A DNA stretch of 64,000 bases from Vulcanimicrobiota bacterium (GTDB lineage Bacteria > Vulcanimicrobiota > Vulcanimicrobiia > Eremiobacterales > Eremiobacteraceae), in NCBI GenBank assembly GCA_963805945.1, contig CAWDVP010000006.1:64001-128000 (forward strand), read 5' to 3'. Positions 1-64,000 of the stretch are shown here, in pieces. A program made the position numbers and the translations under genes. The number at the start of each line of letters is the position of its first letter. The first letter of the stretch is position 1. Under the pieces are notes generated by a model, which had not been told where the DNA came from, ran no database searches, and was given only the letters and a program-made list of their open reading frames with translations.

Positions 1-355
1 GCTGGACGCGACCACCATCGAACGGCTCGTCAAGCGTACCGCCAATGGTGGCGCCGAGATCGTCAACCTCCTCAAAGCCGGCAGCGCCTACTATGCGCCT
101 GCTCGCTCTATCACGGAGATGGTGGACGCCATCCTCCGCGACCGACACAAAGTGCTCCCCTGTGCGGTCTATCTACAGGGAGAATACGGGCTGCGCGACC
201 TGTTCATCGGCGTCCCGTGCAAGCTCGGCTCCAAGGGCCTCGAGCAGGTCATTCAAGTGAAGCTCACGGCGGACGAGCAGGCCGCGCTGAAGAAGAGCGC
301 AGAAGCGGTACAATCGCTCGTGGATGCCCTGCCCCAAGCGGCTCCAGCAGGGTAA
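1..355 (+). CDS. mdh: Malate dehydrogenase, C-terminal part (runs off window start)
   Basis: [23 protein letters not shown]...[22 protein letters not shown], typical of LDH-like MDH C-terminus. Confidence 0.9.
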
Positions 356-430
356 TTCGCCTGGCGGAAAATGCCGATAATAGTAAGACAGGGCACATTC
401 CAAATCGGCATGGGGGACGAAGAAGACTAG

Positions 431-2614
431 ATGGCAGCAAAAGCCGGGCAGGCAGGCTCGAAGCCCACGGAGGCTTCTGACGCCGCGCGCCCGCTTCTCC
501 CTGAGCTGCCCAAGGCACAACGGCGCTTCAAGCGCCGGCGCCTGCGCTGTTCCGTCACGCTCAAGACCGACGACGGCAAAGTCGCCATGGGCGAGGCGGT
601 CGACGTCAGCGGCGGCGGCCTGCGGCTCGACTCGCATAACGATCTCGCGGTAGGCGATCGCGGCACCGCACAGGTGCGCATCGGCACGGGTGAAGTGCTG
701 CGCGTGCCCGTGGAAGTCACCTGGCGCAACCAGGTCGACAAAGGCGAGTATGTCTACGGCGTCACCTTCACCGACATCAATGCGGCCGATCGCTTCGCGC
801 TGCTCGAGGCGATCTATTCGCCGGCGCACGGATTCACCGGCTTCGTCGATTCCAGTCAGGGCGCGGATGAAGAAGTGCAGAAGGCCGGCTCCGAGCCGAC
901 CACCCCCGCGCACTACGCGTACTACATGCGCCTCGTGCGCCGCATGGAACAAGTCCACAAAGTCGATCCGGCGGATTCGGACCGCGTGCTCTACGCGCGC
1001 CTCATGCAAGGCCGGCCGCTGCGCGAAGTGCTCGCGGAGCTGGAGATCGTCGGTCGCGGCGAGGTCGATGAGTTCCTGAGCGGGCTGTACGGCGTGCCGT
1101 TCGTCGATCTGCAGCGCCACCGCCCCGAGATCAGCGACAGCGACACCGTCCCCGAAAACCTCGCGACCAACCACATGGTCATCCCGATCTCGAAGAGCGA
1201 AGACTCGATCGTCGTCGCGATGGCCGACCCGAGCGACCTGCTCACCATCGACATGCTGCGCAACCGCGCCAAGCAGACGGTCGAGCTGCGCTTCGCGCTC
1301 ATCGAAGACATCTCCAGCGCGATCGACAATGTCTATCACGGCGCGTCGCTGCACTCGGTCGACAAACTGCTCGAGTCGATGCCCGGCCGCGAGGCCGACC
1401 CTTTCGGCTCGGCGAGCGCCGTCGAAGACCTCGAGACGCTGCGCAAGATCTCCGACACCGCGCCGATCATCACGCTGGTGGAATCCCTGCTGCGCACCTC
1501 GGTCGAAGACCGGGCGAGCGACATCCACCTCGAGCCCTTCGCCGACAAGATCTCCGTCCGTTTCCGGCTCGACGGCGTGCTGCGCGAGCTGCGCACGCTG
1601 CCGAAGACCGTCTACCCGGCGGTCGTGTCGCGCATCAAGATCATGGCGCGCATGGACATCACCGTGCGCCACGTGCCGCAGGACGGCGGCATGTCGATGC
1701 GCTACAAACGCAAAGACTTCGACCTTCGCATCTCGTCGCTGCCGACGCTGTACGGCGAGAAAGTCGTCATCCGGCTGCTCGAGAAGAACCCGGTCTTCCG
1801 CTCGCTCAAAGCGATCGGCTTCTCGGACCGCAATTACGAGCTGTTCGAACCGCTCGCGCGCCGGCCGTACGGCATGCTGCTGTGCTGCGGCCCAACCGGT
1901 TCGGGCAAGTCGACCACCCTGTTCGCCTGCCTTCAAGAGATCAACGATGGCACGACGAACATCACGACGATCGAAGACCCGGTCGAGTATCGAGTGAACG
2001 GCGTCAATCAGGTCGAGGTCAGCGCGAAGCGCGGCCTCACCTTCCCGTCGGTGCTACGGTCCCTGCTGCGCCAGGACCCCGACGTCATCTACGTCGGTGA
2101 GATCCGCGACCGCGAAACCGCCGACCTCGCTGTGCGCGCCGCGCTCACTGGTCACTTGCTGCTCTCGACGCTGCACACGAACACCGCCATCCAGGCGATC
2201 GCCCGGCTCGTGGACATCGGCGTGGATCCGGCCATGATCGGCTCATCGCTGCTCGGCTGCATCGGCCAGCGCCTCATGCGCCGCGTGTGCGACCAATGCG
2301 TGGAAGATTACGAAGTGCCGCTCGACGAGCAGATGGTGCTGCAGGAGCTCGTGCCGGTGGCTACGCCCAAGACGCTGCGCCGCGGCCGCGGCTGCGAGAA
2401 GTGCCACGACAGCGGCTACTACGGACGGCTGGGCGTGCACGAAGTGGTGGCGGTGGACGAAGGCCTGCGCCGGCTCATCGCGCGCGGCGCGGATTCGACG
2501 CAGCTGCTCGACTACATCACCGCGCGCGGGTTCACCGATCTTCGCGACGACGCGCTCGGCCGGATGCTCTCCGGCGAGACGACGCTGCGCGAAGTGCTTC
2601 GCGTCACCGCGTAG
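431..2614 (+). CDS. PilZ-domain-fused GspE/PilB-family secretion/pilus ATPase
   Basis: N-terminal RRFKR and DVSGGG PilZ motifs; ASDIHLEP, Walker A GPTGSGKST, TIEDPVEY, LRQDPD, LSTLHTN, CxxC...CxxC. Confidence 0.9.
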   Translation: MAAKAGQAGSKPTEASDAARPLLPELPKAQRRFKRRRLRCSVTLKTDDGKVAMGEAVDVSGGGLRLDSHNDLAVGDRGTAQVRIGTGEVLRVPVEVTWRNQVDKGEYVYGVTFTDINAADRFALLEAIYSPAHGFTGFVDSSQGADEEVQKAGSEPTTPAHYAYYMRLVRRMEQVHKVDPADSDRVLYARLMQGRPLREVLAELEIVGRGEVDEFLSGLYGVPFVDLQRHRPEISDSDTVPENLATNHMVIPISKSEDSIVVAMADPSDLLTIDMLRNRAKQTVELRFALIEDISSAIDNVYHGASLHSVDKLLESMPGREADPFGSASAVEDLETLRKISDTAPIITLVESLLRTSVEDRASDIHLEPFADKISVRFRLDGVLRELRTLPKTVYPAVVSRIKIMARMDITVRHVPQDGGMSMRYKRKDFDLRISSLPTLYGEKVVIRLLEKNPVFRSLKAIGFSDRNYELFEPLARRPYGMLLCCGPTGSGKSTTLFACLQEINDGTTNITTIEDPVEYRVNGVNQVEVSAKRGLTFPSVLRSLLRQDPDVIYVGEIRDRETADLAVRAALTGHLLLSTLHTNTAIQAIARLVDIGVDPAMIGSSLLGCIGQRLMRRVCDQCVEDYEVPLDEQMVLQELVPVATPKTLRRGRGCEKCHDSGYYGRLGVHEVVAVDEGLRRLIARGADSTQLLDYITARGFTDLRDDALGRMLSGETTLREVLRVTA

Positions 2615-3065
2615 ACACGTCTTTCGCCAGTTCCGCGAAGATCGCACGCTCGACGTCGGTGCGGTGTTCCTTGTCGTCGTCGTAGACGTAGCGCGGCCCG
2701 TGGAAACGCAGGCCGCTCATCGTGTGGTCGCGCACGTGGGTGACCGCGATGTGGGCGAGCGCGCAGGGGAAGGGCACCGAGGCGAGGCGCTCGTGGACGA
2801 TCGACGCGACGCCGCGCACCGCCAAGATCAAGTCGTCGGCGAGGACCTCGAAGCCCACGCCCGTCCGGCCCGCGGCGATGTTCGTGTAGGCGCTGCTGCG
2901 CGCATCCATGGCGAGTGCGACCGTGGTCTCGTCCTTGGCGACGATCCAGCTGTTGAGCGCGGTGGAGGGGACGCCGTCCTCGGACACGGTCGCGAGCACC
3001 ACGGCGGTGCCGCCTCGGAGCGCGCCGCGCAGGAGCGTCCGCAGCTCAGCTTCGCTACGCGCCAT
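2604..3065 (-). CDS. Pyridoxamine 5'-phosphate oxidase-like (FMN-binding split barrel) protein
   Basis: VVLATVSEDGVP motif, about 150 aa. Confidence 0.7.
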   Translation of the reverse strand: MARSEAELRTLLRGALRGGTAVVLATVSEDGVPSTALNSWIVAKDETTVALAMDARSSAYTNIAAGRTGVGFEVLADDLILAVRGVASIVHERLASVPFPCALAHIAVTHVRDHTMSGLRFHGPRYVYDDDKEHRTDVERAIFAELAKDVSTR

Positions 3066-3104
3066 CAGGGTAGGATCGTCACTGCGATAGGCGCGCTCAT
3101 ACCG

Positions 3105-4304
3105 TCAGGTTACAGGTGAAGTTGGGCTTGCCTTCTTTCCGGCACCCGTGCGCCACGGCCACAGCGCAGACCAGCCGTCCTTGAGGATCGGGCGCTCGAG
3201 CAGATAGGTGGTCGCCACCGCAACCAACAGGCAGAACAGCACTGCGGCACCGTAGACGAGATACGGCGCCGCGTGCGGTGAGAGCGCGTACAGCAGGAGC
3301 AACACGTGGTTGCGCAGCCAGACGATGACGAATTTGTTCCACAGGTAGAGATTGTAGGAGATCACCGCGAGGAACACGAGGGCGCGGTTGGCGATGAGGT
3401 TCTGCCAGACCGGCACCGCGAGCGCGCCGCCGAGCGCGAAGAGCGCGATGAGCAGGGCGAAGATCGGGTGGTAGGTGTTCTCCCAATGCCAGGCGACCGG
3501 CCCGCCGCCGGTATCCACCAAGTTCTTGAACATCGCATCGATGCCCAGCGCCGCCGCGAACGACACGACTGCGAACGCCCAGCCGAAGCGCAACACCTGC
3601 GGCTGCTCCGAGCGGAGCATGACGATGAGGTACGCGACGCCCATACCGAGCGCGAAGAAATCAAGAAACCCGGGCAGCTGATAGACGTAGAAAAAGCTCC
3701 ACGAATTGCCGGTCGCCTCAAGATAATACCGATACGCGCCCGCGACCGCGATCATCAGCAGCGGCGTCGCCAGCGGCCAGCGACGGAACGACCAGCATAC
3801 CAGCGGGAAGAGCAGATAGAACTGGACCTCGATCGCCAGCGACCAGAGAGGCCCGTTGATCGATGCGAAGGCGTCCGGCACCGTGTTGTGGATGAAGAAC
3901 AGGTGCAGGAAGAAGTCGCGCACCAGGTGCGGCGTCGCCGGCACGGTGATGGCGAGAAGCACCGTCATGAAGGTGAGCGAGAAGACGTAGCTCGGGATGA
4001 TCTTGAGCGCGCGCCGGTTGGCGAAATGCGCGATCGTCTGCAGCGGCTTGTCCTCGAACAAGTACTGCGCATACGGGTAGAACAGCACGAAGCCGCTGAT
4101 GAAGAAGAAGACCTCGACGCCGAGGAAGCCAGCGTCGACGAAGTGCTTGATGCCGAACAAGGCACCGCCGATATGCACGTTCAGCGGCACGTGGAGCGCC
4201 TCGTCGAGGTGGTAGAGCACCACCATGAGGATGGCCAAGCCGCGCATCCCGTCCATAAAGGCGAGATGCTTGGTGAACTCTCCGGGGGTCTGGGCTGCGG
4301 GCAA
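3105..4304 (-). CDS. Acyltransferase-3 (OafA/YrhL-like) membrane protein
   Basis: DGMRGLAILMVVLYH, GVEVFFFISGF, RRALKI, WSLAIEVQFY, ISYNLYLW, TYLLERP. Confidence 0.9.
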   Translation of the reverse strand: MPAAQTPGEFTKHLAFMDGMRGLAILMVVLYHLDEALHVPLNVHIGGALFGIKHFVDAGFLGVEVFFFISGFVLFYPYAQYLFEDKPLQTIAHFANRRALKIIPSYVFSLTFMTVLLAITVPATPHLVRDFFLHLFFIHNTVPDAFASINGPLWSLAIEVQFYLLFPLVCWSFRRWPLATPLLMIAVAGAYRYYLEATGNSWSFFYVYQLPGFLDFFALGMGVAYLIVMLRSEQPQVLRFGWAFAVVSFAAALGIDAMFKNLVDTGGGPVAWHWENTYHPIFALLIALFALGGALAVPVWQNLIANRALVFLAVISYNLYLWNKFVIVWLRNHVLLLLYALSPHAAPYLVYGAAVLFCLLVAVATTYLLERPILKDGWSALWPWRTGAGKKASPTSPVT

Positions 4305-4399
4305 ACGTGGCTCCTGGCGTGAGAAGCGCGCTTTCCTAGACGGTATATCGTCTCACGGCGCCCTTCCCTGCCCGCGCGGCCTGTGACGGCGGGGCGGGA

Positions 4400-4858
4400 T
4401 CAGTGCGGGGTGGGAGCTACTATTTGCTGCAGGCCCGGCTGCACGTGTACGCTGCCGATCGCATGGAAGCGGCAGAAACCGTCGGGGATGCTGGTGTGCA
4501 GCATCACCGAGTTGTCGCTGTAGTCGTTCTCGGGGAACCAGGGCTTGCCGTTGACCGTGACTTTGAAGGTATGGCTGCCCAGCATGGACGCACCGGGCGA
4601 ATACGGAGCGATCGGGATCTGCTGGACCGCCGCGACGTTGTGGCCGATGACCGGGAGCGCGATGCCGCCGCTCCAGCCGGGCAGCGCGGTGTCCTGCGCC
4701 CAGATGCCGTGCGTGTCGCCAACCGCCGGGGTAGGCGGGCCGTAGTTGTAGATCATGACGCCGAGGGTGAGCGCCGGCCTGCCGCGCTCGCAGGTCTTGG
4801 AGAGAGTCACCGCCTGCACGCCGACGGTGGCGGGCCCGATCGACAGCGCGTAGATCAT
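4400..4858 (-). CDS. CARDB/Ig-like beta-sandwich protein, probably secreted; true start may lie upstream across a frameshift
   Basis: IYNYGP...HTFKVTVN...ENDYSDNS resembles CARDB pattern; Pro-rich segment in adjacent frame upstream. Confidence 0.45.
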   Translation of the reverse strand: MIYALSIGPATVGVQAVTLSKTCERGRPALTLGVMIYNYGPPTPAVGDTHGIWAQDTALPGWSGGIALPVIGHNVAAVQQIPIAPYSPGASMLGSHTFKVTVNGKPWFPENDYSDNSVMLHTSIPDGFCRFHAIGSVHVQPGLQQIVAPTPH

Positions 4859-4936
4859 CGCCGGGGCTGACGGGAGCAGGTGCTGGCGGTTTTAACGGCG
4901 CTGCGGCCGATTCCGTTCCCACAGCAGAAGCGCTAT

Positions 4937-4962
4937 GTAGGGGTCGACCTTCAGGTCGGCCC
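4937..4962 (+). repeat. REP-like hairpin family C (GTAG-GGGTCGACCT-tc-AGGTCGGCCC)
   Basis: Near-identical to copies at 41595 and 62395. Confidence 0.8.
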
Positions 4963-5040
4963 GGGCCATAAAGCGCGCTCGGCCTATGTCCCCAAACCTT
5001 CATTAGAGGACATAGACTTGAGCGTGGATAAGAGGCCCGC

Positions 5041-5947
5041 ATGCCGACGCCTGGGCCGGAATCCGTCGAGCTTTTCGCCACCTACATCCACCACGAACGG
5101 GGGCTGTCCGCGCGTACGGCCGGGGAATACGGCGCGGATATGCGCGATTTCGCCCGCTTCCTGGGCAAGAACACCACGGACAAGCAGCTGCTGCGGGCGA
5201 CGCGTGCCGACGTCGGGCGCTACGTGCAGACGCTCATGGGCAAGCGCAAGTACACGGCTGCGGCGGTGAAACGGCGGATCGCCTCGATCCGGGCCTTTTA
5301 CAAGTACGCCCGGCTGACGAACCTCATCTCGGAGAACGTGCTCGCCGACTTCCCGGCGCCCAAGGGCGGCCGGCACCTGCCCAAGGTGCTGTCGGAGCGC
5401 GAAATGACCAAGTTCCTCTCGGCGAAGATCCACGTGGATGACGAGATCATGTACGCCCGCGACCACGCGATCTTCGAGCTGATGTACGCCGCAGGGCTGC
5501 GGATCGGCGAGCTGGTGCGGCCTGGACATACGCGACGTCGATCGGGAGCGCCACCTCATGCGCGTGACCGGCAAAGGCAATAAGCAGCGCCTCGTGCTCT
5601 TCAACAAGACCGCCCGCCGTGCGCTTGAGCGTTATCTCGCCGTGCGCCCGAGCGCGACGACCGACGCCCTCTTCCTGAGCCGGCGCAACAAGCGTTTGAC
5701 GGTGCGCGGCGTGCGCTACGCCTTCGAAGGCATGAAGCGCGCAGCGGGCATCGAGGGTGCGGCCACGCCCCACACGTTGCGCCATTCGTTCGCGACGCAT
5801 CTGCTCGAGCATGGGGCGGATCTCATGGTCATCAAGGAACTGCTCGGCCACGAAAACCTGAGCACCACGCAGATCTACACGAACATCTCGCTCGAGCATG
5901 TTCGCCAGACGTACGACGACGCGCATCCCCGCGATAAGGACGCGTAG
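5041..5947 (+). CDS. XerC/XerD-family tyrosine recombinase, split by one frameshift near 5518 (likely sequencing error)
   Basis: GLRIGEL, GKGNKQR, HTLRHSFATHLLE, LLGH, TQIYT across ORFs 5041-5583 and 5558-5947. Confidence 0.9.
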
Positions 5948-6154
5948 GCGGACCTGGTCGGGTCGCGGCCGGGCTTGGGCTGGGCGGCCTGGGCGACCCC
6001 GGCCGCTTCGCGGGACGAGGAGGCCAGACGTTCGCCTCGAACACGACCCTATGCCAGCTTGGGGACCGCTCGGCTAGCCTTCTTCTTCTGCTGGCCCCTG
6101 GAGGCGTGAGCGGGCCGCGGCGTTCAATCGCCGTCGGTTTGCACTTCTTACCTG

Positions 6155-7084
6155 ATGCAAATTAGGGTGCTCGGATCGGCCGCCGGCGGAGGCGTGCCGC
6201 AATGGAACTGCGCGTGTAACAACTGCCGTGCGGTGCGTGCCAAGCAGCAACCGTCCCGGATGCAGGCGTCTATCGCCGTGTCAGCCGACGGCGAACGCTG
6301 GTTGCTCGCCAACGCCTCGCCCGACATACGCCATCAGATCGCCGCCTTCGAGAAACTCGCACCGCAGCCGCCGCGCCGCTCCGCGATCTCTGCCGTGGTG
6401 CTCACCGACGCCAACATCGATCACGCCTTCGGTCTGCTCGAACTGCGCCAAGCCGACCGGCTGAGCATCTATTCGACCGAGACGGTCCGCGATGTGCTGG
6501 TGAGCGGGAGCAGCGCGTTCCGGCCGTTCACCAAGCCGCCGAACACCTGGCACATCATCGCGGACTCCGCCGCACACGTCAACGACGCCGCCGGCCTGCC
6601 GGTCGGCTTGCGTATCCGCGCGATCGATGTCGGCGGCATCACCCCAGCGTATGACGGCGGCCGCTCGATTAAGGGCGCGGCTGCGGGCATCCTCATCAAC
6701 GACGGCGCGCACCGGCTGCTCTACGCGCCGTGCGTGGGCGAGATCACCGAGCCGCTGCGGCGCGAGCTCGCGCTTGCGGACGCGGCGTTCCTCGACGGCA
6801 CGTTTTGGAGCGATCACGAGCTCTCGGTCCAGGCGCTCGGCTCGCGCACCGCGCGACAGATGGGGCATATCCCGATCTCCGGCGAGGGCGGCATCCTGCC
6901 GCAGGTGACGGGCCTCGGTGGCCGCCACCGCTACTTCACCCACGTGAACAATACGAACTCGGTGCTCGACCCGCAGTCAGAAGCAGCGCGCGCGGTGCGC
7001 GATGCCGGCTGGGCGGTCGTCGACGACGGGTTGACGTTCTCGCTCTCCAAAGACTCCGGCGAGGCGTCGGGCACCCGCAAGTAG
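6155..7084 (+). CDS. pqqB: PqqB-like metallo-beta-lactamase-fold protein
   Basis: LGSAAGGGVPQWNCACNNC, NASPDIRHQI, DGTFWSD, MGHIPI, HVNNTN. Confidence 0.85.
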   Translation: MQIRVLGSAAGGGVPQWNCACNNCRAVRAKQQPSRMQASIAVSADGERWLLANASPDIRHQIAAFEKLAPQPPRRSAISAVVLTDANIDHAFGLLELRQADRLSIYSTETVRDVLVSGSSAFRPFTKPPNTWHIIADSAAHVNDAAGLPVGLRIRAIDVGGITPAYDGGRSIKGAAAGILINDGAHRLLYAPCVGEITEPLRRELALADAAFLDGTFWSDHELSVQALGSRTARQMGHIPISGEGGILPQVTGLGGRHRYFTHVNNTNSVLDPQSEAARAVRDAGWAVVDDGLTFSLSKDSGEASGTRK

Positions 7085-7099
7085 GGGAGGTATATCACC

Positions 7100-7615
7100 G
7101 TGCGCTTTGCTTACCAGCTTGTCGCACCGCTCGTAGCGTCGCTCGCCCTGTTCCCGGCATCGGCCATCGCAGCCGCGGCATCTCAGCAGGGAATCCAGCA
7201 GAAGAACGTCATCGTGCAGCCAGTGAGCCCGGCGCCGACGGCGCCGTGCCATCCAGCCAGTGGCGTCGGCGATGTCGTCGTCATCCCCGGCATGATGCCG
7301 TTCGAGGCCGAATCTGTCGCCTTCAGCGAGTCACCGAGCACGAATGTTGAGGGGCCGGCCGGACGGCGTGTCGGGCACGGCAGCGTCACCATCGTACGCA
7401 AGATCGGCGCGTCATTGGCGCAGATCCACGTCGGCGGGCGCGAAACATCGGCCATCCCGAGCATGACCATCACCATGCGCAGGGGCAGCCTGAGCAGCTA
7501 CATGGTCGTGACCCTGGAGCAGACGAGCCTGACCAGCGAATGGACCCGCAACGGCACGCAGCTGGAGACCTTGGTCTTCACGTTTGCGTCGCTGTACGAG
7601 TGCCGGGGCCCGTGA
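7100..7615 (+). CDS. Secreted protein with Hcp (T6SS tube)-like C-terminal pattern
   Basis: GGAGG RBS; signal peptide ending ASAIA; SVTIVRKIGAS...IPSMTITMRR...YMVVTLEQ...ETLVFTF. Confidence 0.5.
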   Translation: MRFAYQLVAPLVASLALFPASAIAAAASQQGIQQKNVIVQPVSPAPTAPCHPASGVGDVVVIPGMMPFEAESVAFSESPSTNVEGPAGRRVGHGSVTIVRKIGASLAQIHVGGRETSAIPSMTITMRRGSLSSYMVVTLEQTSLTSEWTRNGTQLETLVFTFASLYECRGP

Positions 7616-7625
7616 ACGGGCGCGA

Positions 7626-7835
7626 TTAGCGCCGGTCGAACTTACCCCAGTCGAAGCGCGTCACGTCGCCGGAGACGTGCACCACGCTGCCGTCCGGCTG
7701 GACGAGCACCCGCACCGGCTCCACGCCCTTGAGCTCGACGAGGATCGCGCCGGTACGCGTCGTCGCGCCGATGGCGAAGCCGTACTTCTTGAACTGCTTG
7801 ATGACTTCGCGCTGCTTGTCGGGTTTTTCAGGCAT
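7626..7835 (-). CDS. Small hypothetical protein
   Basis: 69-aa ORF with natural composition, downstream of LuxR gene. Confidence 0.6.
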   Translation of the reverse strand: MPEKPDKQREVIKQFKKYGFAIGATTRTGAILVELKGVEPVRVLVQPDGSVVHVSGDVTRFDWGKFDRR

Positions 7836-7851
7836 GGCCTAGGCTTTGCGC

Positions 7852-8469
7852 CTAGAGCATCACAAGCCCTTGGCGCGCGCCCGTGGTGACCGCTTCAGTC
7901 CGGCTGCCCGCGTGCAGCTTCGCGAAAATTGAGCCGACGTGGAACTTCACCGTATGCTCGGAGATGCCCAGACGCACGGCGATGGTCTTGTTGGCCAAGC
8001 CTTCGGCCATCATCCGCAAGACCTCGATCTCGCGCTGGGTGAGGCTTGCCGACTTGGTATCGGGGGCGAGGCGCACCGCGGCCGGCACGAGCTGTTCGAG
8101 CGCGTCGGGTTGCAACACGACGTAGCCTGCAGCGACCGCAGCGACGGCGGCCGGGATATCCACACCGTCCCGTGCGATGACCGCGCGCACGCCCGCGCGC
8201 AGCGCCGCCGCGCTCCAACCGCTGTCCGCCTGGGGCACTAAGACAATCACCGGCGGGGCGTGGCGCAGTTCAGCGTCCTGCAGCAGCGACGAGACCGGCT
8301 CGTCGCCGTCGCTGTCGAGCAGCACTACATCGGGCGCGAACGCCTCGATACGTTGAGCAAGGGTGCCCGGGCGGTCGTCGCCGATCACCGCGATGCCGTC
8401 ACCCTGTTCCAGCGCCGCGCGCAATTCGCCGTGCGCGAGGCCGCTCGCTTCGAGCAAGATCCGGATCAT
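7852..8469 (-). CDS. NarL/LuxR-family response regulator with atypical receiver domain
   Basis: PDVVLLD; LTQREIEVL...GLANKTIAVRLGISEHTVKFHV. Confidence 0.9.
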   Translation of the reverse strand: MIRILLEASGLAHGELRAALEQGDGIAVIGDDRPGTLAQRIEAFAPDVVLLDSDGDEPVSSLLQDAELRHAPPVIVLVPQADSGWSAAALRAGVRAVIARDGVDIPAAVAAVAAGYVVLQPDALEQLVPAAVRLAPDTKSASLTQREIEVLRMMAEGLANKTIAVRLGISEHTVKFHVGSIFAKLHAGSRTEAVTTGARQGLVML

Positions 8470-9350
8470 GCGGCGGCTGTGCTCCTCTCGTCTGTTTCGA
8501 ATGACGCAGCAAGCTCGAGCACCTCGCCGCTGCGGAGCACGTGCAGCTGCAGGCGCGCGCCCGGAGCAAGTTCGGCAAGCGCGTCGGGCAGATCTGCCGG
8601 CCGCGCCAGCGGTCGCCCTTCTACGCGGACGATGGCGTCGCCCAGCAACAGGCCTGCGCGTTGCGCCGGGCTGCCATCGGCGATCTCGCACACGAGCAGC
8701 GCGAGCAGCGCACCGTCACGCAGCCGCAGCGGCACCGGTTCGATGGTCACGCCGAGCCGCGGCCGTGCGGCGTCGCCGCCGACGAAGCGCTGCACCGCAT
8801 TGCTCGGCACCGCGACGGCAAGGCCGCCGTAGATCATGCTGTTGATGCCGACGACGCGGCCGCGCGCATCTGCGAGCGGACCGCCGGAGTTGCCCGGCGC
8901 GATGCGCACATCGGCCTGGATCCACTGGGCGCGCCGTCCGCCGTGCGCGCCGCCCGCGAAGACGACGCCGCTCGTCACGGCGCCGACGATGCCTAACGGA
9001 TTGCCCACCGCGAACGCGAGCTCGCCCGGGCGCAGCGCATCCGAATCGCCGATCTCCGCTGCAGGCAGGCCGGTGGCGCCGACGCGCAGCGCGGCGATGT
9101 CGCGCTCGTCGTCACGCGCGGTGAGTTCTGCGGGCATCGTGCGTCCGTCGTGCAATTCCACCTCGAGCCGCTTCGTCCGGGCGACGTGGGCATTGGTGAC
9201 GATAACGCCGTCCGCGCGCCAGATCACGCCCGAGCCGCCGCCGGAGCGGCGCCCTCGGACCTGAACGGTGCTGCGGCGCAGCGCCTCGGCGATGCGCTTC
9301 AGTTCGTCCGCCACGTTGTGGGAATACGCGAGCGCTTGCGGGTCAGCCAT
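8466..9350 (-). CDS. S1C (HtrA-like) serine protease with PDZ, no signal peptide
   Basis: VTNAHV, DIAAL, PGNSGGPL, SPAQRAGLLLGD. Confidence 0.9.
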   Translation of the reverse strand: MADPQALAYSHNVADELKRIAEALRRSTVQVRGRRSGGGSGVIWRADGVIVTNAHVARTKRLEVELHDGRTMPAELTARDDERDIAALRVGATGLPAAEIGDSDALRPGELAFAVGNPLGIVGAVTSGVVFAGGAHGGRRAQWIQADVRIAPGNSGGPLADARGRVVGINSMIYGGLAVAVPSNAVQRFVGGDAARPRLGVTIEPVPLRLRDGALLALLVCEIADGSPAQRAGLLLGDAIVRVEGRPLARPADLPDALAELAPGARLQLHVLRSGEVLELAASFETDERSTAAA

Positions 9351-9351
9351 C

Positions 9352-10287
9352 TCACTCTTCCTCCTGTGCCGGTCGTTCGCCGATCGTGACGGTTGGCTCC
9401 ACCGATTGGCCGCCGCGGATGACGCGCAGGCGCACCGCCGTGCCCACGCGGTCGCCGCCGAGCTGCGAAAGCACGTCGTCCGTGTCCTCGATCGGCTGGC
9501 CGTCGAAGCCGATGATGATGTCGCCCACCAGCAGGCCCGCGCGTTCCGCCGGACCATCAGGTTCGACGGCGACGGCGATGACGCCGGAATCCGCGTCGGT
9601 CTTGGCGAGCCGCCGCAGCGATTCGGAAAGACGGACGGGCTGCATGCCGAGTCCGAGATAACCGCGGCCGGCACGCCGTCCGCTCAAGATCTGGTCCACG
9701 ACGCGGTCGACGGTCGTCTTCGGGATCGTCAGGTCGAAGCGGCGCGACAGCGCCGAGGTGTTGATGCCCAGCACGCGTCCTCCGGCGTCAGCGAGCGGTC
9801 CGCCCGAAAAGCCCGGATAGAGCGATAGGTCGAGGCTGATGAATTGATCGATGCGTCCGCCGCGCCACGTGCGCCACTGCCCGCTCACCGAGCTGATGAC
9901 GCCGCTGCTCGCGCGCAGTCCGTCTTCGCCATCGCGCGCGACGGCCAGGACCAGGTTGCCGGTCTTGAGCGATTCGGCATCGCCGAACTCAGCCGGCGCG
10001 AGGCCGGGGGCTTCGAGCGTGAGCACCGCGAGATCCGTGTCCGGATCGCGCCCGGCGAGCTGCGCGTGCACGTTGGTGCCGTCGGGCAGACTGACGCGGA
10101 TGTCTTCGTCACGCCGCACGGCGTGGTCGGCGGTGACGACGATGCCGGGCCGCCACACGACGCCGCTGGAACCGCCGCGATGGCGTGCATGCACGCCGAC
10201 CGTGGCCGCGCCGGCGCGCTCGACGGCCTGCGCGAGATCCATGGAAAGAGCGAGGAGGGTATTGCTGGATTGCGGTGTGGTGATCAT
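9352..10287 (-). CDS. S1C (HtrA-like) serine protease with PDZ, no signal peptide
   Basis: VTADHAV, DLAVL, YPGFSGGPL, GPAERAGLLVGD. Confidence 0.9.
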   Translation of the reverse strand: MITTPQSSNTLLALSMDLAQAVERAGAATVGVHARHRGGSSGVVWRPGIVVTADHAVRRDEDIRVSLPDGTNVHAQLAGRDPDTDLAVLTLEAPGLAPAEFGDAESLKTGNLVLAVARDGEDGLRASSGVISSVSGQWRTWRGGRIDQFISLDLSLYPGFSGGPLADAGGRVLGINTSALSRRFDLTIPKTTVDRVVDQILSGRRAGRGYLGLGMQPVRLSESLRRLAKTDADSGVIAVAVEPDGPAERAGLLVGDIIIGFDGQPIEDTDDVLSQLGGDRVGTAVRLRVIRGGQSVEPTVTIGERPAQEEE

Positions 10288-10357
10288 GGACCAAGTATGA
10301 CGCCGGGGTGCCGGTTTTGCTACCGGAAATAGTGCTAGGTGGGTCGCGCCCGGCGGC

Positions 10358-10729
10358 TTATGCTGCGGAAGTGCGCTCCTTCTTCTGCTGCCCGTCCTCG
10401 TGGTTGGACAACAGCTTCTTGGAGTTACGCATCGCCCAGGTGTGCAGCTGGTCGAGGATCGGCAGCAGCTCGCGTCCGAACGGCGTGAGCGAATACTCGA
10501 CGCGCGGCGGGATCTCGGGATGCACGCGCCGCGTGACGAGACCATCGGCCTCGAGATCGCGCAGCTGGCGGGTGAGCACTTTGGGTGTGATGCCCTCGAG
10601 CGCGCGCTGCAGCTCGCCGAAACGCATCGTGCCTTGGCCTAGATTGAAGATGACGATGACCTTCCATTTGTCGGCGATCATGGCCATGCTGCGCTGGATC
10701 GGGCAGGCGAGTTTGGTCTCGTACGTCAT
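10358..10729 (-). CDS. HxlR-family winged-helix regulator
   Basis: CPIQRSMAMIADKWK...RFGEL..ITPKVLTRQLRDLE..PPRVEYSLT. Confidence 0.93.
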   Translation of the reverse strand: MTYETKLACPIQRSMAMIADKWKVIVIFNLGQGTMRFGELQRALEGITPKVLTRQLRDLEADGLVTRRVHPEIPPRVEYSLTPFGRELLPILDQLHTWAMRNSKKLLSNHEDGQQKKERTSAA

Positions 10730-10892
10730 ATGTCTCCTCGCTATCGTAAGGGGTATTATTCCACTATATAGATACTACTTCCCTTTTTGCAGTGACTCCT
10801 CTATACTGGATGGGTACACTAGATTTACCAGCCCGGATACCCCAGAAATGGCTGGAAACGGCCCCTCAACCCACAGAAAGGCGTACCTCCTC

Positions 10893-11327
10893 ATGGACCT
10901 TACCAAGACCTTCCCCCGCAGCCCAGGCGTCAAGTTCGCAGGCCTGGTCATGCTGGGCCGGACCACCGACAAGGCGCGGGCGCACAACGCCGGCACCCCT
11001 GGTCCCTATCACTTCGGCTGCGGCATGGACAAGCACGTGCTCGGCTTCCTCGGCACGGACCCGGAGGCGTTTGCGAAACTCGTCGCTGCGCACCCGGACG
11101 ACGCCGCGATCGAGGCCTGGGCGGATGAGCGCATCAAGGGCAAGAGCGCCGCGGAGATCGGCACGTTCAACGCCGAGTTCGCGCTCGACGGCCCGGAGCC
11201 GGACAGCGACAGCGAGAAGTTCTTCAAGTCCGAGCAAGAGCGCTTGAGCCGCAAGGATGTCTCGACGTGGTTCGAACTGCTCGACGTCGATGAGAACCGG
11301 CCGGTGCCGGTCCGCATCCTCGCGTAA
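10893..11327 (+). CDS. DUF5069-like protein
   Basis: MDLTKTFPRSP...LGRTTDKARA..G.Y..GCGMD..LGFLG...WFELLDVDE. Confidence 0.75.
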   Translation: MDLTKTFPRSPGVKFAGLVMLGRTTDKARAHNAGTPGPYHFGCGMDKHVLGFLGTDPEAFAKLVAAHPDDAAIEAWADERIKGKSAAEIGTFNAEFALDGPEPDSDSEKFFKSEQERLSRKDVSTWFELLDVDENRPVPVRILA

Positions 11328-11342
11328 CGCTTCTACAACGAG

Positions 11343-11375
11343 ACGGAGCGGTCGAATTCATTCGACCGCTTTTTC
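11343..11375 (+). repeat. REP-like hairpin family A, intergenic, followed by a T-tract (likely terminator)
   Basis: ACGG-AGCGGTCGAA-ttca-TTCGACCGCT-tttt between convergent genes. Confidence 0.85.
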
Positions 11376-11380
11376 TTTAT

Positions 11381-11833
11381 CTACTTGGGCGGGGCTGTGG
11401 CCTGCTGCTGCTGGACGGCGGCGTAGCTGTCGCGGATCGTCTGCGCCACCTGCTTCACCTGCGCGGGCGCCTTGGGGTCGGCTGTGAGGGCGGCCGTGAT
11501 CGCCTGCGATTTCGCGCCATAGTCCGCGGCCTTGGCGGTCGCGCCGTCCGCTTGCCACGCGCCGTACGCGATGAAGTAGCTGACGCCGGCGGCGAGCAGG
11601 TCGGCATAGTGCTCATCACCGGTCTGCGTGCGGGAGAGCGTGACCAGGCAGTCGGCGACAGGCGGCGCGGAGTCTCGCATGAACGCCATATCCTTGGTGA
11701 GCATGGCGCTCTGGAGCTTGGAGAATTCGGTCTGCGCCCAATCGTTCGTGCACTGGGCGGCCGCGGCGGGCAGCACGCCAAGGCAGAACAAGAACGCGCC
11801 ACCGATGACCGCGACGGCGGAGGCGCTACGCAT
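11381..11833 (-). CDS. Secreted helical hypothetical protein
   Basis: Signal peptide ending PAAAA; Ala-rich helical mature part. Confidence 0.7.
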   Translation of the reverse strand: MRSASAVAVIGGAFLFCLGVLPAAAAQCTNDWAQTEFSKLQSAMLTKDMAFMRDSAPPVADCLVTLSRTQTGDEHYADLLAAGVSYFIAYGAWQADGATAKAADYGAKSQAITAALTADPKAPAQVKQVAQTIRDSYAAVQQQQATAPPK

Positions 11834-12002
11834 CGCGCACGCTCGCGAAGATCACCTTGAATGCAGCGGCGGTCTCTTCATCATCCCAGTCGCCTGAGTT
11901 ATTGTCGAGCATGGATATCGTCAGCTGGGCCGCGATGCGGCGCAGTTCGAGGTCTCGATCAGTGCCATCCATTTTCAGAGCCTCCCGGGATGGAGATCCC
12001 GG

Positions 12003-13524
12003 CTAGAGATTCGCCTGCAGCCCGAAGGTCGGGGTGGCGACGTTCGGCCCGAAGACGTTGCGCTCGCCGTAGAATATCTCCAGCTGGTGCGCGAGCCGGA
12101 TATCGCCGTACAGGTCGAGCGTTGGGTTCTTCGGAGTTGTAGAGGCGCGCGTCGACGCCGAAGATCCCCGGCCGGTAGACGGCCTTGAGCCCGAGATTCG
12201 AGTACAGCGCCCCGCCCGAGAGGGTGAACGAACGCGAGAAGCGATGGTCGATGAGCGCGTTGTACGTCGTACTATAGCCGAGGCTGTTCGCGCCGAAGGT
12301 GATACCGGTTGGGCTGCGCGGCAGCACCACGACGTTGAGATCGCTCGTCGGGCCGCCGTTAAACTTATTGCTCCAGTACAGTCGCACTTGCGGCTCCACC
12401 AGCGAGAATGCGTGGGCGTGCCGCGAGCCGGACATCGCCTCGCCCGGCGTGCCCGCCGGCGCTTGGGTTCCTGAACCGCCGGGCGGCGGCGCGCCCGCGG
12501 CGGGTCCCGGCGTGTTGCCCGCGGTCGAATAGTCGCCGAGGATGGCGTTCGCCTTGGCCGTGACGCCGGACAGATCCGCGATCGTCGAGCGCAGTTCCGC
12601 CTGTACTTTCGGGTCGCCGGTGAGCGATTGCAGGTCGGTCGCCGCGCTGCGCAGCTTCTCGCTCGCGTCCTTGAAGTTGACCGCCGTCTGGATGAGGCTC
12701 GCTTTGATGGTCGGGTCGCCGGTGAGCGAGGCGAAGTTGGCCATGGTGGTGTTGAGGTTCTTCGCGGTGTCGGACAGCGCGGTGACGAGCTGTTGGACCT
12801 GCACCTTGTTGTCCTTGACCAGCGTGTTCATGCTGCCAGTGAGCTCGACGAGGTTGTCGCCGCCGGTGCGGATGTAGTGATCCAGCTCGGCCACTGACGT
12901 GTTCAAAGAGACGGCGAGCGAGCTGAGATTCGCGTTCGCGCCGGTGATGAGCGTGTCGGTGTGATCGGCGATCCGGTCGAACTTGCGCAGCATCTCGGGC
13001 ATCTCGTGGTTGATCATCGCGATCGTCTTGTCGAAGCTCTTGAGACGGACTTCGCTCTCGCTGACCAGGTCGCCGATCGTCGGCGGCACCCGGCCCCACG
13101 GCGCGTCGTTTGGATCGGCGGGGATGCCAGACATCACTGTGGCAGAGCTGACGTCCGCCGGCGGCCTGATCTCCAACGTGGACTGACCGGTGAGCGTGCT
13201 CGTCACGACGAATTTCGACTCACGATAGATCTTGGTGCCCTTGTTGATCGCCGCCTCGATGAGGACGGTCTGATCGGGCAGCAGTTTGACGCCCGTGACG
13301 CTGCCCACCTCGACGCCGGACACCTGCACCGACGCGCCCTCCGCTAGGCCGCGCACGTCCTTGAAGTGCACCGCGATCGGATAGCCGCGGAGGGACTGGC
13401 CGATATTGCTGACGGTCACCACGACCGCGCCGGCGGCGACCAGCGCCACCACGGTGAACAAGCCCACGCGGATCTGCTGGGAGGCGAGGCTCGCGCCGCG
13501 CGCGTCAGAACGGGATCGGGCCAA
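12003..13524 (-). CDS. MlaD/MCE-family protein; frameshift near 12130, C-terminus probably ends ..FGLQANL at 12003
   Basis: IRVGLF TM segment; FKDVRGLAEGASVQVSGVEVGSV MCE motif; coiled coil. Confidence 0.85.
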
Positions 13525-14308
13525 GTTCGCTTCCTTGCAAGAACTGCTGCACGATGGGGTTCGGCGAGCGCCGGATCTTCGCCACAGGGCCGGCCTCGAT
13601 GATGGTGCCTTCGAAGAGCATGGCCATGTGGTCGGACAGGGCGTACACCGATTGCAGGTCGTGAGAGACGACGACGCTCGTCGCCTTCAGACGCTCTTGG
13701 ATGCTTTTGATCGTTGTCACGATGATGTGGGTCATGATCGGATCCAGCCCCGAGGTCGGCTCGTCGAAGAGGATGATTTCCGGGTCATTCACGATTGCCC
13801 GAGCGAACCCCGCCCGCTTCTGCATGCCGCCGGACAGCTCGCCCGGCAGCCGGTCGCCCACGTCGGATAGCCCTAGCGATTCCAGGGTGTCGGCCACCCG
13901 CTTGTCGATCTCGGGTTTGGTCATCTTGGTGTGCTCCCACAGCGGGTAGCCCACGTTCTCGGCGATGGTGAGCGAGTCGAACAACGCCGAGTACTGGAAC
14001 GCGAAACCCATCTTCTTCCGCATCTCGATAAGCTCGCGCTCGGTCCAGCCGGTGATGTTCTGGTCGTTGACGTAGACCGCGCCGGTGGTCGGCCGGCGCA
14101 GGCCGTTGATGACGCGCAGGATGGTGGACTTGCCGGCGCCGGACAGGCCGATGATGCCGGTGACCTGGCCGCGCTTGCAGTCCACCGAGCAGTCGGAGAG
14201 CACGATCTTCTCGTCGTACTTCAGCGAGACGCGGTCCAGTCGGATAGCGATGCCCGCCGCCGGATCGGGCGGACCTGCGGGCTGGTCGTCGACCTCGAGC
14301 GCGCTCAA
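13505..14308 (-). CDS. mlaF: MlaF-type ABC ATPase
   Basis: GLSGAGKST, FQYSALFDSLT, LSGGMQKR, DEPTSGLDP, VSHD. Confidence 0.9.
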   Translation of the reverse strand: MSALEVDDQPAGPPDPAAGIAIRLDRVSLKYDEKIVLSDCSVDCKRGQVTGIIGLSGAGKSTILRVINGLRRPTTGAVYVNDQNITGWTERELIEMRKKMGFAFQYSALFDSLTIAENVGYPLWEHTKMTKPEIDKRVADTLESLGLSDVGDRLPGELSGGMQKRAGFARAIVNDPEIILFDEPTSGLDPIMTHIIVTTIKSIQERLKATSVVVSHDLQSVYALSDHMAMLFEGTIIEAGPVAKIRRSPNPIVQQFLQGSELGPIPF

Positions 14309-15075
14309 TGGAACAACAGGTACGACATGGCGAGGTTGGAGGCGAAGATCAAGATGATCGACGTGACCACGGCGTGCGTCGTGGATCGCCCGACTCCATC
14401 GGCGCCGCCTTCAGTGCGAAAGCCCTCGTAGCACGCGACGATCGCCACGATCCCGCCGAAGACCGCCGCCTTGAGCACGCCGCGCAGAAAATCTTGTTCG
14501 TCGGTCGTCACCTGGATGGAGTGGAAGTACGCGTATTGCGAGATGTTGGCCTCGATGTGCGCCATGACGTATCCGCCGACGATGCCGACGACGTCTGCGA
14601 ACACGGTGAGCAGCGGCATGGTGAGCACGCACGCGAGCAGACGCGGCGCGACGAGCACCTTCGTCGGGCTGACGCCCATCGACTGGAAGGCCTCGATCTG
14701 TTCGGTCACCTTCATGGAACCGAGCGACGCGGTCACCGCGGCGCCGGCGCGCCCGGCGAACACGATGCCGGTGAGCATCGGCCCGAGCTCGCGAAACGTG
14801 CCGATCGCGACGCTGCCGCCGACGTATTGCGTCAAGCCGTTCTGCACCGCCGCCTGTGCCGCCTCAAGCGAGATCACCATGCCGGTGAAGAGCGATGTGA
14901 GCACGACGATGGGCCACGACTCGACGCCGAGGAAGTACGCCTGCCGCAAGACCTCCGAGACGCGCACCTGGAGCGTGAAGATGTAGCGCAGCGCATCGCC
15001 GAGCAGCAGCACGAGGCCGCCCGTGTAGCCCAGGAAGCGGGCGATCGGATCGGCGTACCGCTGCCGTTCGATCAC
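14305..15075 (-). CDS. mlaE: MlaE-type ABC permease
   Basis: RELGPMLTG, GRAGAA, SMKVTEQIEA, GADGVGRSTT. Confidence 0.92.
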   Translation of the reverse strand: MIERQRYADPIARFLGYTGGLVLLLGDALRYIFTLQVRVSEVLRQAYFLGVESWPIVVLTSLFTGMVISLEAAQAAVQNGLTQYVGGSVAIGTFRELGPMLTGIVFAGRAGAAVTASLGSMKVTEQIEAFQSMGVSPTKVLVAPRLLACVLTMPLLTVFADVVGIVGGYVMAHIEANISQYAYFHSIQVTTDEQDFLRGVLKAAVFGGIVAIVACYEGFRTEGGADGVGRSTTHAVVTSIILIFASNLAMSYLLFH

Positions 15076-15383
15076 GGCGTGCCGTTCCGTTGCGCGAGCG
15101 TGTCGAGCACCCGCTGCGCGCCGCTCAGCCGGCGTTCCGCGACCCCGCGCTCGGCCTGCAGGTTGTACTGCCGCTGGTAGAGATCGTCCAGCGTGCGATC
15201 GAGCCGCTCGAGGTGGCGTTGCGCTTCTGCCGCCATATCGCCGAAGTACTTGGCCGCGGCCGCGTGCAACGCCTCGACCGCCGCCGGCCCCTCGCCTCGG
15301 CCCACCCGCTCGCGCGCCCGCACGATGGCGCGATCTGTGATGTGGAACTCGTCGATGAGGGCGAGCAGCTCGCCTTCGCTCAC
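15072..15383 (-). CDS. Coiled-coil hypothetical protein coupled between rph and mlaE
   Basis: GTG start overlaps rph stop; stop overlaps mlaE start. Confidence 0.6.
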
Positions 15384-16152
15384 GCGGTCGCCGCTTTCGG
15401 GGACCTGCCGAAGGCCGGCACGCCGAAGGGCGCGAGCGCGCTGCGCTGCTGCTCGACGAGGGTGGTGATCCCGCCGCCGGCAAGCGCCAGCAGCCGGTCG
15501 AAGTCGGTGCGGGAGAACGGCATGCCTTCGCCAGTGCCTTGGATCTCGACGAGCCGCCCGTCGCCCGTCATGGCGACGTTCATGTCGACCTGCGCCTGCG
15601 AGTCCTCCTCGTAGCACAGGTCGAGCATGGGGCGTCCCCCCACGATGCCGACGGAGGTCGCGGCGAGCCAATCGGTGAGCGGCCAGCCGCGCAGCTTGTT
15701 AGCGGCGCGCAGCTTGACGAGCGCGAGCGCGAGCGCGACGAAGGCGCCGGTGATCGCCGCGGTGCGCGTGCCGCCGTCGGCTTCGAGCACGTCGCAATCG
15801 AGCACGATGGTGCGCTCGCCTAAGGCGCGCAGATCGACCACCGACCGCAAACAACGGCCGATGATGCGTTGGATCTCGTGCGTCCGGCCGCCCAGACGGC
15901 CCTTGACGGATTCGCGCTGCGTGCGCTCCGAGGTCGAGCGCGGCAGCAGCGCGTACTCGGCCGTCACCCAGCCGGTGCCTTGCCCTTTGAGGAAGAGCGG
16001 CGCGCGGTCTTCGACCGTCGCGGCGCACAGCACCCGCGTGTTGCCGATCTCGATGAGCGCAGAGCCTTCCGCGAACCGCAAGTAGTTCGGCGTGATGGCA
16101 AAGGGCCGCGCCTGGTCGTCAGCGCGTCCGTCCGCGCGCGCGGCTGAAGGCG

Positions 16153-16156
<4 letters not shown>
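15380..16156 (-). CDS. rph: Ribonuclease PH
   Basis: [37 protein letters not shown]. Confidence 0.97.
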
Positions 16157-17982
<1,826 letters not shown>

Positions 17983-17988
17983 GCGCGT

Positions 17989-18594
17989 CTACCCTCCGCT
18001 GCTCTGCACGCGCCACACCTTGAGCGCCTCGGCGGTGAGGATGGCGCGCAGCTGCGCCACCGCAACGTCGAATTCGTCGTTGATGATGAGGTACTCGTAG
18101 TCGTTGATCGCGGTCGCCTCGATGCGGGCGGTCTCGAGCCGGGCTGCGATGTCGCTCGGCGTGTCCGCGTTGCGCACCTCGAGCCGCCGTTGCAGCTCGT
18201 CCTCGGAACCGACCGTCAGGAACACCAAGACGGCCTGCGGGAAGAGCTTCTTGATCGCCAGCGCGCCGTTGACCTCGGGTTTCATCACGAGATCGCGACC
18301 GGAACGGAGCGTCTGTTCCACGAATGCCTTCGGCGTGCCGTACAGATTGCCCGCGTACTCGCGCGTTTCGATGAAGTCGCCCGCCTTCAGCATGCGCTCG
18401 AAATCGGCGCGCGATACGAAATGATAATGGACGCCTTCGATCTCGCCCGGGCGCGGCGCGCGCGTCGTCGTCGAGACGCAGTACGCGACCTCGGGTTCCA
18501 ACGTGCGCAGCGCGGCGATGACGCTGTCCTTGCCGGATCCCGAGGGACCGGACACGACGAGCAGCACGGCTTTTCGAATCGGCGTGGCTTCCAT
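17989..18594 (-). CDS. gmk: Guanylate kinase
   Basis: SGPSGSGK, STTTRAPRPGEIEGVHYHF, YGTP. Confidence 0.96.
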   Translation of the reverse strand: MEATPIRKAVLLVVSGPSGSGKDSVIAALRTLEPEVAYCVSTTTRAPRPGEIEGVHYHFVSRADFERMLKAGDFIETREYAGNLYGTPKAFVEQTLRSGRDLVMKPEVNGALAIKKLFPQAVLVFLTVGSEDELQRRLEVRNADTPSDIAARLETARIEATAINDYEYLIINDEFDVAVAQLRAILTAEALKVWRVQSSGG

Positions 18595-18602
18595 ATCCTC
18601 AT

Positions 18603-20423
18603 ATGACGCTTGATAGCTGGATGGTCGGGCGCTTAGCCCTCGAGCTGCAGGCGCTGCTCTCAGGCGCGCGCATCACGGAGCTGCGCGGCGGCGCGCTGTC
18701 GTTGACGGTGGCGCTCTATCGCCGGCAGCGGCAACCGGTGCTCTACGCGTCCTTCGACCCGCAGGCGCCTCTGGCCGCAGTGCTGGAGAGCGCCGGCCCC
18801 GCAAACGAAAGCGGCCCCGGTAGCTGGGCCGGCGGCGTCGCTCCGCTGCTCCGCGGGAGCGTCGTCGACGCAGTCCATGCCGTCCCAAACGACCGCATCC
18901 TCAACATCGACGTGAGTTCTCGCTCCGCGTTTGGGGTGCCTGCGCGGCACCGTATCGTCCTCGAGCTGGAGCCTCGCAAAGCCAACGCGTTGGTGCTGCG
19001 CCCGATGGATCACGACCGCTGGACGATCCTCGCTGCCGCCAAGGAATTCGAAGGCAGCGACGGCTCGCGCGCGATCGAGGTCGGCGAGATGTACGCGCCG
19101 CCGCCTGCGCGCCGGGCGAAGCTTGATCGGGCCGCGTTCCTCACCGCGGTCGATATAGAGCGCTTGGAGCGGTCGAATTCATTCGACCGACTCGACCCAT
19201 CAACTGCAGTGCCCGAGCGAAGCTCGGGAGATCTCCGCCTTCGCTCCCTCGCGCGTCTGTTAGGCGAGTTCGACCCGACCTGTACGCCGCCGCTCGCGCG
19301 CGAGGTGATCGAGCGCGCTCTGGAGCGCCCCAACGACGAGCTGGGGTACGCGATGCTCGACGTATGGGGACCGCTGCGCGAGCAGGTCGCTGTCGCCGCT
19401 GCGGATTTCGCGGCGCCCATCTTCGCGTATCGGCGCGGCAGCGGCGTCGCCACCTGCCACGTCGTCTCCCTGACCTGGCCGCCCGGCGAAGCCTCGCGCG
19501 AGAAGAGTCTCAACGCGCTCTGCGCGCAGGAGCTCGAACGCGGCCAGCGCACGCGCGTCGAACCGGCGGCAGCCGCGCTGCGCAAGAGGCTCGAATTGAT
19601 GCTGACGCGGTGCGACGCGGAAGTCGCCGGGCTGCGGGCTGCGCTTGATCGGGCGGACCGCGCCACTGAGCTGCGCGCCGCCGGCGATGCGCTCTACGCG
19701 GGTCTCGCGGACATCGAGCCGGGCAGCACGTCGTTCGTCACCGCGGACGGACACGCGGTCGCGCTCAACCCGCTGCTCACGCCGAAGCAGAACGCGGCCG
19801 ACTACTTCAAACGATACAAGAGGGCGCGCAGCGGGCTGCCGCGCATCAAGGCGCGGCTCGCCGCGCTCGCCGCGCACAAAGAGCATTGGGAACAGCTGCT
19901 GTGGGAGCTCGATCGCGCGGACGCGCAGCCGGCGCTGCGCACCGCGATCCACGCCGACGTGACCGCAGCGATCTCCAAACGCAAGGCCCCTGGAGCGGCC
20001 GACTTTAGTCGACCGGGAAAAGCGAAACGTAAGAGCAGCGGTCGAATGGATTCGACCGCTCCAAAGTTTGGCGAAGGTGTGCTGCTGTCCGGTGGCGCGA
20101 CTGCGTTCGTCGGCCGCTCGCCAAAAGACAACGAGCGGCTGACCTTCGTTGTCGCGCGGCCGAACGACTACTGGTTCCACGCGCGCGGCATCCCTGGTGC
20201 GCACGTCATCCTCAAGCTCGCGCATGCGGGCGAAACGCCCACCCAAGAACAGCTCGAGGCCGCTGCGGCGCTTGCCGCGGGAGCGAGCCGTGCCTCAGAC
20301 GCCGGCAAGGTCGAAGTCGATTACACCCAACGCAAGCACGTGCGGCGTCAAGGCAAAGGCGCGACCGGGCTCGTCTGGTACACGGACGTCAAGACGATCC
20401 TGGTCACGCCCAAGGGCCCCTAG
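18603..20423 (+). CDS. rqcH: RqcH/Rqc2 (FbpA, NFACT) ribosome quality control factor
   Basis: MTLD N-terminus, NDRIL, LTPKQNAADYFKRYKR, VGRSPKDNE, WFHARGIPGAHV, VDYTQRKHV. Confidence 0.88.
   Translation: MTLDSWMVGRLALELQALLSGARITELRGGALSLTVALYRRQRQPVLYASFDPQAPLAAVLESAGPANESGPGSWAGGVAPLLRGSVVDAVHAVPNDRILNIDVSSRSAFGVPARHRIVLELEPRKANALVLRPMDHDRWTILAAAKEFEGSDGSRAIEVGEMYAPPPARRAKLDRAAFLTAVDIERLERSNSFDRLDPSTAVPERSSGDLRLRSLARLLGEFDPTCTPPLAREVIERALERPNDELGYAMLDVWGPLREQVAVAAADFAAPIFAYRRGSGVATCHVVSLTWPPGEASREKSLNALCAQELERGQRTRVEPAAAALRKRLELMLTRCDAEVAGLRAALDRADRATELRAAGDALYAGLADIEPGSTSFVTADGHAVALNPLLTPKQNAADYFKRYKRARSGLPRIKARLAALAAHKEHWEQLLWELDRADAQPALRTAIHADVTAAISKRKAPGAADFSRPGKAKRKSSGRMDSTAPKFGEGVLLSGGATAFVGRSPKDNERLTFVVARPNDYWFHARGIPGAHVILKLAHAGETPTQEQLEAAAALAAGASRASDAGKVEVDYTQRKHVRRQGKGATGLVWYTDVKTILVTPKGP
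19164..19189 (+). repeat. REP-like family A, in frame within rqcH (LERSNSFDR)
   Basis: TTGG-AGCGGTCGAA-ttca-TTCGACCG. Confidence 0.85.
19206..19229 (+). repeat. REP-like family B, in frame within rqcH (AVPERSSG)
   Basis: GCAG-TGCCCGAGC-gaa-GCTCGGGA. Confidence 0.8.
19990..20064. repeat. Inverted doublet of family A elements in frame within rqcH
   Basis: CTGG-AGCGGCCGAC-ttta-GTCGACCG (19990-20015) and AGCGGTCGAA-tgga-TTCGACCGCT-CCAA (20037-20064). Confidence 0.8.
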
Positions 20424-20967
20424 TTACCCTTGCCGTTGTTACCGTTGCCTTGTTGCCGTTGCCGTTGTTACCGTTGCCCTTGTTACCGTTGCCTTCGTTC
20501 TCGTTGTTCGGGTGCTGCTTCCAGTATTGCTTGCAGTGCCCCGGCGGCCAGCACGCGGGATGGTAGTTCTGCGGGAAATACGCGACCATGTGTGTCGTGG
20601 TGCAGCGCGTGTAATAGCCGTTGAACGAGCACGGCTGCGTTCCGTTGTTGCTCAAATACGTGACGACGCCGCCGCTGTTGGGATACACGACGCGCCCGTC
20701 ACCGTAGATGACGCCGCCATCGGCCGTGTATCCGACCACGGTATTGGCTTGCAGCGCCGCGGTGTTGGCGGCCGCCAGCTTATGCTCGTAGTTGTTGTAG
20801 AGGATGATGCCCGCGGCGACTGCGAGTCCGCCGAGGATGATGTTGCGCGTGGTCGCGGCGCTATCCGCCCGCACCGGCGCGAACAGTCCGGCGAGCATGG
20901 AGACGACCAAAGCCAAGACGAGAAACGCCTTGGACAGACCGCCGAAGCGTGGGAATGACAAAGCCAT
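20404..20967 (-). CDS. Secreted/membrane protein with PPGHCK motif and Asn/Gly/Lys low-complexity tail
   Basis: AAGGAG RBS, signal peptide ending PVRA, GNGNK repeats; one missing G near 20448 would give a stop at 20420. Confidence 0.75.
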   Translation of the reverse strand: MALSFPRFGGLSKAFLVLALVVSMLAGLFAPVRADSAATTRNIILGGLAVAAGIILYNNYEHKLAAANTAALQANTVVGYTADGGVIYGDGRVVYPNSGGVVTYLSNNGTQPCSFNGYYTRCTTTHMVAYFPQNYHPACWPPGHCKQYWKQHPNNENEGNGNKGNGNNGNGNKATVTTARVTRGPWA

Positions 20968-21026
20968 GAGAGTTCTCCTTTGCGGGTTTCGTACCCGATC
21001 CAGACCGATCTCAAACCAAGGAGCGG

Positions 21027-22133
21027 TCAAGCAAGCGACGCTTGGCCGCAGATGAACATCGCGTCGCCGAACGAGTAGAACCGATAGCCCTCGCGCACCG
21101 CCTGCGCGTACGCGTCGAGCAACCGCTGCGTGCCCGCGAACGCGCATACCAGCATGAGCAGCGTCGAGCGCGGCAGATGGAAGTTGGTGATCATCGCGTC
21201 GACGACGCGGAATTCGAAGCCGGGATAGATGAACAGATCGGTCCAGCGGGATCCCGCTGCGACCCGGCCGTCAGCGCTGTGCAGCGCCGCGTCTTCGAGA
21301 CTGCGCACGCTGGTGGTGCCGACCGCGATGACCCGCCCGCCTGACTTCTTCGTGCGGGCGATCGCCTCGACGGTCTCGGCCGGTATCGAGTAGCGCTCGG
21401 AGTGCATCGGATGCTCGCGGATATCGGCGGCCTTCACCGGGCGAAACGTTCCGGCGCCGACGTCGAGCGTCACCGTCGCCCAGTTCGCGCCTCGCTCGCG
21501 CAACGCGCCGATGAGCTCGGGCGTGAAATGCAGGCCCGCGGTCGGCGCGGCGACGGAGCCCTCATGCGCCGCGTACACCGTCTGGTAGCGCTCGCCCGCG
21601 TCGGGCGGCGGTGTGGTGATGTACGGAGGCAACGGCACCAGACCGTAGCGCTCCATCGCGTCGCCGGCGCTCAGCCCGTGAAAGCGCACGATGCGCGACC
21701 CGAGCGGCGTGTGCGCGGCTATCTCGATGCTGTGCTCCGAGCTCAATGTCAGGCGGTCGCCGACCCGCACGCGTTGGCCAGGGCGGACGAGGGCCTCCCA
21801 CGTTTCTTCGTCTTCTGCCGTCGGATGCAGCAGCAGCACTTCAGCCTTGCCGCCGCCGCGCCGCGAAGGGCGTAGCCGCGCGCGCATCACGCGCGTGTCG
21901 TTGACGACGAACAGATCGCCGGGCCTGACGAGCGACGGAAGATCGGAGAACGTGCGATGCGCGATGGCCGCGCCGTCCATGACGAGCAGCCGCGACTCAT
22001 CCCGCCGCTGGGCCGGCGATTGCGCGATGAACTCTGCCGGCAGCTCATAGTCATAGCGTTCGGTCTCAAAGACAGAACCCTGCGCTTCGGCACTACCGAC
22101 TAAGCTCGCTTCAGACCTGCGTGCCCCGCTCAT
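21027..22133 (-). CDS. queA: S-adenosylmethionine:tRNA ribosyltransferase-isomerase (start uncertain)
   Basis: YDYELP..IAQ, PLPPYI, YQTVYA, SVAAPTAGLHF, TNFHLPRSTL, YRFYSFGDAM. Confidence 0.97.
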   Translation of the reverse strand: MSGARRSEASLVGSAEAQGSVFETERYDYELPAEFIAQSPAQRRDESRLLVMDGAAIAHRTFSDLPSLVRPGDLFVVNDTRVMRARLRPSRRGGGKAEVLLLHPTAEDEETWEALVRPGQRVRVGDRLTLSSEHSIEIAAHTPLGSRIVRFHGLSAGDAMERYGLVPLPPYITTPPPDAGERYQTVYAAHEGSVAAPTAGLHFTPELIGALRERGANWATVTLDVGAGTFRPVKAADIREHPMHSERYSIPAETVEAIARTKKSGGRVIAVGTTSVRSLEDAALHSADGRVAAGSRWTDLFIYPGFEFRVVDAMITNFHLPRSTLLMLVCAFAGTQRLLDAYAQAVREGYRFYSFGDAMFICGQASLA

Positions 22134-22268
22134 GTGCTCTCGTCGTTCAGTGCCACATGATGACATCCATGTTCGCAGTGGGTTAATAGGGAACACTCCA
22201 ACAATAAGCCACCCCTACTGACGCCATGGGGAACGTCCGCTAGAAGTGTAGAACGTCCGCTTCAGAAA

Positions 22269-22430
22269 ATGGGGAAGAAAAAGAAACCAGCCAAAAAACG
22301 AGGTGCGCGAGTACCACAAAAGCGTCGCGGACGTTCAGGGAAAGCGTGGCCTCCGCGTATACCTGGCACCGGCATCTACATGGGTCCAGACGATACGCCG
22401 CTGCTCCCTGGAGCGCCTCAGAACATTTGA
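22269..22430 (+). CDS. Possible 53-aa Lys/Arg-rich peptide (MGKKKKPAKKRG...)
   Basis: Manual translation; no clear RBS. Confidence 0.3.
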   Translation: MGKKKKPAKKRGARVPQKRRGRSGKAWPPRIPGTGIYMGPDDTPLLPGAPQNI

Positions 22431-22515
22431 TGATGTTGGAAACTTCGGACGGTGGCTGCGGCCCGTGTGAGCAGGTATCATTTTAGTGACATATCGCCTC
22501 GTTAGCGCTGCGCGG

Positions 22516-22905
22516 TTAGCGCTCGCGGGCGCCGTTCCGAACCGAGAGCTCCCAGCGATACCCGTCCGGATCGTGAAACCACAGGCCCATATGCGGCGAG
22601 TCCGGCGCTGTGGGGCCGATCTCGTCGCCGGGATCTTCCAGTTCTACGCCGTTTTTCTTCAGCATCTCGAGCGCTTCGTGTAGCGCGCGCATACTGTCGA
22701 GGTAAAACGACATGTGGTCAATCGTGTCCGGATGTGGTGTGCCTTTGAACAACCCGATGATAATTGCGTCGTTCGTCAGCGCGATGGCCTCATCGGACCG
22801 GAACATTTCATGCAGATCGAAGTTCTTGGTCCAAAACTGCGCGCTCTTCTCCGGGTCTCTGACGGCAAGGCTGAAATGCCAGACCGCGCCAAGTTGTACT
22901 TTCAC
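22516..22905 (-). CDS. VOC/glyoxalase-family protein
   Basis: GAGG RBS and GTG start; HFSLAVRDPEKSAQFW, DHMSF, FHDPDGYRWEL. Confidence 0.88.
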   Translation of the reverse strand: MKVQLGAVWHFSLAVRDPEKSAQFWTKNFDLHEMFRSDEAIALTNDAIIIGLFKGTPHPDTIDHMSFYLDSMRALHEALEMLKKNGVELEDPGDEIGPTAPDSPHMGLWFHDPDGYRWELSVRNGARER

Positions 22906-23229
22906 GTCCGTACCTCTTCGTAACGCATGAAGTCGCGGCTTGTACGCGCGGATGATGCGAGCTTTCTGCACATGCGTCAGGCCCCCGTCATTCCACCTCG
23001 ACACGGTAAATCATGCCCCTATAAACTCCCTGCAATCCTTTCAACTAGGCACCGGACGTTTGAAATGGCGCCAGAGGGGGTGGCTGATTCTGACCCCACT
23101 CCTTATTAACCCTCCATGTTCGCCGTGGGATACTGCACAATGCTCCAAAGACTTCCGGCCGTGCCCACAGATCCAATCGAATGGTGAAACGTCCGCTCGT
23201 CTGACCAGCGCGCCGTTACCGTTAACTAT

Positions 23230-24306
23230 CTAGTAGCCGGCGACTGCGACGATCGCGTCCGCAAACGCTTGCGGCGCCTCCTGCGGCACATCGTGACCGA
23301 TGCCGTAGAAGATCTGATGTGAGTACTTGCCGGTGAACTTGCTCCGGTACGCGGCGCCAGGGGCGTTCGCGCCGTCGAAATCGGTCGCAATCGTGATCGT
23401 GGGTTGGCTGATGGGTGGGCCTGCGTAGAGCTTGGTCTCGTAGCTGTCGTATTTCGGATCGCCCGGCGCGAGGCCGATGCGCCAGCGGTAATTATGGATC
23501 ACCATTGCGACATGATCGGGATTCTTGAACGACGCGGCCGTGTTGTCATAGGTCGCATCGGTGAAATGCCATTTTGGTGACTGGAGTGACCAGACGAACT
23601 TATTGAAATCGTAGGTATACTTCGTATAGCCGAGCACCCCGCGCTGCGTCGTGAAATACCACTGATACCAAAATGCGTATTCGGCCGGCGGTGGCGCCGG
23701 CTGCGCGTTCGCTGGCACGTTGGCGATCAAGTAACCGCTTGTGATCACCAATGCCTTCACGCGTTCGGGCCAAAGAATCGCCACGACGGCCGCCGTCCGC
23801 GATCCGATATCAAAGCCGCCGAGGATCGCCTGCTTGATGTTGAGCGCGTTCATCAGGTTGAAGACATCTTCGCCGCAGACCGATTGCTGCGCGGTGCGGA
23901 ATGTGTCGGCGGAAAGGAATGTCGTCGAGCCATAGCCGCGTTGGAACGGAACGATCACGCGATAGCCGGCCTGCGCGAGCAGCGGCGCGACGTCGACATA
24001 CGCGTGGATGTCGAACGGCCAGCCGTGCAACAGGATCACCGGCTGACCATCGGCCGGACCGACTTCTGCGTAGCCGATGTTCAAAACGCCCGCATTGATT
24101 TGCTTCATCGACGCAAACGAAGTGTTCTTGGGAGCCGACGGCGCCAGGTTCATCGCCTGATTTCCTCCGTTACTCGCCGAAGCTGCAGCGACAGCGCCGC
24201 CTGGTTGCGCGCTTGCGGGCTTAAGCATGCCGAGCTCGGCGGCGACGAGCGCCATCGCCGCTGTGCCGAAGAATCCGCGGCGGTTGAGGTTGAGATTCCT
24301 ATTCAT
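23230..24306 (-). CDS. Tat-exported alpha/beta hydrolase (epoxide hydrolase-like)
   Basis: NRRGFF Tat motif; LLHGWP, RGYG, GFDIGS, GHDVPQEAP. Confidence 0.88.
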   Translation of the reverse strand: MNRNLNLNRRGFFGTAAMALVAAELGMLKPASAQPGGAVAAASASNGGNQAMNLAPSAPKNTSFASMKQINAGVLNIGYAEVGPADGQPVILLHGWPFDIHAYVDVAPLLAQAGYRVIVPFQRGYGSTTFLSADTFRTAQQSVCGEDVFNLMNALNIKQAILGGFDIGSRTAAVVAILWPERVKALVITSGYLIANVPANAQPAPPPAEYAFWYQWYFTTQRGVLGYTKYTYDFNKFVWSLQSPKWHFTDATYDNTAASFKNPDHVAMVIHNYRWRIGLAPGDPKYDSYETKLYAGPPISQPTITIATDFDGANAPGAAYRSKFTGKYSHQIFYGIGHDVPQEAPQAFADAIVAVAGY

Positions 24307-24573
24307 CGTGTGCCCCTCCCAGACGGCTAATTGCTCCCTGGCACTTCTGCATAGTGAAATGGCTACTACAAGTGCCTGGTTTTTACGCCGGGAAAGCCAC
24401 TAGCCATTTGATTGCGCAAAATACCTGCTAGGAATTTGGTATCGCTTGCTGACATTGTGGTTCGAGCGAGCGGCGCGCCACAGCGAACATTTGTTTGAAG
24501 GGAGCACCATCCACCGCACATGGCTGCGTAAAACGTCGGAATAAATACTCTGTATCCGAATTGGAGGTCGTCA

Positions 24574-25029
24574 ATGGACAAAGTACAAGTAGAGCAGACG
24601 AGCTATGAGATGCCGCCCCGGGAGGGATTTACCGTCACGCATTTTCTCACCGTCGCCGACATCGAGCGATCGGCTCGATTCTACGAAAAGGTCTTCGGAG
24701 GTCGCATTCAGAGCAGAGGCGACAGCAGCGGCGCGCCAGGGTACATCCAGATCGCGAACACGTGGCTCATCGTCAACACCGGCGGCGGTCCGACACCCGA
24801 CAAACCATCGGTAACGCTCAGCGTCCCCGCCCACCCGGATTCAGTCAGCAGCTTTATGAATATACGCGTTGCGGATATTCAAGCGTGCTATGAACTATGG
24901 CGAAATCGGGGCGCCGAGTTCATCACAGAGCCAAAGGACAAGTATGGCGAGACGCGCTGCTACATCCGCGATCCTGACGGTTATATCATAGAGGTTGGGC
25001 AAAGCAAGCCGGGCATCGCTTACGGTTAA
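24574..25029 (+). CDS. VOC/glyoxalase-family protein
   Basis: GGAGG RBS; LTVADIERSARFY, YIRDPDGYIIEV. Confidence 0.88.
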   Translation: MDKVQVEQTSYEMPPREGFTVTHFLTVADIERSARFYEKVFGGRIQSRGDSSGAPGYIQIANTWLIVNTGGGPTPDKPSVTLSVPAHPDSVSSFMNIRVADIQACYELWRNRGAEFITEPKDKYGETRCYIRDPDGYIIEVGQSKPGIAYG

Positions 25030-25060
25030 CGCTCGACCCAGATGGAATGCACGACGAAAA

Positions 25061-25092
25061 CGCGGTCCCCCGCCCGTCGGGGGGGACCGCGG
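25061..25092. terminator. GC-rich hairpin between convergent genes
   Basis: CGCGGTCCCCC...GGGGGACCGCG. Confidence 0.6.
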
Positions 25093-25130
25093 TGATCAGA
25101 GGGCTTTGCAGGACCGATTGACGTCACTCA

Positions 25131-26498
25131 TCATGCGTCCCCTTTTTGGAACGATCGGAAGCTCGCGCGAACGTCCTCGCAAAAGAGTTGCGGCTGTTCC
25201 CAGGCGGCAAAGTGGCCGCCGACGTCGTGCCTCTTGTAATGAACGAGCTTTGGATACGCTTTTTCAGACCAGCTGCGCGGCGCCTGGTAGAGCTCGTATC
25301 GGAACGCGCTCACGCCCACCGGTGTGGTAACGCCCTTGATGTCGAAGAAATCCAGTTTATTTTCCCAGTAGAGGCGAGCCGACGGGATCCCCGAGTTCGC
25401 CAGCCAGTAGAGAGTGACGTTGTCTAGGACATCGTCGCGCGACAAGCCGCCCGGGTGCCCGAAAAACGCGGGCGCAATCATCTCGTAACTGTCCTTGTCG
25501 TGGTCGAGCATCCAAGTCGCTAAGGCGATCGGCGAATCGCTGAGCCCGTAGAGCGTTTGCGGGCGGTTGCTCATTTCGACCGCGTAGCCGAGATGCTTTG
25601 CATAGAAATCGCTCAACTGCTCGAATGCCTGCAGTTCGTCGCCCGAAAGCGCCACAGGTGGCTTGGCGCCTGATTTCGCTGCAGCCAAGATGCCTGCCGG
25701 CACGGTGCCCGGCATGTTCGTGTGGATCGCGATCACCTTCGTCGGCGCAAGCAGCGCTAGCTCTTGCGTGACGTTAGCGCCCCAGTCACCACCCTGCGCG
25801 ACAAGCGATCATAACCAAGCCGCTCCATCAGCACGACCCAGGCCTTTGTGATGCGCACGGGATCCCAGCCCAACACTGTGGGTTCCGGCGAGAATCCGTG
25901 TCCGGGCATCGACGGGATCACGATGTGAAACGCGTCACTCGCGCTCGCGCCGTGCGCCGTGGGATTGGTCAGCGGCTCAATGATCTTGAGCTGCTCGATG
26001 ATGGATCCCGGCCAGCCGTGCGTCACGAGGAGCGGCAAGGCGTTGTCGTTTTTCGCGCGCACGTGAATGAATTGGATATACTTGACTGTCGATCTCGGTC
26101 ACGAACTGCGGTATTGCGTTGAGCTTCGCTTCGCACTTGCGCCAGTCATAGTCAGTCCCCCAATAGTGCGCGAGGGCCTGCGTCATCGCCAACTGCACGC
26201 CTTGCGTCTGGTCATTGACCAATTCGCGCGTGGGCCACCTCGTCGCGTTGATGCGACGGCGAAGATCGACGATTTGGTCTTCGGGAGCGGTGTAGTGAAA
26301 CGGGCGGATCGCGGTCGAAGCGCTGCCCGTCGCTTGCTGAACTTGTGCCACGGATGTATTCCTTTCTGAAGAATTCTCTGGCGCCTTGTTCGACTGCGCG
26401 CAGCCATACATGGCGAGCTGTGCGCCCGCAACGGTCATGGCGGCGGTGCTAACAAAACGGCGCCGATCGAGGGTAAACTCTGGGAGGCGACGTTTCAT
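25131..26498 (-). pseudogene. Tat-signal EHN-type epoxide hydrolase with two frameshifts (~26080, ~25803); pseudogene or sequencing errors
   Basis: RRRFV; IRPF..DLRRRI..TRWP; THGWPGS; restored AQGGDWG; GGHFAAWEQP. Confidence 0.8.
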
Positions 26499-26753
26499 AT
26501 TGTCATCCCAAGCCGCGGGCACAACCGCTGGCTATCGGCTTTCGATGTGCAAATACGGGAATTTCGTAGCGAGCATGGTTGCCTGTTCCGCACATCCATC
26601 CTGCTAGGTATCTATGGTTGACGCTTGCGCGCGCGTCAACGAACACGCGTACGAAACCGTCCCAAGAGGGAAGCTGTTGACTTCACGTTCGGCTGAATCG
26701 GCTGAGGTGCCGGCTGAGACGCCCTCGCTTGCCGCGTTTGTGGAGAGCTGTCG

Positions 26754-27455
26754 TCAGCGGTTCTTCACGTTCACTTGATAGACCGATTGGATATCGTTGT
26801 AGTCGGCGACCGTGAGGAATCGCTCCCCGGCGCGGCCGTCGAGGCTGATGCCCCGCGATGGCGGCGGCGGCGTGCTCGACTGCTGGAACGGGTCGCGCAC
26901 GACCGCCGCATAGAAGCTCAAAGGTCTCGAGAAGATATCCGCGTGGTAATAGATCGTGGTCAAGATCATCGCGTTGTGCGAGCTGATCACGAGCAGCGGC
27001 GTCTCATCGTTGAGCAGCGCGACCAGCGACTTGAGCGCTCCGCGCGAGCCGCCGATCGGCGCCGAGAACAGGGCGGTGCCGGTCGTGTCGGTCACTGAAT
27101 GGTCGGCGTTGGCATACGTGTGGTTCAGGTACGTCGCGATCTGCGCTTGAGTCAGCGTGTCCGGCACGCTCGGGCCGAAGAGCGCCTTAAGGATGTCGGC
27201 TTGCGAGATGTCGCCCCCGTAAAACGCGATCATCATCGCCATAGACGATGCCCAACAGCCGGTTTGGGTCTGCGCGCGCTGGAACGCGAGGTCCATTGGA
27301 CGCGTCTCCACTTGCACGCCGCAGACGTACCCGCCGCCCACGCCGTAGACTTCCTTGCACGGTAGAGTGCCGGCGTCCGCAGGACGGCCGTGAGCGGAGA
27401 GCACGGCCGCACAGACGCCGGCGAACACCGCGAAAAGCATGACCCAACGCCGCAT
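26754..27455 (-). CDS. Secreted papain-like/C39-like cysteine peptidase
   Basis: Signal peptide; QTQTGCWASS, SHNAM, VRDP candidate triad. Confidence 0.6.
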   Translation of the reverse strand: MRRWVMLFAVFAGVCAAVLSAHGRPADAGTLPCKEVYGVGGGYVCGVQVETRPMDLAFQRAQTQTGCWASSMAMMIAFYGGDISQADILKALFGPSVPDTLTQAQIATYLNHTYANADHSVTDTTGTALFSAPIGGSRGALKSLVALLNDETPLLVISSHNAMILTTIYYHADIFSRPLSFYAAVVRDPFQQSSTPPPPSRGISLDGRAGERFLTVADYNDIQSVYQVNVKNR

Positions 27456-27468
27456 CGCACTGTCCTCC

Positions 27469-28617
27469 TTATATCTTCGAGAGCATCGCCCCGCGATAGT
27501 AGAACGAGAGGATCGCGTTGATGCCCAGACCTTGGTCGGCCATATCCTTGGCGCCCCACTGGCTCATCCCCACCCCATGCCCGAAACCCGAGCCTTTCAC
27601 CACGATCGCGTCGCCCTCCAGCGCCAAAGATGCGATGCGCGTGCTCTTCACCAGATGCCGGCCCGCAAGGCGGCGGAACAGGGGTCCGGAGATGCTGCGC
27701 GTCCCGGTGCTGCCGGCGACCGTGACGCTGAGAAGCCTCCCCGACGAGTCAGCTGCGCCTGGAGTCACAGCCGTGATGGTCCCAATGTCGGCGACCTGTT
27801 CCGAAAACGCCTGCGCGAAGCTCGCGAGCGGCACGTCCGCCGACCACGAGAGATGCGGTGATTCGCCCGCGTATGGGTCGGGCGTCGCCTGCAAATACGG
27901 CTGCGGATCACCGAGATTCGCTCCATCCGCGGTGTAGCCGCCGTCGCACGACGAGTAGTACGCTTTGATCACATGATAGCGGTAGACGAGCACGACGCCG
28001 CGGGTGGATTCGACCGCGTCATCACCGGCCTGGTTCTCGTCGTTGACGCCGCCGTACGCCTGGTCTTGCTCGCCGGCCTTCACGTCGTAGCCCGGGTATT
28101 CGTGCAGCGCCGCGCGCGCGAGCGCATAGCTGCGCGAGGCGATCGCCTGCGCTTGGAGCGCGACCTCCGGCCACCCGGCACCCATCTCCGCGCCGACGAC
28201 GCCGTACAGGTATTGCTCCAGCTCGAGCTCGTCGATCACCTCGAGCGTGCCATCATCGTCGCGCACCACCCAGATCGCGCCGCGGTAGGTGCGGCCGTCC
28301 ACCACGATCGGCGCTTGTTGAAGCGGCGCCACCCAGATGCGCGCGCCGGTCGTCACCGCGCCGGCGAGGAGCACCCCGCCCGCTTGCGGGCGCACGTCGA
28401 TGACGGTGGTGATCTCGGGCTGGAACAGCGGGTCCCCGACGCTCCCGTTGACGCCGCGCACCACCAAACCGCCCTCGGAAGCGATGACCGTCTGCAATTG
28501 ATGCGACGCGAGCTGGACGCGGATGGTCTGCGCCCGCACCGGCGCAGCCGCCATCGCGACGATGATAAGCGCCAGGACCACAGCACGGTCGAATAAATTC
28601 GACCGCTCTATTATCAT
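27469..28617 (-). CDS. SpoIID/LytB-domain protein
   Basis: [48 protein letters not shown]. Confidence 0.93.
28586..28611 (-). repeat. REP-like family A in the N-terminus of the SpoIID/LytB gene (IERSNLFDR)
   Basis: ATAG-AGCGGTCGAA-ttta-TTCGACCG on minus strand. Confidence 0.85.
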
Positions 28618-29675
28618 AGCAGCCGTGGCTGGTCGCTCCCCGCCAAGCCGAGATGCGCTTTGGCCTTGGCCGTCGCGCGCCGCCCGCCAGCCGTGCGCTG
28701 CAAGAAGCCGATCTGGATGAGGAACGGCTCCACCACGTCGGTGAGCGTGCCTTCTTCTTCATTGACGCTCGCCGCAAGCGCTGCGATGCCCACCGGCCCG
28801 CCGCCGTACTGCACGATGAGCGCGCGCAGGAAATTGCGGTCGAGCGGATCGAGACCGAGCAGGTCGATGCCCTCGAGCGACAGCGCGGCCTGCGCGACCT
28901 CGCGATCGATGACGCCGTGCGCTTTCACCTCGGCGAAATCGCGCACGCGCCGCAGCAGCCGGTTCGCGATGCGCGGCGTGCCGCGCGCGCGGCCGGCGAT
29001 CTCCGCCGCGCCGTCGCCTTCGATGGTGACCCCGAGCACCGTCGCGGAATGCTCGACGATGCGCTGCAGGTCCTCAGCGGTGTAGTAATCGAGGTGATGC
29101 ACGATGCCGAAACGCTCGCGCAGCGGCGCGGTCATGAGGCCCGCGCGCGTCGTCGCGCCGACGAGCGTGAACTGCTTGAGGTTGATCTTGATCGTCTTGG
29201 CGTACGCGCCGCGGTCGACCATGAAGTCGATCGCGAAATCCTCCATCGCCGGGTAGAGGAACTCCTCGACGACGTGGCTGAGCCGGTGGATCTCGTCGAC
29301 GAACAGCACGTCGCCGCGTCCGAGATTGGTGAGGATGCCGACGAGGTCGCCGGGCCGTTCGAGCGTGGGGCCGGAGACCTGATGGAAGTTCGCGCCCATG
29401 TCGCGCGCGACGATGTTGGCAAGCGTCGTCTTGCCGAGGCCGGGCGGCCCGTGCAGCAGCACGTGATCGAGCGGCTCGGCGCGGCCTTTCGCCGCGGCGA
29501 TCGATATCTTGAGATTCTCGACGATCGTCTGCTGGCCGACGTAATGGTCGAAGCCCGTCGGCCGCAAGGTGACGGTGATGATCTGGTCTTCGACGCTCTC
29601 CGACGGCGCGACGAGCGGCTGGCGCTCGGGCATTGCGTCGCCGTCGCCAGTTGCGACCGGCCGCCGGGGGCTCAT
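28614..29675 (-). CDS. ruvB: Holliday junction helicase RuvB
   Basis: [38 protein letters not shown]. Confidence 0.98.
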
Positions 29676-30319
29676 CGGCGCTCGCCCTTGCGCTCGTCAG
29701 CGCCGCTACGCTGACGGCGGTACACTTCGGTCAAGAGATCCTCCGCGCTGGCGACGGCTCCGTTGGCCGCTAGCGCCTCCTTGATCATGCGATCGGCCTC
29801 GCCGCGCTTGTACTGGAGCTGCAGCAGCACCTCGGTGGCTTCGGCGACGAAGTCGGGCTGCGCTGCCGCCTGGCCTTCTTCTCCTTGGATCAGCCCGAAG
29901 CGCGCCACTTTGCCCTGCAGCTTGGCGATGATGTCTTTGGCTTTCTGGTCGCCGATACCCGGCAGGCGGCGCAGCGCGTTGCGGTCGCCGTCGTCGATGT
30001 AGCGCGCGATCTCCGCCATCGGCCGCGCGAACGCGCGCACCGCCGTCTTCGGCCCGACGCTCGACACGGTGAGCAGCGCTTCGAAGAACTCGCGCTCGAC
30101 GCTGTTGGTGAAGCCGATGTACGCCGCGGTGCCGCGGTTGCCGTCGATCTGCAGATACGAGAAGATCTCCAAACGCACCGGCTGGCCGAGCGGATGGGAA
30201 GCCAGCTTGTCCATGACGCAGCCGGGCAGCATGATGTCGTAGGAGATACCGCCCGCATCCACCAGCACCGACTGCTCGTGCCGCTCGCGCAGCGCGCCCT
30301 CGATCCGGGAGAACATCAC
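29672..30319 (-). CDS. ruvA: Holliday junction protein RuvA
   Basis: [24 protein letters not shown]; between ruvC and ruvB. Confidence 0.93.
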
Positions 30320-30801
30320 GAAGCGCGCCGGCCGTTGCGGTTGGCGCAGGCGATCGCCAACGCCAGCGCGTCGGTGACGTCGGCGGGTTTGGGCGGACTT
30401 GCCAGACTGAGAAGCTGCGCGACCATCCTGCCGACCTGTTCTTTCGAGGCGGCCCCATTTCCGGCGATGGCGCGCTTGATGCTCGTCGCGGAAAAGGAAT
30501 AGACGTGCACGTGGGCTTGGGCGACCGCTGCCAGCAACGCGCCGCGCGCGTGCGCCATCATGATCGTCGTCTTCGGGTTCACCGCGCGGGCGAAGACCTC
30601 TTCGATGGCGACCGCATCCGGCTGGGTGGCCTTGATGATGGCGGTGATGCTCGCGCTGATGTCGCCGAGCCGCGCGGTGAACGTGTCGCTGACGTCGGTG
30701 GCTATGACCCCCGCCTCGACGAGCCGCATGCTCGCGCTGCGGATCTCGATGACCCCGTAACCGGTCGAGCGCACGCTCGGGTCGATGCCTAACACCCGCA
30801 T
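30316..30801 (-). CDS. ruvC: Crossover junction endonuclease RuvC
   Basis: VLGIDP, TGYGVI, AIEEVF, GNGAASKEQV, DALALA. Confidence 0.96.
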   Translation of the reverse strand: MRVLGIDPSVRSTGYGVIEIRSASMRLVEAGVIATDVSDTFTARLGDISASITAIIKATQPDAVAIEEVFARAVNPKTTIMMAHARGALLAAVAQAHVHVYSFSATSIKRAIAGNGAASKEQVGRMVAQLLSLASPPKPADVTDALALAIACANRNGRRAS

Positions 30802-30808
30802 GGCGGCA

Positions 30809-32920
30809 TCACTTCCCGATGACGAGCGAAACGCCGTTATTACCCGAAGGCGGCGTGGTGCCGGCCGCGGGATCGCTGCTCAAGACCTTCGCATCTGCAG
30901 GCGAGCCGGGCAGCACCGTGACGCGATCGAGGTGATAGCCGCTGCGCTCCAACGCCGCCTTGGCTTGATCAACCGACATGCCGACGACGTTGGGTACCGG
31001 GGAGAGCGCCGCTGCACCGCTGGCGCCGGGCGCCGGCGAAGCGACGTCGCCGGCCGCCACCACGAGATCGATGGCCGCGCCCTCGCTGACGCGCGCGAAC
31101 GCGCCAGGCGTCTGGCTGAGCACCGTGCCGGCTGGTTTGTCGGGCACGGCGGCCTGCACGATGTTGCCGACCGCGAGGCCGGCGCCGACGAGGGTCTGCC
31201 GCGCGGCGTCCATGGTCTGTCCGACGACCTGCGGCACTTCGATCGCCGCCGGGCCGCCGCTCACGTCGACCATCACGGTGCCGCCCGGCGCGAGACCGCT
31301 GCGTTCGCTCGGGTCCTGGCTCAGGATCACGTGCGCGGGGATGTTGTTGACCGCCACCTCGGAGTTGACCGCGAGCTTGAGTCCGAGCTTGGCGAGCAGC
31401 GAGCGCGCGGAGTCCTCGTCCATCGACACGACGTTGGGCACCGTGACCATCTCCGGCCCGGCGCTCACGCTGATGACGACCGCGACCCCTTTGCCGAGCG
31501 GCGAGCCGGGCGCAGGATTGGTCGCGGCCACCAGGCCCTGCTTGATCGTCGCGTTATGCACCGGCTTGCCGAGGTGCACGGCGAAGCCTTGCGCGACGAG
31601 GAACTCTTGCGCGTTCTTCGGATCTTGCCCGAGCACGTTGGGCACCTCGACCGTGGGCGGGCCGTCGCTGACGAGCAGCGTGATCTTCGAGTCGCGGCCG
31701 ACGGTGGTGTTGAGCGCCGGATCGGTGCCCGCGATGAGGCCGCCCTGGACGGCGGGGTCGGCCTGCTGCTTGATCGCGACGTCATCGATCCCGAGCGCGT
31801 GCAGCGCGGTCACGGCCTCGGCGACCGACTTGCCGCCGAGGTCCGGCACCCGCAGCGTGCGGGAGGACGCTTGACGCGCGGCGACCAGGAGCGCGATCAA
31901 CACGAGCGCGACGACCAGACCGGCCGCCCACGCGATCGCGCGGTTCGCGCGCCACACCGGCACGGCTTCCTCGCGCGGCAGTGCGACATCCACCACCGGC
32001 GCCGGCCGTGCACGCCGGCGCAGCACTTCGGTCGGCGTGTCAGGCCCTGGGGCCTCGCGATCTTCATCGTCTCGTGCTTCGCCGCGTGAGACACGGCGCA
32101 AGGCGGCGAGCACCTCGCCGGCCGATTGGTAGCGTTCGTGCGGCGCTTTGCGCAACAGCTTGGCGACGATGGCGGCCATGCCCGGGCTGACGGATGTCGA
32201 GGCGTCCAGCGCTGGGGCCGGATCGTTGACGATCGACTCCGCGAGCGCGTCGTGGTCGGCGCCGGTGAAGGGCCGCGCGCCGGCCAGCATCTCGTAGAGC
32301 ACCACGCCGACGCTGTAAAGATCGCTTGCCTCGCTGCTCGCGGCGCCGGTGAGCTGCTCGGGCGCGCAATACGGCAGCGAGCCCATGAGCGTGGAGAAGC
32401 TTCCCGAGCTTCGCTCGGGCACCACAGCCTCCGAAACGGGCTGCGAGATCGCGTGGGCGATGCCGAAATCGGTGATGCGCACGACGTCGTCGCGCGTGAT
32501 GAGGATGTTCGACGGCTTCACGTCGCGATGCACGACCTCTTGACGGTGCGCGGCGGCCAGCGCCGCGCAGATCTGCCGCGCGTAACGCACAGCGACCGAC
32601 TCCGGCAGCCGACCTTGGCGTGCCTCGAGCGTCGCGAGGGTCTCACCCGCGACGTACTCCTCGACGATGTAGTGGTCGCCGTTCTCCTTGCCGACGTCGT
32701 AGGTCTGGACGATGTTGGGATGCGACAGCTTGGCAGCTGCTTGGGCCTCGAAATCGAAACGTTCCACGAAGGCGGCGTCGGCCGAGAACTTCGGCCGCAG
32801 CACCTTGATCGCGACCTGGCGGCGCAAGATGAGGTCGTAGCCGCGATAGACCACGGCCATGCCGCCCTCGCCGATTTTCGCGTCGAGCCGGTAGCGATTG
32901 TTGTAGATGACGTCGGGCAA
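30809..32920 (-). CDS. pknB: PASTA-domain Ser/Thr protein kinase (PknB/PrkC type)
   Basis: IGEGGMAVVY, VAIKVL, HRDVKPSN, DFG, APE; TM segment; multiple PASTA repeats. Confidence 0.93.
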   Translation of the reverse strand: MPDVIYNNRYRLDAKIGEGGMAVVYRGYDLILRRQVAIKVLRPKFSADAAFVERFDFEAQAAAKLSHPNIVQTYDVGKENGDHYIVEEYVAGETLATLEARQGRLPESVAVRYARQICAALAAAHRQEVVHRDVKPSNILITRDDVVRITDFGIAHAISQPVSEAVVPERSSGSFSTLMGSLPYCAPEQLTGAASSEASDLYSVGVVLYEMLAGARPFTGADHDALAESIVNDPAPALDASTSVSPGMAAIVAKLLRKAPHERYQSAGEVLAALRRVSRGEARDDEDREAPGPDTPTEVLRRRARPAPVVDVALPREEAVPVWRANRAIAWAAGLVVALVLIALLVAARQASSRTLRVPDLGGKSVAEAVTALHALGIDDVAIKQQADPAVQGGLIAGTDPALNTTVGRDSKITLLVSDGPPTVEVPNVLGQDPKNAQEFLVAQGFAVHLGKPVHNATIKQGLVAATNPAPGSPLGKGVAVVISVSAGPEMVTVPNVVSMDEDSARSLLAKLGLKLAVNSEVAVNNIPAHVILSQDPSERSGLAPGGTVMVDVSGGPAAIEVPQVVGQTMDAARQTLVGAGLAVGNIVQAAVPDKPAGTVLSQTPGAFARVSEGAAIDLVVAAGDVASPAPGASGAAALSPVPNVVGMSVDQAKAALERSGYHLDRVTVLPGSPADAKVLSSDPAAGTTPPSGNNGVSLVIGK
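32402..32425 (-). repeat. REP-like family B in frame within the kinase activation segment (VVPERSSG)
   Basis: GTGG-TGCCCGAGC-gaa-GCTCGGGA on minus strand, between DFG and APE codons. Confidence 0.8.
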
Positions 32921-32931
32921 CGTCGAATTCC

Positions 32932-34329
32932 TTACTTGTCGTAGAGCGGCAGCGCCGCGGTCAAGATGGCCTTCGCGATGGGCGCCGACACGGCGCCGCC
33001 GTAGCCGGCGTCCTCGATGATCACCGCGACCACGATCCGCGGGTGCTCCGCCGGGGCGAAGCACACGAACCACGCGTCCGGCGGCGCGCCGACGTGGGTG
33101 GCGGTGCCGGTCTTGCCCGCGACCGTCACCCCGTTCATTCGCGCCGCGGTGCCCGTACCTCTACGGACGACGGCGATCATCATGGTGCGCATCTCGTCGG
33201 CGGTCGTGCGCGAGAGCACGCGCTCCCACACCAGCGGCGGCAGCGACAAGCTGTGGGAACCTTGGCTGCGGAACTCCTTGACGAGCTGCGGGCGCATCAT
33301 GACGCCGCCGTTGGCGATGGTGGAGGTCACTAGCGCCATGCGCAGCGGCGTGACGGCGAGTCCGCCCTGGCCGAACGACATCTGCGCCAGCTCCGACGGC
33401 GAGACGGTCTCCTTGGCGGGCACCTCGTCGCGGGCAGCGGGGATGGCGAGCTGCGGATCGTCCCCGACATGAAAGCGGTGCAGGTACTCGTAGAAGCCGT
33501 CGAGTCCCAACCGCAGCCCGATCTGCGCGAAGTCGACATCGCTCGACGCCGCGAACGCGCCGATGAGGTTCTGCATGCCGGTGATCTCGTTCTTGTCGTT
33601 GCGCACGCGGAACGTGCCGACGGTGAAATAGCCGGGATCGATGAACGTATCCGTGGGCACCACGACGCCGCTGTCGAGCGCGGCGCTGCCGGTGAAGACC
33701 TTGAAGGTGGAACCCGGCGGGTATAGCCCGGCGAACGCGCGGTCCAGCAGCGGCGCGCTCGTGTTCGCCCGCAGGCTCTTCCACTGCGCGGCGAGGTCGT
33801 TCGGGTCGAAGGTCGGCCGGTTCACCGCCGCGAGGATCGCGCCGGTGCGCGGGTCCATCACGATCGCGCTGCCGCGCACGCCCGGCGGCATCGCGGCGTC
33901 GACCGCCTTGGCGATATCCGCGCGCAGCGTGAGCACGACGCTGCCGCCCATCTGGCTCGCGTGCGGATCGTCGCGGTGGAACAATCCGCCGCCGGCGGAG
34001 CTCGGCACTGCCGCGGTGAGCACGGAATCCAGCGCCGCTTCGAGCCCCGATTCGCCGTACACCGCGGAGGAGTAGCCGATGACCTGGGCCAGCGCGGGGC
34101 CGGTGCTGTAGACGCGGCGGGTGCCCTTGCTCTCGGCGAGCGCCACGCCGCTGGCATCGAGCAGCCGGCCGCGGAACTCGTTGCTCAAGCTGCGACGAGG
34201 ATTGCCGGGCCGCTGATCGATGGAGGCGCGCTGGATGATCTGCACGCGCACTTCCTGCGCGGCGAGCACCACGAAGAGCGCGATGAAGACGAGGACGATG
34301 CGCGTGAGGCGCCCCTGCGGCGTGCGCAC
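32932..34329 (-). CDS. Class B penicillin-binding transpeptidase (PbpA-like)
   Basis: PPGSTFK, SSD at the SxN position, AGKTGTA; N-terminal TM; adjacent to pknB. Confidence 0.9.
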   Translation of the reverse strand: MRTPQGRLTRIVLVFIALFVVLAAQEVRVQIIQRASIDQRPGNPRRSLSNEFRGRLLDASGVALAESKGTRRVYSTGPALAQVIGYSSAVYGESGLEAALDSVLTAAVPSSAGGGLFHRDDPHASQMGGSVVLTLRADIAKAVDAAMPPGVRGSAIVMDPRTGAILAAVNRPTFDPNDLAAQWKSLRANTSAPLLDRAFAGLYPPGSTFKVFTGSAALDSGVVVPTDTFIDPGYFTVGTFRVRNDKNEITGMQNLIGAFAASSDVDFAQIGLRLGLDGFYEYLHRFHVGDDPQLAIPAARDEVPAKETVSPSELAQMSFGQGGLAVTPLRMALVTSTIANGGVMMRPQLVKEFRSQGSHSLSLPPLVWERVLSRTTADEMRTMMIAVVRRGTGTAARMNGVTVAGKTGTATHVGAPPDAWFVCFAPAEHPRIVVAVIIEDAGYGGAVSAPIAKAILTAALPLYDK

Positions 34330-34330
34330 G

Positions 34331-37554
<3,224 letters not shown>

Positions 37555-37558
<4 letters not shown>

Positions 37559-38634
37559 CGCAGGCTCCTCACGAAGTCGGCGAACAGGTGGCGCGCGTCG
37601 GTCGGTCCGGGCGATGCTTCGGGATGGAACTGCACGGATTCGATGGGAAGGCTGCGATGACGCAGGCCTTCGTTCGTTTCGTCGTTGAGGTTGATCATCG
37701 TCTGCTCGACGTCGGGCGGCAGCGATGCGGCGTCGACGGCGTAGCCGTGGTTCTGCGCGGTGATGATGACGTCGCCCGTGCCGAGGCGTTGCACCGGCTG
37801 ATTGCCGCCGCGGTGGCCGTACTTGAGCTTGTACGTCTTCGCGCCGAGCGCGAGCGCGAGCACTTGATGGCCGAGGCAGATGCCGAAGGTCGGCAGCTTG
37901 CCGTAGGCGACGACCTTGCGCAACGTGTCGATGGTGCCGGTGAGCTCCGAGGGATCGCCCGGCCCGTTGCTCACCACCAGGCCGTCGGGCTTCAATCTGA
38001 GGATGTCGTCGAAGCTCGCGTCGAACGGCGCCTCGACCACTTCCGCGCCGGCCGCGGCCAGGCAATCGGCGATGTTCTCCTTCGCGCCGCAGTCAAGCAG
38101 CGCGACGCGCACTTTGCCGCCGCTGCGGTCCAGCTCCGAGCCGCTCTCCACCGCGCGCACCAGGTCCGGCGTTGATAGCGGCGCCTCGAGGTATTTCTTG
38201 AGCGCTTCGGGCGCTTGCGCGATCGCCTTCTCCCCGACGGCGAGCACGGAGCGCATGGTGCCGGCCTCGCGCAGCCGGATGACGAGCGCGCGGGTATCGA
38301 CGCCTTCGATGCCGCGCACGCCGCCCGCCGCCATCCACTCGTCGAGCCGCCCGTGGCTGCCGTGGTGGCTCGGGTGCTTGCTGACGCGCTTGAACACGGC
38401 GCCGGCGGCGCAGATGGTCTTGTGCTGCCGCACCGCGGGGTCGATGCCGTAGTTGCCGATGAGCGGGTAGCAGAACACGATGATCTGGCCCGCGTACGAC
38501 GGATCGGTGAGCGCCTCTTCGTAGCCGGTGACGCCGGTGAAGAACACCGCCTCGCCGAGCGACAAGCCCTCCGGCCCGATGCCGCTGCCGGCGTACGTCG
38601 TGCCGTCTGCGAGCAGCAGCGCGGCCTGTGTCAC
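37555..38634 (-). CDS. carA: Carbamoyl-phosphate synthase small subunit
   Basis: TGYEEALTDPSY, SNGPGDP, FGICLGHQ, QFHPEASPGP. Confidence 0.97.
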
Positions 38635-40004
38635 TTCGATGGCCCTGGAGCGGGCGCGCCCGAAGACGGAGCGGTCGAATTTATTCGACCGCCCGCGGCG
38701 ACGGGCCGTTCCGGATCCCGATGCACGATCGCCCCGCCCACGACGGTGAGCGCGGGCCGCACTTTGAACGTCTTGCCGGCGAACGGCGTGACGTGGCCGA
38801 GCGAGAGGAACTTCTCCGGCTCGACGACCCACGGACGATCGAGGTACAGGCCGGTGATGTCGGCTGGTGCGCCGAGCGCGAGCGTGCCGCCGCGCACGCC
38901 GAGCAGCGCCGCGACATTGCTCGAGAAGTTCGCGACCATCGTCTTGAGCGCCACGTCCGGGAGCGCGTCGAAGGTCGCGCCGACCGCGACCTCGAGCCCG
39001 GAGAAGCCGACGCAGGCGTGCGAGAGGGGCGGTTCTTTCTCGGACGCGGCGTGAGGCGCGTGATCGCTGGCGAACACGGTGATGGTGCCGTCGGCGACTG
39101 CTTCGCGCATGGCGGTGACGTCCGCCGGCGAGCGCAACGGCGGGTTGACGCGCATCGCGGCGTCGAAGCCGCGCAGCGCCTCGTGCGAGCATTGGAGATG
39201 GTGCGGCGTGACTTCCGCGGTCGCGCGCACGCCGTTGGTCCGCGCCCAACGCAAGACGTCGAGGGTCATGCGCGTGCTCACGTGGCAGAGGTGCCAGCGC
39301 TTGCCCGTGGCCTGGGCCACGAGCAGGTCGCGTGCGGCGATGGCCGCTTCGGCGAGCGCGGGCGAACCGGGTACCCCGAGCAGATCGCTGATCTCGCCCT
39401 CGTGCATGAGCGCGCCGGCGAAGCTCGGATCGTCGCAGTGCGACATGAACGGCTGGGGCAGATCGGCGACGAGTTTCGCCGCGTGATAGAGCGCTTTGAG
39501 CGACGACGTCGCCGCGCCGTCATCGGAGAAGGCGACCGCACCGGCAGCGGCCATCGAACGCAGCGCAGCGAGCGCCACGCCCTCGCGGCCGAGGGTGACC
39601 GCGCCGATCGGATAGCAGCGTGCGCCGCGCAGCGCAGCGGCATCTTTGATGAGCCGCGACACGCGAGCGGCATCGTCCATCGCCGGCCTCGTGTTCGGCA
39701 TCGCGGCGACGGCGGTGAAACCGCCAGCGGCCGCTGCCGCGAGCGCGGTGCGCAGTGTCTCTTTGTGGGTGTCGCCAGGCTCGCGCACGTGGACGTGCGG
39801 GTCGATGAAGCCGGGGCACAGCACCATGCCGCGGCAGTCCACGCGCTCGCTGTGCGGATCAGGCGCCGAAGGCGCGTCGGCAAGCAGCGCGGTGACGACG
39901 CCGTTGCGGATGACGATGGTGCGGATCGCGTCGAGACCGAGCACCGGGTCCACCACGCGCGCGCCGACGAGGTCGCGGTTCTCGGGCTTGAGTTGCGTGC
40001 TCAT
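38631..40004 (-). CDS. pyrC: Dihydroorotase
   Basis: PGFIDPHVHVREPG, AMPNT, FSDDG, EVTPHHL, ASDHAPH. Confidence 0.95.
   Translation of the reverse strand: MSTQLKPENRDLVGARVVDPVLGLDAIRTIVIRNGVVTALLADAPSAPDPHSERVDCRGMVLCPGFIDPHVHVREPGDTHKETLRTALAAAAAGGFTAVAAMPNTRPAMDDAARVSRLIKDAAALRGARCYPIGAVTLGREGVALAALRSMAAAGAVAFSDDGAATSSLKALYHAAKLVADLPQPFMSHCDDPSFAGALMHEGEISDLLGVPGSPALAEAAIAARDLLVAQATGKRWHLCHVSTRMTLDVLRWARTNGVRATAEVTPHHLQCSHEALRGFDAAMRVNPPLRSPADVTAMREAVADGTITVFASDHAPHAASEKEPPLSHACVGFSGLEVAVGATFDALPDVALKTMVANFSSNVAALLGVRGGTLALGAPADITGLYLDRPWVVEPEKFLSLGHVTPFAGKTFKVRPALTVVGGAIVHRDPERPVAAGGRINSTAPSSGAPAPGPSK
38666..38692 (+). repeat. REP-like family A in frame within the pyrC C-terminus (GRINSTAP)
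   Basis: ACGG-AGCGGTCGAA-ttta-TTCGACCGC. Confidence 0.85.
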
Positions 40005-40942
40005 CGCATGCGCTCCGGCGCCGGGCGATCCTGGCCGCGGCCCAGCGCGCGTTCGAGCACCGCCATGCGGGCGAACACGCCGTTGCCGACCTGCCGCTCG
40101 ATGCGGCTGCGCTCGTGCGTCACGAGCGCGTCTTCGATCTCGAGCCCGCGGTTGACCGGACCGGGGTGCATGATGATCGCATGTTGCGGAAGTTTGGCGA
40201 GCCTCTCGGCGGTGAGTCCGTAGCCGGCCGTGAGGTCCTCGAACGGGGGCAGCTCGGTACCGTCGGCGCGTTCTTTTTGGATGCGCAGCAGCATGAGCGC
40301 GTCGGCGGTCGGCAAGCACGTCTCGAGGTCGGTCGACAAGTCTGCGAAACCCCAGCCGGGCGCCGAGAGCGTGAGCAGCAAGGGCGGTGCGCACAGCGTC
40401 ACGCGCGCGCCGAGCAGCGAGGCGGCGCGGCCGGACGAGCGCGCGACGCGGCTATGCCTGACGTCGCCCGCGATCACCAGCCTTCGGCCCTCGAGACTGC
40501 CGAGCTCTTCTACCAGCGTCATGGCGTCGAGGACGCCTTGCGTCGGATGCGCGTGCCAGCCGTCACCCGCGTTGATGACCGAACCTTCGAAGTGTCGCGC
40601 CAGCGCGTGCGGAAAACCGCTCTCCTCGTGGCGCACGACGATCGCATCGGCGCCGAGCGCGCGGATGGTGCGCATCGTGTCCTCGAGCGTCTCGCCTTTG
40701 CTCAGGCTCGAGCCGGCGGTGTCGAAGCTCAGCCAGTGCGCACCGAGCTGCTGCGCCGCCATGGCGAAGGAGTTGGCCGTCCGAGTGCTCGCCTCGAAGA
40801 ACATGCCGACGATGGTGCGCCCGCGCAACCGCACGCCCGCGTCGGGGACACCCTTCTTGAACGCGTGCGCGCGCACGATCAACGCCTCGAGGAGCGGTCG
40901 CTGCGCGTCGTCGAGGTCGAGGAAGTGCTGCGCGGCTGTCAT
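40001..40942 (-). CDS. pyrB: Aspartate carbamoyltransferase catalytic subunit
   Basis: FFEASTRT, INAGDG..HPTQ, LRIQKER, HPGPVNRG. Confidence 0.96.
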   Translation of the reverse strand: MTAAQHFLDLDDAQRPLLEALIVRAHAFKKGVPDAGVRLRGRTIVGMFFEASTRTANSFAMAAQQLGAHWLSFDTAGSSLSKGETLEDTMRTIRALGADAIVVRHEESGFPHALARHFEGSVINAGDGWHAHPTQGVLDAMTLVEELGSLEGRRLVIAGDVRHSRVARSSGRAASLLGARVTLCAPPLLLTLSAPGWGFADLSTDLETCLPTADALMLLRIQKERADGTELPPFEDLTAGYGLTAERLAKLPQHAIIMHPGPVNRGLEIEDALVTHERSRIERQVGNGVFARMAVLERALGRGQDRPAPERMR

Positions 40943-41493
40943 CGCGGCCCGTAGATGATCACGCGGTCTTCATCGCTCGGCTCCGCGCGCAGTTCGACGT
41001 CGACGTGCTCGGTGCGCGAGGTCGGGAGGAAGCGCCCACAGTAATCGGCTTGGATCGGCAGCTCGCGCAAGCCGCGATCGATGAGCACGCACAGGCGGGC
41101 GGCCTGCGGGCGGCCCATGTCGGTGATGGCGTCGAGGGCGCTGCGGATGGTGCGGCCGGTGAAGAGCACGTCGTCGACGATGACGACCTCTTTGCCGGCG
41201 ATGTCATCGGCGATGTCGCTCTCGGGCATCTCGCGCTGCGCCGCATCGTCGCGGTAGAGATTGATGTTCAGGAAGCCGACGGGGACGTCGACGCCGTGGC
41301 GGCGCTTGATCTCGGCATGGATCCGCCGGACGAGGTTCTCGCCGCCCTTGCGGATGCCGATGAGGATGAGGTTGGAGGAGGCGCCGTTGGGCTCGACGAT
41401 GGCTTGGGCGAGGCGCTCGATCGTGCGCTGCAGTTGGGCAGCAGAAAGCACGACGCGCTTTTCCTTCAGCGTGTCGTCCTTTGTCGAACTCAA
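40939..41493 (-). CDS. pyrR: Pyrimidine operon regulator / uracil phosphoribosyltransferase
   Basis: LYRDD, VDDVLFTGRTIRSALD, DRGLRELPIQADY. Confidence 0.95.
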   Translation of the reverse strand: MSSTKDDTLKEKRVVLSAAQLQRTIERLAQAIVEPNGASSNLILIGIRKGGENLVRRIHAEIKRRHGVDVPVGFLNINLYRDDAAQREMPESDIADDIAGKEVVIVDDVLFTGRTIRSALDAITDMGRPQAARLCVLIDRGLRELPIQADYCGRFLPTSRTEHVDVELRAEPSDEDRVIIYGPR

Positions 41494-41594
41494 TCCGGTA
41501 TCCAGCCCTTTCGCGTCGATTTCGGGTCGTACGGGTCGGACTTATGTATTCTCAATCGGCCCTTGGCGGGCCTGCCCTATTGCCTAAGACCCAT

Positions 41595-41620
41595 GTAGGG
41601 GCCGACCTTTAGGTCGGCCC
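41595..41620 (+). repeat. REP-like family C, perfect hairpin
   Basis: GTAG-GGGCCGACCT-tt-AGGTCGGCCC. Confidence 0.85.
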
Positions 41621-42417
41621 TTTCGTATGCCGCCATCCGGTGCGCACCATGAGCCGCTCGAGGGGCCAGGGCCAGACGGCATGCAGCGCGAGCATCATGC
41701 GGAGCGCGAACGGGAGCACGACCAGCGCGCTGCCCCGCTCGACGCGCGCGGACGATCGCGGCGGCGACCTGCTCCGGGGTCAGCACGGGGAAGAACTTGC
41801 CGGCGCGCGGCAGACGCGCCGCCGTCCCCGGATTGGCGTCGAAGTAAGCGCTCCGGACCTCGCCCGGCACGACCAGGGTGACGCCGATCCCGGTGCCGTC
41901 CAGATCGGCGCGTAGCGCGGCGGTGAAGCCGCGCATGGCGAAGCGCGCCGCAGTATAGCCTGTCGCCCCCGGCCATGGCGCGAACGAGCCGGGCGAGCCC
42001 ATATTCACGATGCGGCCACTGCCGCGGGCGAGCATCTCCGGCATGAACGCGCGCGTGAGGCCGAATGCGGCGAAGTATGGCGCACGCCATCATCTGCTCC
42101 GCCTCGCCGGGCGGCGTCTCTTCGGTGAACAGCCAGCGGCCGGCGCCCGCGTTGTTGACGATGATATCGGGGATGCCGATGTCGTGCTTGATCGCGGTAG
42201 TCGTGCGCTCCAGCGCCTGCGCGTCGGTCAAATCGACATCGTACGCCGTGGCGCGTCCGCCCTGTCCTGTTATCTCTGTGACGATTTGATCGAGCGCGTC
42301 ACGACGCCGCGCCAGGAGCACCACTTGGGCGCCTTTGGCTGCAAACGCGAAGGTAGTCGCTTTGCCGATGCCGCTCGACGCGCCGGAGATGACGGCGAGC
42401 GTTCCAGGCAGTTTCAA
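41609..42417 (-). CDS. Short-chain dehydrogenase/reductase with two apparent frameshifts (~42085, ~41745)
   Basis: SGASSGIG, NNAG, IVNMGS, YTAAR across three frames. Confidence 0.8.
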
Positions 42418-42875
42418 CGGTCGAGATTGCCGCTGGAGTCCATGGACCACGTGGATAGAGTGGACGCCGGGCTAAAGCGGCGGTAGCAGTGATCTATGAA
42501 TCGCTGCGTCGTGAGCTCGACGACCACGCTGGTCACTTGGTCCGCCCACACTTTGGCGTACGCGATGCACCAGGTCCGATAGCCTTCCTTGGCAGGAAGG
42601 AGGTAGTAATGTCCGGGCGGGAGCGAGACGAATGAAAAGAACCACCCCTGTGCATCGGCAGTCGTCGCGTACTCACCAAAGTCACCGTGCACGACGACCT
42701 TGGCGAACGGAACCCGCGGCATCGGTCGAGCGCATGGGATAGCCTGTCCGCAGTCGTACACAGTGCCGTTGACCACCCCTGTCGTGCCCGCGAAGCCGAT
42801 CGTCGGCACCGCCGCGACGATGATCGACACAATGGCGAACAGACCGAGTCGTCTTGACCGCATCAACTTCATCAT
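42414..42875 (-). CDS. Secreted carboxypeptidase-regulatory-like domain protein
   Basis: Signal peptide; GTTGVVNGTV...TTADAQG.F...LPPGHY. Confidence 0.65.
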   Translation of the reverse strand: MMKLMRSRRLGLFAIVSIIVAAVPTIGFAGTTGVVNGTVYDCGQAIPCARPMPRVPFAKVVVHGDFGEYATTADAQGWFFSFVSLPPGHYYLLPAKEGYRTWCIAYAKVWADQVTSVVVELTTQRFIDHCYRRFSPASTLSTWSMDSSGNLDR

Positions 42876-45490
42876 AGAGAGCGCAGGCGGTCGCGGCTTA
42901 GTTCGATGCCGGCCCGCAGCTCGCCGAGGCGCGTGCGTTCTTTGGCGACGACCGCTGGCGGCGCTTTGTCGACGAAGTTCGTCTGCAGCTTGCGCTCGAT
43001 GCCTGCCGCCTCGGCCTCCGCGCCGGCGATCTCCTTGTCCAGCGCGGCGCGCTCTTTGTCCACGAACGCGGCGTCGACCGGCAAGAGGATCTCGACCGCG
43101 CCTAAACGCCGCGACACAGCGTGCGTCGGCCGGCCGTCTGCACCCTTCGGCGCGTTGATCTTCTCCGCGCGCCCCAACCGCATCACGACGCCGCGCTCGC
43201 GCTCGAGCAACGTCAGCAGCTGGTCATCGGCGCCGAGCACCGTCACGTCGCGCAGCTCGCGGAACGGTAGCTTCGGCAGCGCGCGCAGCATGCGCACCGC
43301 GTCGACGAACTCGAGCACGCGCGTCATCTCGGCGCGCGCCACGTCATCTTGGTGGCCGGCTTCGGCTGGCCAGGCCGAGCGCTCGATGAGCCCGTCAGAA
43401 CCAAGCCTATGCCCCAGCTCCTCGCTGACGAACGGCATGATCGGGTGGATCAGCTGCATGCACGTGGCCAGCACGGAGTTCAAGATCGGCGCGCGCGTCG
43501 GCGCCTTATCCTTGGCGATCTCGATGTAGACGTCGCAGACCTGGTACCAGATGAAGGCATAGAGCAGTTGCGACGCCTCGGCGAAGTCGTAGGTGTCGAG
43601 CGCTTGCGTGACCCGCCTTGCGGTCAGGGCGAGCGCGTCCATGATCCAGCGATCCGGAAGAGTCCACTCGTCGACCGCTGGCAATGGAGCGGTCGAATTC
43701 AGTCGACCGTCCGCCAAGTCGATCGCGAAGCGCACCGCCTGCCATATCTTGTTGCAGAACTTGCGCGCGTCGTCGCACTTCCCGATGGCGAAGCGCACGT
43801 CTTGCGTTCCGTGCATCTGCCCGACGACGCCGAAGCGGGTCGCGTCCGCGCCGTACGACGCGATGAGGTCCATCGGGTCGAGCGCGTTGCCGAGCGACTT
43901 GCTCATCTTGCGGCCCTGCTCGTCGAGGATGAGCGGTGTGATGAGGACTTCGTGGAACGGGATGTCGCCGGCGAAGTGGATGCCGAACATCACCATGCGC
44001 GCCACCCAGTTGAAGATGATCTCGCGCGCGGTGAGCAGCAGCTGGTTGGGATACCAGGCGGCGAGCTCCGGCGTGTGCTCGGGCCAGCCGAGGATCGCGA
44101 ACGGCCACAGACCGCTGGAGAACCACGTGTCGAGCGTGTCCTCGTCCTGCTGCAGTTCGGTCGAGTTGCACTCACCGCACGCATGCGGCGCGCTCTCCGC
44201 GACCGTCACGTGGCCGTGCTGGCAATACCAGACGGGCAGACGGTGGCCCCACCAGATCTGGCGCGAGATGCACCAATCGCGGATGTGCTCGAGCCAATCG
44301 TCGTATGTGCGCTGATAGCGCTCCGGCGTGAAGCGCAGGCGCCCCTTGCGCGACGCCTCCAGCGCCGGCTCGGCGAGCGGCTTGATCTTGACGAACCACT
44401 GCAGCGAGAGCAGCGGCTCGACCACGGTGTCGCAGCGGTAGCACGTGCCCGTGTTGACGGTGTACGCCTCTTCTTTCACCAGGGCACCGCGTTCGCGCAG
44501 CAGCGCGACGGCGCGCTTGCGCGCCTCGAAGCGATCCAGCCCCGCGAACTCCGGCTCGACGGCATCGGTCATCTTCGCGTCGGGGCCGATTACGGAGAGC
44601 GCGGCCAAACCGTGGCGTTCGCCGATCTCCGCGTCGGTCTGGTCGTGGCCGGGCGTGATCTTCAGCGCGCCGGTGCCGAACGCACGTTCCACGGCCGCGT
44701 CGGCGATGACCGGGATCGGGTGGCGCGAGAGCGGCCGCATGACGAGCCGCCCGATAAGCGGGATATAACGCTCGTCTTCGGGATGCACCGCGACCGCCAC
44801 GTCGGCGAAGATCGTCTCGGGGCGCGTCGTCGCGACCACGGCGCCTTCGCCGCCGTCCTCGCCGCGATAGCGCACGTAGTAGAGCGTGCCTTGCGACTCT
44901 TCATGCTCGACTTCGGTGTCGGCAAGCGTCGTCGCGCAACGCGGGCACCAATTCACCAGGCGCGTGCCGCGGTAGATGAGCCCCTCGTGATAGAGCTGCA
45001 CGAACACCTTGAGGACGGCTCTGCTCAGGCCTTCGTCCATGGTGTAGCGATCGCGCTGCCAATCGGGGCCGAAGCCGAGCGCGCGGAACTGGTCGTAGAG
45101 GATGCCGCCGTAGAGCGTGCGCCACTCGCGCGCGCGCTGGATGAAGGCCTCACGACCGAGATCGAAACGCGTCAGCCCCTCTTTCGCCAGTTCTTTTTCG
45201 ATGACGTTCTGCGTGGCGATCGCCGCATGGTCCTGACCGGGCAGCCACACGGCATTCTCGCCGCGCATGCGGTGGTAGCGCGTGAGGATGTCCATCGCGG
45301 TGTAGGTGGAGCCGTGGCCCATGTGCGCGCGGCCGGTGATGTTCGGCGGCGGCATGGAGATGACGAACGGCGGCCGTGACGGGTCGGGCTCAGCGTGGAA
45401 GAGGCCGTCGGCTTCCCAGACGGCATACCACGACGCCTCGATCGCGCCGGGATCATACTTGTCGAGCATGGGCTTGTCGGGCGGCGCCAT
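42872..45490 (-). CDS. valS: Valine-tRNA ligase
   Basis: PPPNITGRAHMGH, DHAAIATQ, WCISRQIWWGH, KMSKS. Confidence 0.98.
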   Translation of the reverse strand: MAPPDKPMLDKYDPGAIEASWYAVWEADGLFHAEPDPSRPPFVISMPPPNITGRAHMGHGSTYTAMDILTRYHRMRGENAVWLPGQDHAAIATQNVIEKELAKEGLTRFDLGREAFIQRAREWRTLYGGILYDQFRALGFGPDWQRDRYTMDEGLSRAVLKVFVQLYHEGLIYRGTRLVNWCPRCATTLADTEVEHEESQGTLYYVRYRGEDGGEGAVVATTRPETIFADVAVAVHPEDERYIPLIGRLVMRPLSRHPIPVIADAAVERAFGTGALKITPGHDQTDAEIGERHGLAALSVIGPDAKMTDAVEPEFAGLDRFEARKRAVALLRERGALVKEEAYTVNTGTCYRCDTVVEPLLSLQWFVKIKPLAEPALEASRKGRLRFTPERYQRTYDDWLEHIRDWCISRQIWWGHRLPVWYCQHGHVTVAESAPHACGECNSTELQQDEDTLDTWFSSGLWPFAILGWPEHTPELAAWYPNQLLLTAREIIFNWVARMVMFGIHFAGDIPFHEVLITPLILDEQGRKMSKSLGNALDPMDLIASYGADATRFGVVGQMHGTQDVRFAIGKCDDARKFCNKIWQAVRFAIDLADGRLNSTAPLPAVDEWTLPDRWIMDALALTARRVTQALDTYDFAEASQLLYAFIWYQVCDVYIEIAKDKAPTRAPILNSVLATCMQLIHPIMPFVSEELGHRLGSDGLIERSAWPAEAGHQDDVARAEMTRVLEFVDAVRMLRALPKLPFRELRDVTVLGADDQLLTLLERERGVVMRLGRAEKINAPKGADGRPTHAVSRRLGAVEILLPVDAAFVDKERAALDKEIAGAEAEAAGIERKLQTNFVDKAPPAVVAKERTRLGELRAGIELSRDRLRSL
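43684..43709 (+). repeat. REP-like family A in frame within valS (GRLNSTAP)
   Basis: ATGG-AGCGGTCGAA-ttca-GTCGACCG. Confidence 0.85.
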
Positions 45491-45548
45491 GCGCCTTTTC
45501 TTCGTGTGGCGCGCCGGAGGCCCTTGCTAGGCCGAGGCGGTCAGCCTA

Positions 45549-45647
45549 TCAGTGCGGTCCCAGCGGCGTCTTGACCCGGAGCGTTTGAAAGATAACGACA
45601 CCGAGGGATGCGAGTAAGGCTGACGCGGACAACATTGTCCAATGCAT
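45549..45647 (-). CDS. Putative 32-aa hydrophobic peptide MHWTMLSASALLASLGVVIFQTLRVKTPLGPH
   Basis: AAAGGAG RBS just upstream of ATG; single TM-like stretch. Confidence 0.55.
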   Translation of the reverse strand: MHWTMLSASALLASLGVVIFQTLRVKTPLGPH

Positions 45648-45789
45648 ATGATCTCCTTTGCTTAGAACCGCGGGACACGAGAAGATGAACCACGTGTCCG
45701 TAGCTCTATCACTCCGGAGTGATTGAAGGTCTAGCACGGGTAGGTACGAGCCGCGAGCCTAGCGCGAGACTGGCATCGCTTTGAATGGG

Positions 45790-47052
<1,263 letters not shown>

Positions 47053-47060
47053 ACACCTCT

Positions 47061-47084
47061 CCCCGAGCTCCGCTCGGGCACTAC
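47061..47084 (-). repeat. REP-like family B between clpP and clpX, abutting the clpX RBS
   Basis: GTAG-TGCCCGAGC-gga-GCTCGGGG-AGAGGTGT-ATG. Confidence 0.85.
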
Positions 47085-47098
47085 TTCCAGTAGTAGAC

Positions 47099-47722
47099 CT
47101 AGGCCGCCGACGGTTTCGGCGCGCTGGCCGCTCTGCTCTCCCTGTTGATGACCGAGTCGACGATGCCGTAGGTGACGGCTTCCGTCGCCGTCATGATGTA
47201 ATCGCGCTCTAAATCCCGTTCGATTCGCTCGAGCGACTGTCCCGTTGTCTCTACATAGATATCGGCCAGAACGCGCCTGCTCTTAATGAGGTCCCGCGCA
47301 TGGATCTCAAGGTCGGTGGCCTGGCCGCCCATCTGGGAAACCCACGGCTGATGGATGATTACCTTGGAGTAAGGAAGGCAAAAGCGCTTGCCCTTGGCCC
47401 CGCCCGTGAGCAGGATCGAAGCGGCGCTCGCGGCCATGCCCGCGCAGAAGGTCGCGACGTCGGGTTTGATGAGGCACATCGTGTCGAAGATCGCCAGGCC
47501 CGCGGTCAGACTGCCGCCCGGCGAGTTGATGTACATCTCGATGTCCTTGTCCGCGTCCTCGCGCTCGAGGAAGAGCAGCTGCGCGATGACCAGGTTGGCC
47601 ATGTTGTCGTCGATGCCGCCGGTGACGAAGATGATGCGGTCCTTGAGCAGCCGTGAAAAGATGTCGAAGGCGCGCTCGCCGCGCGAGGTCTGCTCGACGA
47701 CCATCGGTACCAGATGTCCCAT
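47099..47722 (-). CDS. clpP: Clp protease proteolytic subunit
   Basis: Own [49 protein letters not shown]. Confidence 0.96.
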
Positions 47723-49084
47723 GATTCTCCTATTTCTCCCCGAGCTGCGCTCGGGCACTACTTCGGTCTGCGTTGCGACGTGCGGCGGCGAGACCTCGAC
47801 GACCTCCGCCTTTTCGACTAGGAACGCGATCGTCTTGTTACGCTTGATCGCGGACAGCAAGCGCCCCAGCGCATCGTTCTTCTGCAAGGCCTCAAGCGTC
47901 GCCCGGCGCGACTGGCCGCTCGAGCGGGCGAGGGAGTCTATTTCGTGATCGACGTCGCTGCCGGACACCGTGATGTTCTCCTTCTTGCCGATCTGCTCGA
48001 TTAGCAGGCCGGTTTTGATGCGGCGACGTGCCTGCGCTTTCAGCCGTTCCGTCATCTCATCTTCGAGGATGTTCTGCGACTGCAGATATGCTTTCCAATC
48101 GGCGCCCGATCGCTCGACGTCATGCTTCGCGTCGTGCAGCATCGCCTCGGCCTCGCGCGTGACGAGCACGTCGGGCAGCGGGAACTCGTGTGCGGCCGTG
48201 ATCTTCTCGATGAGCTCGTTCTCGACCGTCTCAGCGGCGCGCGCCTGCTGCATGCGCTCGAGCCGGGCGCGGATCGCCTCGCGCAGCGCGGCGAGGTCGG
48301 GCAGATCGGAGACCTGCTTGACGAATTCCTCGTCGAGCGCCGGCAGCACCGGCGTCTTGATGTCGTGGACCGTCACCTCGAAGACCGCCGCTTTGCCCGC
48401 CAAGGACTCGGGCTTGTAGACGGCGGGAAAGGTGACGTTGAGCGTGCGCTGTTCGCCGGCGCGCGCATCGCGCAGCTGTTCGGCGAAGCCCGGGATGAAG
48501 CGCTCGGGAGATATCTCGGTGGTGTGGTTCGTCGCGCTGCCGCCTTCGAACAATTCGCCGTCGATGCGGCCGGCGTAATCGAGCGTGACGACATCGCCGT
48601 CGACGATGCCGCGGTCCTCGACGGGTTCGAGCGTCGCGGCGCGGCGGCGCAGCGCTTCGAGGCTTTCGTCGACATCAGCGTCCGTGATGTGCACGGCGGG
48701 CTTGTTCACTTTGACGCCGGTGTAGGCGCCGAGGGTGATCTCGGGGCGCACCGCGACTGTGGCCGTGATCTTGAGCGTCTTGCCGTCATCGCCGCGCTCG
48801 AGATCGATCTTCGGCCGGTCGACCGGGTCGAGATCGTGCTCTTCAAGCGCTTTGGCATATGCGTCGGGCACCACCGTCTCGATGGCTTCGTGCTCGACGT
48901 GCTCGGCGCCGACGTGCTGCTCGACGATGCGGTGGGGGATGTGGCCCGGGCGGAAGCCGGGCAGGCGCAGCTGCTGGGAAAGCTTGTGCAACGCCTGTGC
49001 GCGCGCGCGCGCGAACTCGGGTGCATCGACCTGGATGTCCAGTTGGACTTGGGTCGGGTCGATCTTCTTCAGGGTGGTGGTCAA
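47723..49084 (-). CDS. tig: Trigger factor (reads in frame into clpP in this sequence)
   Basis: PGFRPG ribosome-binding motif, FEGG..FIPGF FKBP domain; tig-clpP-clpX synteny. Confidence 0.93.
47738..47761 (-). repeat. REP-like family B at the tig/clpP junction (VVPERSSG)
   Basis: GTAG-TGCCCGAGC-gca-GCTCGGGG. Confidence 0.85.
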
Positions 49085-49100
49085 GTCGGTGTTGATCCTT

Positions 49101-49175
49101 TGGAGCGGAAGACGAGATTCGAACTCGCGACCCTCGCCTTGGCAAGGCGATGCTCTACCACTGAGCTACTTCCGC
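49101..49175 (-). tRNA. tRNA-Gly(GCC)
   Basis: GCGGAAGTAGCTCAG...TTGCCAA...GTTCGAATC...CCA. Confidence 0.95.
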
Positions 49176-49234
49176 GCGCGAGCGCACTTAATTAACCGCC
49201 AGGGTCCATTTCCCTTGCGCACGAACGACTGAGC

Positions 49235-49366
49235 ATGCAGGATAGTCATCTCGTCGCCGTCGCTCTAGTGCTCGGCGGCGCGTTGTATCTCACGATTTTC
49301 TTCTGGGTCGCCGTGCAGCGCGTGCGCGAGCTTGGCCCGCCAAAGCCTCCGCCGGAGCATCACTAG
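49235..49366 (+). CDS. Putative 43-aa single-TM peptide
   Basis: MQDSHLVAVALVLGGALYLTIFFWVAVQRVRELGPPKPPPEHH; followed by a hairpin. Confidence 0.5.
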   Translation: MQDSHLVAVALVLGGALYLTIFFWVAVQRVRELGPPKPPPEHH

Positions 49367-49375
49367 GTCAGACGA

Positions 49376-49403
49376 AAGGGCGGCCCTGAAAAGGAGCCGC
49401 CCT
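49376..49403. terminator. Hairpin between convergent genes
   Basis: AAGGGCGGC...GCCGCCCTT. Confidence 0.6.
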
Positions 49404-49420
49404 TGTCTTGTAAGGCGGGC

Positions 49421-51400
49421 CTATCCTTCGTCCTTGGTCGAGGTCTTCGCCATCTCCGCGATGTTCTTGACGACAGTCGCGTCGGCGAGTGTCGTCGTAT
49501 CGCCGAGCGGACGCTCCTCCATCACGTCGCGCAGCAACCGTCGCATGATCTTGCCCGATCGGGTCTTGGGCAGGTCCGGCGTGAACGTGACGTACTTCGG
49601 CCGAGCGAACGCGCCGATCTTGCTGGCGACGTGCTTGCGCAGCATGTTCGCCTCCTCTTCGGAGCCGACGCCTCCGCCCTTGAGCGTGACGAATGCGGCG
49701 ATGGCCTCGCCGGTGATGTCGTCTTTCTTGGCGACGACCGCTGCCTCGGCGACCTTGGGGTGGTCGACGAACGCGCTCTCCACTTCGGTGGTCGAGATGC
49801 GGTGGCCGGAGACGTTCATCACGTCATCCACGCGGCCGAGCAACCAGTAGTAGCCGTCCTCGTCGCGCTTGCAGCCGTCCGCGGGGAAGTAGTAGCCTTG
49901 TTTGGCGAACTTCTTCCAATAGGTCTCGAGGTAGCGGTCGTGTGCACGCCATAGGGTGCGCAGCATCGCCGGATATGGTCGTGTGATAACGACATATCCG
50001 CCGCCGCCGAGCGGCACCGACTCGCCTTCTGCGCTCACCACATCTGCGAACACGCCTGGGTATGGGAACGTCGCCGATCCCGGTTTGGTCGGCGTGATGC
50101 CGGGCAACGGTGTGATGAGTATCTGCCCGGTCTCTGTCTGCCACCAGGTGTCGACGACCGGGCAGCGTCCCTTGCCGATGTATTCGTAGTACCACACCCA
50201 GGCTTCCGGGTTGATCGGCTCGCCGACCGTGCCGAGCAAACGCAAGCTGGACATGTCGTGTTTTTCCGGATATTCCGGACCCCATTTCATGAACGTGCGG
50301 ATAGCGGTCGGCGCGGTGTATAGGATCGTGATCTTGTATTTCTCGATCAGCGCCCAGAAGCGGTCCTTGTCGGGGAAATCGGGCGTGCCTTCGTAGATGA
50401 CGCCGGTCGTACGATTGGCCAGCGGCCCGTAGACGATGTACGAGTGACCGGTGACCCAGCCGATGTCCGCGGTGCACCAGAAGATGTCTTTGTCTTCTTT
50501 GATATCGAAGATGTGCTTGTGGGTCGACGTGATGCCGGTCAGGTAGCCGCCGGTCGTATGCACGATGCCCTTCGGCTTGGCGGTGGTGCCGCTCGAGTAG
50601 AGGATGTAGAGGATGTCTTCGGCCGCCATCTTCTCAGGCTCGCACTGATCGCTCTGCTTGGCCAGCAGCTCATGGTACCAGTGGTCGCGGCCGGCCTTCC
50701 ATTCGACTTTGTCGCCCACGCGCTTGAGGACGATGACGCTTTCTATGCTGGGCGTGTCCTTGGTCGCGTCGTCGGCGATCTGCTTCAACTGGATCTTGCC
50801 GCCGCGCCGCCAGCCCTGATCCTGTGTGATGAGCACTTTGCTCTCTTGATCGAGGATGCGGTCGCGCAGACTTTCCGCCGAGAAGCCGCCGAAGACGACG
50901 GAGTGGATGGCGCCGATGCGCGAGCAGGCGAGCAGCGCCACCGGCAGCTCGGGCACCATGCCCATGTAGATCGCGACGCGGTCGCCTTTCTTGACGCCCA
51001 AGCTCTTGAGCGCATTTGCCAGGCGGCATGTCTCCTTGAGAAGGTCCTCAAAGGTGAGGGTCCGCGCGTCGCCGGGCTCGCCTTCCCAGTAGTAAGCGAC
51101 CTGTTTGCCGTGGCCGTTCTTGACGTGCCGGTCGAGGCAGTTATAGCTGACGTTGAGCGTGCCGCCGTCGAACCAGCGCGCGACCTTGGTCTTTTCGTCC
51201 CACTGAAGCACCTTGGTCCATTTGGTGAACCAATCGAGGCGCTCGGCTTGCGATGCCCAAAACGCGTCGGGGTCCTTCGAGGCCGACTCGTAGATGGCCG
51301 GATCGTTCCAGTTCGCCTGTTTCTTGAAGGCCTCGGTCGGTGGAAAGGCTCGGTGCTCCGCGAAGAGCGCTTCGATCGCTTGCGCTTTGATTTCGGGCAT
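49421..51400 (-). CDS. acs: Acetyl-CoA synthetase
   Basis: YSSGTTAKPKG, TADIGWVTGHSY, DTWWQTETG, LPKTRSGKIMRR. Confidence 0.97.
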   Translation of the reverse strand: MPEIKAQAIEALFAEHRAFPPTEAFKKQANWNDPAIYESASKDPDAFWASQAERLDWFTKWTKVLQWDEKTKVARWFDGGTLNVSYNCLDRHVKNGHGKQVAYYWEGEPGDARTLTFEDLLKETCRLANALKSLGVKKGDRVAIYMGMVPELPVALLACSRIGAIHSVVFGGFSAESLRDRILDQESKVLITQDQGWRRGGKIQLKQIADDATKDTPSIESVIVLKRVGDKVEWKAGRDHWYHELLAKQSDQCEPEKMAAEDILYILYSSGTTAKPKGIVHTTGGYLTGITSTHKHIFDIKEDKDIFWCTADIGWVTGHSYIVYGPLANRTTGVIYEGTPDFPDKDRFWALIEKYKITILYTAPTAIRTFMKWGPEYPEKHDMSSLRLLGTVGEPINPEAWVWYYEYIGKGRCPVVDTWWQTETGQILITPLPGITPTKPGSATFPYPGVFADVVSAEGESVPLGGGGYVVITRPYPAMLRTLWRAHDRYLETYWKKFAKQGYYFPADGCKRDEDGYYWLLGRVDDVMNVSGHRISTTEVESAFVDHPKVAEAAVVAKKDDITGEAIAAFVTLKGGGVGSEEEANMLRKHVASKIGAFARPKYVTFTPDLPKTRSGKIMRRLLRDVMEERPLGDTTTLADATVVKNIAEMAKTSTKDEG

Positions 51401-51599
51401 GGGCGGTCTCCAATCGGCTCAGACAAGCCTGCATAAATAGCCCGGCTCGGCCCGGGCCCGGCGCGCAGTGGCATGATGAGGCGCGGCCCTGGGGGACAGG
51501 TGAGTTTGCCGCCGCGCCTGGGTCTCCTTCGCCACCGTATCGGAGCCAAGAGGTGACCGCCGCGGCAAGGCTCAATTGGTCGGCACGGACGGCGGTCGT

Positions 51600-51618
51600 T
51601 TGTCGTGTTGCACGACAA
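51600..51618. promoter_or_regulatory. Inverted repeat, candidate operator between divergent acs and satP
   Basis: TTGTCGTG-ttg-CACGACAA. Confidence 0.4.
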
Positions 51619-51673
51619 GCGGCGCTTGCTGTCTTGATCTCTATACGTGCTGCTCGAATTTGGAGGTTGATCG

Positions 51674-52213
51674 ATGGCTAGTTCAACCGAGCCGGTGGTG
51701 GCAAATCCGGGTCCCTTAGGTCTGGCGGGGTTCGCCCTTACCACGCTCTTATTGTCGGCCACCAACGCCGGGCTGTTGCCAGGCTCGGACGTCTGGATCG
51801 GCTACGCGCTCTTCTACGGCGGCATCGCGCAGTTCGCCGCCGGCATGTGGGAGTTCAAGGCGAAGAATACCTTCGGCGCGACGGCGTTCTCGACGTATGG
51901 CGCGTTCTGGCTGGGAACGGCGTTCTATGTCTGGTTCTGGGCTGGGAAATCGACCAACGTTCATGCCGACTTGGCCTGGATGCTGCTCGGCTTTGCGCTC
52001 TTCACCGGCATGATGATGCTCAACTCGTTCAAACTGAAGAACCCGCCCGTCATGTATGTCTTCGTGGCCCTGTTCATCACGTTCGTGCTGCTGTGCGCAG
52101 GTGAGTTCACCGGCATGGCGATGCTCCACACGGCCGGCGGTTACGTCGGTATCATCACGGCGCTGTTGGCCTGGTACGCCGCGCACAAAGGCGTAGAGGC
52201 CAGCCTCGCTTGA
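51674..52213 (+). CDS. satP: Acetate uptake transporter (GPR1/FUN34/SatP family)
   Basis: ANPGPLGLAGF, FYGG, NTFGATAF; divergent from acs. Confidence 0.9.
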   Translation: MASSTEPVVANPGPLGLAGFALTTLLLSATNAGLLPGSDVWIGYALFYGGIAQFAAGMWEFKAKNTFGATAFSTYGAFWLGTAFYVWFWAGKSTNVHADLAWMLLGFALFTGMMMLNSFKLKNPPVMYVFVALFITFVLLCAGEFTGMAMLHTAGGYVGIITALLAWYAAHKGVEASLA

Positions 52214-52245
52214 TACCGACCTGATCGGTAGCCCACACAACAACA

Positions 52246-52280
52246 GCGGCGGCCATGTCAGATGGCCGCCGTTTCCTTTT
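52246..52280 (+). terminator. Intrinsic terminator after satP
   Basis: GCGGCGGCCAT...ATGGCCGCCGT followed by a T-rich tract. Confidence 0.7.
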
Positions 52281-52303
52281 CTCCGGCGCTGCCGGCGTTA
52301 TGC

Positions 52304-52385
52304 TGGGCAAGACAGGAATCGAACCTGCATGGGTCGCCCCACCGGATTCTAAGTCCGGCGCGTCTGCCAATTCCGCCACTTGCCC
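52304..52385 (-). tRNA. tRNA-Leu(TAG)
   Basis: GGGCAAGTGGCGGAATTGGCAGACGC...CTTAGAA, long variable arm, GTTCGATTC. Confidence 0.93.
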
Positions 52386-52443
52386 GTGCACCGACTGTAC
52401 CGCGACCGTTCTGGCCTGCCGCGGCGCCAGCCTGCGATGGCGG

Positions 52444-53775
52444 TCAGATGAGGCGGGCGTGGCGTTGGCGTTTCCATACGAATGTGTAGTAGACGTATTG
52501 GAGCAGCAGCGACGTCGCGAACGCGGCCGGGTAGCCGATCCAGATGCCCTCGATGCCGATGCGGTGAGACAAGATGTACGCGACCGGCACCTCGACCGCC
52601 CAGATCGAAGCGATGCTGATGGTGGTCGGCCACAGCACCGTGCCGCTGGCGCGCATGATGCCCGAGAGTATGGCCGAGTTGCCGAAGAGCAGGTAGCTCC
52701 ACAAGGTGATAGCGAGCAGCCGCACGGCGACTTCGAGCGTGGCCTGGTCGGTGAGGAAAAGCCCGACGATCTCGCGCTTGAAGATGTAGCACAGCGCGAT
52801 GAGCGTGCCGCCTACCGCGTAGTTGAGCCCACGCCGGAACGGATGACGCGGCCGAGCAGGTCTGAGCGGCTCGCGCCGATGGCTTGGGAGCCGAAGATCG
52901 AGGCGGTGATGCCGATGCTGATGGCTGGGAACTGCACGTAGCTGACGATCTGGTTCACCGCGCCGTATGCGGCGGTCGCATGCGAGCCGTAGCGATTGAC
53001 GAACGATATCACCGCGAGCTCCGCCAGGGACACCATCACGACTTGGATGCCGGTGGGGATGCCGATGCGCACCATTTGGACGAGGATCGGCCAGTTGATC
53101 TTGAGATCCTGGATGGTCTCGGCATCGAGGGCGAGCGGGTGGTTGATGAGACGCAGATACACGATGAGGGCCAGTAGCCCGAGGGTGTTGGCGGCGAGCG
53201 CGGCGACGGCGGCGCTGACCACACCGAGGTGCGGCAGGCCGAACCAGCCCAGGATGAGGGCGGGGGTGAAGGCCACGCTCGAGCACGGTCGTCACGAGCA
53301 AGAAGATGAACGGCGTCGTCGAGTCGCCCGTGCCGCGCATGAACGTGACGTACGCGAAGAACACGAAGAGCAGCGGCAGCATGGCGAATATCACGTGGGC
53401 ATACGCGACCGCGTCCGCGAGTATGTTCGACGGCGTGCCGAGCAGCTGCAGCATCTGGGTGGCGAAGGCGATGCCGACGCCGGCGCTCAGGCAACCGAGC
53501 AGGAACGTGACCGTGAGGCTGGTGCCGACGACCAGTTTGAGCTTATGCTGGTCCTTCGCGCCATACGCCTGGCCGATCAAGACGGCGCTGCCGTTGTTGA
53601 AGCCGATGAGAAACCCGATCAAGAGGAACAAGATCGGGAAAAGGGTCGAGATGGCCGCGAGGCCGTCCACGCCGATGAAACGCCCGATGAAAATGCTGTT
53701 GATGGTGCCGGAGGCGGATTGGAGGATGTTGCTCAGCACCAAGGGCACGAGGAAGAGGCCCATGACCTGCCACAT
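52444..53775 (-). CDS. MATE efflux transporter with two frameshifts (~53280, ~52830)
   Basis: IGQAYGA, RGTGDSTTP, GSQAIGA, GIEGIW across two frames. Confidence 0.85.
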   Translation of the reverse strand: MWQVMGLFLVPLVLSNILQSASGTINSIFIGRFIGVDGLAAISTLFPILFLLIGFLIGFNNGSAVLIGQAYGAKDQHKLKLVVGTSLTVTFLLGCLSAGVGIAFATQMLQLLGTPSNILADAVAYAHVIFAMLPLLFVFFAYVTFMRGTGDSTTPFIFLLVTTVLERGLHPRPHPGLVRPAAPRCGQRRRRRARRQHPRATGPHRVSASHQPPARPRCRDHPGSQDQLADPRPNGAHRHPHRHPSRDGVPGGARGDIVRQSLRLACDRRIRRGEPDRQLRAVPSHQHRHHRLDLRLPSHRREPLRPARPRHPFRRGLNYAVGGTLIALCYIFKREIVGLFLTDQATLEVAVRLLAITLWSYLLFGNSAILSGIMRASGTVLWPTTISIASIWAVEVPVAYILSHRIGIEGIWIGYPAAFATSLLLQYVYYTFVWKRQRHARLI

Positions 53776-53875
53776 CGGCCGGGACTCGTCGAAGATACCT
53801 TGTAGGCGAGGGGCGCTGGAGGCTATGCGGCTGCTTTCGCTGGCGTTCGAGGGCGGTACGTCTGATCGGGATCTA

Positions 53876-53948
53876 TGCGTCGTGAGGGACTTGAACCCAC
53901 AACCAACAGATTAAGAGTCTGCTGCTCTACCAATTGAGCTAACGACGC
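53876..53948 (-). tRNA. tRNA-Lys(CTT)
   Basis: GCGTCGTTAGCTCAATTGGTAGAGC...CTCTTAA...GTTCAAGTC. Confidence 0.93.
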
Positions 53949-54071
53949 GCTATCGCGCCTTTATGTTGTCGCAGCGCTGCATCGATTTCCTGTCGCCGGG
54001 CGAGGGGCGTCACCGTCGATGACGAACTTCTGGCCATTCCGTCGCCGCGAACACGAGAGAGGAGCTCATGT

Positions 54072-56204
54072 ATGAGGTCATTGCCCGTTGCTTTGATGCT
54101 CATCGCAGTCGCCGCCGGGCCCGCGCTGGCCACCGCGCTCAAGCCGCCCCCAACGCCCGTCGTCGATGTCACGACGATGTACTGGGGCGTGCCGGTGAGC
54201 GACCCGTATCGCTGGCTTGAGGCTGATTCCTCCAATGTCTCGCGCTGGATCGATGCACAGAACACATATGCCGCCAAGGTGTTCGCGACATATCGACACG
54301 CTGATACGATCGCCGCGCGGCTGCGCCAGCTCGCGATCACGGGTCCGCAGCAATTCGATCCCAAGATCGCGGCGGGCAAGCTCTTCTACCTGCGCGAGAC
54401 GCCGCCGCAGGCGCAGCCCGTGCTGGTCGTGCAACCCTGGCCGACCGGGATGGCTCGCGTCTTGGTGGATCCCAATCCGGCAGGAGGGTTGTTGTCCGTC
54501 GAGGGCTATTGGCCGTCACCGGACGGAGCGCACGTCGCCTACGCGACGCAGGACGCCGGCGCAGAGCGGACCACCATGCACGTGGTGGACACGGCAACCG
54601 GACGCCTGCTGCCCGATTTGCTGCCATGGGTCGGCGGCGGCACATCCCCGGACGCAGTCGCGTGGGACGCGGGCAGCCGCGGTTTCGCGTACACGCGCAT
54701 GCCGTCGCCCGCGCATGCGACGCCTGATGAATCCTATTTCGATTCTAGCCTCTATCACCACGCGCTCGGAACGCCGGCCGCCGCCGATACGCCCGCGTTG
54801 GGTGCAGGCTTCTCGCCGGTCGCCGAATGGAATGCGGGCGATTCGAGCGATGGCCGGTCGGTGGCGCTCGTGCATTTCGGTGACGGGTCGTACAACGCGG
54901 TCTACGTGCGCGGTAAAGACGGGACGTGGCGCAAGGCCGTCGACGCGTCCGCGAATGTGCTTGTGGGCGAGGATGAGACGCGGGTCACGACGGCGGCGTT
55001 TGCCGGCCCGTCCTTGCTCGTCATAGAAACGGCGGACGCGCCGCGGGGGAGGATCGTTGCCATCGGCGCGAAGGCCGGTACGATTCCCGCGACGATCCTG
55101 ACGGAACCGGACGGGGGTTGGTCGATCCGTGCGATCGCTTCTATGCGCGGCGGTTTTCTCACGACTGAGGTCAAGGGTCCGGATTGGCGCGTCCGGCATT
55201 TCGACGATGCCGGCACGCTCATCCGCGTCGTCGCGCTGCCAGCGCGGGGCATCGGCGTCGACAGCGTGACCACTGATCCCGATGGCACCGAGGCGCTCAT
55301 CGAGTATTCAGGGTGGGTCATTCCCACGCGCTGGATGCGCTACGATGGCGCAAGCGGAGCACTGGCGCAGATCTACGCGCTCCAACCGCCAGCCAACTAT
55401 TCGAATGTCGAGTTCACCGTCTTGTACGCGACCTCAAAGGATGGGACGCGCGTGCCCGTCACGGTGATCCACAAGCGCGGTATGGCCGCGGATGCGACCG
55501 CGCCGGGCATCCTGAGCGCATACGGCGGTTATGGCCTCTCGCAGAGCCCGGGCTTCATCGGGTCGGCGCTCTTCTGGATCGAGCACGGCGGCGTGTACGC
55601 CGAGGCGAATATCCGTGGCGGCGGCGAATACGGGGAGACGTGGCATCTCGACGGTAGGCTCACGAAGAAGCAGAATGATTACGATGACTTCGCGGCATGC
55701 GCGCGCGCGCTTGTCGATGCTGGGTGGGTCGCGCCGGGTCGCTTGGGCATCGTGGGCGGCAGCAACGGCGGTCTGCTCATGGGCGCAGCGTTGACGCAGC
55801 ACCCGGAGCTGTATAAAGCTGTGGTCAGCTTTGCAGGCGACTACGACATGCTGCGCGTCGAGAACTCACCGAACGGGCGCTACAACGTTACCGAATTCGG
55901 CACGGTGAAGGACGAGGCGCAGTTCAAAGCGCTCTATGCCTACTCGCCGTACTATAATGTGCACGCGGGCACGGCGTACCCGGCGATCTTGATGATCGCC
56001 GGAGAGAACGATCCGCGCGTGCCTCCTTGGCAGTCGCGCAAGATGATCCCACGTCTCCAGGCTGCCACGTCGAGCACGCAGCCGATCATGCTGATCACAC
56101 GTAGCCAGGCCGGTCACGGGATCGGGGCGTCGTTCAGCCAGCGGCTGGGCAACCGTTCAGCGGAGTATATCTTCTTCGCGAACGAGCTTGGCCTGCAGTT
56201 CTAG
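54072..56204 (+). CDS. Secreted prolyl oligopeptidase (S9A)
   Basis: Signal peptide; DPYRWLE, SKDGTRVP, NIRGGGEYG, GGSNGG, NDPRV, AGHG. Confidence 0.95.
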   Translation: MRSLPVALMLIAVAAGPALATALKPPPTPVVDVTTMYWGVPVSDPYRWLEADSSNVSRWIDAQNTYAAKVFATYRHADTIAARLRQLAITGPQQFDPKIAAGKLFYLRETPPQAQPVLVVQPWPTGMARVLVDPNPAGGLLSVEGYWPSPDGAHVAYATQDAGAERTTMHVVDTATGRLLPDLLPWVGGGTSPDAVAWDAGSRGFAYTRMPSPAHATPDESYFDSSLYHHALGTPAAADTPALGAGFSPVAEWNAGDSSDGRSVALVHFGDGSYNAVYVRGKDGTWRKAVDASANVLVGEDETRVTTAAFAGPSLLVIETADAPRGRIVAIGAKAGTIPATILTEPDGGWSIRAIASMRGGFLTTEVKGPDWRVRHFDDAGTLIRVVALPARGIGVDSVTTDPDGTEALIEYSGWVIPTRWMRYDGASGALAQIYALQPPANYSNVEFTVLYATSKDGTRVPVTVIHKRGMAADATAPGILSAYGGYGLSQSPGFIGSALFWIEHGGVYAEANIRGGGEYGETWHLDGRLTKKQNDYDDFAACARALVDAGWVAPGRLGIVGGSNGGLLMGAALTQHPELYKAVVSFAGDYDMLRVENSPNGRYNVTEFGTVKDEAQFKALYAYSPYYNVHAGTAYPAILMIAGENDPRVPPWQSRKMIPRLQAATSSTQPIMLITRSQAGHGIGASFSQRLGNRSAEYIFFANELGLQF

Positions 56205-56215
56205 GAAAGAAAAAG

Positions 56216-56287
56216 TGCCCCGCGGCAGACTCGAACTGCCAACCACCGGCTTAAAAGGCCGATGCTCTACCATTGAGCTAGCGGAGC
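56216..56287 (-). tRNA. tRNA-Lys(TTT)
   Basis: Cloverleaf with CTTTTAA loop. Confidence 0.92.
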
Positions 56288-56295
56288 ACACTGAT

Positions 56296-56369
56296 CGCGC
56301 CTGGAGGGGCTCGAACCCCCAACCGCCAGATTCGAAGTCTGGAACTCTATCCAATTGAGCTACAGGCGC
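56296..56369 (-). tRNA. tRNA-Arg(TCG)
   Basis: Cloverleaf with CTTCGAA loop. Confidence 0.92.
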
Positions 56370-56378
56370 CTGGGTCTG

Positions 56379-56456
56379 TGGGGTGAATGAGGGGAGTTGA
56401 ACCCCCGGCCTCTGGCTTCACAGGCCAGCGCTCTAACCAACTGAGCTACATTCACC
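56379..56456 (-). tRNA. tRNA-His(GTG)
   Basis: CTGTGAA loop, G-1, encoded CCA. Confidence 0.93.
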
Positions 56457-56471
56457 ATTCGGGCGACCCGC

Positions 56472-56924
56472 TTATTCTCTTTCATACTCTCTTGCTCCCG
56501 CCTTCCACCTTAGTTGCAGCGCCGTCCGTCGCCGGTGACAATTAGCGCATCGAACTTCGCACTTGGCGATCTCATCTTCGATGATCTTCCAAGCCAAGCC
56601 ATCCCCGACCATAATCGCGACACTTTCGCGCTTCACGCCTCTGACGTGGTCGAATTCCAGCACAACAGGATCGGCCTCCCCGCAGTCAACACACGGGTGG
56701 CATTTGAGATAGGCGTCGGCGAATCGTTGATTGCGTAGTCGGTAACGACGCATGTTTCGAAGTCGATGCGCACTGTACTGAGCCACGTGGGCGCGGTAAT
56801 AGTCTCGAAGGTAGCTCTCATGGCAGGGCCTGCAATATGATCGGAGCTTTGGCCTACTTGGCTGGCGGCGATCGAATTTCTCAATCGGGAGAAGTCGGCA
56901 ACATTTCGGGCATCGCTTCCACAT
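56472..56924 (-). CDS. Zinc-finger HNH endonuclease
   Basis: CPKC, CRPC, CVDCGEADPVVLEFDHV, KCEVRCANCHRRRT. Confidence 0.85.
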   Translation of the reverse strand: MWKRCPKCCRLLPIEKFDRRQPSRPKLRSYCRPCHESYLRDYYRAHVAQYSAHRLRNMRRYRLRNQRFADAYLKCHPCVDCGEADPVVLEFDHVRGVKRESVAIMVGDGLAWKIIEDEIAKCEVRCANCHRRRTALQLRWKAGAREYERE

Positions 56925-56992
56925 GCATGCAGTATCACGCCGAACACGCGTTTGTCTAGCCGATTCAAGACCGATGAGTGAAGAATATCGTT

Positions 56993-57067
56993 CGCGCCCG
57001 CGGAGACTCGAACTCCGGACCTACCGCTTAGAAGGCGGTTGCTCTACTCCAACTGAGCTACGGGCGC
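56993..57067 (-). tRNA. tRNA-Arg(TCT)
   Basis: Cloverleaf with CTTCTAA loop. Confidence 0.92.
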
Positions 57068-57154
57068 GCGCTAGTCTTACGGCTCTATTTCTTTGGGCTC
57101 AAGCCTCTGACCCTTGAAAACGGAAGAGACGCGCTGGCGCGCATCTCTTCTTCT

Positions 57155-57233
57155 TGGTCGGGCGGACAGGACTTGAACCTGCGAATCCTCTCGGTCCCAA
57201 ACCGAGCGCTCTACCAAGCTGAGCTACCGCCCG
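57155..57233 (-). tRNA. tRNA-Pro(TGG)
   Basis: CGGGCGGTAGCTCAGCTTGG...TTTGGGA...CCA. Confidence 0.92.
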
Positions 57234-57272
57234 TTGGATTGAGTATTTAGGCGCCAGATTCGCTCTTTCCCG

Positions 57273-57878
57273 TCACCTATTCAGTTGGAGCAGCCGCTTG
57301 CGCAGTGCCCGCACGGCGCGGCCGCGATGCGAAACCGCGTGCTTCCTCTCCATCCCCGCCTCGCCGAACGTGCAGCCATACGGCGGATAGAAAAAGATCG
57401 GGTCGTAGCCGAAGCCGGCAACACCGCGCGGCTCCATCGCGATCTCGCCCTCGACCTCTCCACGCGCCACCACCGGCTCATGCCCCGGCACCACCAACGC
57501 GCACACGCACACGAAACGCGCCCGCCTGCTCGCACCCGGCCGCTCGCGCAACTGGCGCAGCATGTGCTCGTTTCGCTCCGAAGGCGTCGAGCTCGGCGAT
57601 GGCGTGCGCGCGGACAACACCCCGGGCCCCCAATCCAGCCCTTCCACTTCTATCCCCGAATCATCCGCCAGCGCCGGACCGCCATACACGCGAGCCAACG
57701 CCGCCGCCTTCAGCACCGCGTTGCCCTCATACGTAGGAGCCGTTTCATCGACCTCAGGATACTCATCACCGGCGATCACCAACGGCGGCGGCGAAGACCC
57801 CCACAACGTCACGATCTCGCGGAACTTATCCAGATTCTTGGTGGCCACGGCGATCGGCCGCAGCGGATCGAGCGGCAA
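57273..57878 (-). CDS. rdgB: Non-canonical purine NTP pyrophosphatase
   Basis: ATKN..K, ADDSG, PGVLSAR, GFGYDPIF, SHRGRA. Confidence 0.95.
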   Translation of the reverse strand: MPLDPLRPIAVATKNLDKFREIVTLWGSSPPPLVIAGDEYPEVDETAPTYEGNAVLKAAALARVYGGPALADDSGIEVEGLDWGPGVLSARTPSPSSTPSERNEHMLRQLRERPGASRRARFVCVCALVVPGHEPVVARGEVEGEIAMEPRGVAGFGYDPIFFYPPYGCTFGEAGMERKHAVSHRGRAVRALRKRLLQLNR

Positions 57879-57885
57879 GACAGAC

Positions 57886-59712
57886 CTACGCGTCGCGATT
57901 CAGCTGCAGCACCGCCATGAACGCCTCCTGCGGCAGCTCGACATTGCCCACTTGCTTCATCCGCTTCTTGCCCTCTTTTTGCTTCTCGAGCAGCTTGCGC
58001 TTCCGCGAGATGTCGCCGCCATAGCACTTCGCCAACACGTTCTTGCGCATCGCCTTGACCGTCTCGCGCGCCAAGATCTTGTTCCCGATCGCCGCCTGGA
58101 TTGGCACGTCGAACATCTGCCGCGGAATCACATCCTTCAGCCGCTCCGCCAACAGCCGTCCCCACAGCGGCGCCTTATCCCGATGCATGATGAACGACAG
58201 CGCATCCACCGACTCGCCATTCAACAAAATATCCAGCTTGACGAGCTCGCCCTCGCGATACCCCATCAGCTCGTAATCCATGCTCGCATAGCCCTTGGTC
58301 CGCGACTTCAACTGATCGAAGAAATCGATGATCACCTCGGCCAACGGCAACTCGTACACGAACAGCACCCGCAGCGGCGACAGATAGTCCATCGACACCA
58401 TGGTCCCGCGCCGCGTCTGGCACAGATCCATGATCGCCCCGACATAATCCGCGGGCGAGATGATGGAGCAGCGCACGAACGGCTCTTCCAAGCTCGCGAT
58501 CTCGGTCGGCGGCGGCAGCTTCGCCGGATTGTCGATCGTCAACTCGGTCCCATCGGTCATCTTCACGTGATACACCACCGACGGCGACGTCGCGATCAAC
58601 GACAGCGCATACTCCCGCTCCAACCGCTCCTGCACGATCTCCATATGCAGCAGTCCAAGGAATCCGCACCGGAACCCGAACCCCAACGCGATCGACGACT
58701 CCGGCTCGTACGACAGCGATGCATCGTTGAGCTTCAGCTTCTCCAGCGCATCGCGCAGCTCGCCGTAATCGTCACCCTCGTTCGGATACAGCCCGCAGTA
58801 CACCATCGGCGTCACCTTGCGGTACCCCGGCAGCGGCACGTGCGCGGGCGACCCCGCATCCGTCAATGTGTCGCCCACCGAGATCTCCGACAACGACTTG
58901 ATGTTGGCGATGACGTACCCCACCTCGCCCAGATCCAGCTTCTCGCACGCCTGCATCGCCGGCTTGAACTTGCCGACCTCGGCCACTTCGAACACCCGGT
59001 CCGCATTCATCGAGCGGATCTTCATGCCGCCCCGCAGCACGCCGTCCACCACCCGGATATACAAGATGACGCCGCGGTACGCGTCGTAATGCGAATCGAA
59101 CACCAATGCGCGCAGATGGTCGGCGCTCCCCTTGGGCGGCGGCATCCACCGCACGATCGCCTCGAGGATCTCCCGCGTCCCGATGCCCTCCTTGGCCGAC
59201 GCCAAGATGCAGCGCGAGCGCTCGATCGCCAACGTCTCCTCGACATCGCGGATCACCGCCTCCGGATCAGCCGACGGCAGGTCGATCTTGTTGATGACCG
59301 GCACGATCTCGAGCTTGGCCTCGTCCGCGAGATAGAAATTCGCCAGCGTCTGCGCCTCAATGCCCTGCGCCGCATCGATCACCAGCAGCGCGCCCTCGCA
59401 CGCCGACATCGAGCGCGATACCTCGTAGGTGAAATCCACATGCCCCGGCGTGTCGATGAGGTTGAGCTCGTACAGCTCGCCGTCCTCGGCCCGGTACTGC
59501 AACGTCACGGGGTGCGCCTTGATGGTGATGCCGCGCTCGCGCTCCAGGTCCATGGAATCGAGCACCTGATCCGACATGTCACGCGCCGCCATGGCGCCCG
59601 TCACCTCGAGCAGGCGGTCCGAGAGCGTCGTCTTACCGTGATCGATATGCGCCGTGATACAAAAATTGCGCACGAGACTATTCGTGCGCAGGCCTGCGAC
59701 GCGATGGGTCAT
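57886..59712 (-). CDS. lepA: Elongation factor 4
   Basis: [41 protein letters not shown]. Confidence 0.98.
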
Positions 59713-59771
59713 CCGGAAATCAAACGAGAGGCGTTCACGCCTCCCGCATTCGCCAGCGGCACGGGACTCTC

Positions 59772-60821
59772 TTATCTCAACTGCGCGAGTTGACTCGGCG
59801 TGGGCGAGATCGAGCCCGACAGGAACGGCACCGGGCTGATGGGCCGTCCGTCCTGGTGAACCTCATAGTGCACGTGTGGCCCGGTCGCGAAGCCCGTGGA
59901 CCCCAGGCGCGCGATCTCCTGACCTTTGCGGACGAATTCCCCGGGGCTGACCAACGCGGCCGAGTTATGCCCATACCAGGTGACATAGCCGTTGCCGTGG
60001 TCGATGGCCACCTTGATGCCGAAGCCGCCATCCCAGCCCGCTTCGATGACCGTGCCGGCCGCGGTCGCAAGCACCGGCGCGCCGTAGTAATTGACGATAT
60101 CGACGCCGCTATGGAAGCCGACGTCCGGATACGAGCGGTAGCCGAAGCCCGACGAGATCGAACCGTCGGTCGGCCAGATGGACGGTATGGCGTCGAGCAT
60201 GCGCTGATATGCGAGCGACGCCTCTTCGCGCACCTGCGCGACCTTCGCCGCCTCGTGCTTGAGCTTCACCGCGTCCGTGTACACGAGATCGAGGCCGGCA
60301 TCCAACGAGCTGAGCTGCGCGGACTCCGATGCGAAGGTCGCCGAGCCGCCGCGCCCCATGCCAAGCCACGCGACCGCCTGCGTCCACCACGGTCCGTGCA
60401 CCGGCAGATAATCGATGGCCTGACCCTCGCCGCTTGGCAGCATCGCGGTCGGCTTCTCCGCCTTGGCGGGCACCGGCGCGACCTTGTCGCCGCGACGCAC
60501 CGGCGCCGTCAGCTGTTTGATCTCTTGATGCTCTTGCTGGATGCGGTCCAACTGCTGCCACATGTGGTTGGTCTGATTCGAGAAATTGACGAGCTGCTGT
60601 TGCTGGGTCGCGTTGACCCGCTGCAGCTCACGCAGTTTGGCCTCTTCCGCCCGGAACTGCACCACATGCTCGGTGAAGAACGCGAGGAACAGCGAGACGA
60701 TGCAGGCGGCCAGGATCGCCAGATGGCCGTGGGTCAGCTCGAGCTTATAGATCGAGCACGCGTCGTGCGGGATGATCTTGATGAGGACGCGCTTGCTCCA
60801 CGTATCGGGGGTTTTGGCCAA
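59772..60821 (-). CDS. M23 peptidase with TM and coiled coil
   Basis: [22 protein letters not shown]. Confidence 0.92.
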
Positions 60822-60834
60822 CGGACTCCTCCGG

Positions 60835-61317
60835 TTACGAACGGTCGCGCTTGCTGTGCGCCACCGCGATGTCTAGGGCGCGACGCTCTTCGACGCTCAT
60901 ATCCTTGTCGGCGGCGAAGTCGCGGACTGCTTTCGCGTAGCTCCTGACCTCCTCGCGCGAATAGATGCTGGAGATCAGAAACCCATTGCCGCGGCCGTCA
61001 ATGGCGGCAAGCGCGTACGACAGCTCCGAACCGACGTCGGCAAACGCGTTGAAGCGCACGAACCCTACGTGCTGCAGGGCATCTACGGAGGCGGCCTCGA
61101 GGGCTGCCACCCGGCTGCGCAACTCGTCCAGGCTCCGCTTCTCTATCCCCGGCCCCGCCTGGTTAGCGGTGATCCCGGAGCTTCGGAACCTAGGCCGCGC
61201 AACGGCCCAATGATAGATCGCCAACACGACGATCGAGCTTGCGGCGGCAATCAGAACAATGAATAGAATCGCCGCAGGGCTCATGCCGGCTCCGAATGAC
61301 GCCGCAGCGTCGCTCAT
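60835..61317 (-). CDS. DUF4446-like membrane-anchored protein
   Basis: VGFVRFNAFADVGSELSY...NGFLISSIYSRE..RSYAK. Confidence 0.8.
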   Translation of the reverse strand: MSDAAASFGAGMSPAAILFIVLIAAASSIVVLAIYHWAVARPRFRSSGITANQAGPGIEKRSLDELRSRVAALEAASVDALQHVGFVRFNAFADVGSELSYALAAIDGRGNGFLISSIYSREEVRSYAKAVRDFAADKDMSVEERRALDIAVAHSKRDRS

Positions 61318-61426
61318 GAGACGAGCACCCCCCTAGTTTCTAATCGGGAACTACCTGTCCCCCCTGAATCCCGCTGTACCAATGTGACTTGTCCCACAAT
61401 CCGACACCTCGCGCCCGCAGCTGAAA

Positions 61427-61547
61427 GGGGGCTCGGGCCGCGAGATGACCGCGGCGCCCGAAAGGTCCCACATGCCGCTGCTACCTTCCGGTCCTGACGG
61501 GATTAGCGGGTTTTCGTCGCGCGGGTCCCGTTGCCGTCAACGCCCCC
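61427..61547 (-). ncRNA. ffs: Signal recognition particle RNA (small form)
   Basis: Conserved helix-8 motif TCAGGACCGGAAGGTAGCAGC within a long hairpin closed by GGGGCG/GCCCC. Confidence 0.92.
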
Positions 61548-61568
61548 ACGAAGTCGAGCGCACAGATC

Positions 61569-61656
61569 CGGAGAGGGAGGGATTCGAACCCTCGAGACGG
61601 GTTTAGCGCCTACACGATTTCCAGTCGTGCCTGATCGACCACTCCAGCACCTCTCC
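61569..61656 (-). tRNA. tRNA-Ser(GGA)
   Basis: GGAGAGG stem, CTGGAAA loop, long variable arm. Confidence 0.93.
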
Positions 61657-61704
61657 GCACGAATGCGCATGCTTCAAGTACGGCCGTGGTCATCCTTGCC
61701 GTTC

Positions 61705-62268
61705 TCACGGGGCATTGCTGCGCGTCACCTCCGCGCAGGTCCAATCGATCGTACCGAACACGGTGCCCCCGCGCTCGTCGCCGTTCTGCCCGTACAGCGT
61801 CCGATAGTTCTCGAAGCTCGCGCTGCCGCCGTGACCCCCGTCGCGGATGGTGATGGTCACCTTCGTGTCAGGTCGCTCCTCGAGCGTCGTACCATGCGGA
61901 AATCCCGGGCCCCGTGCCACGTTCAAGATGACCCAGCTCAAGACGCGCGAGATTCCTTCGTGCGCCGCCGCAGACTCATTGTAGGTGCCGTCGCCGTTGT
62001 ACTCGGGCACGAGCACCTCGCCGCCTTCGATCACGTCATCGCCCTCGAAGGTCGCGCTGTACCCGTTGAGCAGCTTGCCGCCGGGCTTGCCGACGAAGCA
62101 ACGCTTCACCGCCGCATCATGCGAGAGGCGGATCGCACCGTGCACCGAGATGTGCGCGACCGGCGCAGCCGAGGCCGACGGCTCTGCCGATCCATTCGAA
62201 CCAGACCTATGGCCGCAACCGGCGCACGTCAGCGCGACGGCGATGAGCGCAGCCGCTAGACGGCGCAT
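61705..62268 (-). CDS. Putative lipoprotein
   Basis: GAGG RBS; MRRLAAALIAVALTCAGC lipobox-like. Confidence 0.7.
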   Translation of the reverse strand: MRRLAAALIAVALTCAGCGHRSGSNGSAEPSASAAPVAHISVHGAIRLSHDAAVKRCFVGKPGGKLLNGYSATFEGDDVIEGGEVLVPEYNGDGTYNESAAAHEGISRVLSWVILNVARGPGFPHGTTLEERPDTKVTITIRDGGHGGSASFENYRTLYGQNGDERGGTVFGTIDWTCAEVTRSNAP

Positions 62269-62291
62269 CCGCGAGACCTCACGTTCCACGC

Positions 62292-62381
62292 TGGCGGAGA
62301 GGGTGGGATTTGAACCCACGAACGGGTTTAGCCGTTACTCGCTTTCGAGGCGAGCGCGATCAACCACTCTGCCACCTCTCC
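62292..62381 (-). tRNA. tRNA-Ser(CGA)
   Basis: CTCGAAA loop, long variable arm, CCA. Confidence 0.93.
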
Positions 62382-62394
62382 ACGCACTATGTTC

Positions 62395-62420
62395 GAGCCG
62401 ACCTCCAGGTAGGCCCCTAC
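62395..62420 (-). repeat. REP-like family C overlapping the tadA stop codon
   Basis: GTAG-GGGCCTACCT-gg-AGGTCGGCTC on minus strand. Confidence 0.75.
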
Positions 62421-62899
62421 AGTTCCTCCTGCGTGCGGCGCGCCTGGAAGAACGCGCGCAACATCTCTGACGACTCTTCCGCGAGCACTCCCTTCTCGAC
62501 GACGATGCGATGGTTCAAGCGCGGGTCGTCGAGGATGTTGAGCACGGAACCCGCGCCGCCGCCCTTCGGATCCGGGCAGCCGTACACGAGCCGATCGATG
62601 CGCGCCGCGACGCACGCGCCGGCGCACATGATGCACGGCTCCTTCGTGACGTACAGCGTCGCCCCCGTCAGCCGCCATCCGCCGCGCTGCGCGGCCGCCT
62701 GCCGCAGCGCGACCATTTCGGCATGCGCGGTCGGATCGTGATTCGCTTCCTTTTGATTGAAGCCCACCACTGCGACCTCGCCGTCGATGACGACGACGGC
62801 GCCGACCGGCACGTCGCCGTGGCGCTCCGCGGTGCCCGCGAGCTTGAGCGCTTTGCGCATGAACCCCGCATCGATCTCTGCCGCCGGCTTCGTCTGCAT
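62417..62899 (-). CDS. tadA: tRNA adenosine(34) deaminase
   Basis: VPVGAV, DPTAHAE, EPCIMCAGA, DPKGG, LNH. Confidence 0.95.
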   Translation of the reverse strand: MQTKPAAEIDAGFMRKALKLAGTAERHGDVPVGAVVVIDGEVAVVGFNQKEANHDPTAHAEMVALRQAAAQRGGWRLTGATLYVTKEPCIMCAGACVAARIDRLVYGCPDPKGGGAGSVLNILDDPRLNHRIVVEKGVLAEESSEMLRAFFQARRTQEEL

Positions 62900-62912
62900 C
62901 TATCTCACTTCT

Positions 62913-62986
62913 CGCGCCCGAGTGGGCTCGAACCACCAACCTTCGGCTTCGGAGGCCGACACTCTATCCAATTGAGCTACGGGCGC
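62913..62986 (-). tRNA. tRNA-Arg(CCG)
   Basis: CTCCGAA loop. Confidence 0.92.
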
Positions 62987-62992
62987 GCGGCT

Positions 62993-63064
62993 TGCCTCGG
63001 GCAAGAATCGAACTTGCGACCAAGGGCTTATGAGTCCCCTGCTCTACCGCTGAGCTACCGAGGC
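62993..63064 (-). tRNA. tRNA with CAT anticodon (elongator Met or Ile2)
   Basis: CTCATAA loop; paired G1-C72, so not an initiator. Confidence 0.88.
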
Positions 63065-63079
63065 ATGATGGGAAGAAAG

Positions 63080-63154
63080 CGCGCTCGGAGGGACTCGAAC
63101 CCCCGACCTCCAGATTCGTAGTCTGGCATTCTAATCCAGCTGAACTACGAGCGC
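63080..63154 (-). tRNA. tRNA-Arg(ACG)
   Basis: CTACGAA loop. Confidence 0.93.
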
Positions 63155-63169
63155 GTGATGGGATGGCTT

Positions 63170-63262
63170 CGGAGAGAGAGGGATTCGAACCCTCGATAGC
63201 GCCTTTACAGCACTATAACGGTTTAGCAAACCGCCGCCTTCAGCCAACTCGGCCATCTCTCC
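63170..63262 (-). tRNA. tRNA-Ser(GCT)
   Basis: TTGCTAA loop, long variable arm. Confidence 0.93.
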
Positions 63263-63300
63263 TCGGGACGTTTCAGTTTACCATATGACGCAGCGCTTGT

Positions 63301-64000
63301 TCAAGCCGGAGCAAGTCCCCGGATGATCGTCGCTACGTCTTCTGCCGCGCGCGGCCGCGCCAAACGCCTCGCCTCGTCGCGCATCGCGTCGAGCGCCGCC
63401 GGATCCGCCAGCAATCGGTCCAGCGCCTGCGTGAGCTCGCGCGCTCCGCGCACCAACACGCCCGCACCCGCTGCCTCGAGATAGCGCGCGTTGCGCTCCT
63501 CCTGGCCCGGCAACGGCCGCAGCATCACCAACGGCAGCGTCTCCGCCAGCGCCTCTGAACTCGTCAGACCACCGGGCTTGCTGATGAGCACGTCAGCGGC
63601 GTGCATGTATTCGTAGACGTTGCCGACGAAGCCGACCACGGTCACCGGATATCGCACGCTGCGCGCAGCCTCTATGAGCCGCCGTTGCAGTTGCGGATTC
63701 TTGCCGACCACCACCACCGTCTGCACGTGATGCTCGAGACGCCCTATGCCCTCGAGCGCTTTCTCCAACGGCCCGATGCCGACGCCGCCGCCCATGAGCA
63801 GCAACGTCGACCGATCCGGATGCAGGCCGAGCCGTCGCCGCGTCTCGCGCTTATCTGCGCGCGCGCCGAAACGTTCGTCGATCGGGATGCCGGTGACGTT
63901 GACGCGCTCGGGCGCGACGCCGCGCGAGATGAGCGTCTGGCGCATGGCCGATGTCGCGACCGCGTACGCGTCGATGTTGCGATGGATCCAGAACGGGTGC
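63301..64000 (-). CDS. MGDG synthase/UgtP-like GT28 glycosyltransferase, C-terminal part (runs off window end)
   Basis: VTGIPI, LMGGGVG, ISKPGGLTSSEA, PGQEERNA. Confidence 0.9.
   Translation of the reverse strand, partial: HPFWIHRNIDAYAVATSAMRQTLISRGVAPERVNVTGIPIDERFGARADKRETRRRLGLHPDRSTLLLMGGGVGIGPLEKALEGIGRLEHHVQTVVVVGKNPQLQRRLIEAARSVRYPVTVVGFVGNVYEYMHAADVLISKPGGLTSSEALAETLPLVMLRPLPGQEERNARYLEAAGAGVLVRGARELTQALDRLLADPAALDAMRDEARRLARPRAAEDVATIIRGLAPA

What the first reader, a model, noticed from the sequence alone, without database searches (positions are those of the whole stretch)
4937..62420. Three families of REP-like hairpins that colonise protein-coding genes in frame
Seen: at least 15 copies of 24-28 bp elements, each a tetranucleotide followed by a palindrome. 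Family A is NTGG/ACGG/ATAG-AGCGGTCGAA-n4-TTCGACCG (8 copies). Family B is GTAG/GTGG/GCAG-TGCCCGAGC-gna-GCTCGGG (4). Family C is GTAG-GGGCCGACCT-nn-AGGTCGGCCC (3). Ten copies of A and B lie inside open reading frames of conserved genes (rqcH x4, spoIID, pknB, carB, pyrC, valS, tig end), and two C copies overlap stop codons. Established: GTAG/GTGG plus hairpin is the architecture of REP sequences mobilised by RAYT (TnpA-REP) HUH transposases, which are typically extragenic; coding-region insertion is known for the much longer Rickettsia palindromic elements. Inference: a minimal REP system that spreads into coding DNA and acts as a peptide-insertion mutagen in this lineage. No RAYT gene is visible in this window.
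Basis: partly seen in the sequence, partly recalled or inferred. Interest (0 to 1): 0.88.

Follow-up and report, generated by a model that had tools for sequence, protein, structure and literature searches.

The report
REP hairpins inside conserved genes
This bacterium carries about 420 copies of three small mobile DNA hairpins (REPs), and dozens of copies from two of the families sit in frame inside conserved genes as extra surface-loop peptides, a kind of event already described in other bacteria.

Summary
The window holds 14-15 copies of three hairpin families, against 0-0.26 expected. The 2.3 Mb genome holds A 175, B 81 and C 163.

All three have REP architecture: a G(T/G)AG head followed by a 7-8 bp stem. 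Family C flanks, 2+2 and inverted, the genome's only REP-associated tyrosine transposase (RAYT), which lies outside the window. A and B have no RAYT here. A-like REPs do flank RAYTs in a related genus.

In-frame coding copies are genuine for A and B. A strict test finds them inside ORFs for 22 of 175 A, 15 of 81 B and only 1 of 163 C, against 40% of random positions. Orthologues in sister species show empty sites for rqcH, valS, carB, pknB, alr, DUF885 and ftsK.

Only one C copy supplies the stop codon of a supported gene.

Intragenic GTAG REPs are already published (Di Nocera et al. 2013, PMC3733652). Verdict: a new member of a known kind. Modest extras are orphan families that persist without a RAYT, and re-use of the same protein loop by different families.

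The parts
4936..4961 (+). Family C REP (TGTAGG head plus GGTCGACC/GGTCGGCC stem). It is extragenic, between divergent genes.
11343..11368 (+). Family A REP, extragenic.
19164..19189 (+). Family A REP in frame inside rqcH (18603-20423 +). It encodes LERSNSFDR. Absent from the G002, G005 and G011 orthologues.
19206..19228 (+). Family B REP in frame inside rqcH, 16 nt after the A copy. It encodes AVPERSSG. Absent from the orthologues.
19990..20015 (+). Family A REP (degenerate, score 28.8) in frame in the basic linker of rqcH. It encodes GAADFSRP and is the left half of an inverted pair.
20039..20064 (-). Family A REP in frame in rqcH. It encodes SGRMDSTAP and is the right half of the inverted pair (23 nt spacer, 75 nt in all).
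28586..28611 (-). Family A REP at the very start of the longest spoIID ORF (27469-28617 -). It may lie 5' of the true start codon.
32403..32425 (-). Family B REP in frame in the activation loop of the PASTA Ser/Thr kinase gene (30809-32920 -), after the DFG motif. It encodes VVPERSSG. G005 and G011 carry decayed remnants; G002 has none.
36105..36130 (+). Family A REP in frame inside carB (34331-37558 -), read on the opposite strand as ERSAEVDRS. G002 and G005 carry A at the same site in the other orientation; G011 is empty.
38666..38691 (+). Family A REP in the non-conserved C-terminal tail of pyrC (38631-40004 -), after the end of the amidohydrolase domain.
41594..41619 (+). Family C REP between a phosphoribosyltransferase gene (40939-41493 -) and a split short-chain dehydrogenase. 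It lies inside the 3' tail of ORF 41577-42044(-).
43684..43709 (+). Family A REP in frame inside valS (42872-45490 -), between the catalytic and anticodon-binding domains. It encodes DGRLNSTAP. G002 has the same orientation, G005 the inverted one; G011, G003 and G001 are empty.
47062..47084 (-). Family B REP, extragenic, between clpX and clpP. G002 has a B copy just beyond the clpP stop.
47739..47761 (-). Family B REP at the tig-clpP junction. It sits where relatives have the tig stop codon, so tig and clpP read as one 661-codon ORF (47099-49084 -).
62395..62422 (-). Degenerate family C REP. The TAG of its head (minus strand, 62417-62419) is the stop codon of a tadA-like deaminase gene (62417-62899 -).

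Best explanation
These are three families of REP elements of the GTAG super-family. REPs are short hairpins that a REP-associated tyrosine transposase (RAYT, an HUH/Y1 enzyme related to IS200/IS605 TnpA) copies as single-stranded DNA.

Family C is young. It is confined to this species, it still has its RAYT, and it is almost wholly extragenic.

Families A and B are older. They are shared with sister species and have no RAYT in this assembly or in the five congeners searched with a RAYT protein (six with Pfam PF01797).

Insertions land everywhere, and selection keeps those that do little harm. Most survivors lie between genes. A minority lie inside genes, where the insert keeps the frame, carries no stop codon and falls in a loop, a linker or a terminal tail. 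Each single element then adds 7-9 residues. Near gene ends, the element's own TAG or TAA can become the new stop codon.

Shown here: the architecture, the copy numbers, the RAYT-C association, the in-frame positions, and the empty and re-used sites in relatives.
Inferred: mobilisation by a RAYT, the relative ages of the families, and that the peptides are tolerated rather than useful.
For: Copy number. A position-weight scan finds A 175, B 81 and C 163 elements. A first-order Markov genome of the same size gives 0, 1 and 0.

Consensus sequences:
- A: ATGGAG-CGGTCGAA-TTYA-TTCGACCG
- B: GTAGTG-CCCGAGC-GAA-GCTCGGG
- C: TGTAGG-GGCCGAYC-TTTA-GRTCGGCC

Stem pairing is kept through changes on both arms. 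45 of 175 A copies and 107 of 163 C copies have a paired position that differs from the consensus on both arms.

Inverted dimers are present: C 23 and A 9, with heads outward.

RAYT evidence:
- One Y1_Tnp ORF lies at contig C3:119.6-120.1 kb, flanked by two C REPs on each side in inverted orientation.
- It scores 100.2 bits on NCBIfam NF047646 'REP-associated tyrosine transposase' (cut-off 80) and E 1.2e-8 to E. coli TnpA-REP, PDB 4ER8.
- The HUH and GYY motifs align.
- In genus g4 (G009), two RAYTs of 94.6 and 89.3 bits are flanked by GGGGAG-CGGTCGAGA and GTAG-CGGTCGAGC REPs.
- The G011 RAYT is flanked by GTAGTG-CCGGGGC REPs.

Genuinely coding copies. The strict test required both 240-nt flanks to be coding in one frame with no stop. 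It found A 22 of 175, B 15 of 81 and C 1 of 163, against 2002 of 5000 random positions. C differs from A+B at Fisher p 9e-8. Of the 25 host ORFs outside the window, 23 have Pfam domains at E up to 1e-5, including dnaE x2, ftsK, mutS2, alr, rodZ and minC.

Empty or differently filled orthologous sites were seen in rqcH, valS, carB, pknB, alr, DUF885 and ftsK.

Family A is read in four of its five open frames in this genome, and in the fifth in G005 carB.

Distribution of exact patterns in 20 relatives:
- A: G000 143, G002 130, G005 147, G006 158, the other 17 genomes 0-8.
- B: G000 50, G002 26, G011 15, the other 18 genomes 0-2.
- C: G000 106, all 20 relatives 0-1.
Against: No RAYT for A or B was found in this genome. 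The assembly is only 82% complete. None was found in the congeners either, so who moved A and B is not shown.

The rqcH, spoIID, pyrC-tail and tig copies are specific to this species. That suggests recent A and B activity despite the missing enzyme.

Family A's head is mostly GGAG rather than GTAG.

Exact insertion boundaries, and therefore the inserted length and any target duplication, could not be read. The nearest relatives are only 76-79% identical in ValS.

Gene calls are my own crude codon-usage caller. The strict test recovers only 40% of random positions, so the in-ORF counts are lower bounds. The lenient counts may include over-extended ORFs: 37 of 175 A, 23 of 81 B and 3 of 163 C, against 3201 of 5000 random positions.

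Translation of the REP-bearing genes was not observed.
Confidence: 0.87

Rival explanations
1. The 'intragenic' copies are an artefact of ORF over-extension in a 66% G+C genome. On this view the hairpins lie between genes or in pseudogenes, and stop-poor frames simply run across them.
For: This is true, or may be true, for some copies:
- The spoIID copy sits in codons 3-11 of the longest ORF.
- The pyrC copy lies beyond the domain end.
- The tig copy lies at a gene junction.
- The ORF that ends at C 41594 is a shadow ORF.

The assembly also holds split genes: a xerC-like gene at 5041-5947 and a dehydrogenase at 41577-42450.
Against: In valS, carB, pknB and rqcH, Pfam domains lie on both sides of the element or span it, and orthologues align on both sides in one frame. 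valS is single-copy: one search found one full-length match. Of 25 further hosts, 23 carry domains, many of them spanning the element.
Confidence: 0.05
2. The hairpins are host-made functional signals (terminators, mRNA stabilisers, or gyrase or nucleoid-protein sites) that selection maintains and gene conversion spreads. On this view they are not transposed elements, and the coding copies are kept for an RNA or DNA role.
For: Stems stay paired through changes on both arms. Families A and B persist at 130-158 copies (A) and up to 26 copies (B) in species where no RAYT was found. The pknB copy is perfect in this genome while its remnants in relatives have decayed.
Against: The consensus shows no T-run after the stem. 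Intragenic A copies are more decayed than extragenic ones: 9 of 22 have a stem mismatch against 27 of 153, and their scores are lower (p 0.027). The head-plus-hairpin layout and the inverted flanking of RAYT genes are the signature of transposed REPs. Presence and absence vary between sister species.
Confidence: 0.06
3. The single C-type RAYT, or a RAYT in the missing 18% of the assembly, currently moves all three families, so A and B are not orphans.
For: All three heads end in AG, with G(T/G)AG. Ten or eleven of the 14 window copies are specific to this species, among them four in rqcH. Mixed A-B, B-A and A-C neighbours 0-20 nt apart are common. Completeness is 81.9%.
Against: The RAYT is flanked only by C. 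In the literature that I read, each REP family has its own REPtron (passages of PMC3733652). G002, G005 and G006, at 97-98% completeness, hold 130-158 A copies and no RAYT.
Confidence: 0.2

Closest known systems
GTAG-tagged REPs, including intragenic ones (Di Nocera, De Gregorio and Rocco 2013, BMC Genomics 14:522, PMC3733652; I read passages and Additional file 3, part 1)
   Same: These are 20-40 bp hairpins with a GTAG-type head. They are mostly extragenic, form inverted dimers, and their RAYT genes are flanked by the repeats. The head TAG is used as a stop codon. Single units (7-9 residues) and dimers (about 15-25 residues) lie in frame inside known genes. The host types overlap those found here: dnaE2, E2 acyltransferases, a Ser/Thr kinase, tRNA synthetases and pseudouridine synthases.
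   Different: This is a different lineage with different sequences. Family A mostly has GGAG in place of GTAG. The density is high: at least 38 in-ORF copies in 2.3 Mb, against roughly 70 rows for Opitutus terrae in part 1 of Additional file 3. Families differ strongly (A and B inside genes, C not), and sister species re-use the same sites.
REPIN-RAYT systems (Bertels and Rainey 2011, PMC3116915; Nunvar et al. 2010, PMC2817692; both seen only in the search listing)
   Same: A single-copy RAYT is flanked by its REPs. Inverted doublets are present, and families are lineage-specific and vertically inherited.
   Different: Here two of the three families have no RAYT in the genome or in the congeners searched. 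Many copies are singlets, and a sizeable share lies in coding DNA.
Rickettsia palindromic elements (RPE), as cited in PMC3733652
   Same: Palindromic repeats inserted in frame in genes that still look functional.
   Different: My recollection, from no call, is that RPE-1 is about 100-150 bp; one search says only that RPE-1 inserts are longer. The paper classes the short RPE-4 and RPE-6 as CGTC-type REPs, and CGTC REPs lack a dedicated transposase. The elements here are 23-26 nt, GTAG-type and RAYT-linked.
E. coli TnpA-REP (PDB 4ER8)
   Same: The genome's RAYT aligns over residues 17-144 at E 1.2e-8, with the HUH motif conserved.
   Different: Sequence identity is low. Its activity on these hairpins has not been tested.

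Membership tests
REP (GTAG super-family) | Short (20-40 bp) imperfect palindrome present in many dispersed copies | tested here: met
   A 175, B 81 and C 163 copies of 23-26 nt, against 0-1 in the null.
REP (GTAG super-family) | Conserved GTAG tetranucleotide at one end of the hairpin | tested here: met
   C has TGTAGG and B has GTAGTG. A has ATGGAG, with GTAG in a minority of copies, so A is a GGAG variant.
REP (GTAG super-family) | Predominantly extragenic location | tested here: met
   Strict in-ORF share is A 12.6%, B 18.5% and C 0.6%, against 40% of random positions. The intergenic share is 50%, 44% and 78%, against 15% of random positions.
REP-RAYT system (REPtron) | A RAYT gene flanked by the family's REPs in inverted orientation | tested here: met
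   Met for C: C3:119555-120175 with 2+2 REPs around an ORF scoring 100.2 bits on NF047646.
REP-RAYT system (REPtron) | A cognate RAYT for families A and B in this genome | tested here: not met
   PF01797 and five RAYT proteins each find only the C-flanked gene. The assembly is 82% complete. A-like REPs flank RAYTs in G009, and REPs with a B-like head flank the G011 RAYT.
REP-RAYT system (REPtron) | RAYT-dependent cleavage or copying of the hairpins | not testable with these tools
   This needs biochemistry or genetics.
REPIN | Two REPs in inverted orientation acting as one unit | tested here: met
   There are 23 C-C and 9 A-A heads-outward pairs with 3-62 nt spacers. Most A and B copies are singlets.
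Intragenic REPs (as in PMC3733652) | The element lies wholly inside a conserved ORF, in frame and without a stop, and is absent from orthologues | tested here: met
   Seen in rqcH, valS, carB, pknB, alr, DUF885 and ftsK, and in 38 strict cases in 30 ORFs.
Rickettsia palindromic elements (RPE-1) | A long (about 100-150 bp) palindromic insert | tested here: not met
   The elements are 23-26 nt and dimers are about 57-75 nt. The RPE length is recalled, not taken from a call.
Intrinsic terminator | A G+C-rich hairpin followed by a T-run | tested here: not met
   The 3' flank of all three consensus sequences carries 0-0.3 bit per position and shows no T-run.
MITE | Terminal inverted repeats of 15-30 bp around a 70-300 bp body, with a target-site duplication | tested here: not met
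   The whole element is one 7-8 bp stem plus a 6-nt head. Target duplication could not be assessed.

The most novel reading that the evidence does not exclude
Loops of conserved proteins act as heritable landing pads for REPs. The same loop is occupied by a different family, or by the other orientation, in sister species:
- alr: B here, an A-A dimer in G005 and G006.
- DUF885: A here, a decayed B in G005 and G006.
- valS and carB: A in both orientations.

Mixed-family neighbours are common. The only A copies shared across species in the 64-80 kb syntenic block are the two intragenic ones.

This would mean that new REPs home to the head of a resident REP, as in IS200/IS605-style insertion 3' of a GTAG-like target. 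It would also mean that coding DNA preserves REP families long after their transposase is lost. The result would be a recurrent, lineage-wide source of loop-length change in essential proteins.
Probability: 0.25. Interest if true: 0.55.

Novelty: new member of a known kind. Interest (0 to 1): 0.34.

Why it matters
This is a clean, dense example of REP hairpins tolerated inside essential genes: valS, carB, two dnaE paralogues and the activation loop of a PASTA kinase. Sister genomes show both empty and re-filled sites.

It is useful as a natural map of insertion-tolerant loops. It is also a system for asking how REP families outlive their transposase.

It does not reveal a new kind of element. 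For annotation, it warns that the REP-borne tails, starts and apparent gene fusions in this high-G+C genome need care.

Tried and rejected
- **Public sequencing runs.** The search listed four soil-metagenome DNA runs, each holding only 5-6% of the sampled words, and no RNA holder. Laying reads to look for strain-level empty sites failed.
- **First hairpin-family definitions.** My first loose definitions pulled in many chance G+C-rich hairpins with no head, so I replaced them with a position-weight scan.
- **RAYT relatives in genome contigs.** The scan returned 52 loci, the best 52% identical and labelled a Proteobacteria MAG. It did not name this organism and I did not use it further.
- **RAYT search in congeners.** A G009 RAYT protein searched against G001, G002, G003, G005 and G006 gave only noise: the best hit was E 0.005 at 17 bits.
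- **Target motif at empty sites.** The empty tig site of G002 reads GTCGTAGCATAA, and the empty alr site of G003 reads GATGTC where G006 has GATGTAA plus a hairpin. Two cases at this level of divergence are a hint, not a finding.
- **Structure and complex prediction.** Not run. The loop or linker placement rests on alignments and Pfam boundaries only.
- **Taxonomy.** Not established here.

Full report
**What is in the sequence**

The three motifs are present at the stated places and far above chance. Family A gives 11 both-strand matches at 6 loci with up to 2 mismatches, against 0 expected. Family B gives 8 matches at 4 loci, against 0.26 expected. Family C gives 3 matches, against 0 expected.

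The window is C6:64001-128000 of a 2,306,167-base, 8-contig assembly with 66% G+C and 81.9% estimated completeness.

I listed every perfect hairpin in the genome with a stem of at least 7 and a loop of 3-6. The same three stems head that list: GGTCGAA 108, GCCGATC 58, CCCGAGC 52 and GCCGACC 50. Below them lies only G+C-rich background.

I oriented the copies by their asymmetric flank and built position-weight matrices. The consensus sequences are:
- A: ATGGAG-CGGTCGAA-TTYA-TTCGACCG
- B: GTAGTG-CCCGAGC-GAA-GCTCGGG
- C: TGTAGG-GGCCGAYC-TTTA-GRTCGGCC

After removing overlaps, the scan finds 175 A, 81 B and 163 C elements. A first-order Markov genome of equal size gives 0, 1 and 0 above the same score.

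**What the elements are**

Each element has a G(T/G)AG head followed by a short stem-loop.

Stems keep pairing through changes on both arms. Heads-outward inverted pairs are common: 23 for C and 9 for A.

The genome holds exactly one Y1-transposase gene, on another contig at C3:119.6-120.1 kb. Two C elements precede it and two follow it in inverted orientation.

Its product scores 100.2 bits on NCBIfam NF047646 'REP-associated tyrosine transposase', where the cut-off is 80. It matches E. coli TnpA-REP (PDB 4ER8) at E 1.2e-8. It carries the HUH and GYY motifs. Family C is therefore a textbook REP-RAYT system.

No second RAYT is found with Pfam PF01797 or with five RAYT proteins.

In the same bacterial family, however, genus g4 (G009) has two RAYTs of 94.6 and 89.3 bits. 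These are flanked 3+3 and 2+2 (plus one further GAG-headed copy downstream) by GGGGAG-CGGTCGAGA and GTAG-CGGTCGAGC hairpins, which is the family A design. The G011 RAYT is flanked by GTAGTG-CCGGGGC hairpins, which share family B's head. A and B are thus REPs of the same kind whose enzyme is not in this assembly.

**Distribution among relatives**

Exact-pattern counts in 20 relatives were as follows:
- A: 143 here, 130 in G002, 147 in G005, 158 in G006, and 0-8 in the other 17.
- B: 50 here, 26 in G002, 15 in G011, and 0-2 elsewhere.
- C: 106 here and at most 1 in every relative.

None of the six congeners has a Y1_Tnp match. Two of them are 97-98% complete in 6 contigs. A RAYT protein query against five of the congeners gives only noise.

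So C is a recent, species-specific expansion with its enzyme. A and B are older families that persist in several species where no RAYT was found.

G010 is flagged unpublished. No claim here rests on it.

**Are copies really inside genes?**

In a 66% G+C genome, ORFs over-run, so I used two tests.

The first test was homology within the window, with the following results.
- **valS.** The A element lies between the catalytic and anticodon-binding domains and reads DGRLNSTAP. G002 has it in the same orientation and G005 has it inverted (GAVDFIRP). G011, G003 and G001 are 3-8 residues shorter at this point and lack it.
- **carB.** G000, G002 and G005 each carry A at one linker site, in two orientations and three reading frames. 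G011 is empty.
- **PASTA kinase.** A perfect B element follows the DFG motif. G005 and G011 keep decayed remnants and G002 has none.
- **rqcH.** An A+B tandem and an A/A inverted pair, 75 nt in all, are absent from all three relatives.
- **The remaining three cases.** The spoIID copy is at the very start of the longest ORF. The pyrC copy is in a non-conserved tail. The tig copy replaces the stop codon.

The second test was genome-wide and used codon usage. I required both 240-nt flanks to be coding in one frame with no stop between them. It finds 22 of 175 A, 15 of 81 B and 1 of 163 C inside ORFs. The same test scores 2002 of 5000 random positions as inside, so it is conservative.

With my crude gene calls, the 'internal' shares are 37, 23 and 3 elements, against 64% of random positions.

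Of the 25 host ORFs outside the window, 23 carry Pfam domains at E up to 1e-5. They include both dnaE paralogues, ftsK, mutS2, alr, rodZ, minC, an E2 acyltransferase, two RluA-type synthases and a penicillin amidase.

Three of these hosts were checked in five congeners:
- **alr.** B here, an A/A dimer in G005 and G006, a single A in a broken G002 gene, and nothing in G001 or G003.
- **DUF885.** A here, a decayed B in G005 and G006, and nothing in G001, G002 or G003.
- **ftsK.** B here only.

**It is the DNA that is conserved, not a peptide**

Family A is read as ERSNxFDR, GAVExIRP, GRxNSTAP and RSNKFDRS in this genome, and as WSGRIYST in G005 carB.

The elements are depleted in genes relative to random positions, with binomial p from 5e-5 to 8e-35. 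So they remain mainly extragenic, as REPs should be.

**Differences between families**

C is almost never inside an ORF: 1 of 163, against 37 of 256 for A+B, Fisher p 9e-8. Only three of C's six frames are free of stops, against five of six for A and B. That alone would still predict about 14 C copies in ORFs (p 1e-5).

C instead often ends genes. In 28 of 163 copies, a TAG or TAA inside the element is the first stop of a coding upstream frame.

Intragenic A copies are somewhat more decayed than extragenic ones. A stem mismatch is present in 9 of 22 against 27 of 153, and scores are lower (p 0.027).

In the syntenic 64-80 kb block, the only A copies shared with G002 or G005 are the two in carB and valS.

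My inference is that extragenic copies turn over while in-frame copies are locked in. I hold this loosely, because the sample is small.

**Mechanism**

Shown: the architecture, the RAYT-C association, the in-frame survivors and the empty sites.

Inferred from what is established for HUH/Y1 enzymes of the IS200/IS605 type and for TnpA-REP:
- The hairpin is handled as single-stranded DNA.
- The head is the recognition and cleavage context.
- Insertions are filtered by selection, so that only frame-keeping, stop-free inserts in loops, linkers and tails remain.

Site re-use by different families, and frequent mixed-family neighbours 0-20 nt apart, suggest that new copies land beside resident ones. 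I could not test this.

**Comparison with what is known**

Di Nocera, De Gregorio and Rocco (2013, PMC3733652; I read passages and Additional file 3, part 1) describe GTAG- and CGTC-tagged REPs. They report heads that supply TAG stops, and single units and dimers lying in frame within known genes. They list roughly 70 such rows for Opitutus terrae. Their hosts include dnaE2, E2 acyltransferases, a Ser/Thr kinase, tRNA synthetases and pseudouridine synthases.

I did not re-examine ribH.

The finding is therefore a new member of a known kind.

My two literature searches turned up nothing on this lineage. I did not search for site re-use specifically, so I do not claim it is unpublished.

**Caveats**

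- Gene calls are my own.
- The nearest relatives are distant: ValS is 76-79% identical. Exact insert boundaries are therefore unknown.
- The assembly holds split genes. The tig-clpP single ORF may therefore be a one-base error.
- No expression or population data could be obtained.

**Verdict**

Novelty is low and interest is about 0.34.

Noticed in passing
window 47099-49084 (-): tig and clpP read as one 661-codon ORF. A family B REP sits where G002, G005 and G011 have the tig stop codon, and a TAG lies one base out of frame just before the clpP start. This is either a real Tig-ClpP read-through fusion or a one-base assembly error.
   Followed up: partly
window 5041-5947 (+) and 41577-42450 (-): Two genes are split into overlapping ORFs. 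One is a xerC/D-like recombinase (SAM-like N domain, then the catalytic domain). The other is a short-chain dehydrogenase (profile positions 3-108, then 120-186). They are frameshifts or assembly indels.
   Followed up: partly
G000 contig C3:119555-120175 (L001 1340-1976): The genome's only RAYT gene, flanked by 2+2 family C REPs in inverted orientation. It lies outside the window.
   Followed up: yes
L125 3300-3650 (G011:C14:79.3-79.65 kb): An array beside what looks like a tRNA gene (read by eye, no tRNA scan was run). Two REP types alternate head to tail three to four times: CCGGGGC-TAAA-GCCCCGG-CACTAC, then CCCGAGC-TCC-GCTCGGG-TCGCTAC.
   Followed up: no
L022-L029 (G002 pknB, G005 rqcH) and L130 (G002 alr): Relatives' orthologues of REP-bearing genes are frameshifted or split. 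G002 alr breaks exactly at its REP, with a loop TAG in frame. Either the genes are really damaged or these few-contig assemblies carry indel errors.
   Followed up: no
L036 1-810 (G008:C26): Another RAYT is flanked by 4+3 tandem copies of a GAAG-GGGCCGAG hairpin spaced 49-53 nt apart. This is a C-like family with a GAAG head.
   Followed up: no
window 19164-19228; genome-wide: REPs of different families often sit next to each other in direct orientation, 0-20 nt apart (A-B, B-A, A-C, C-B pairs). This suggests that new copies land beside resident ones.
   Followed up: partly
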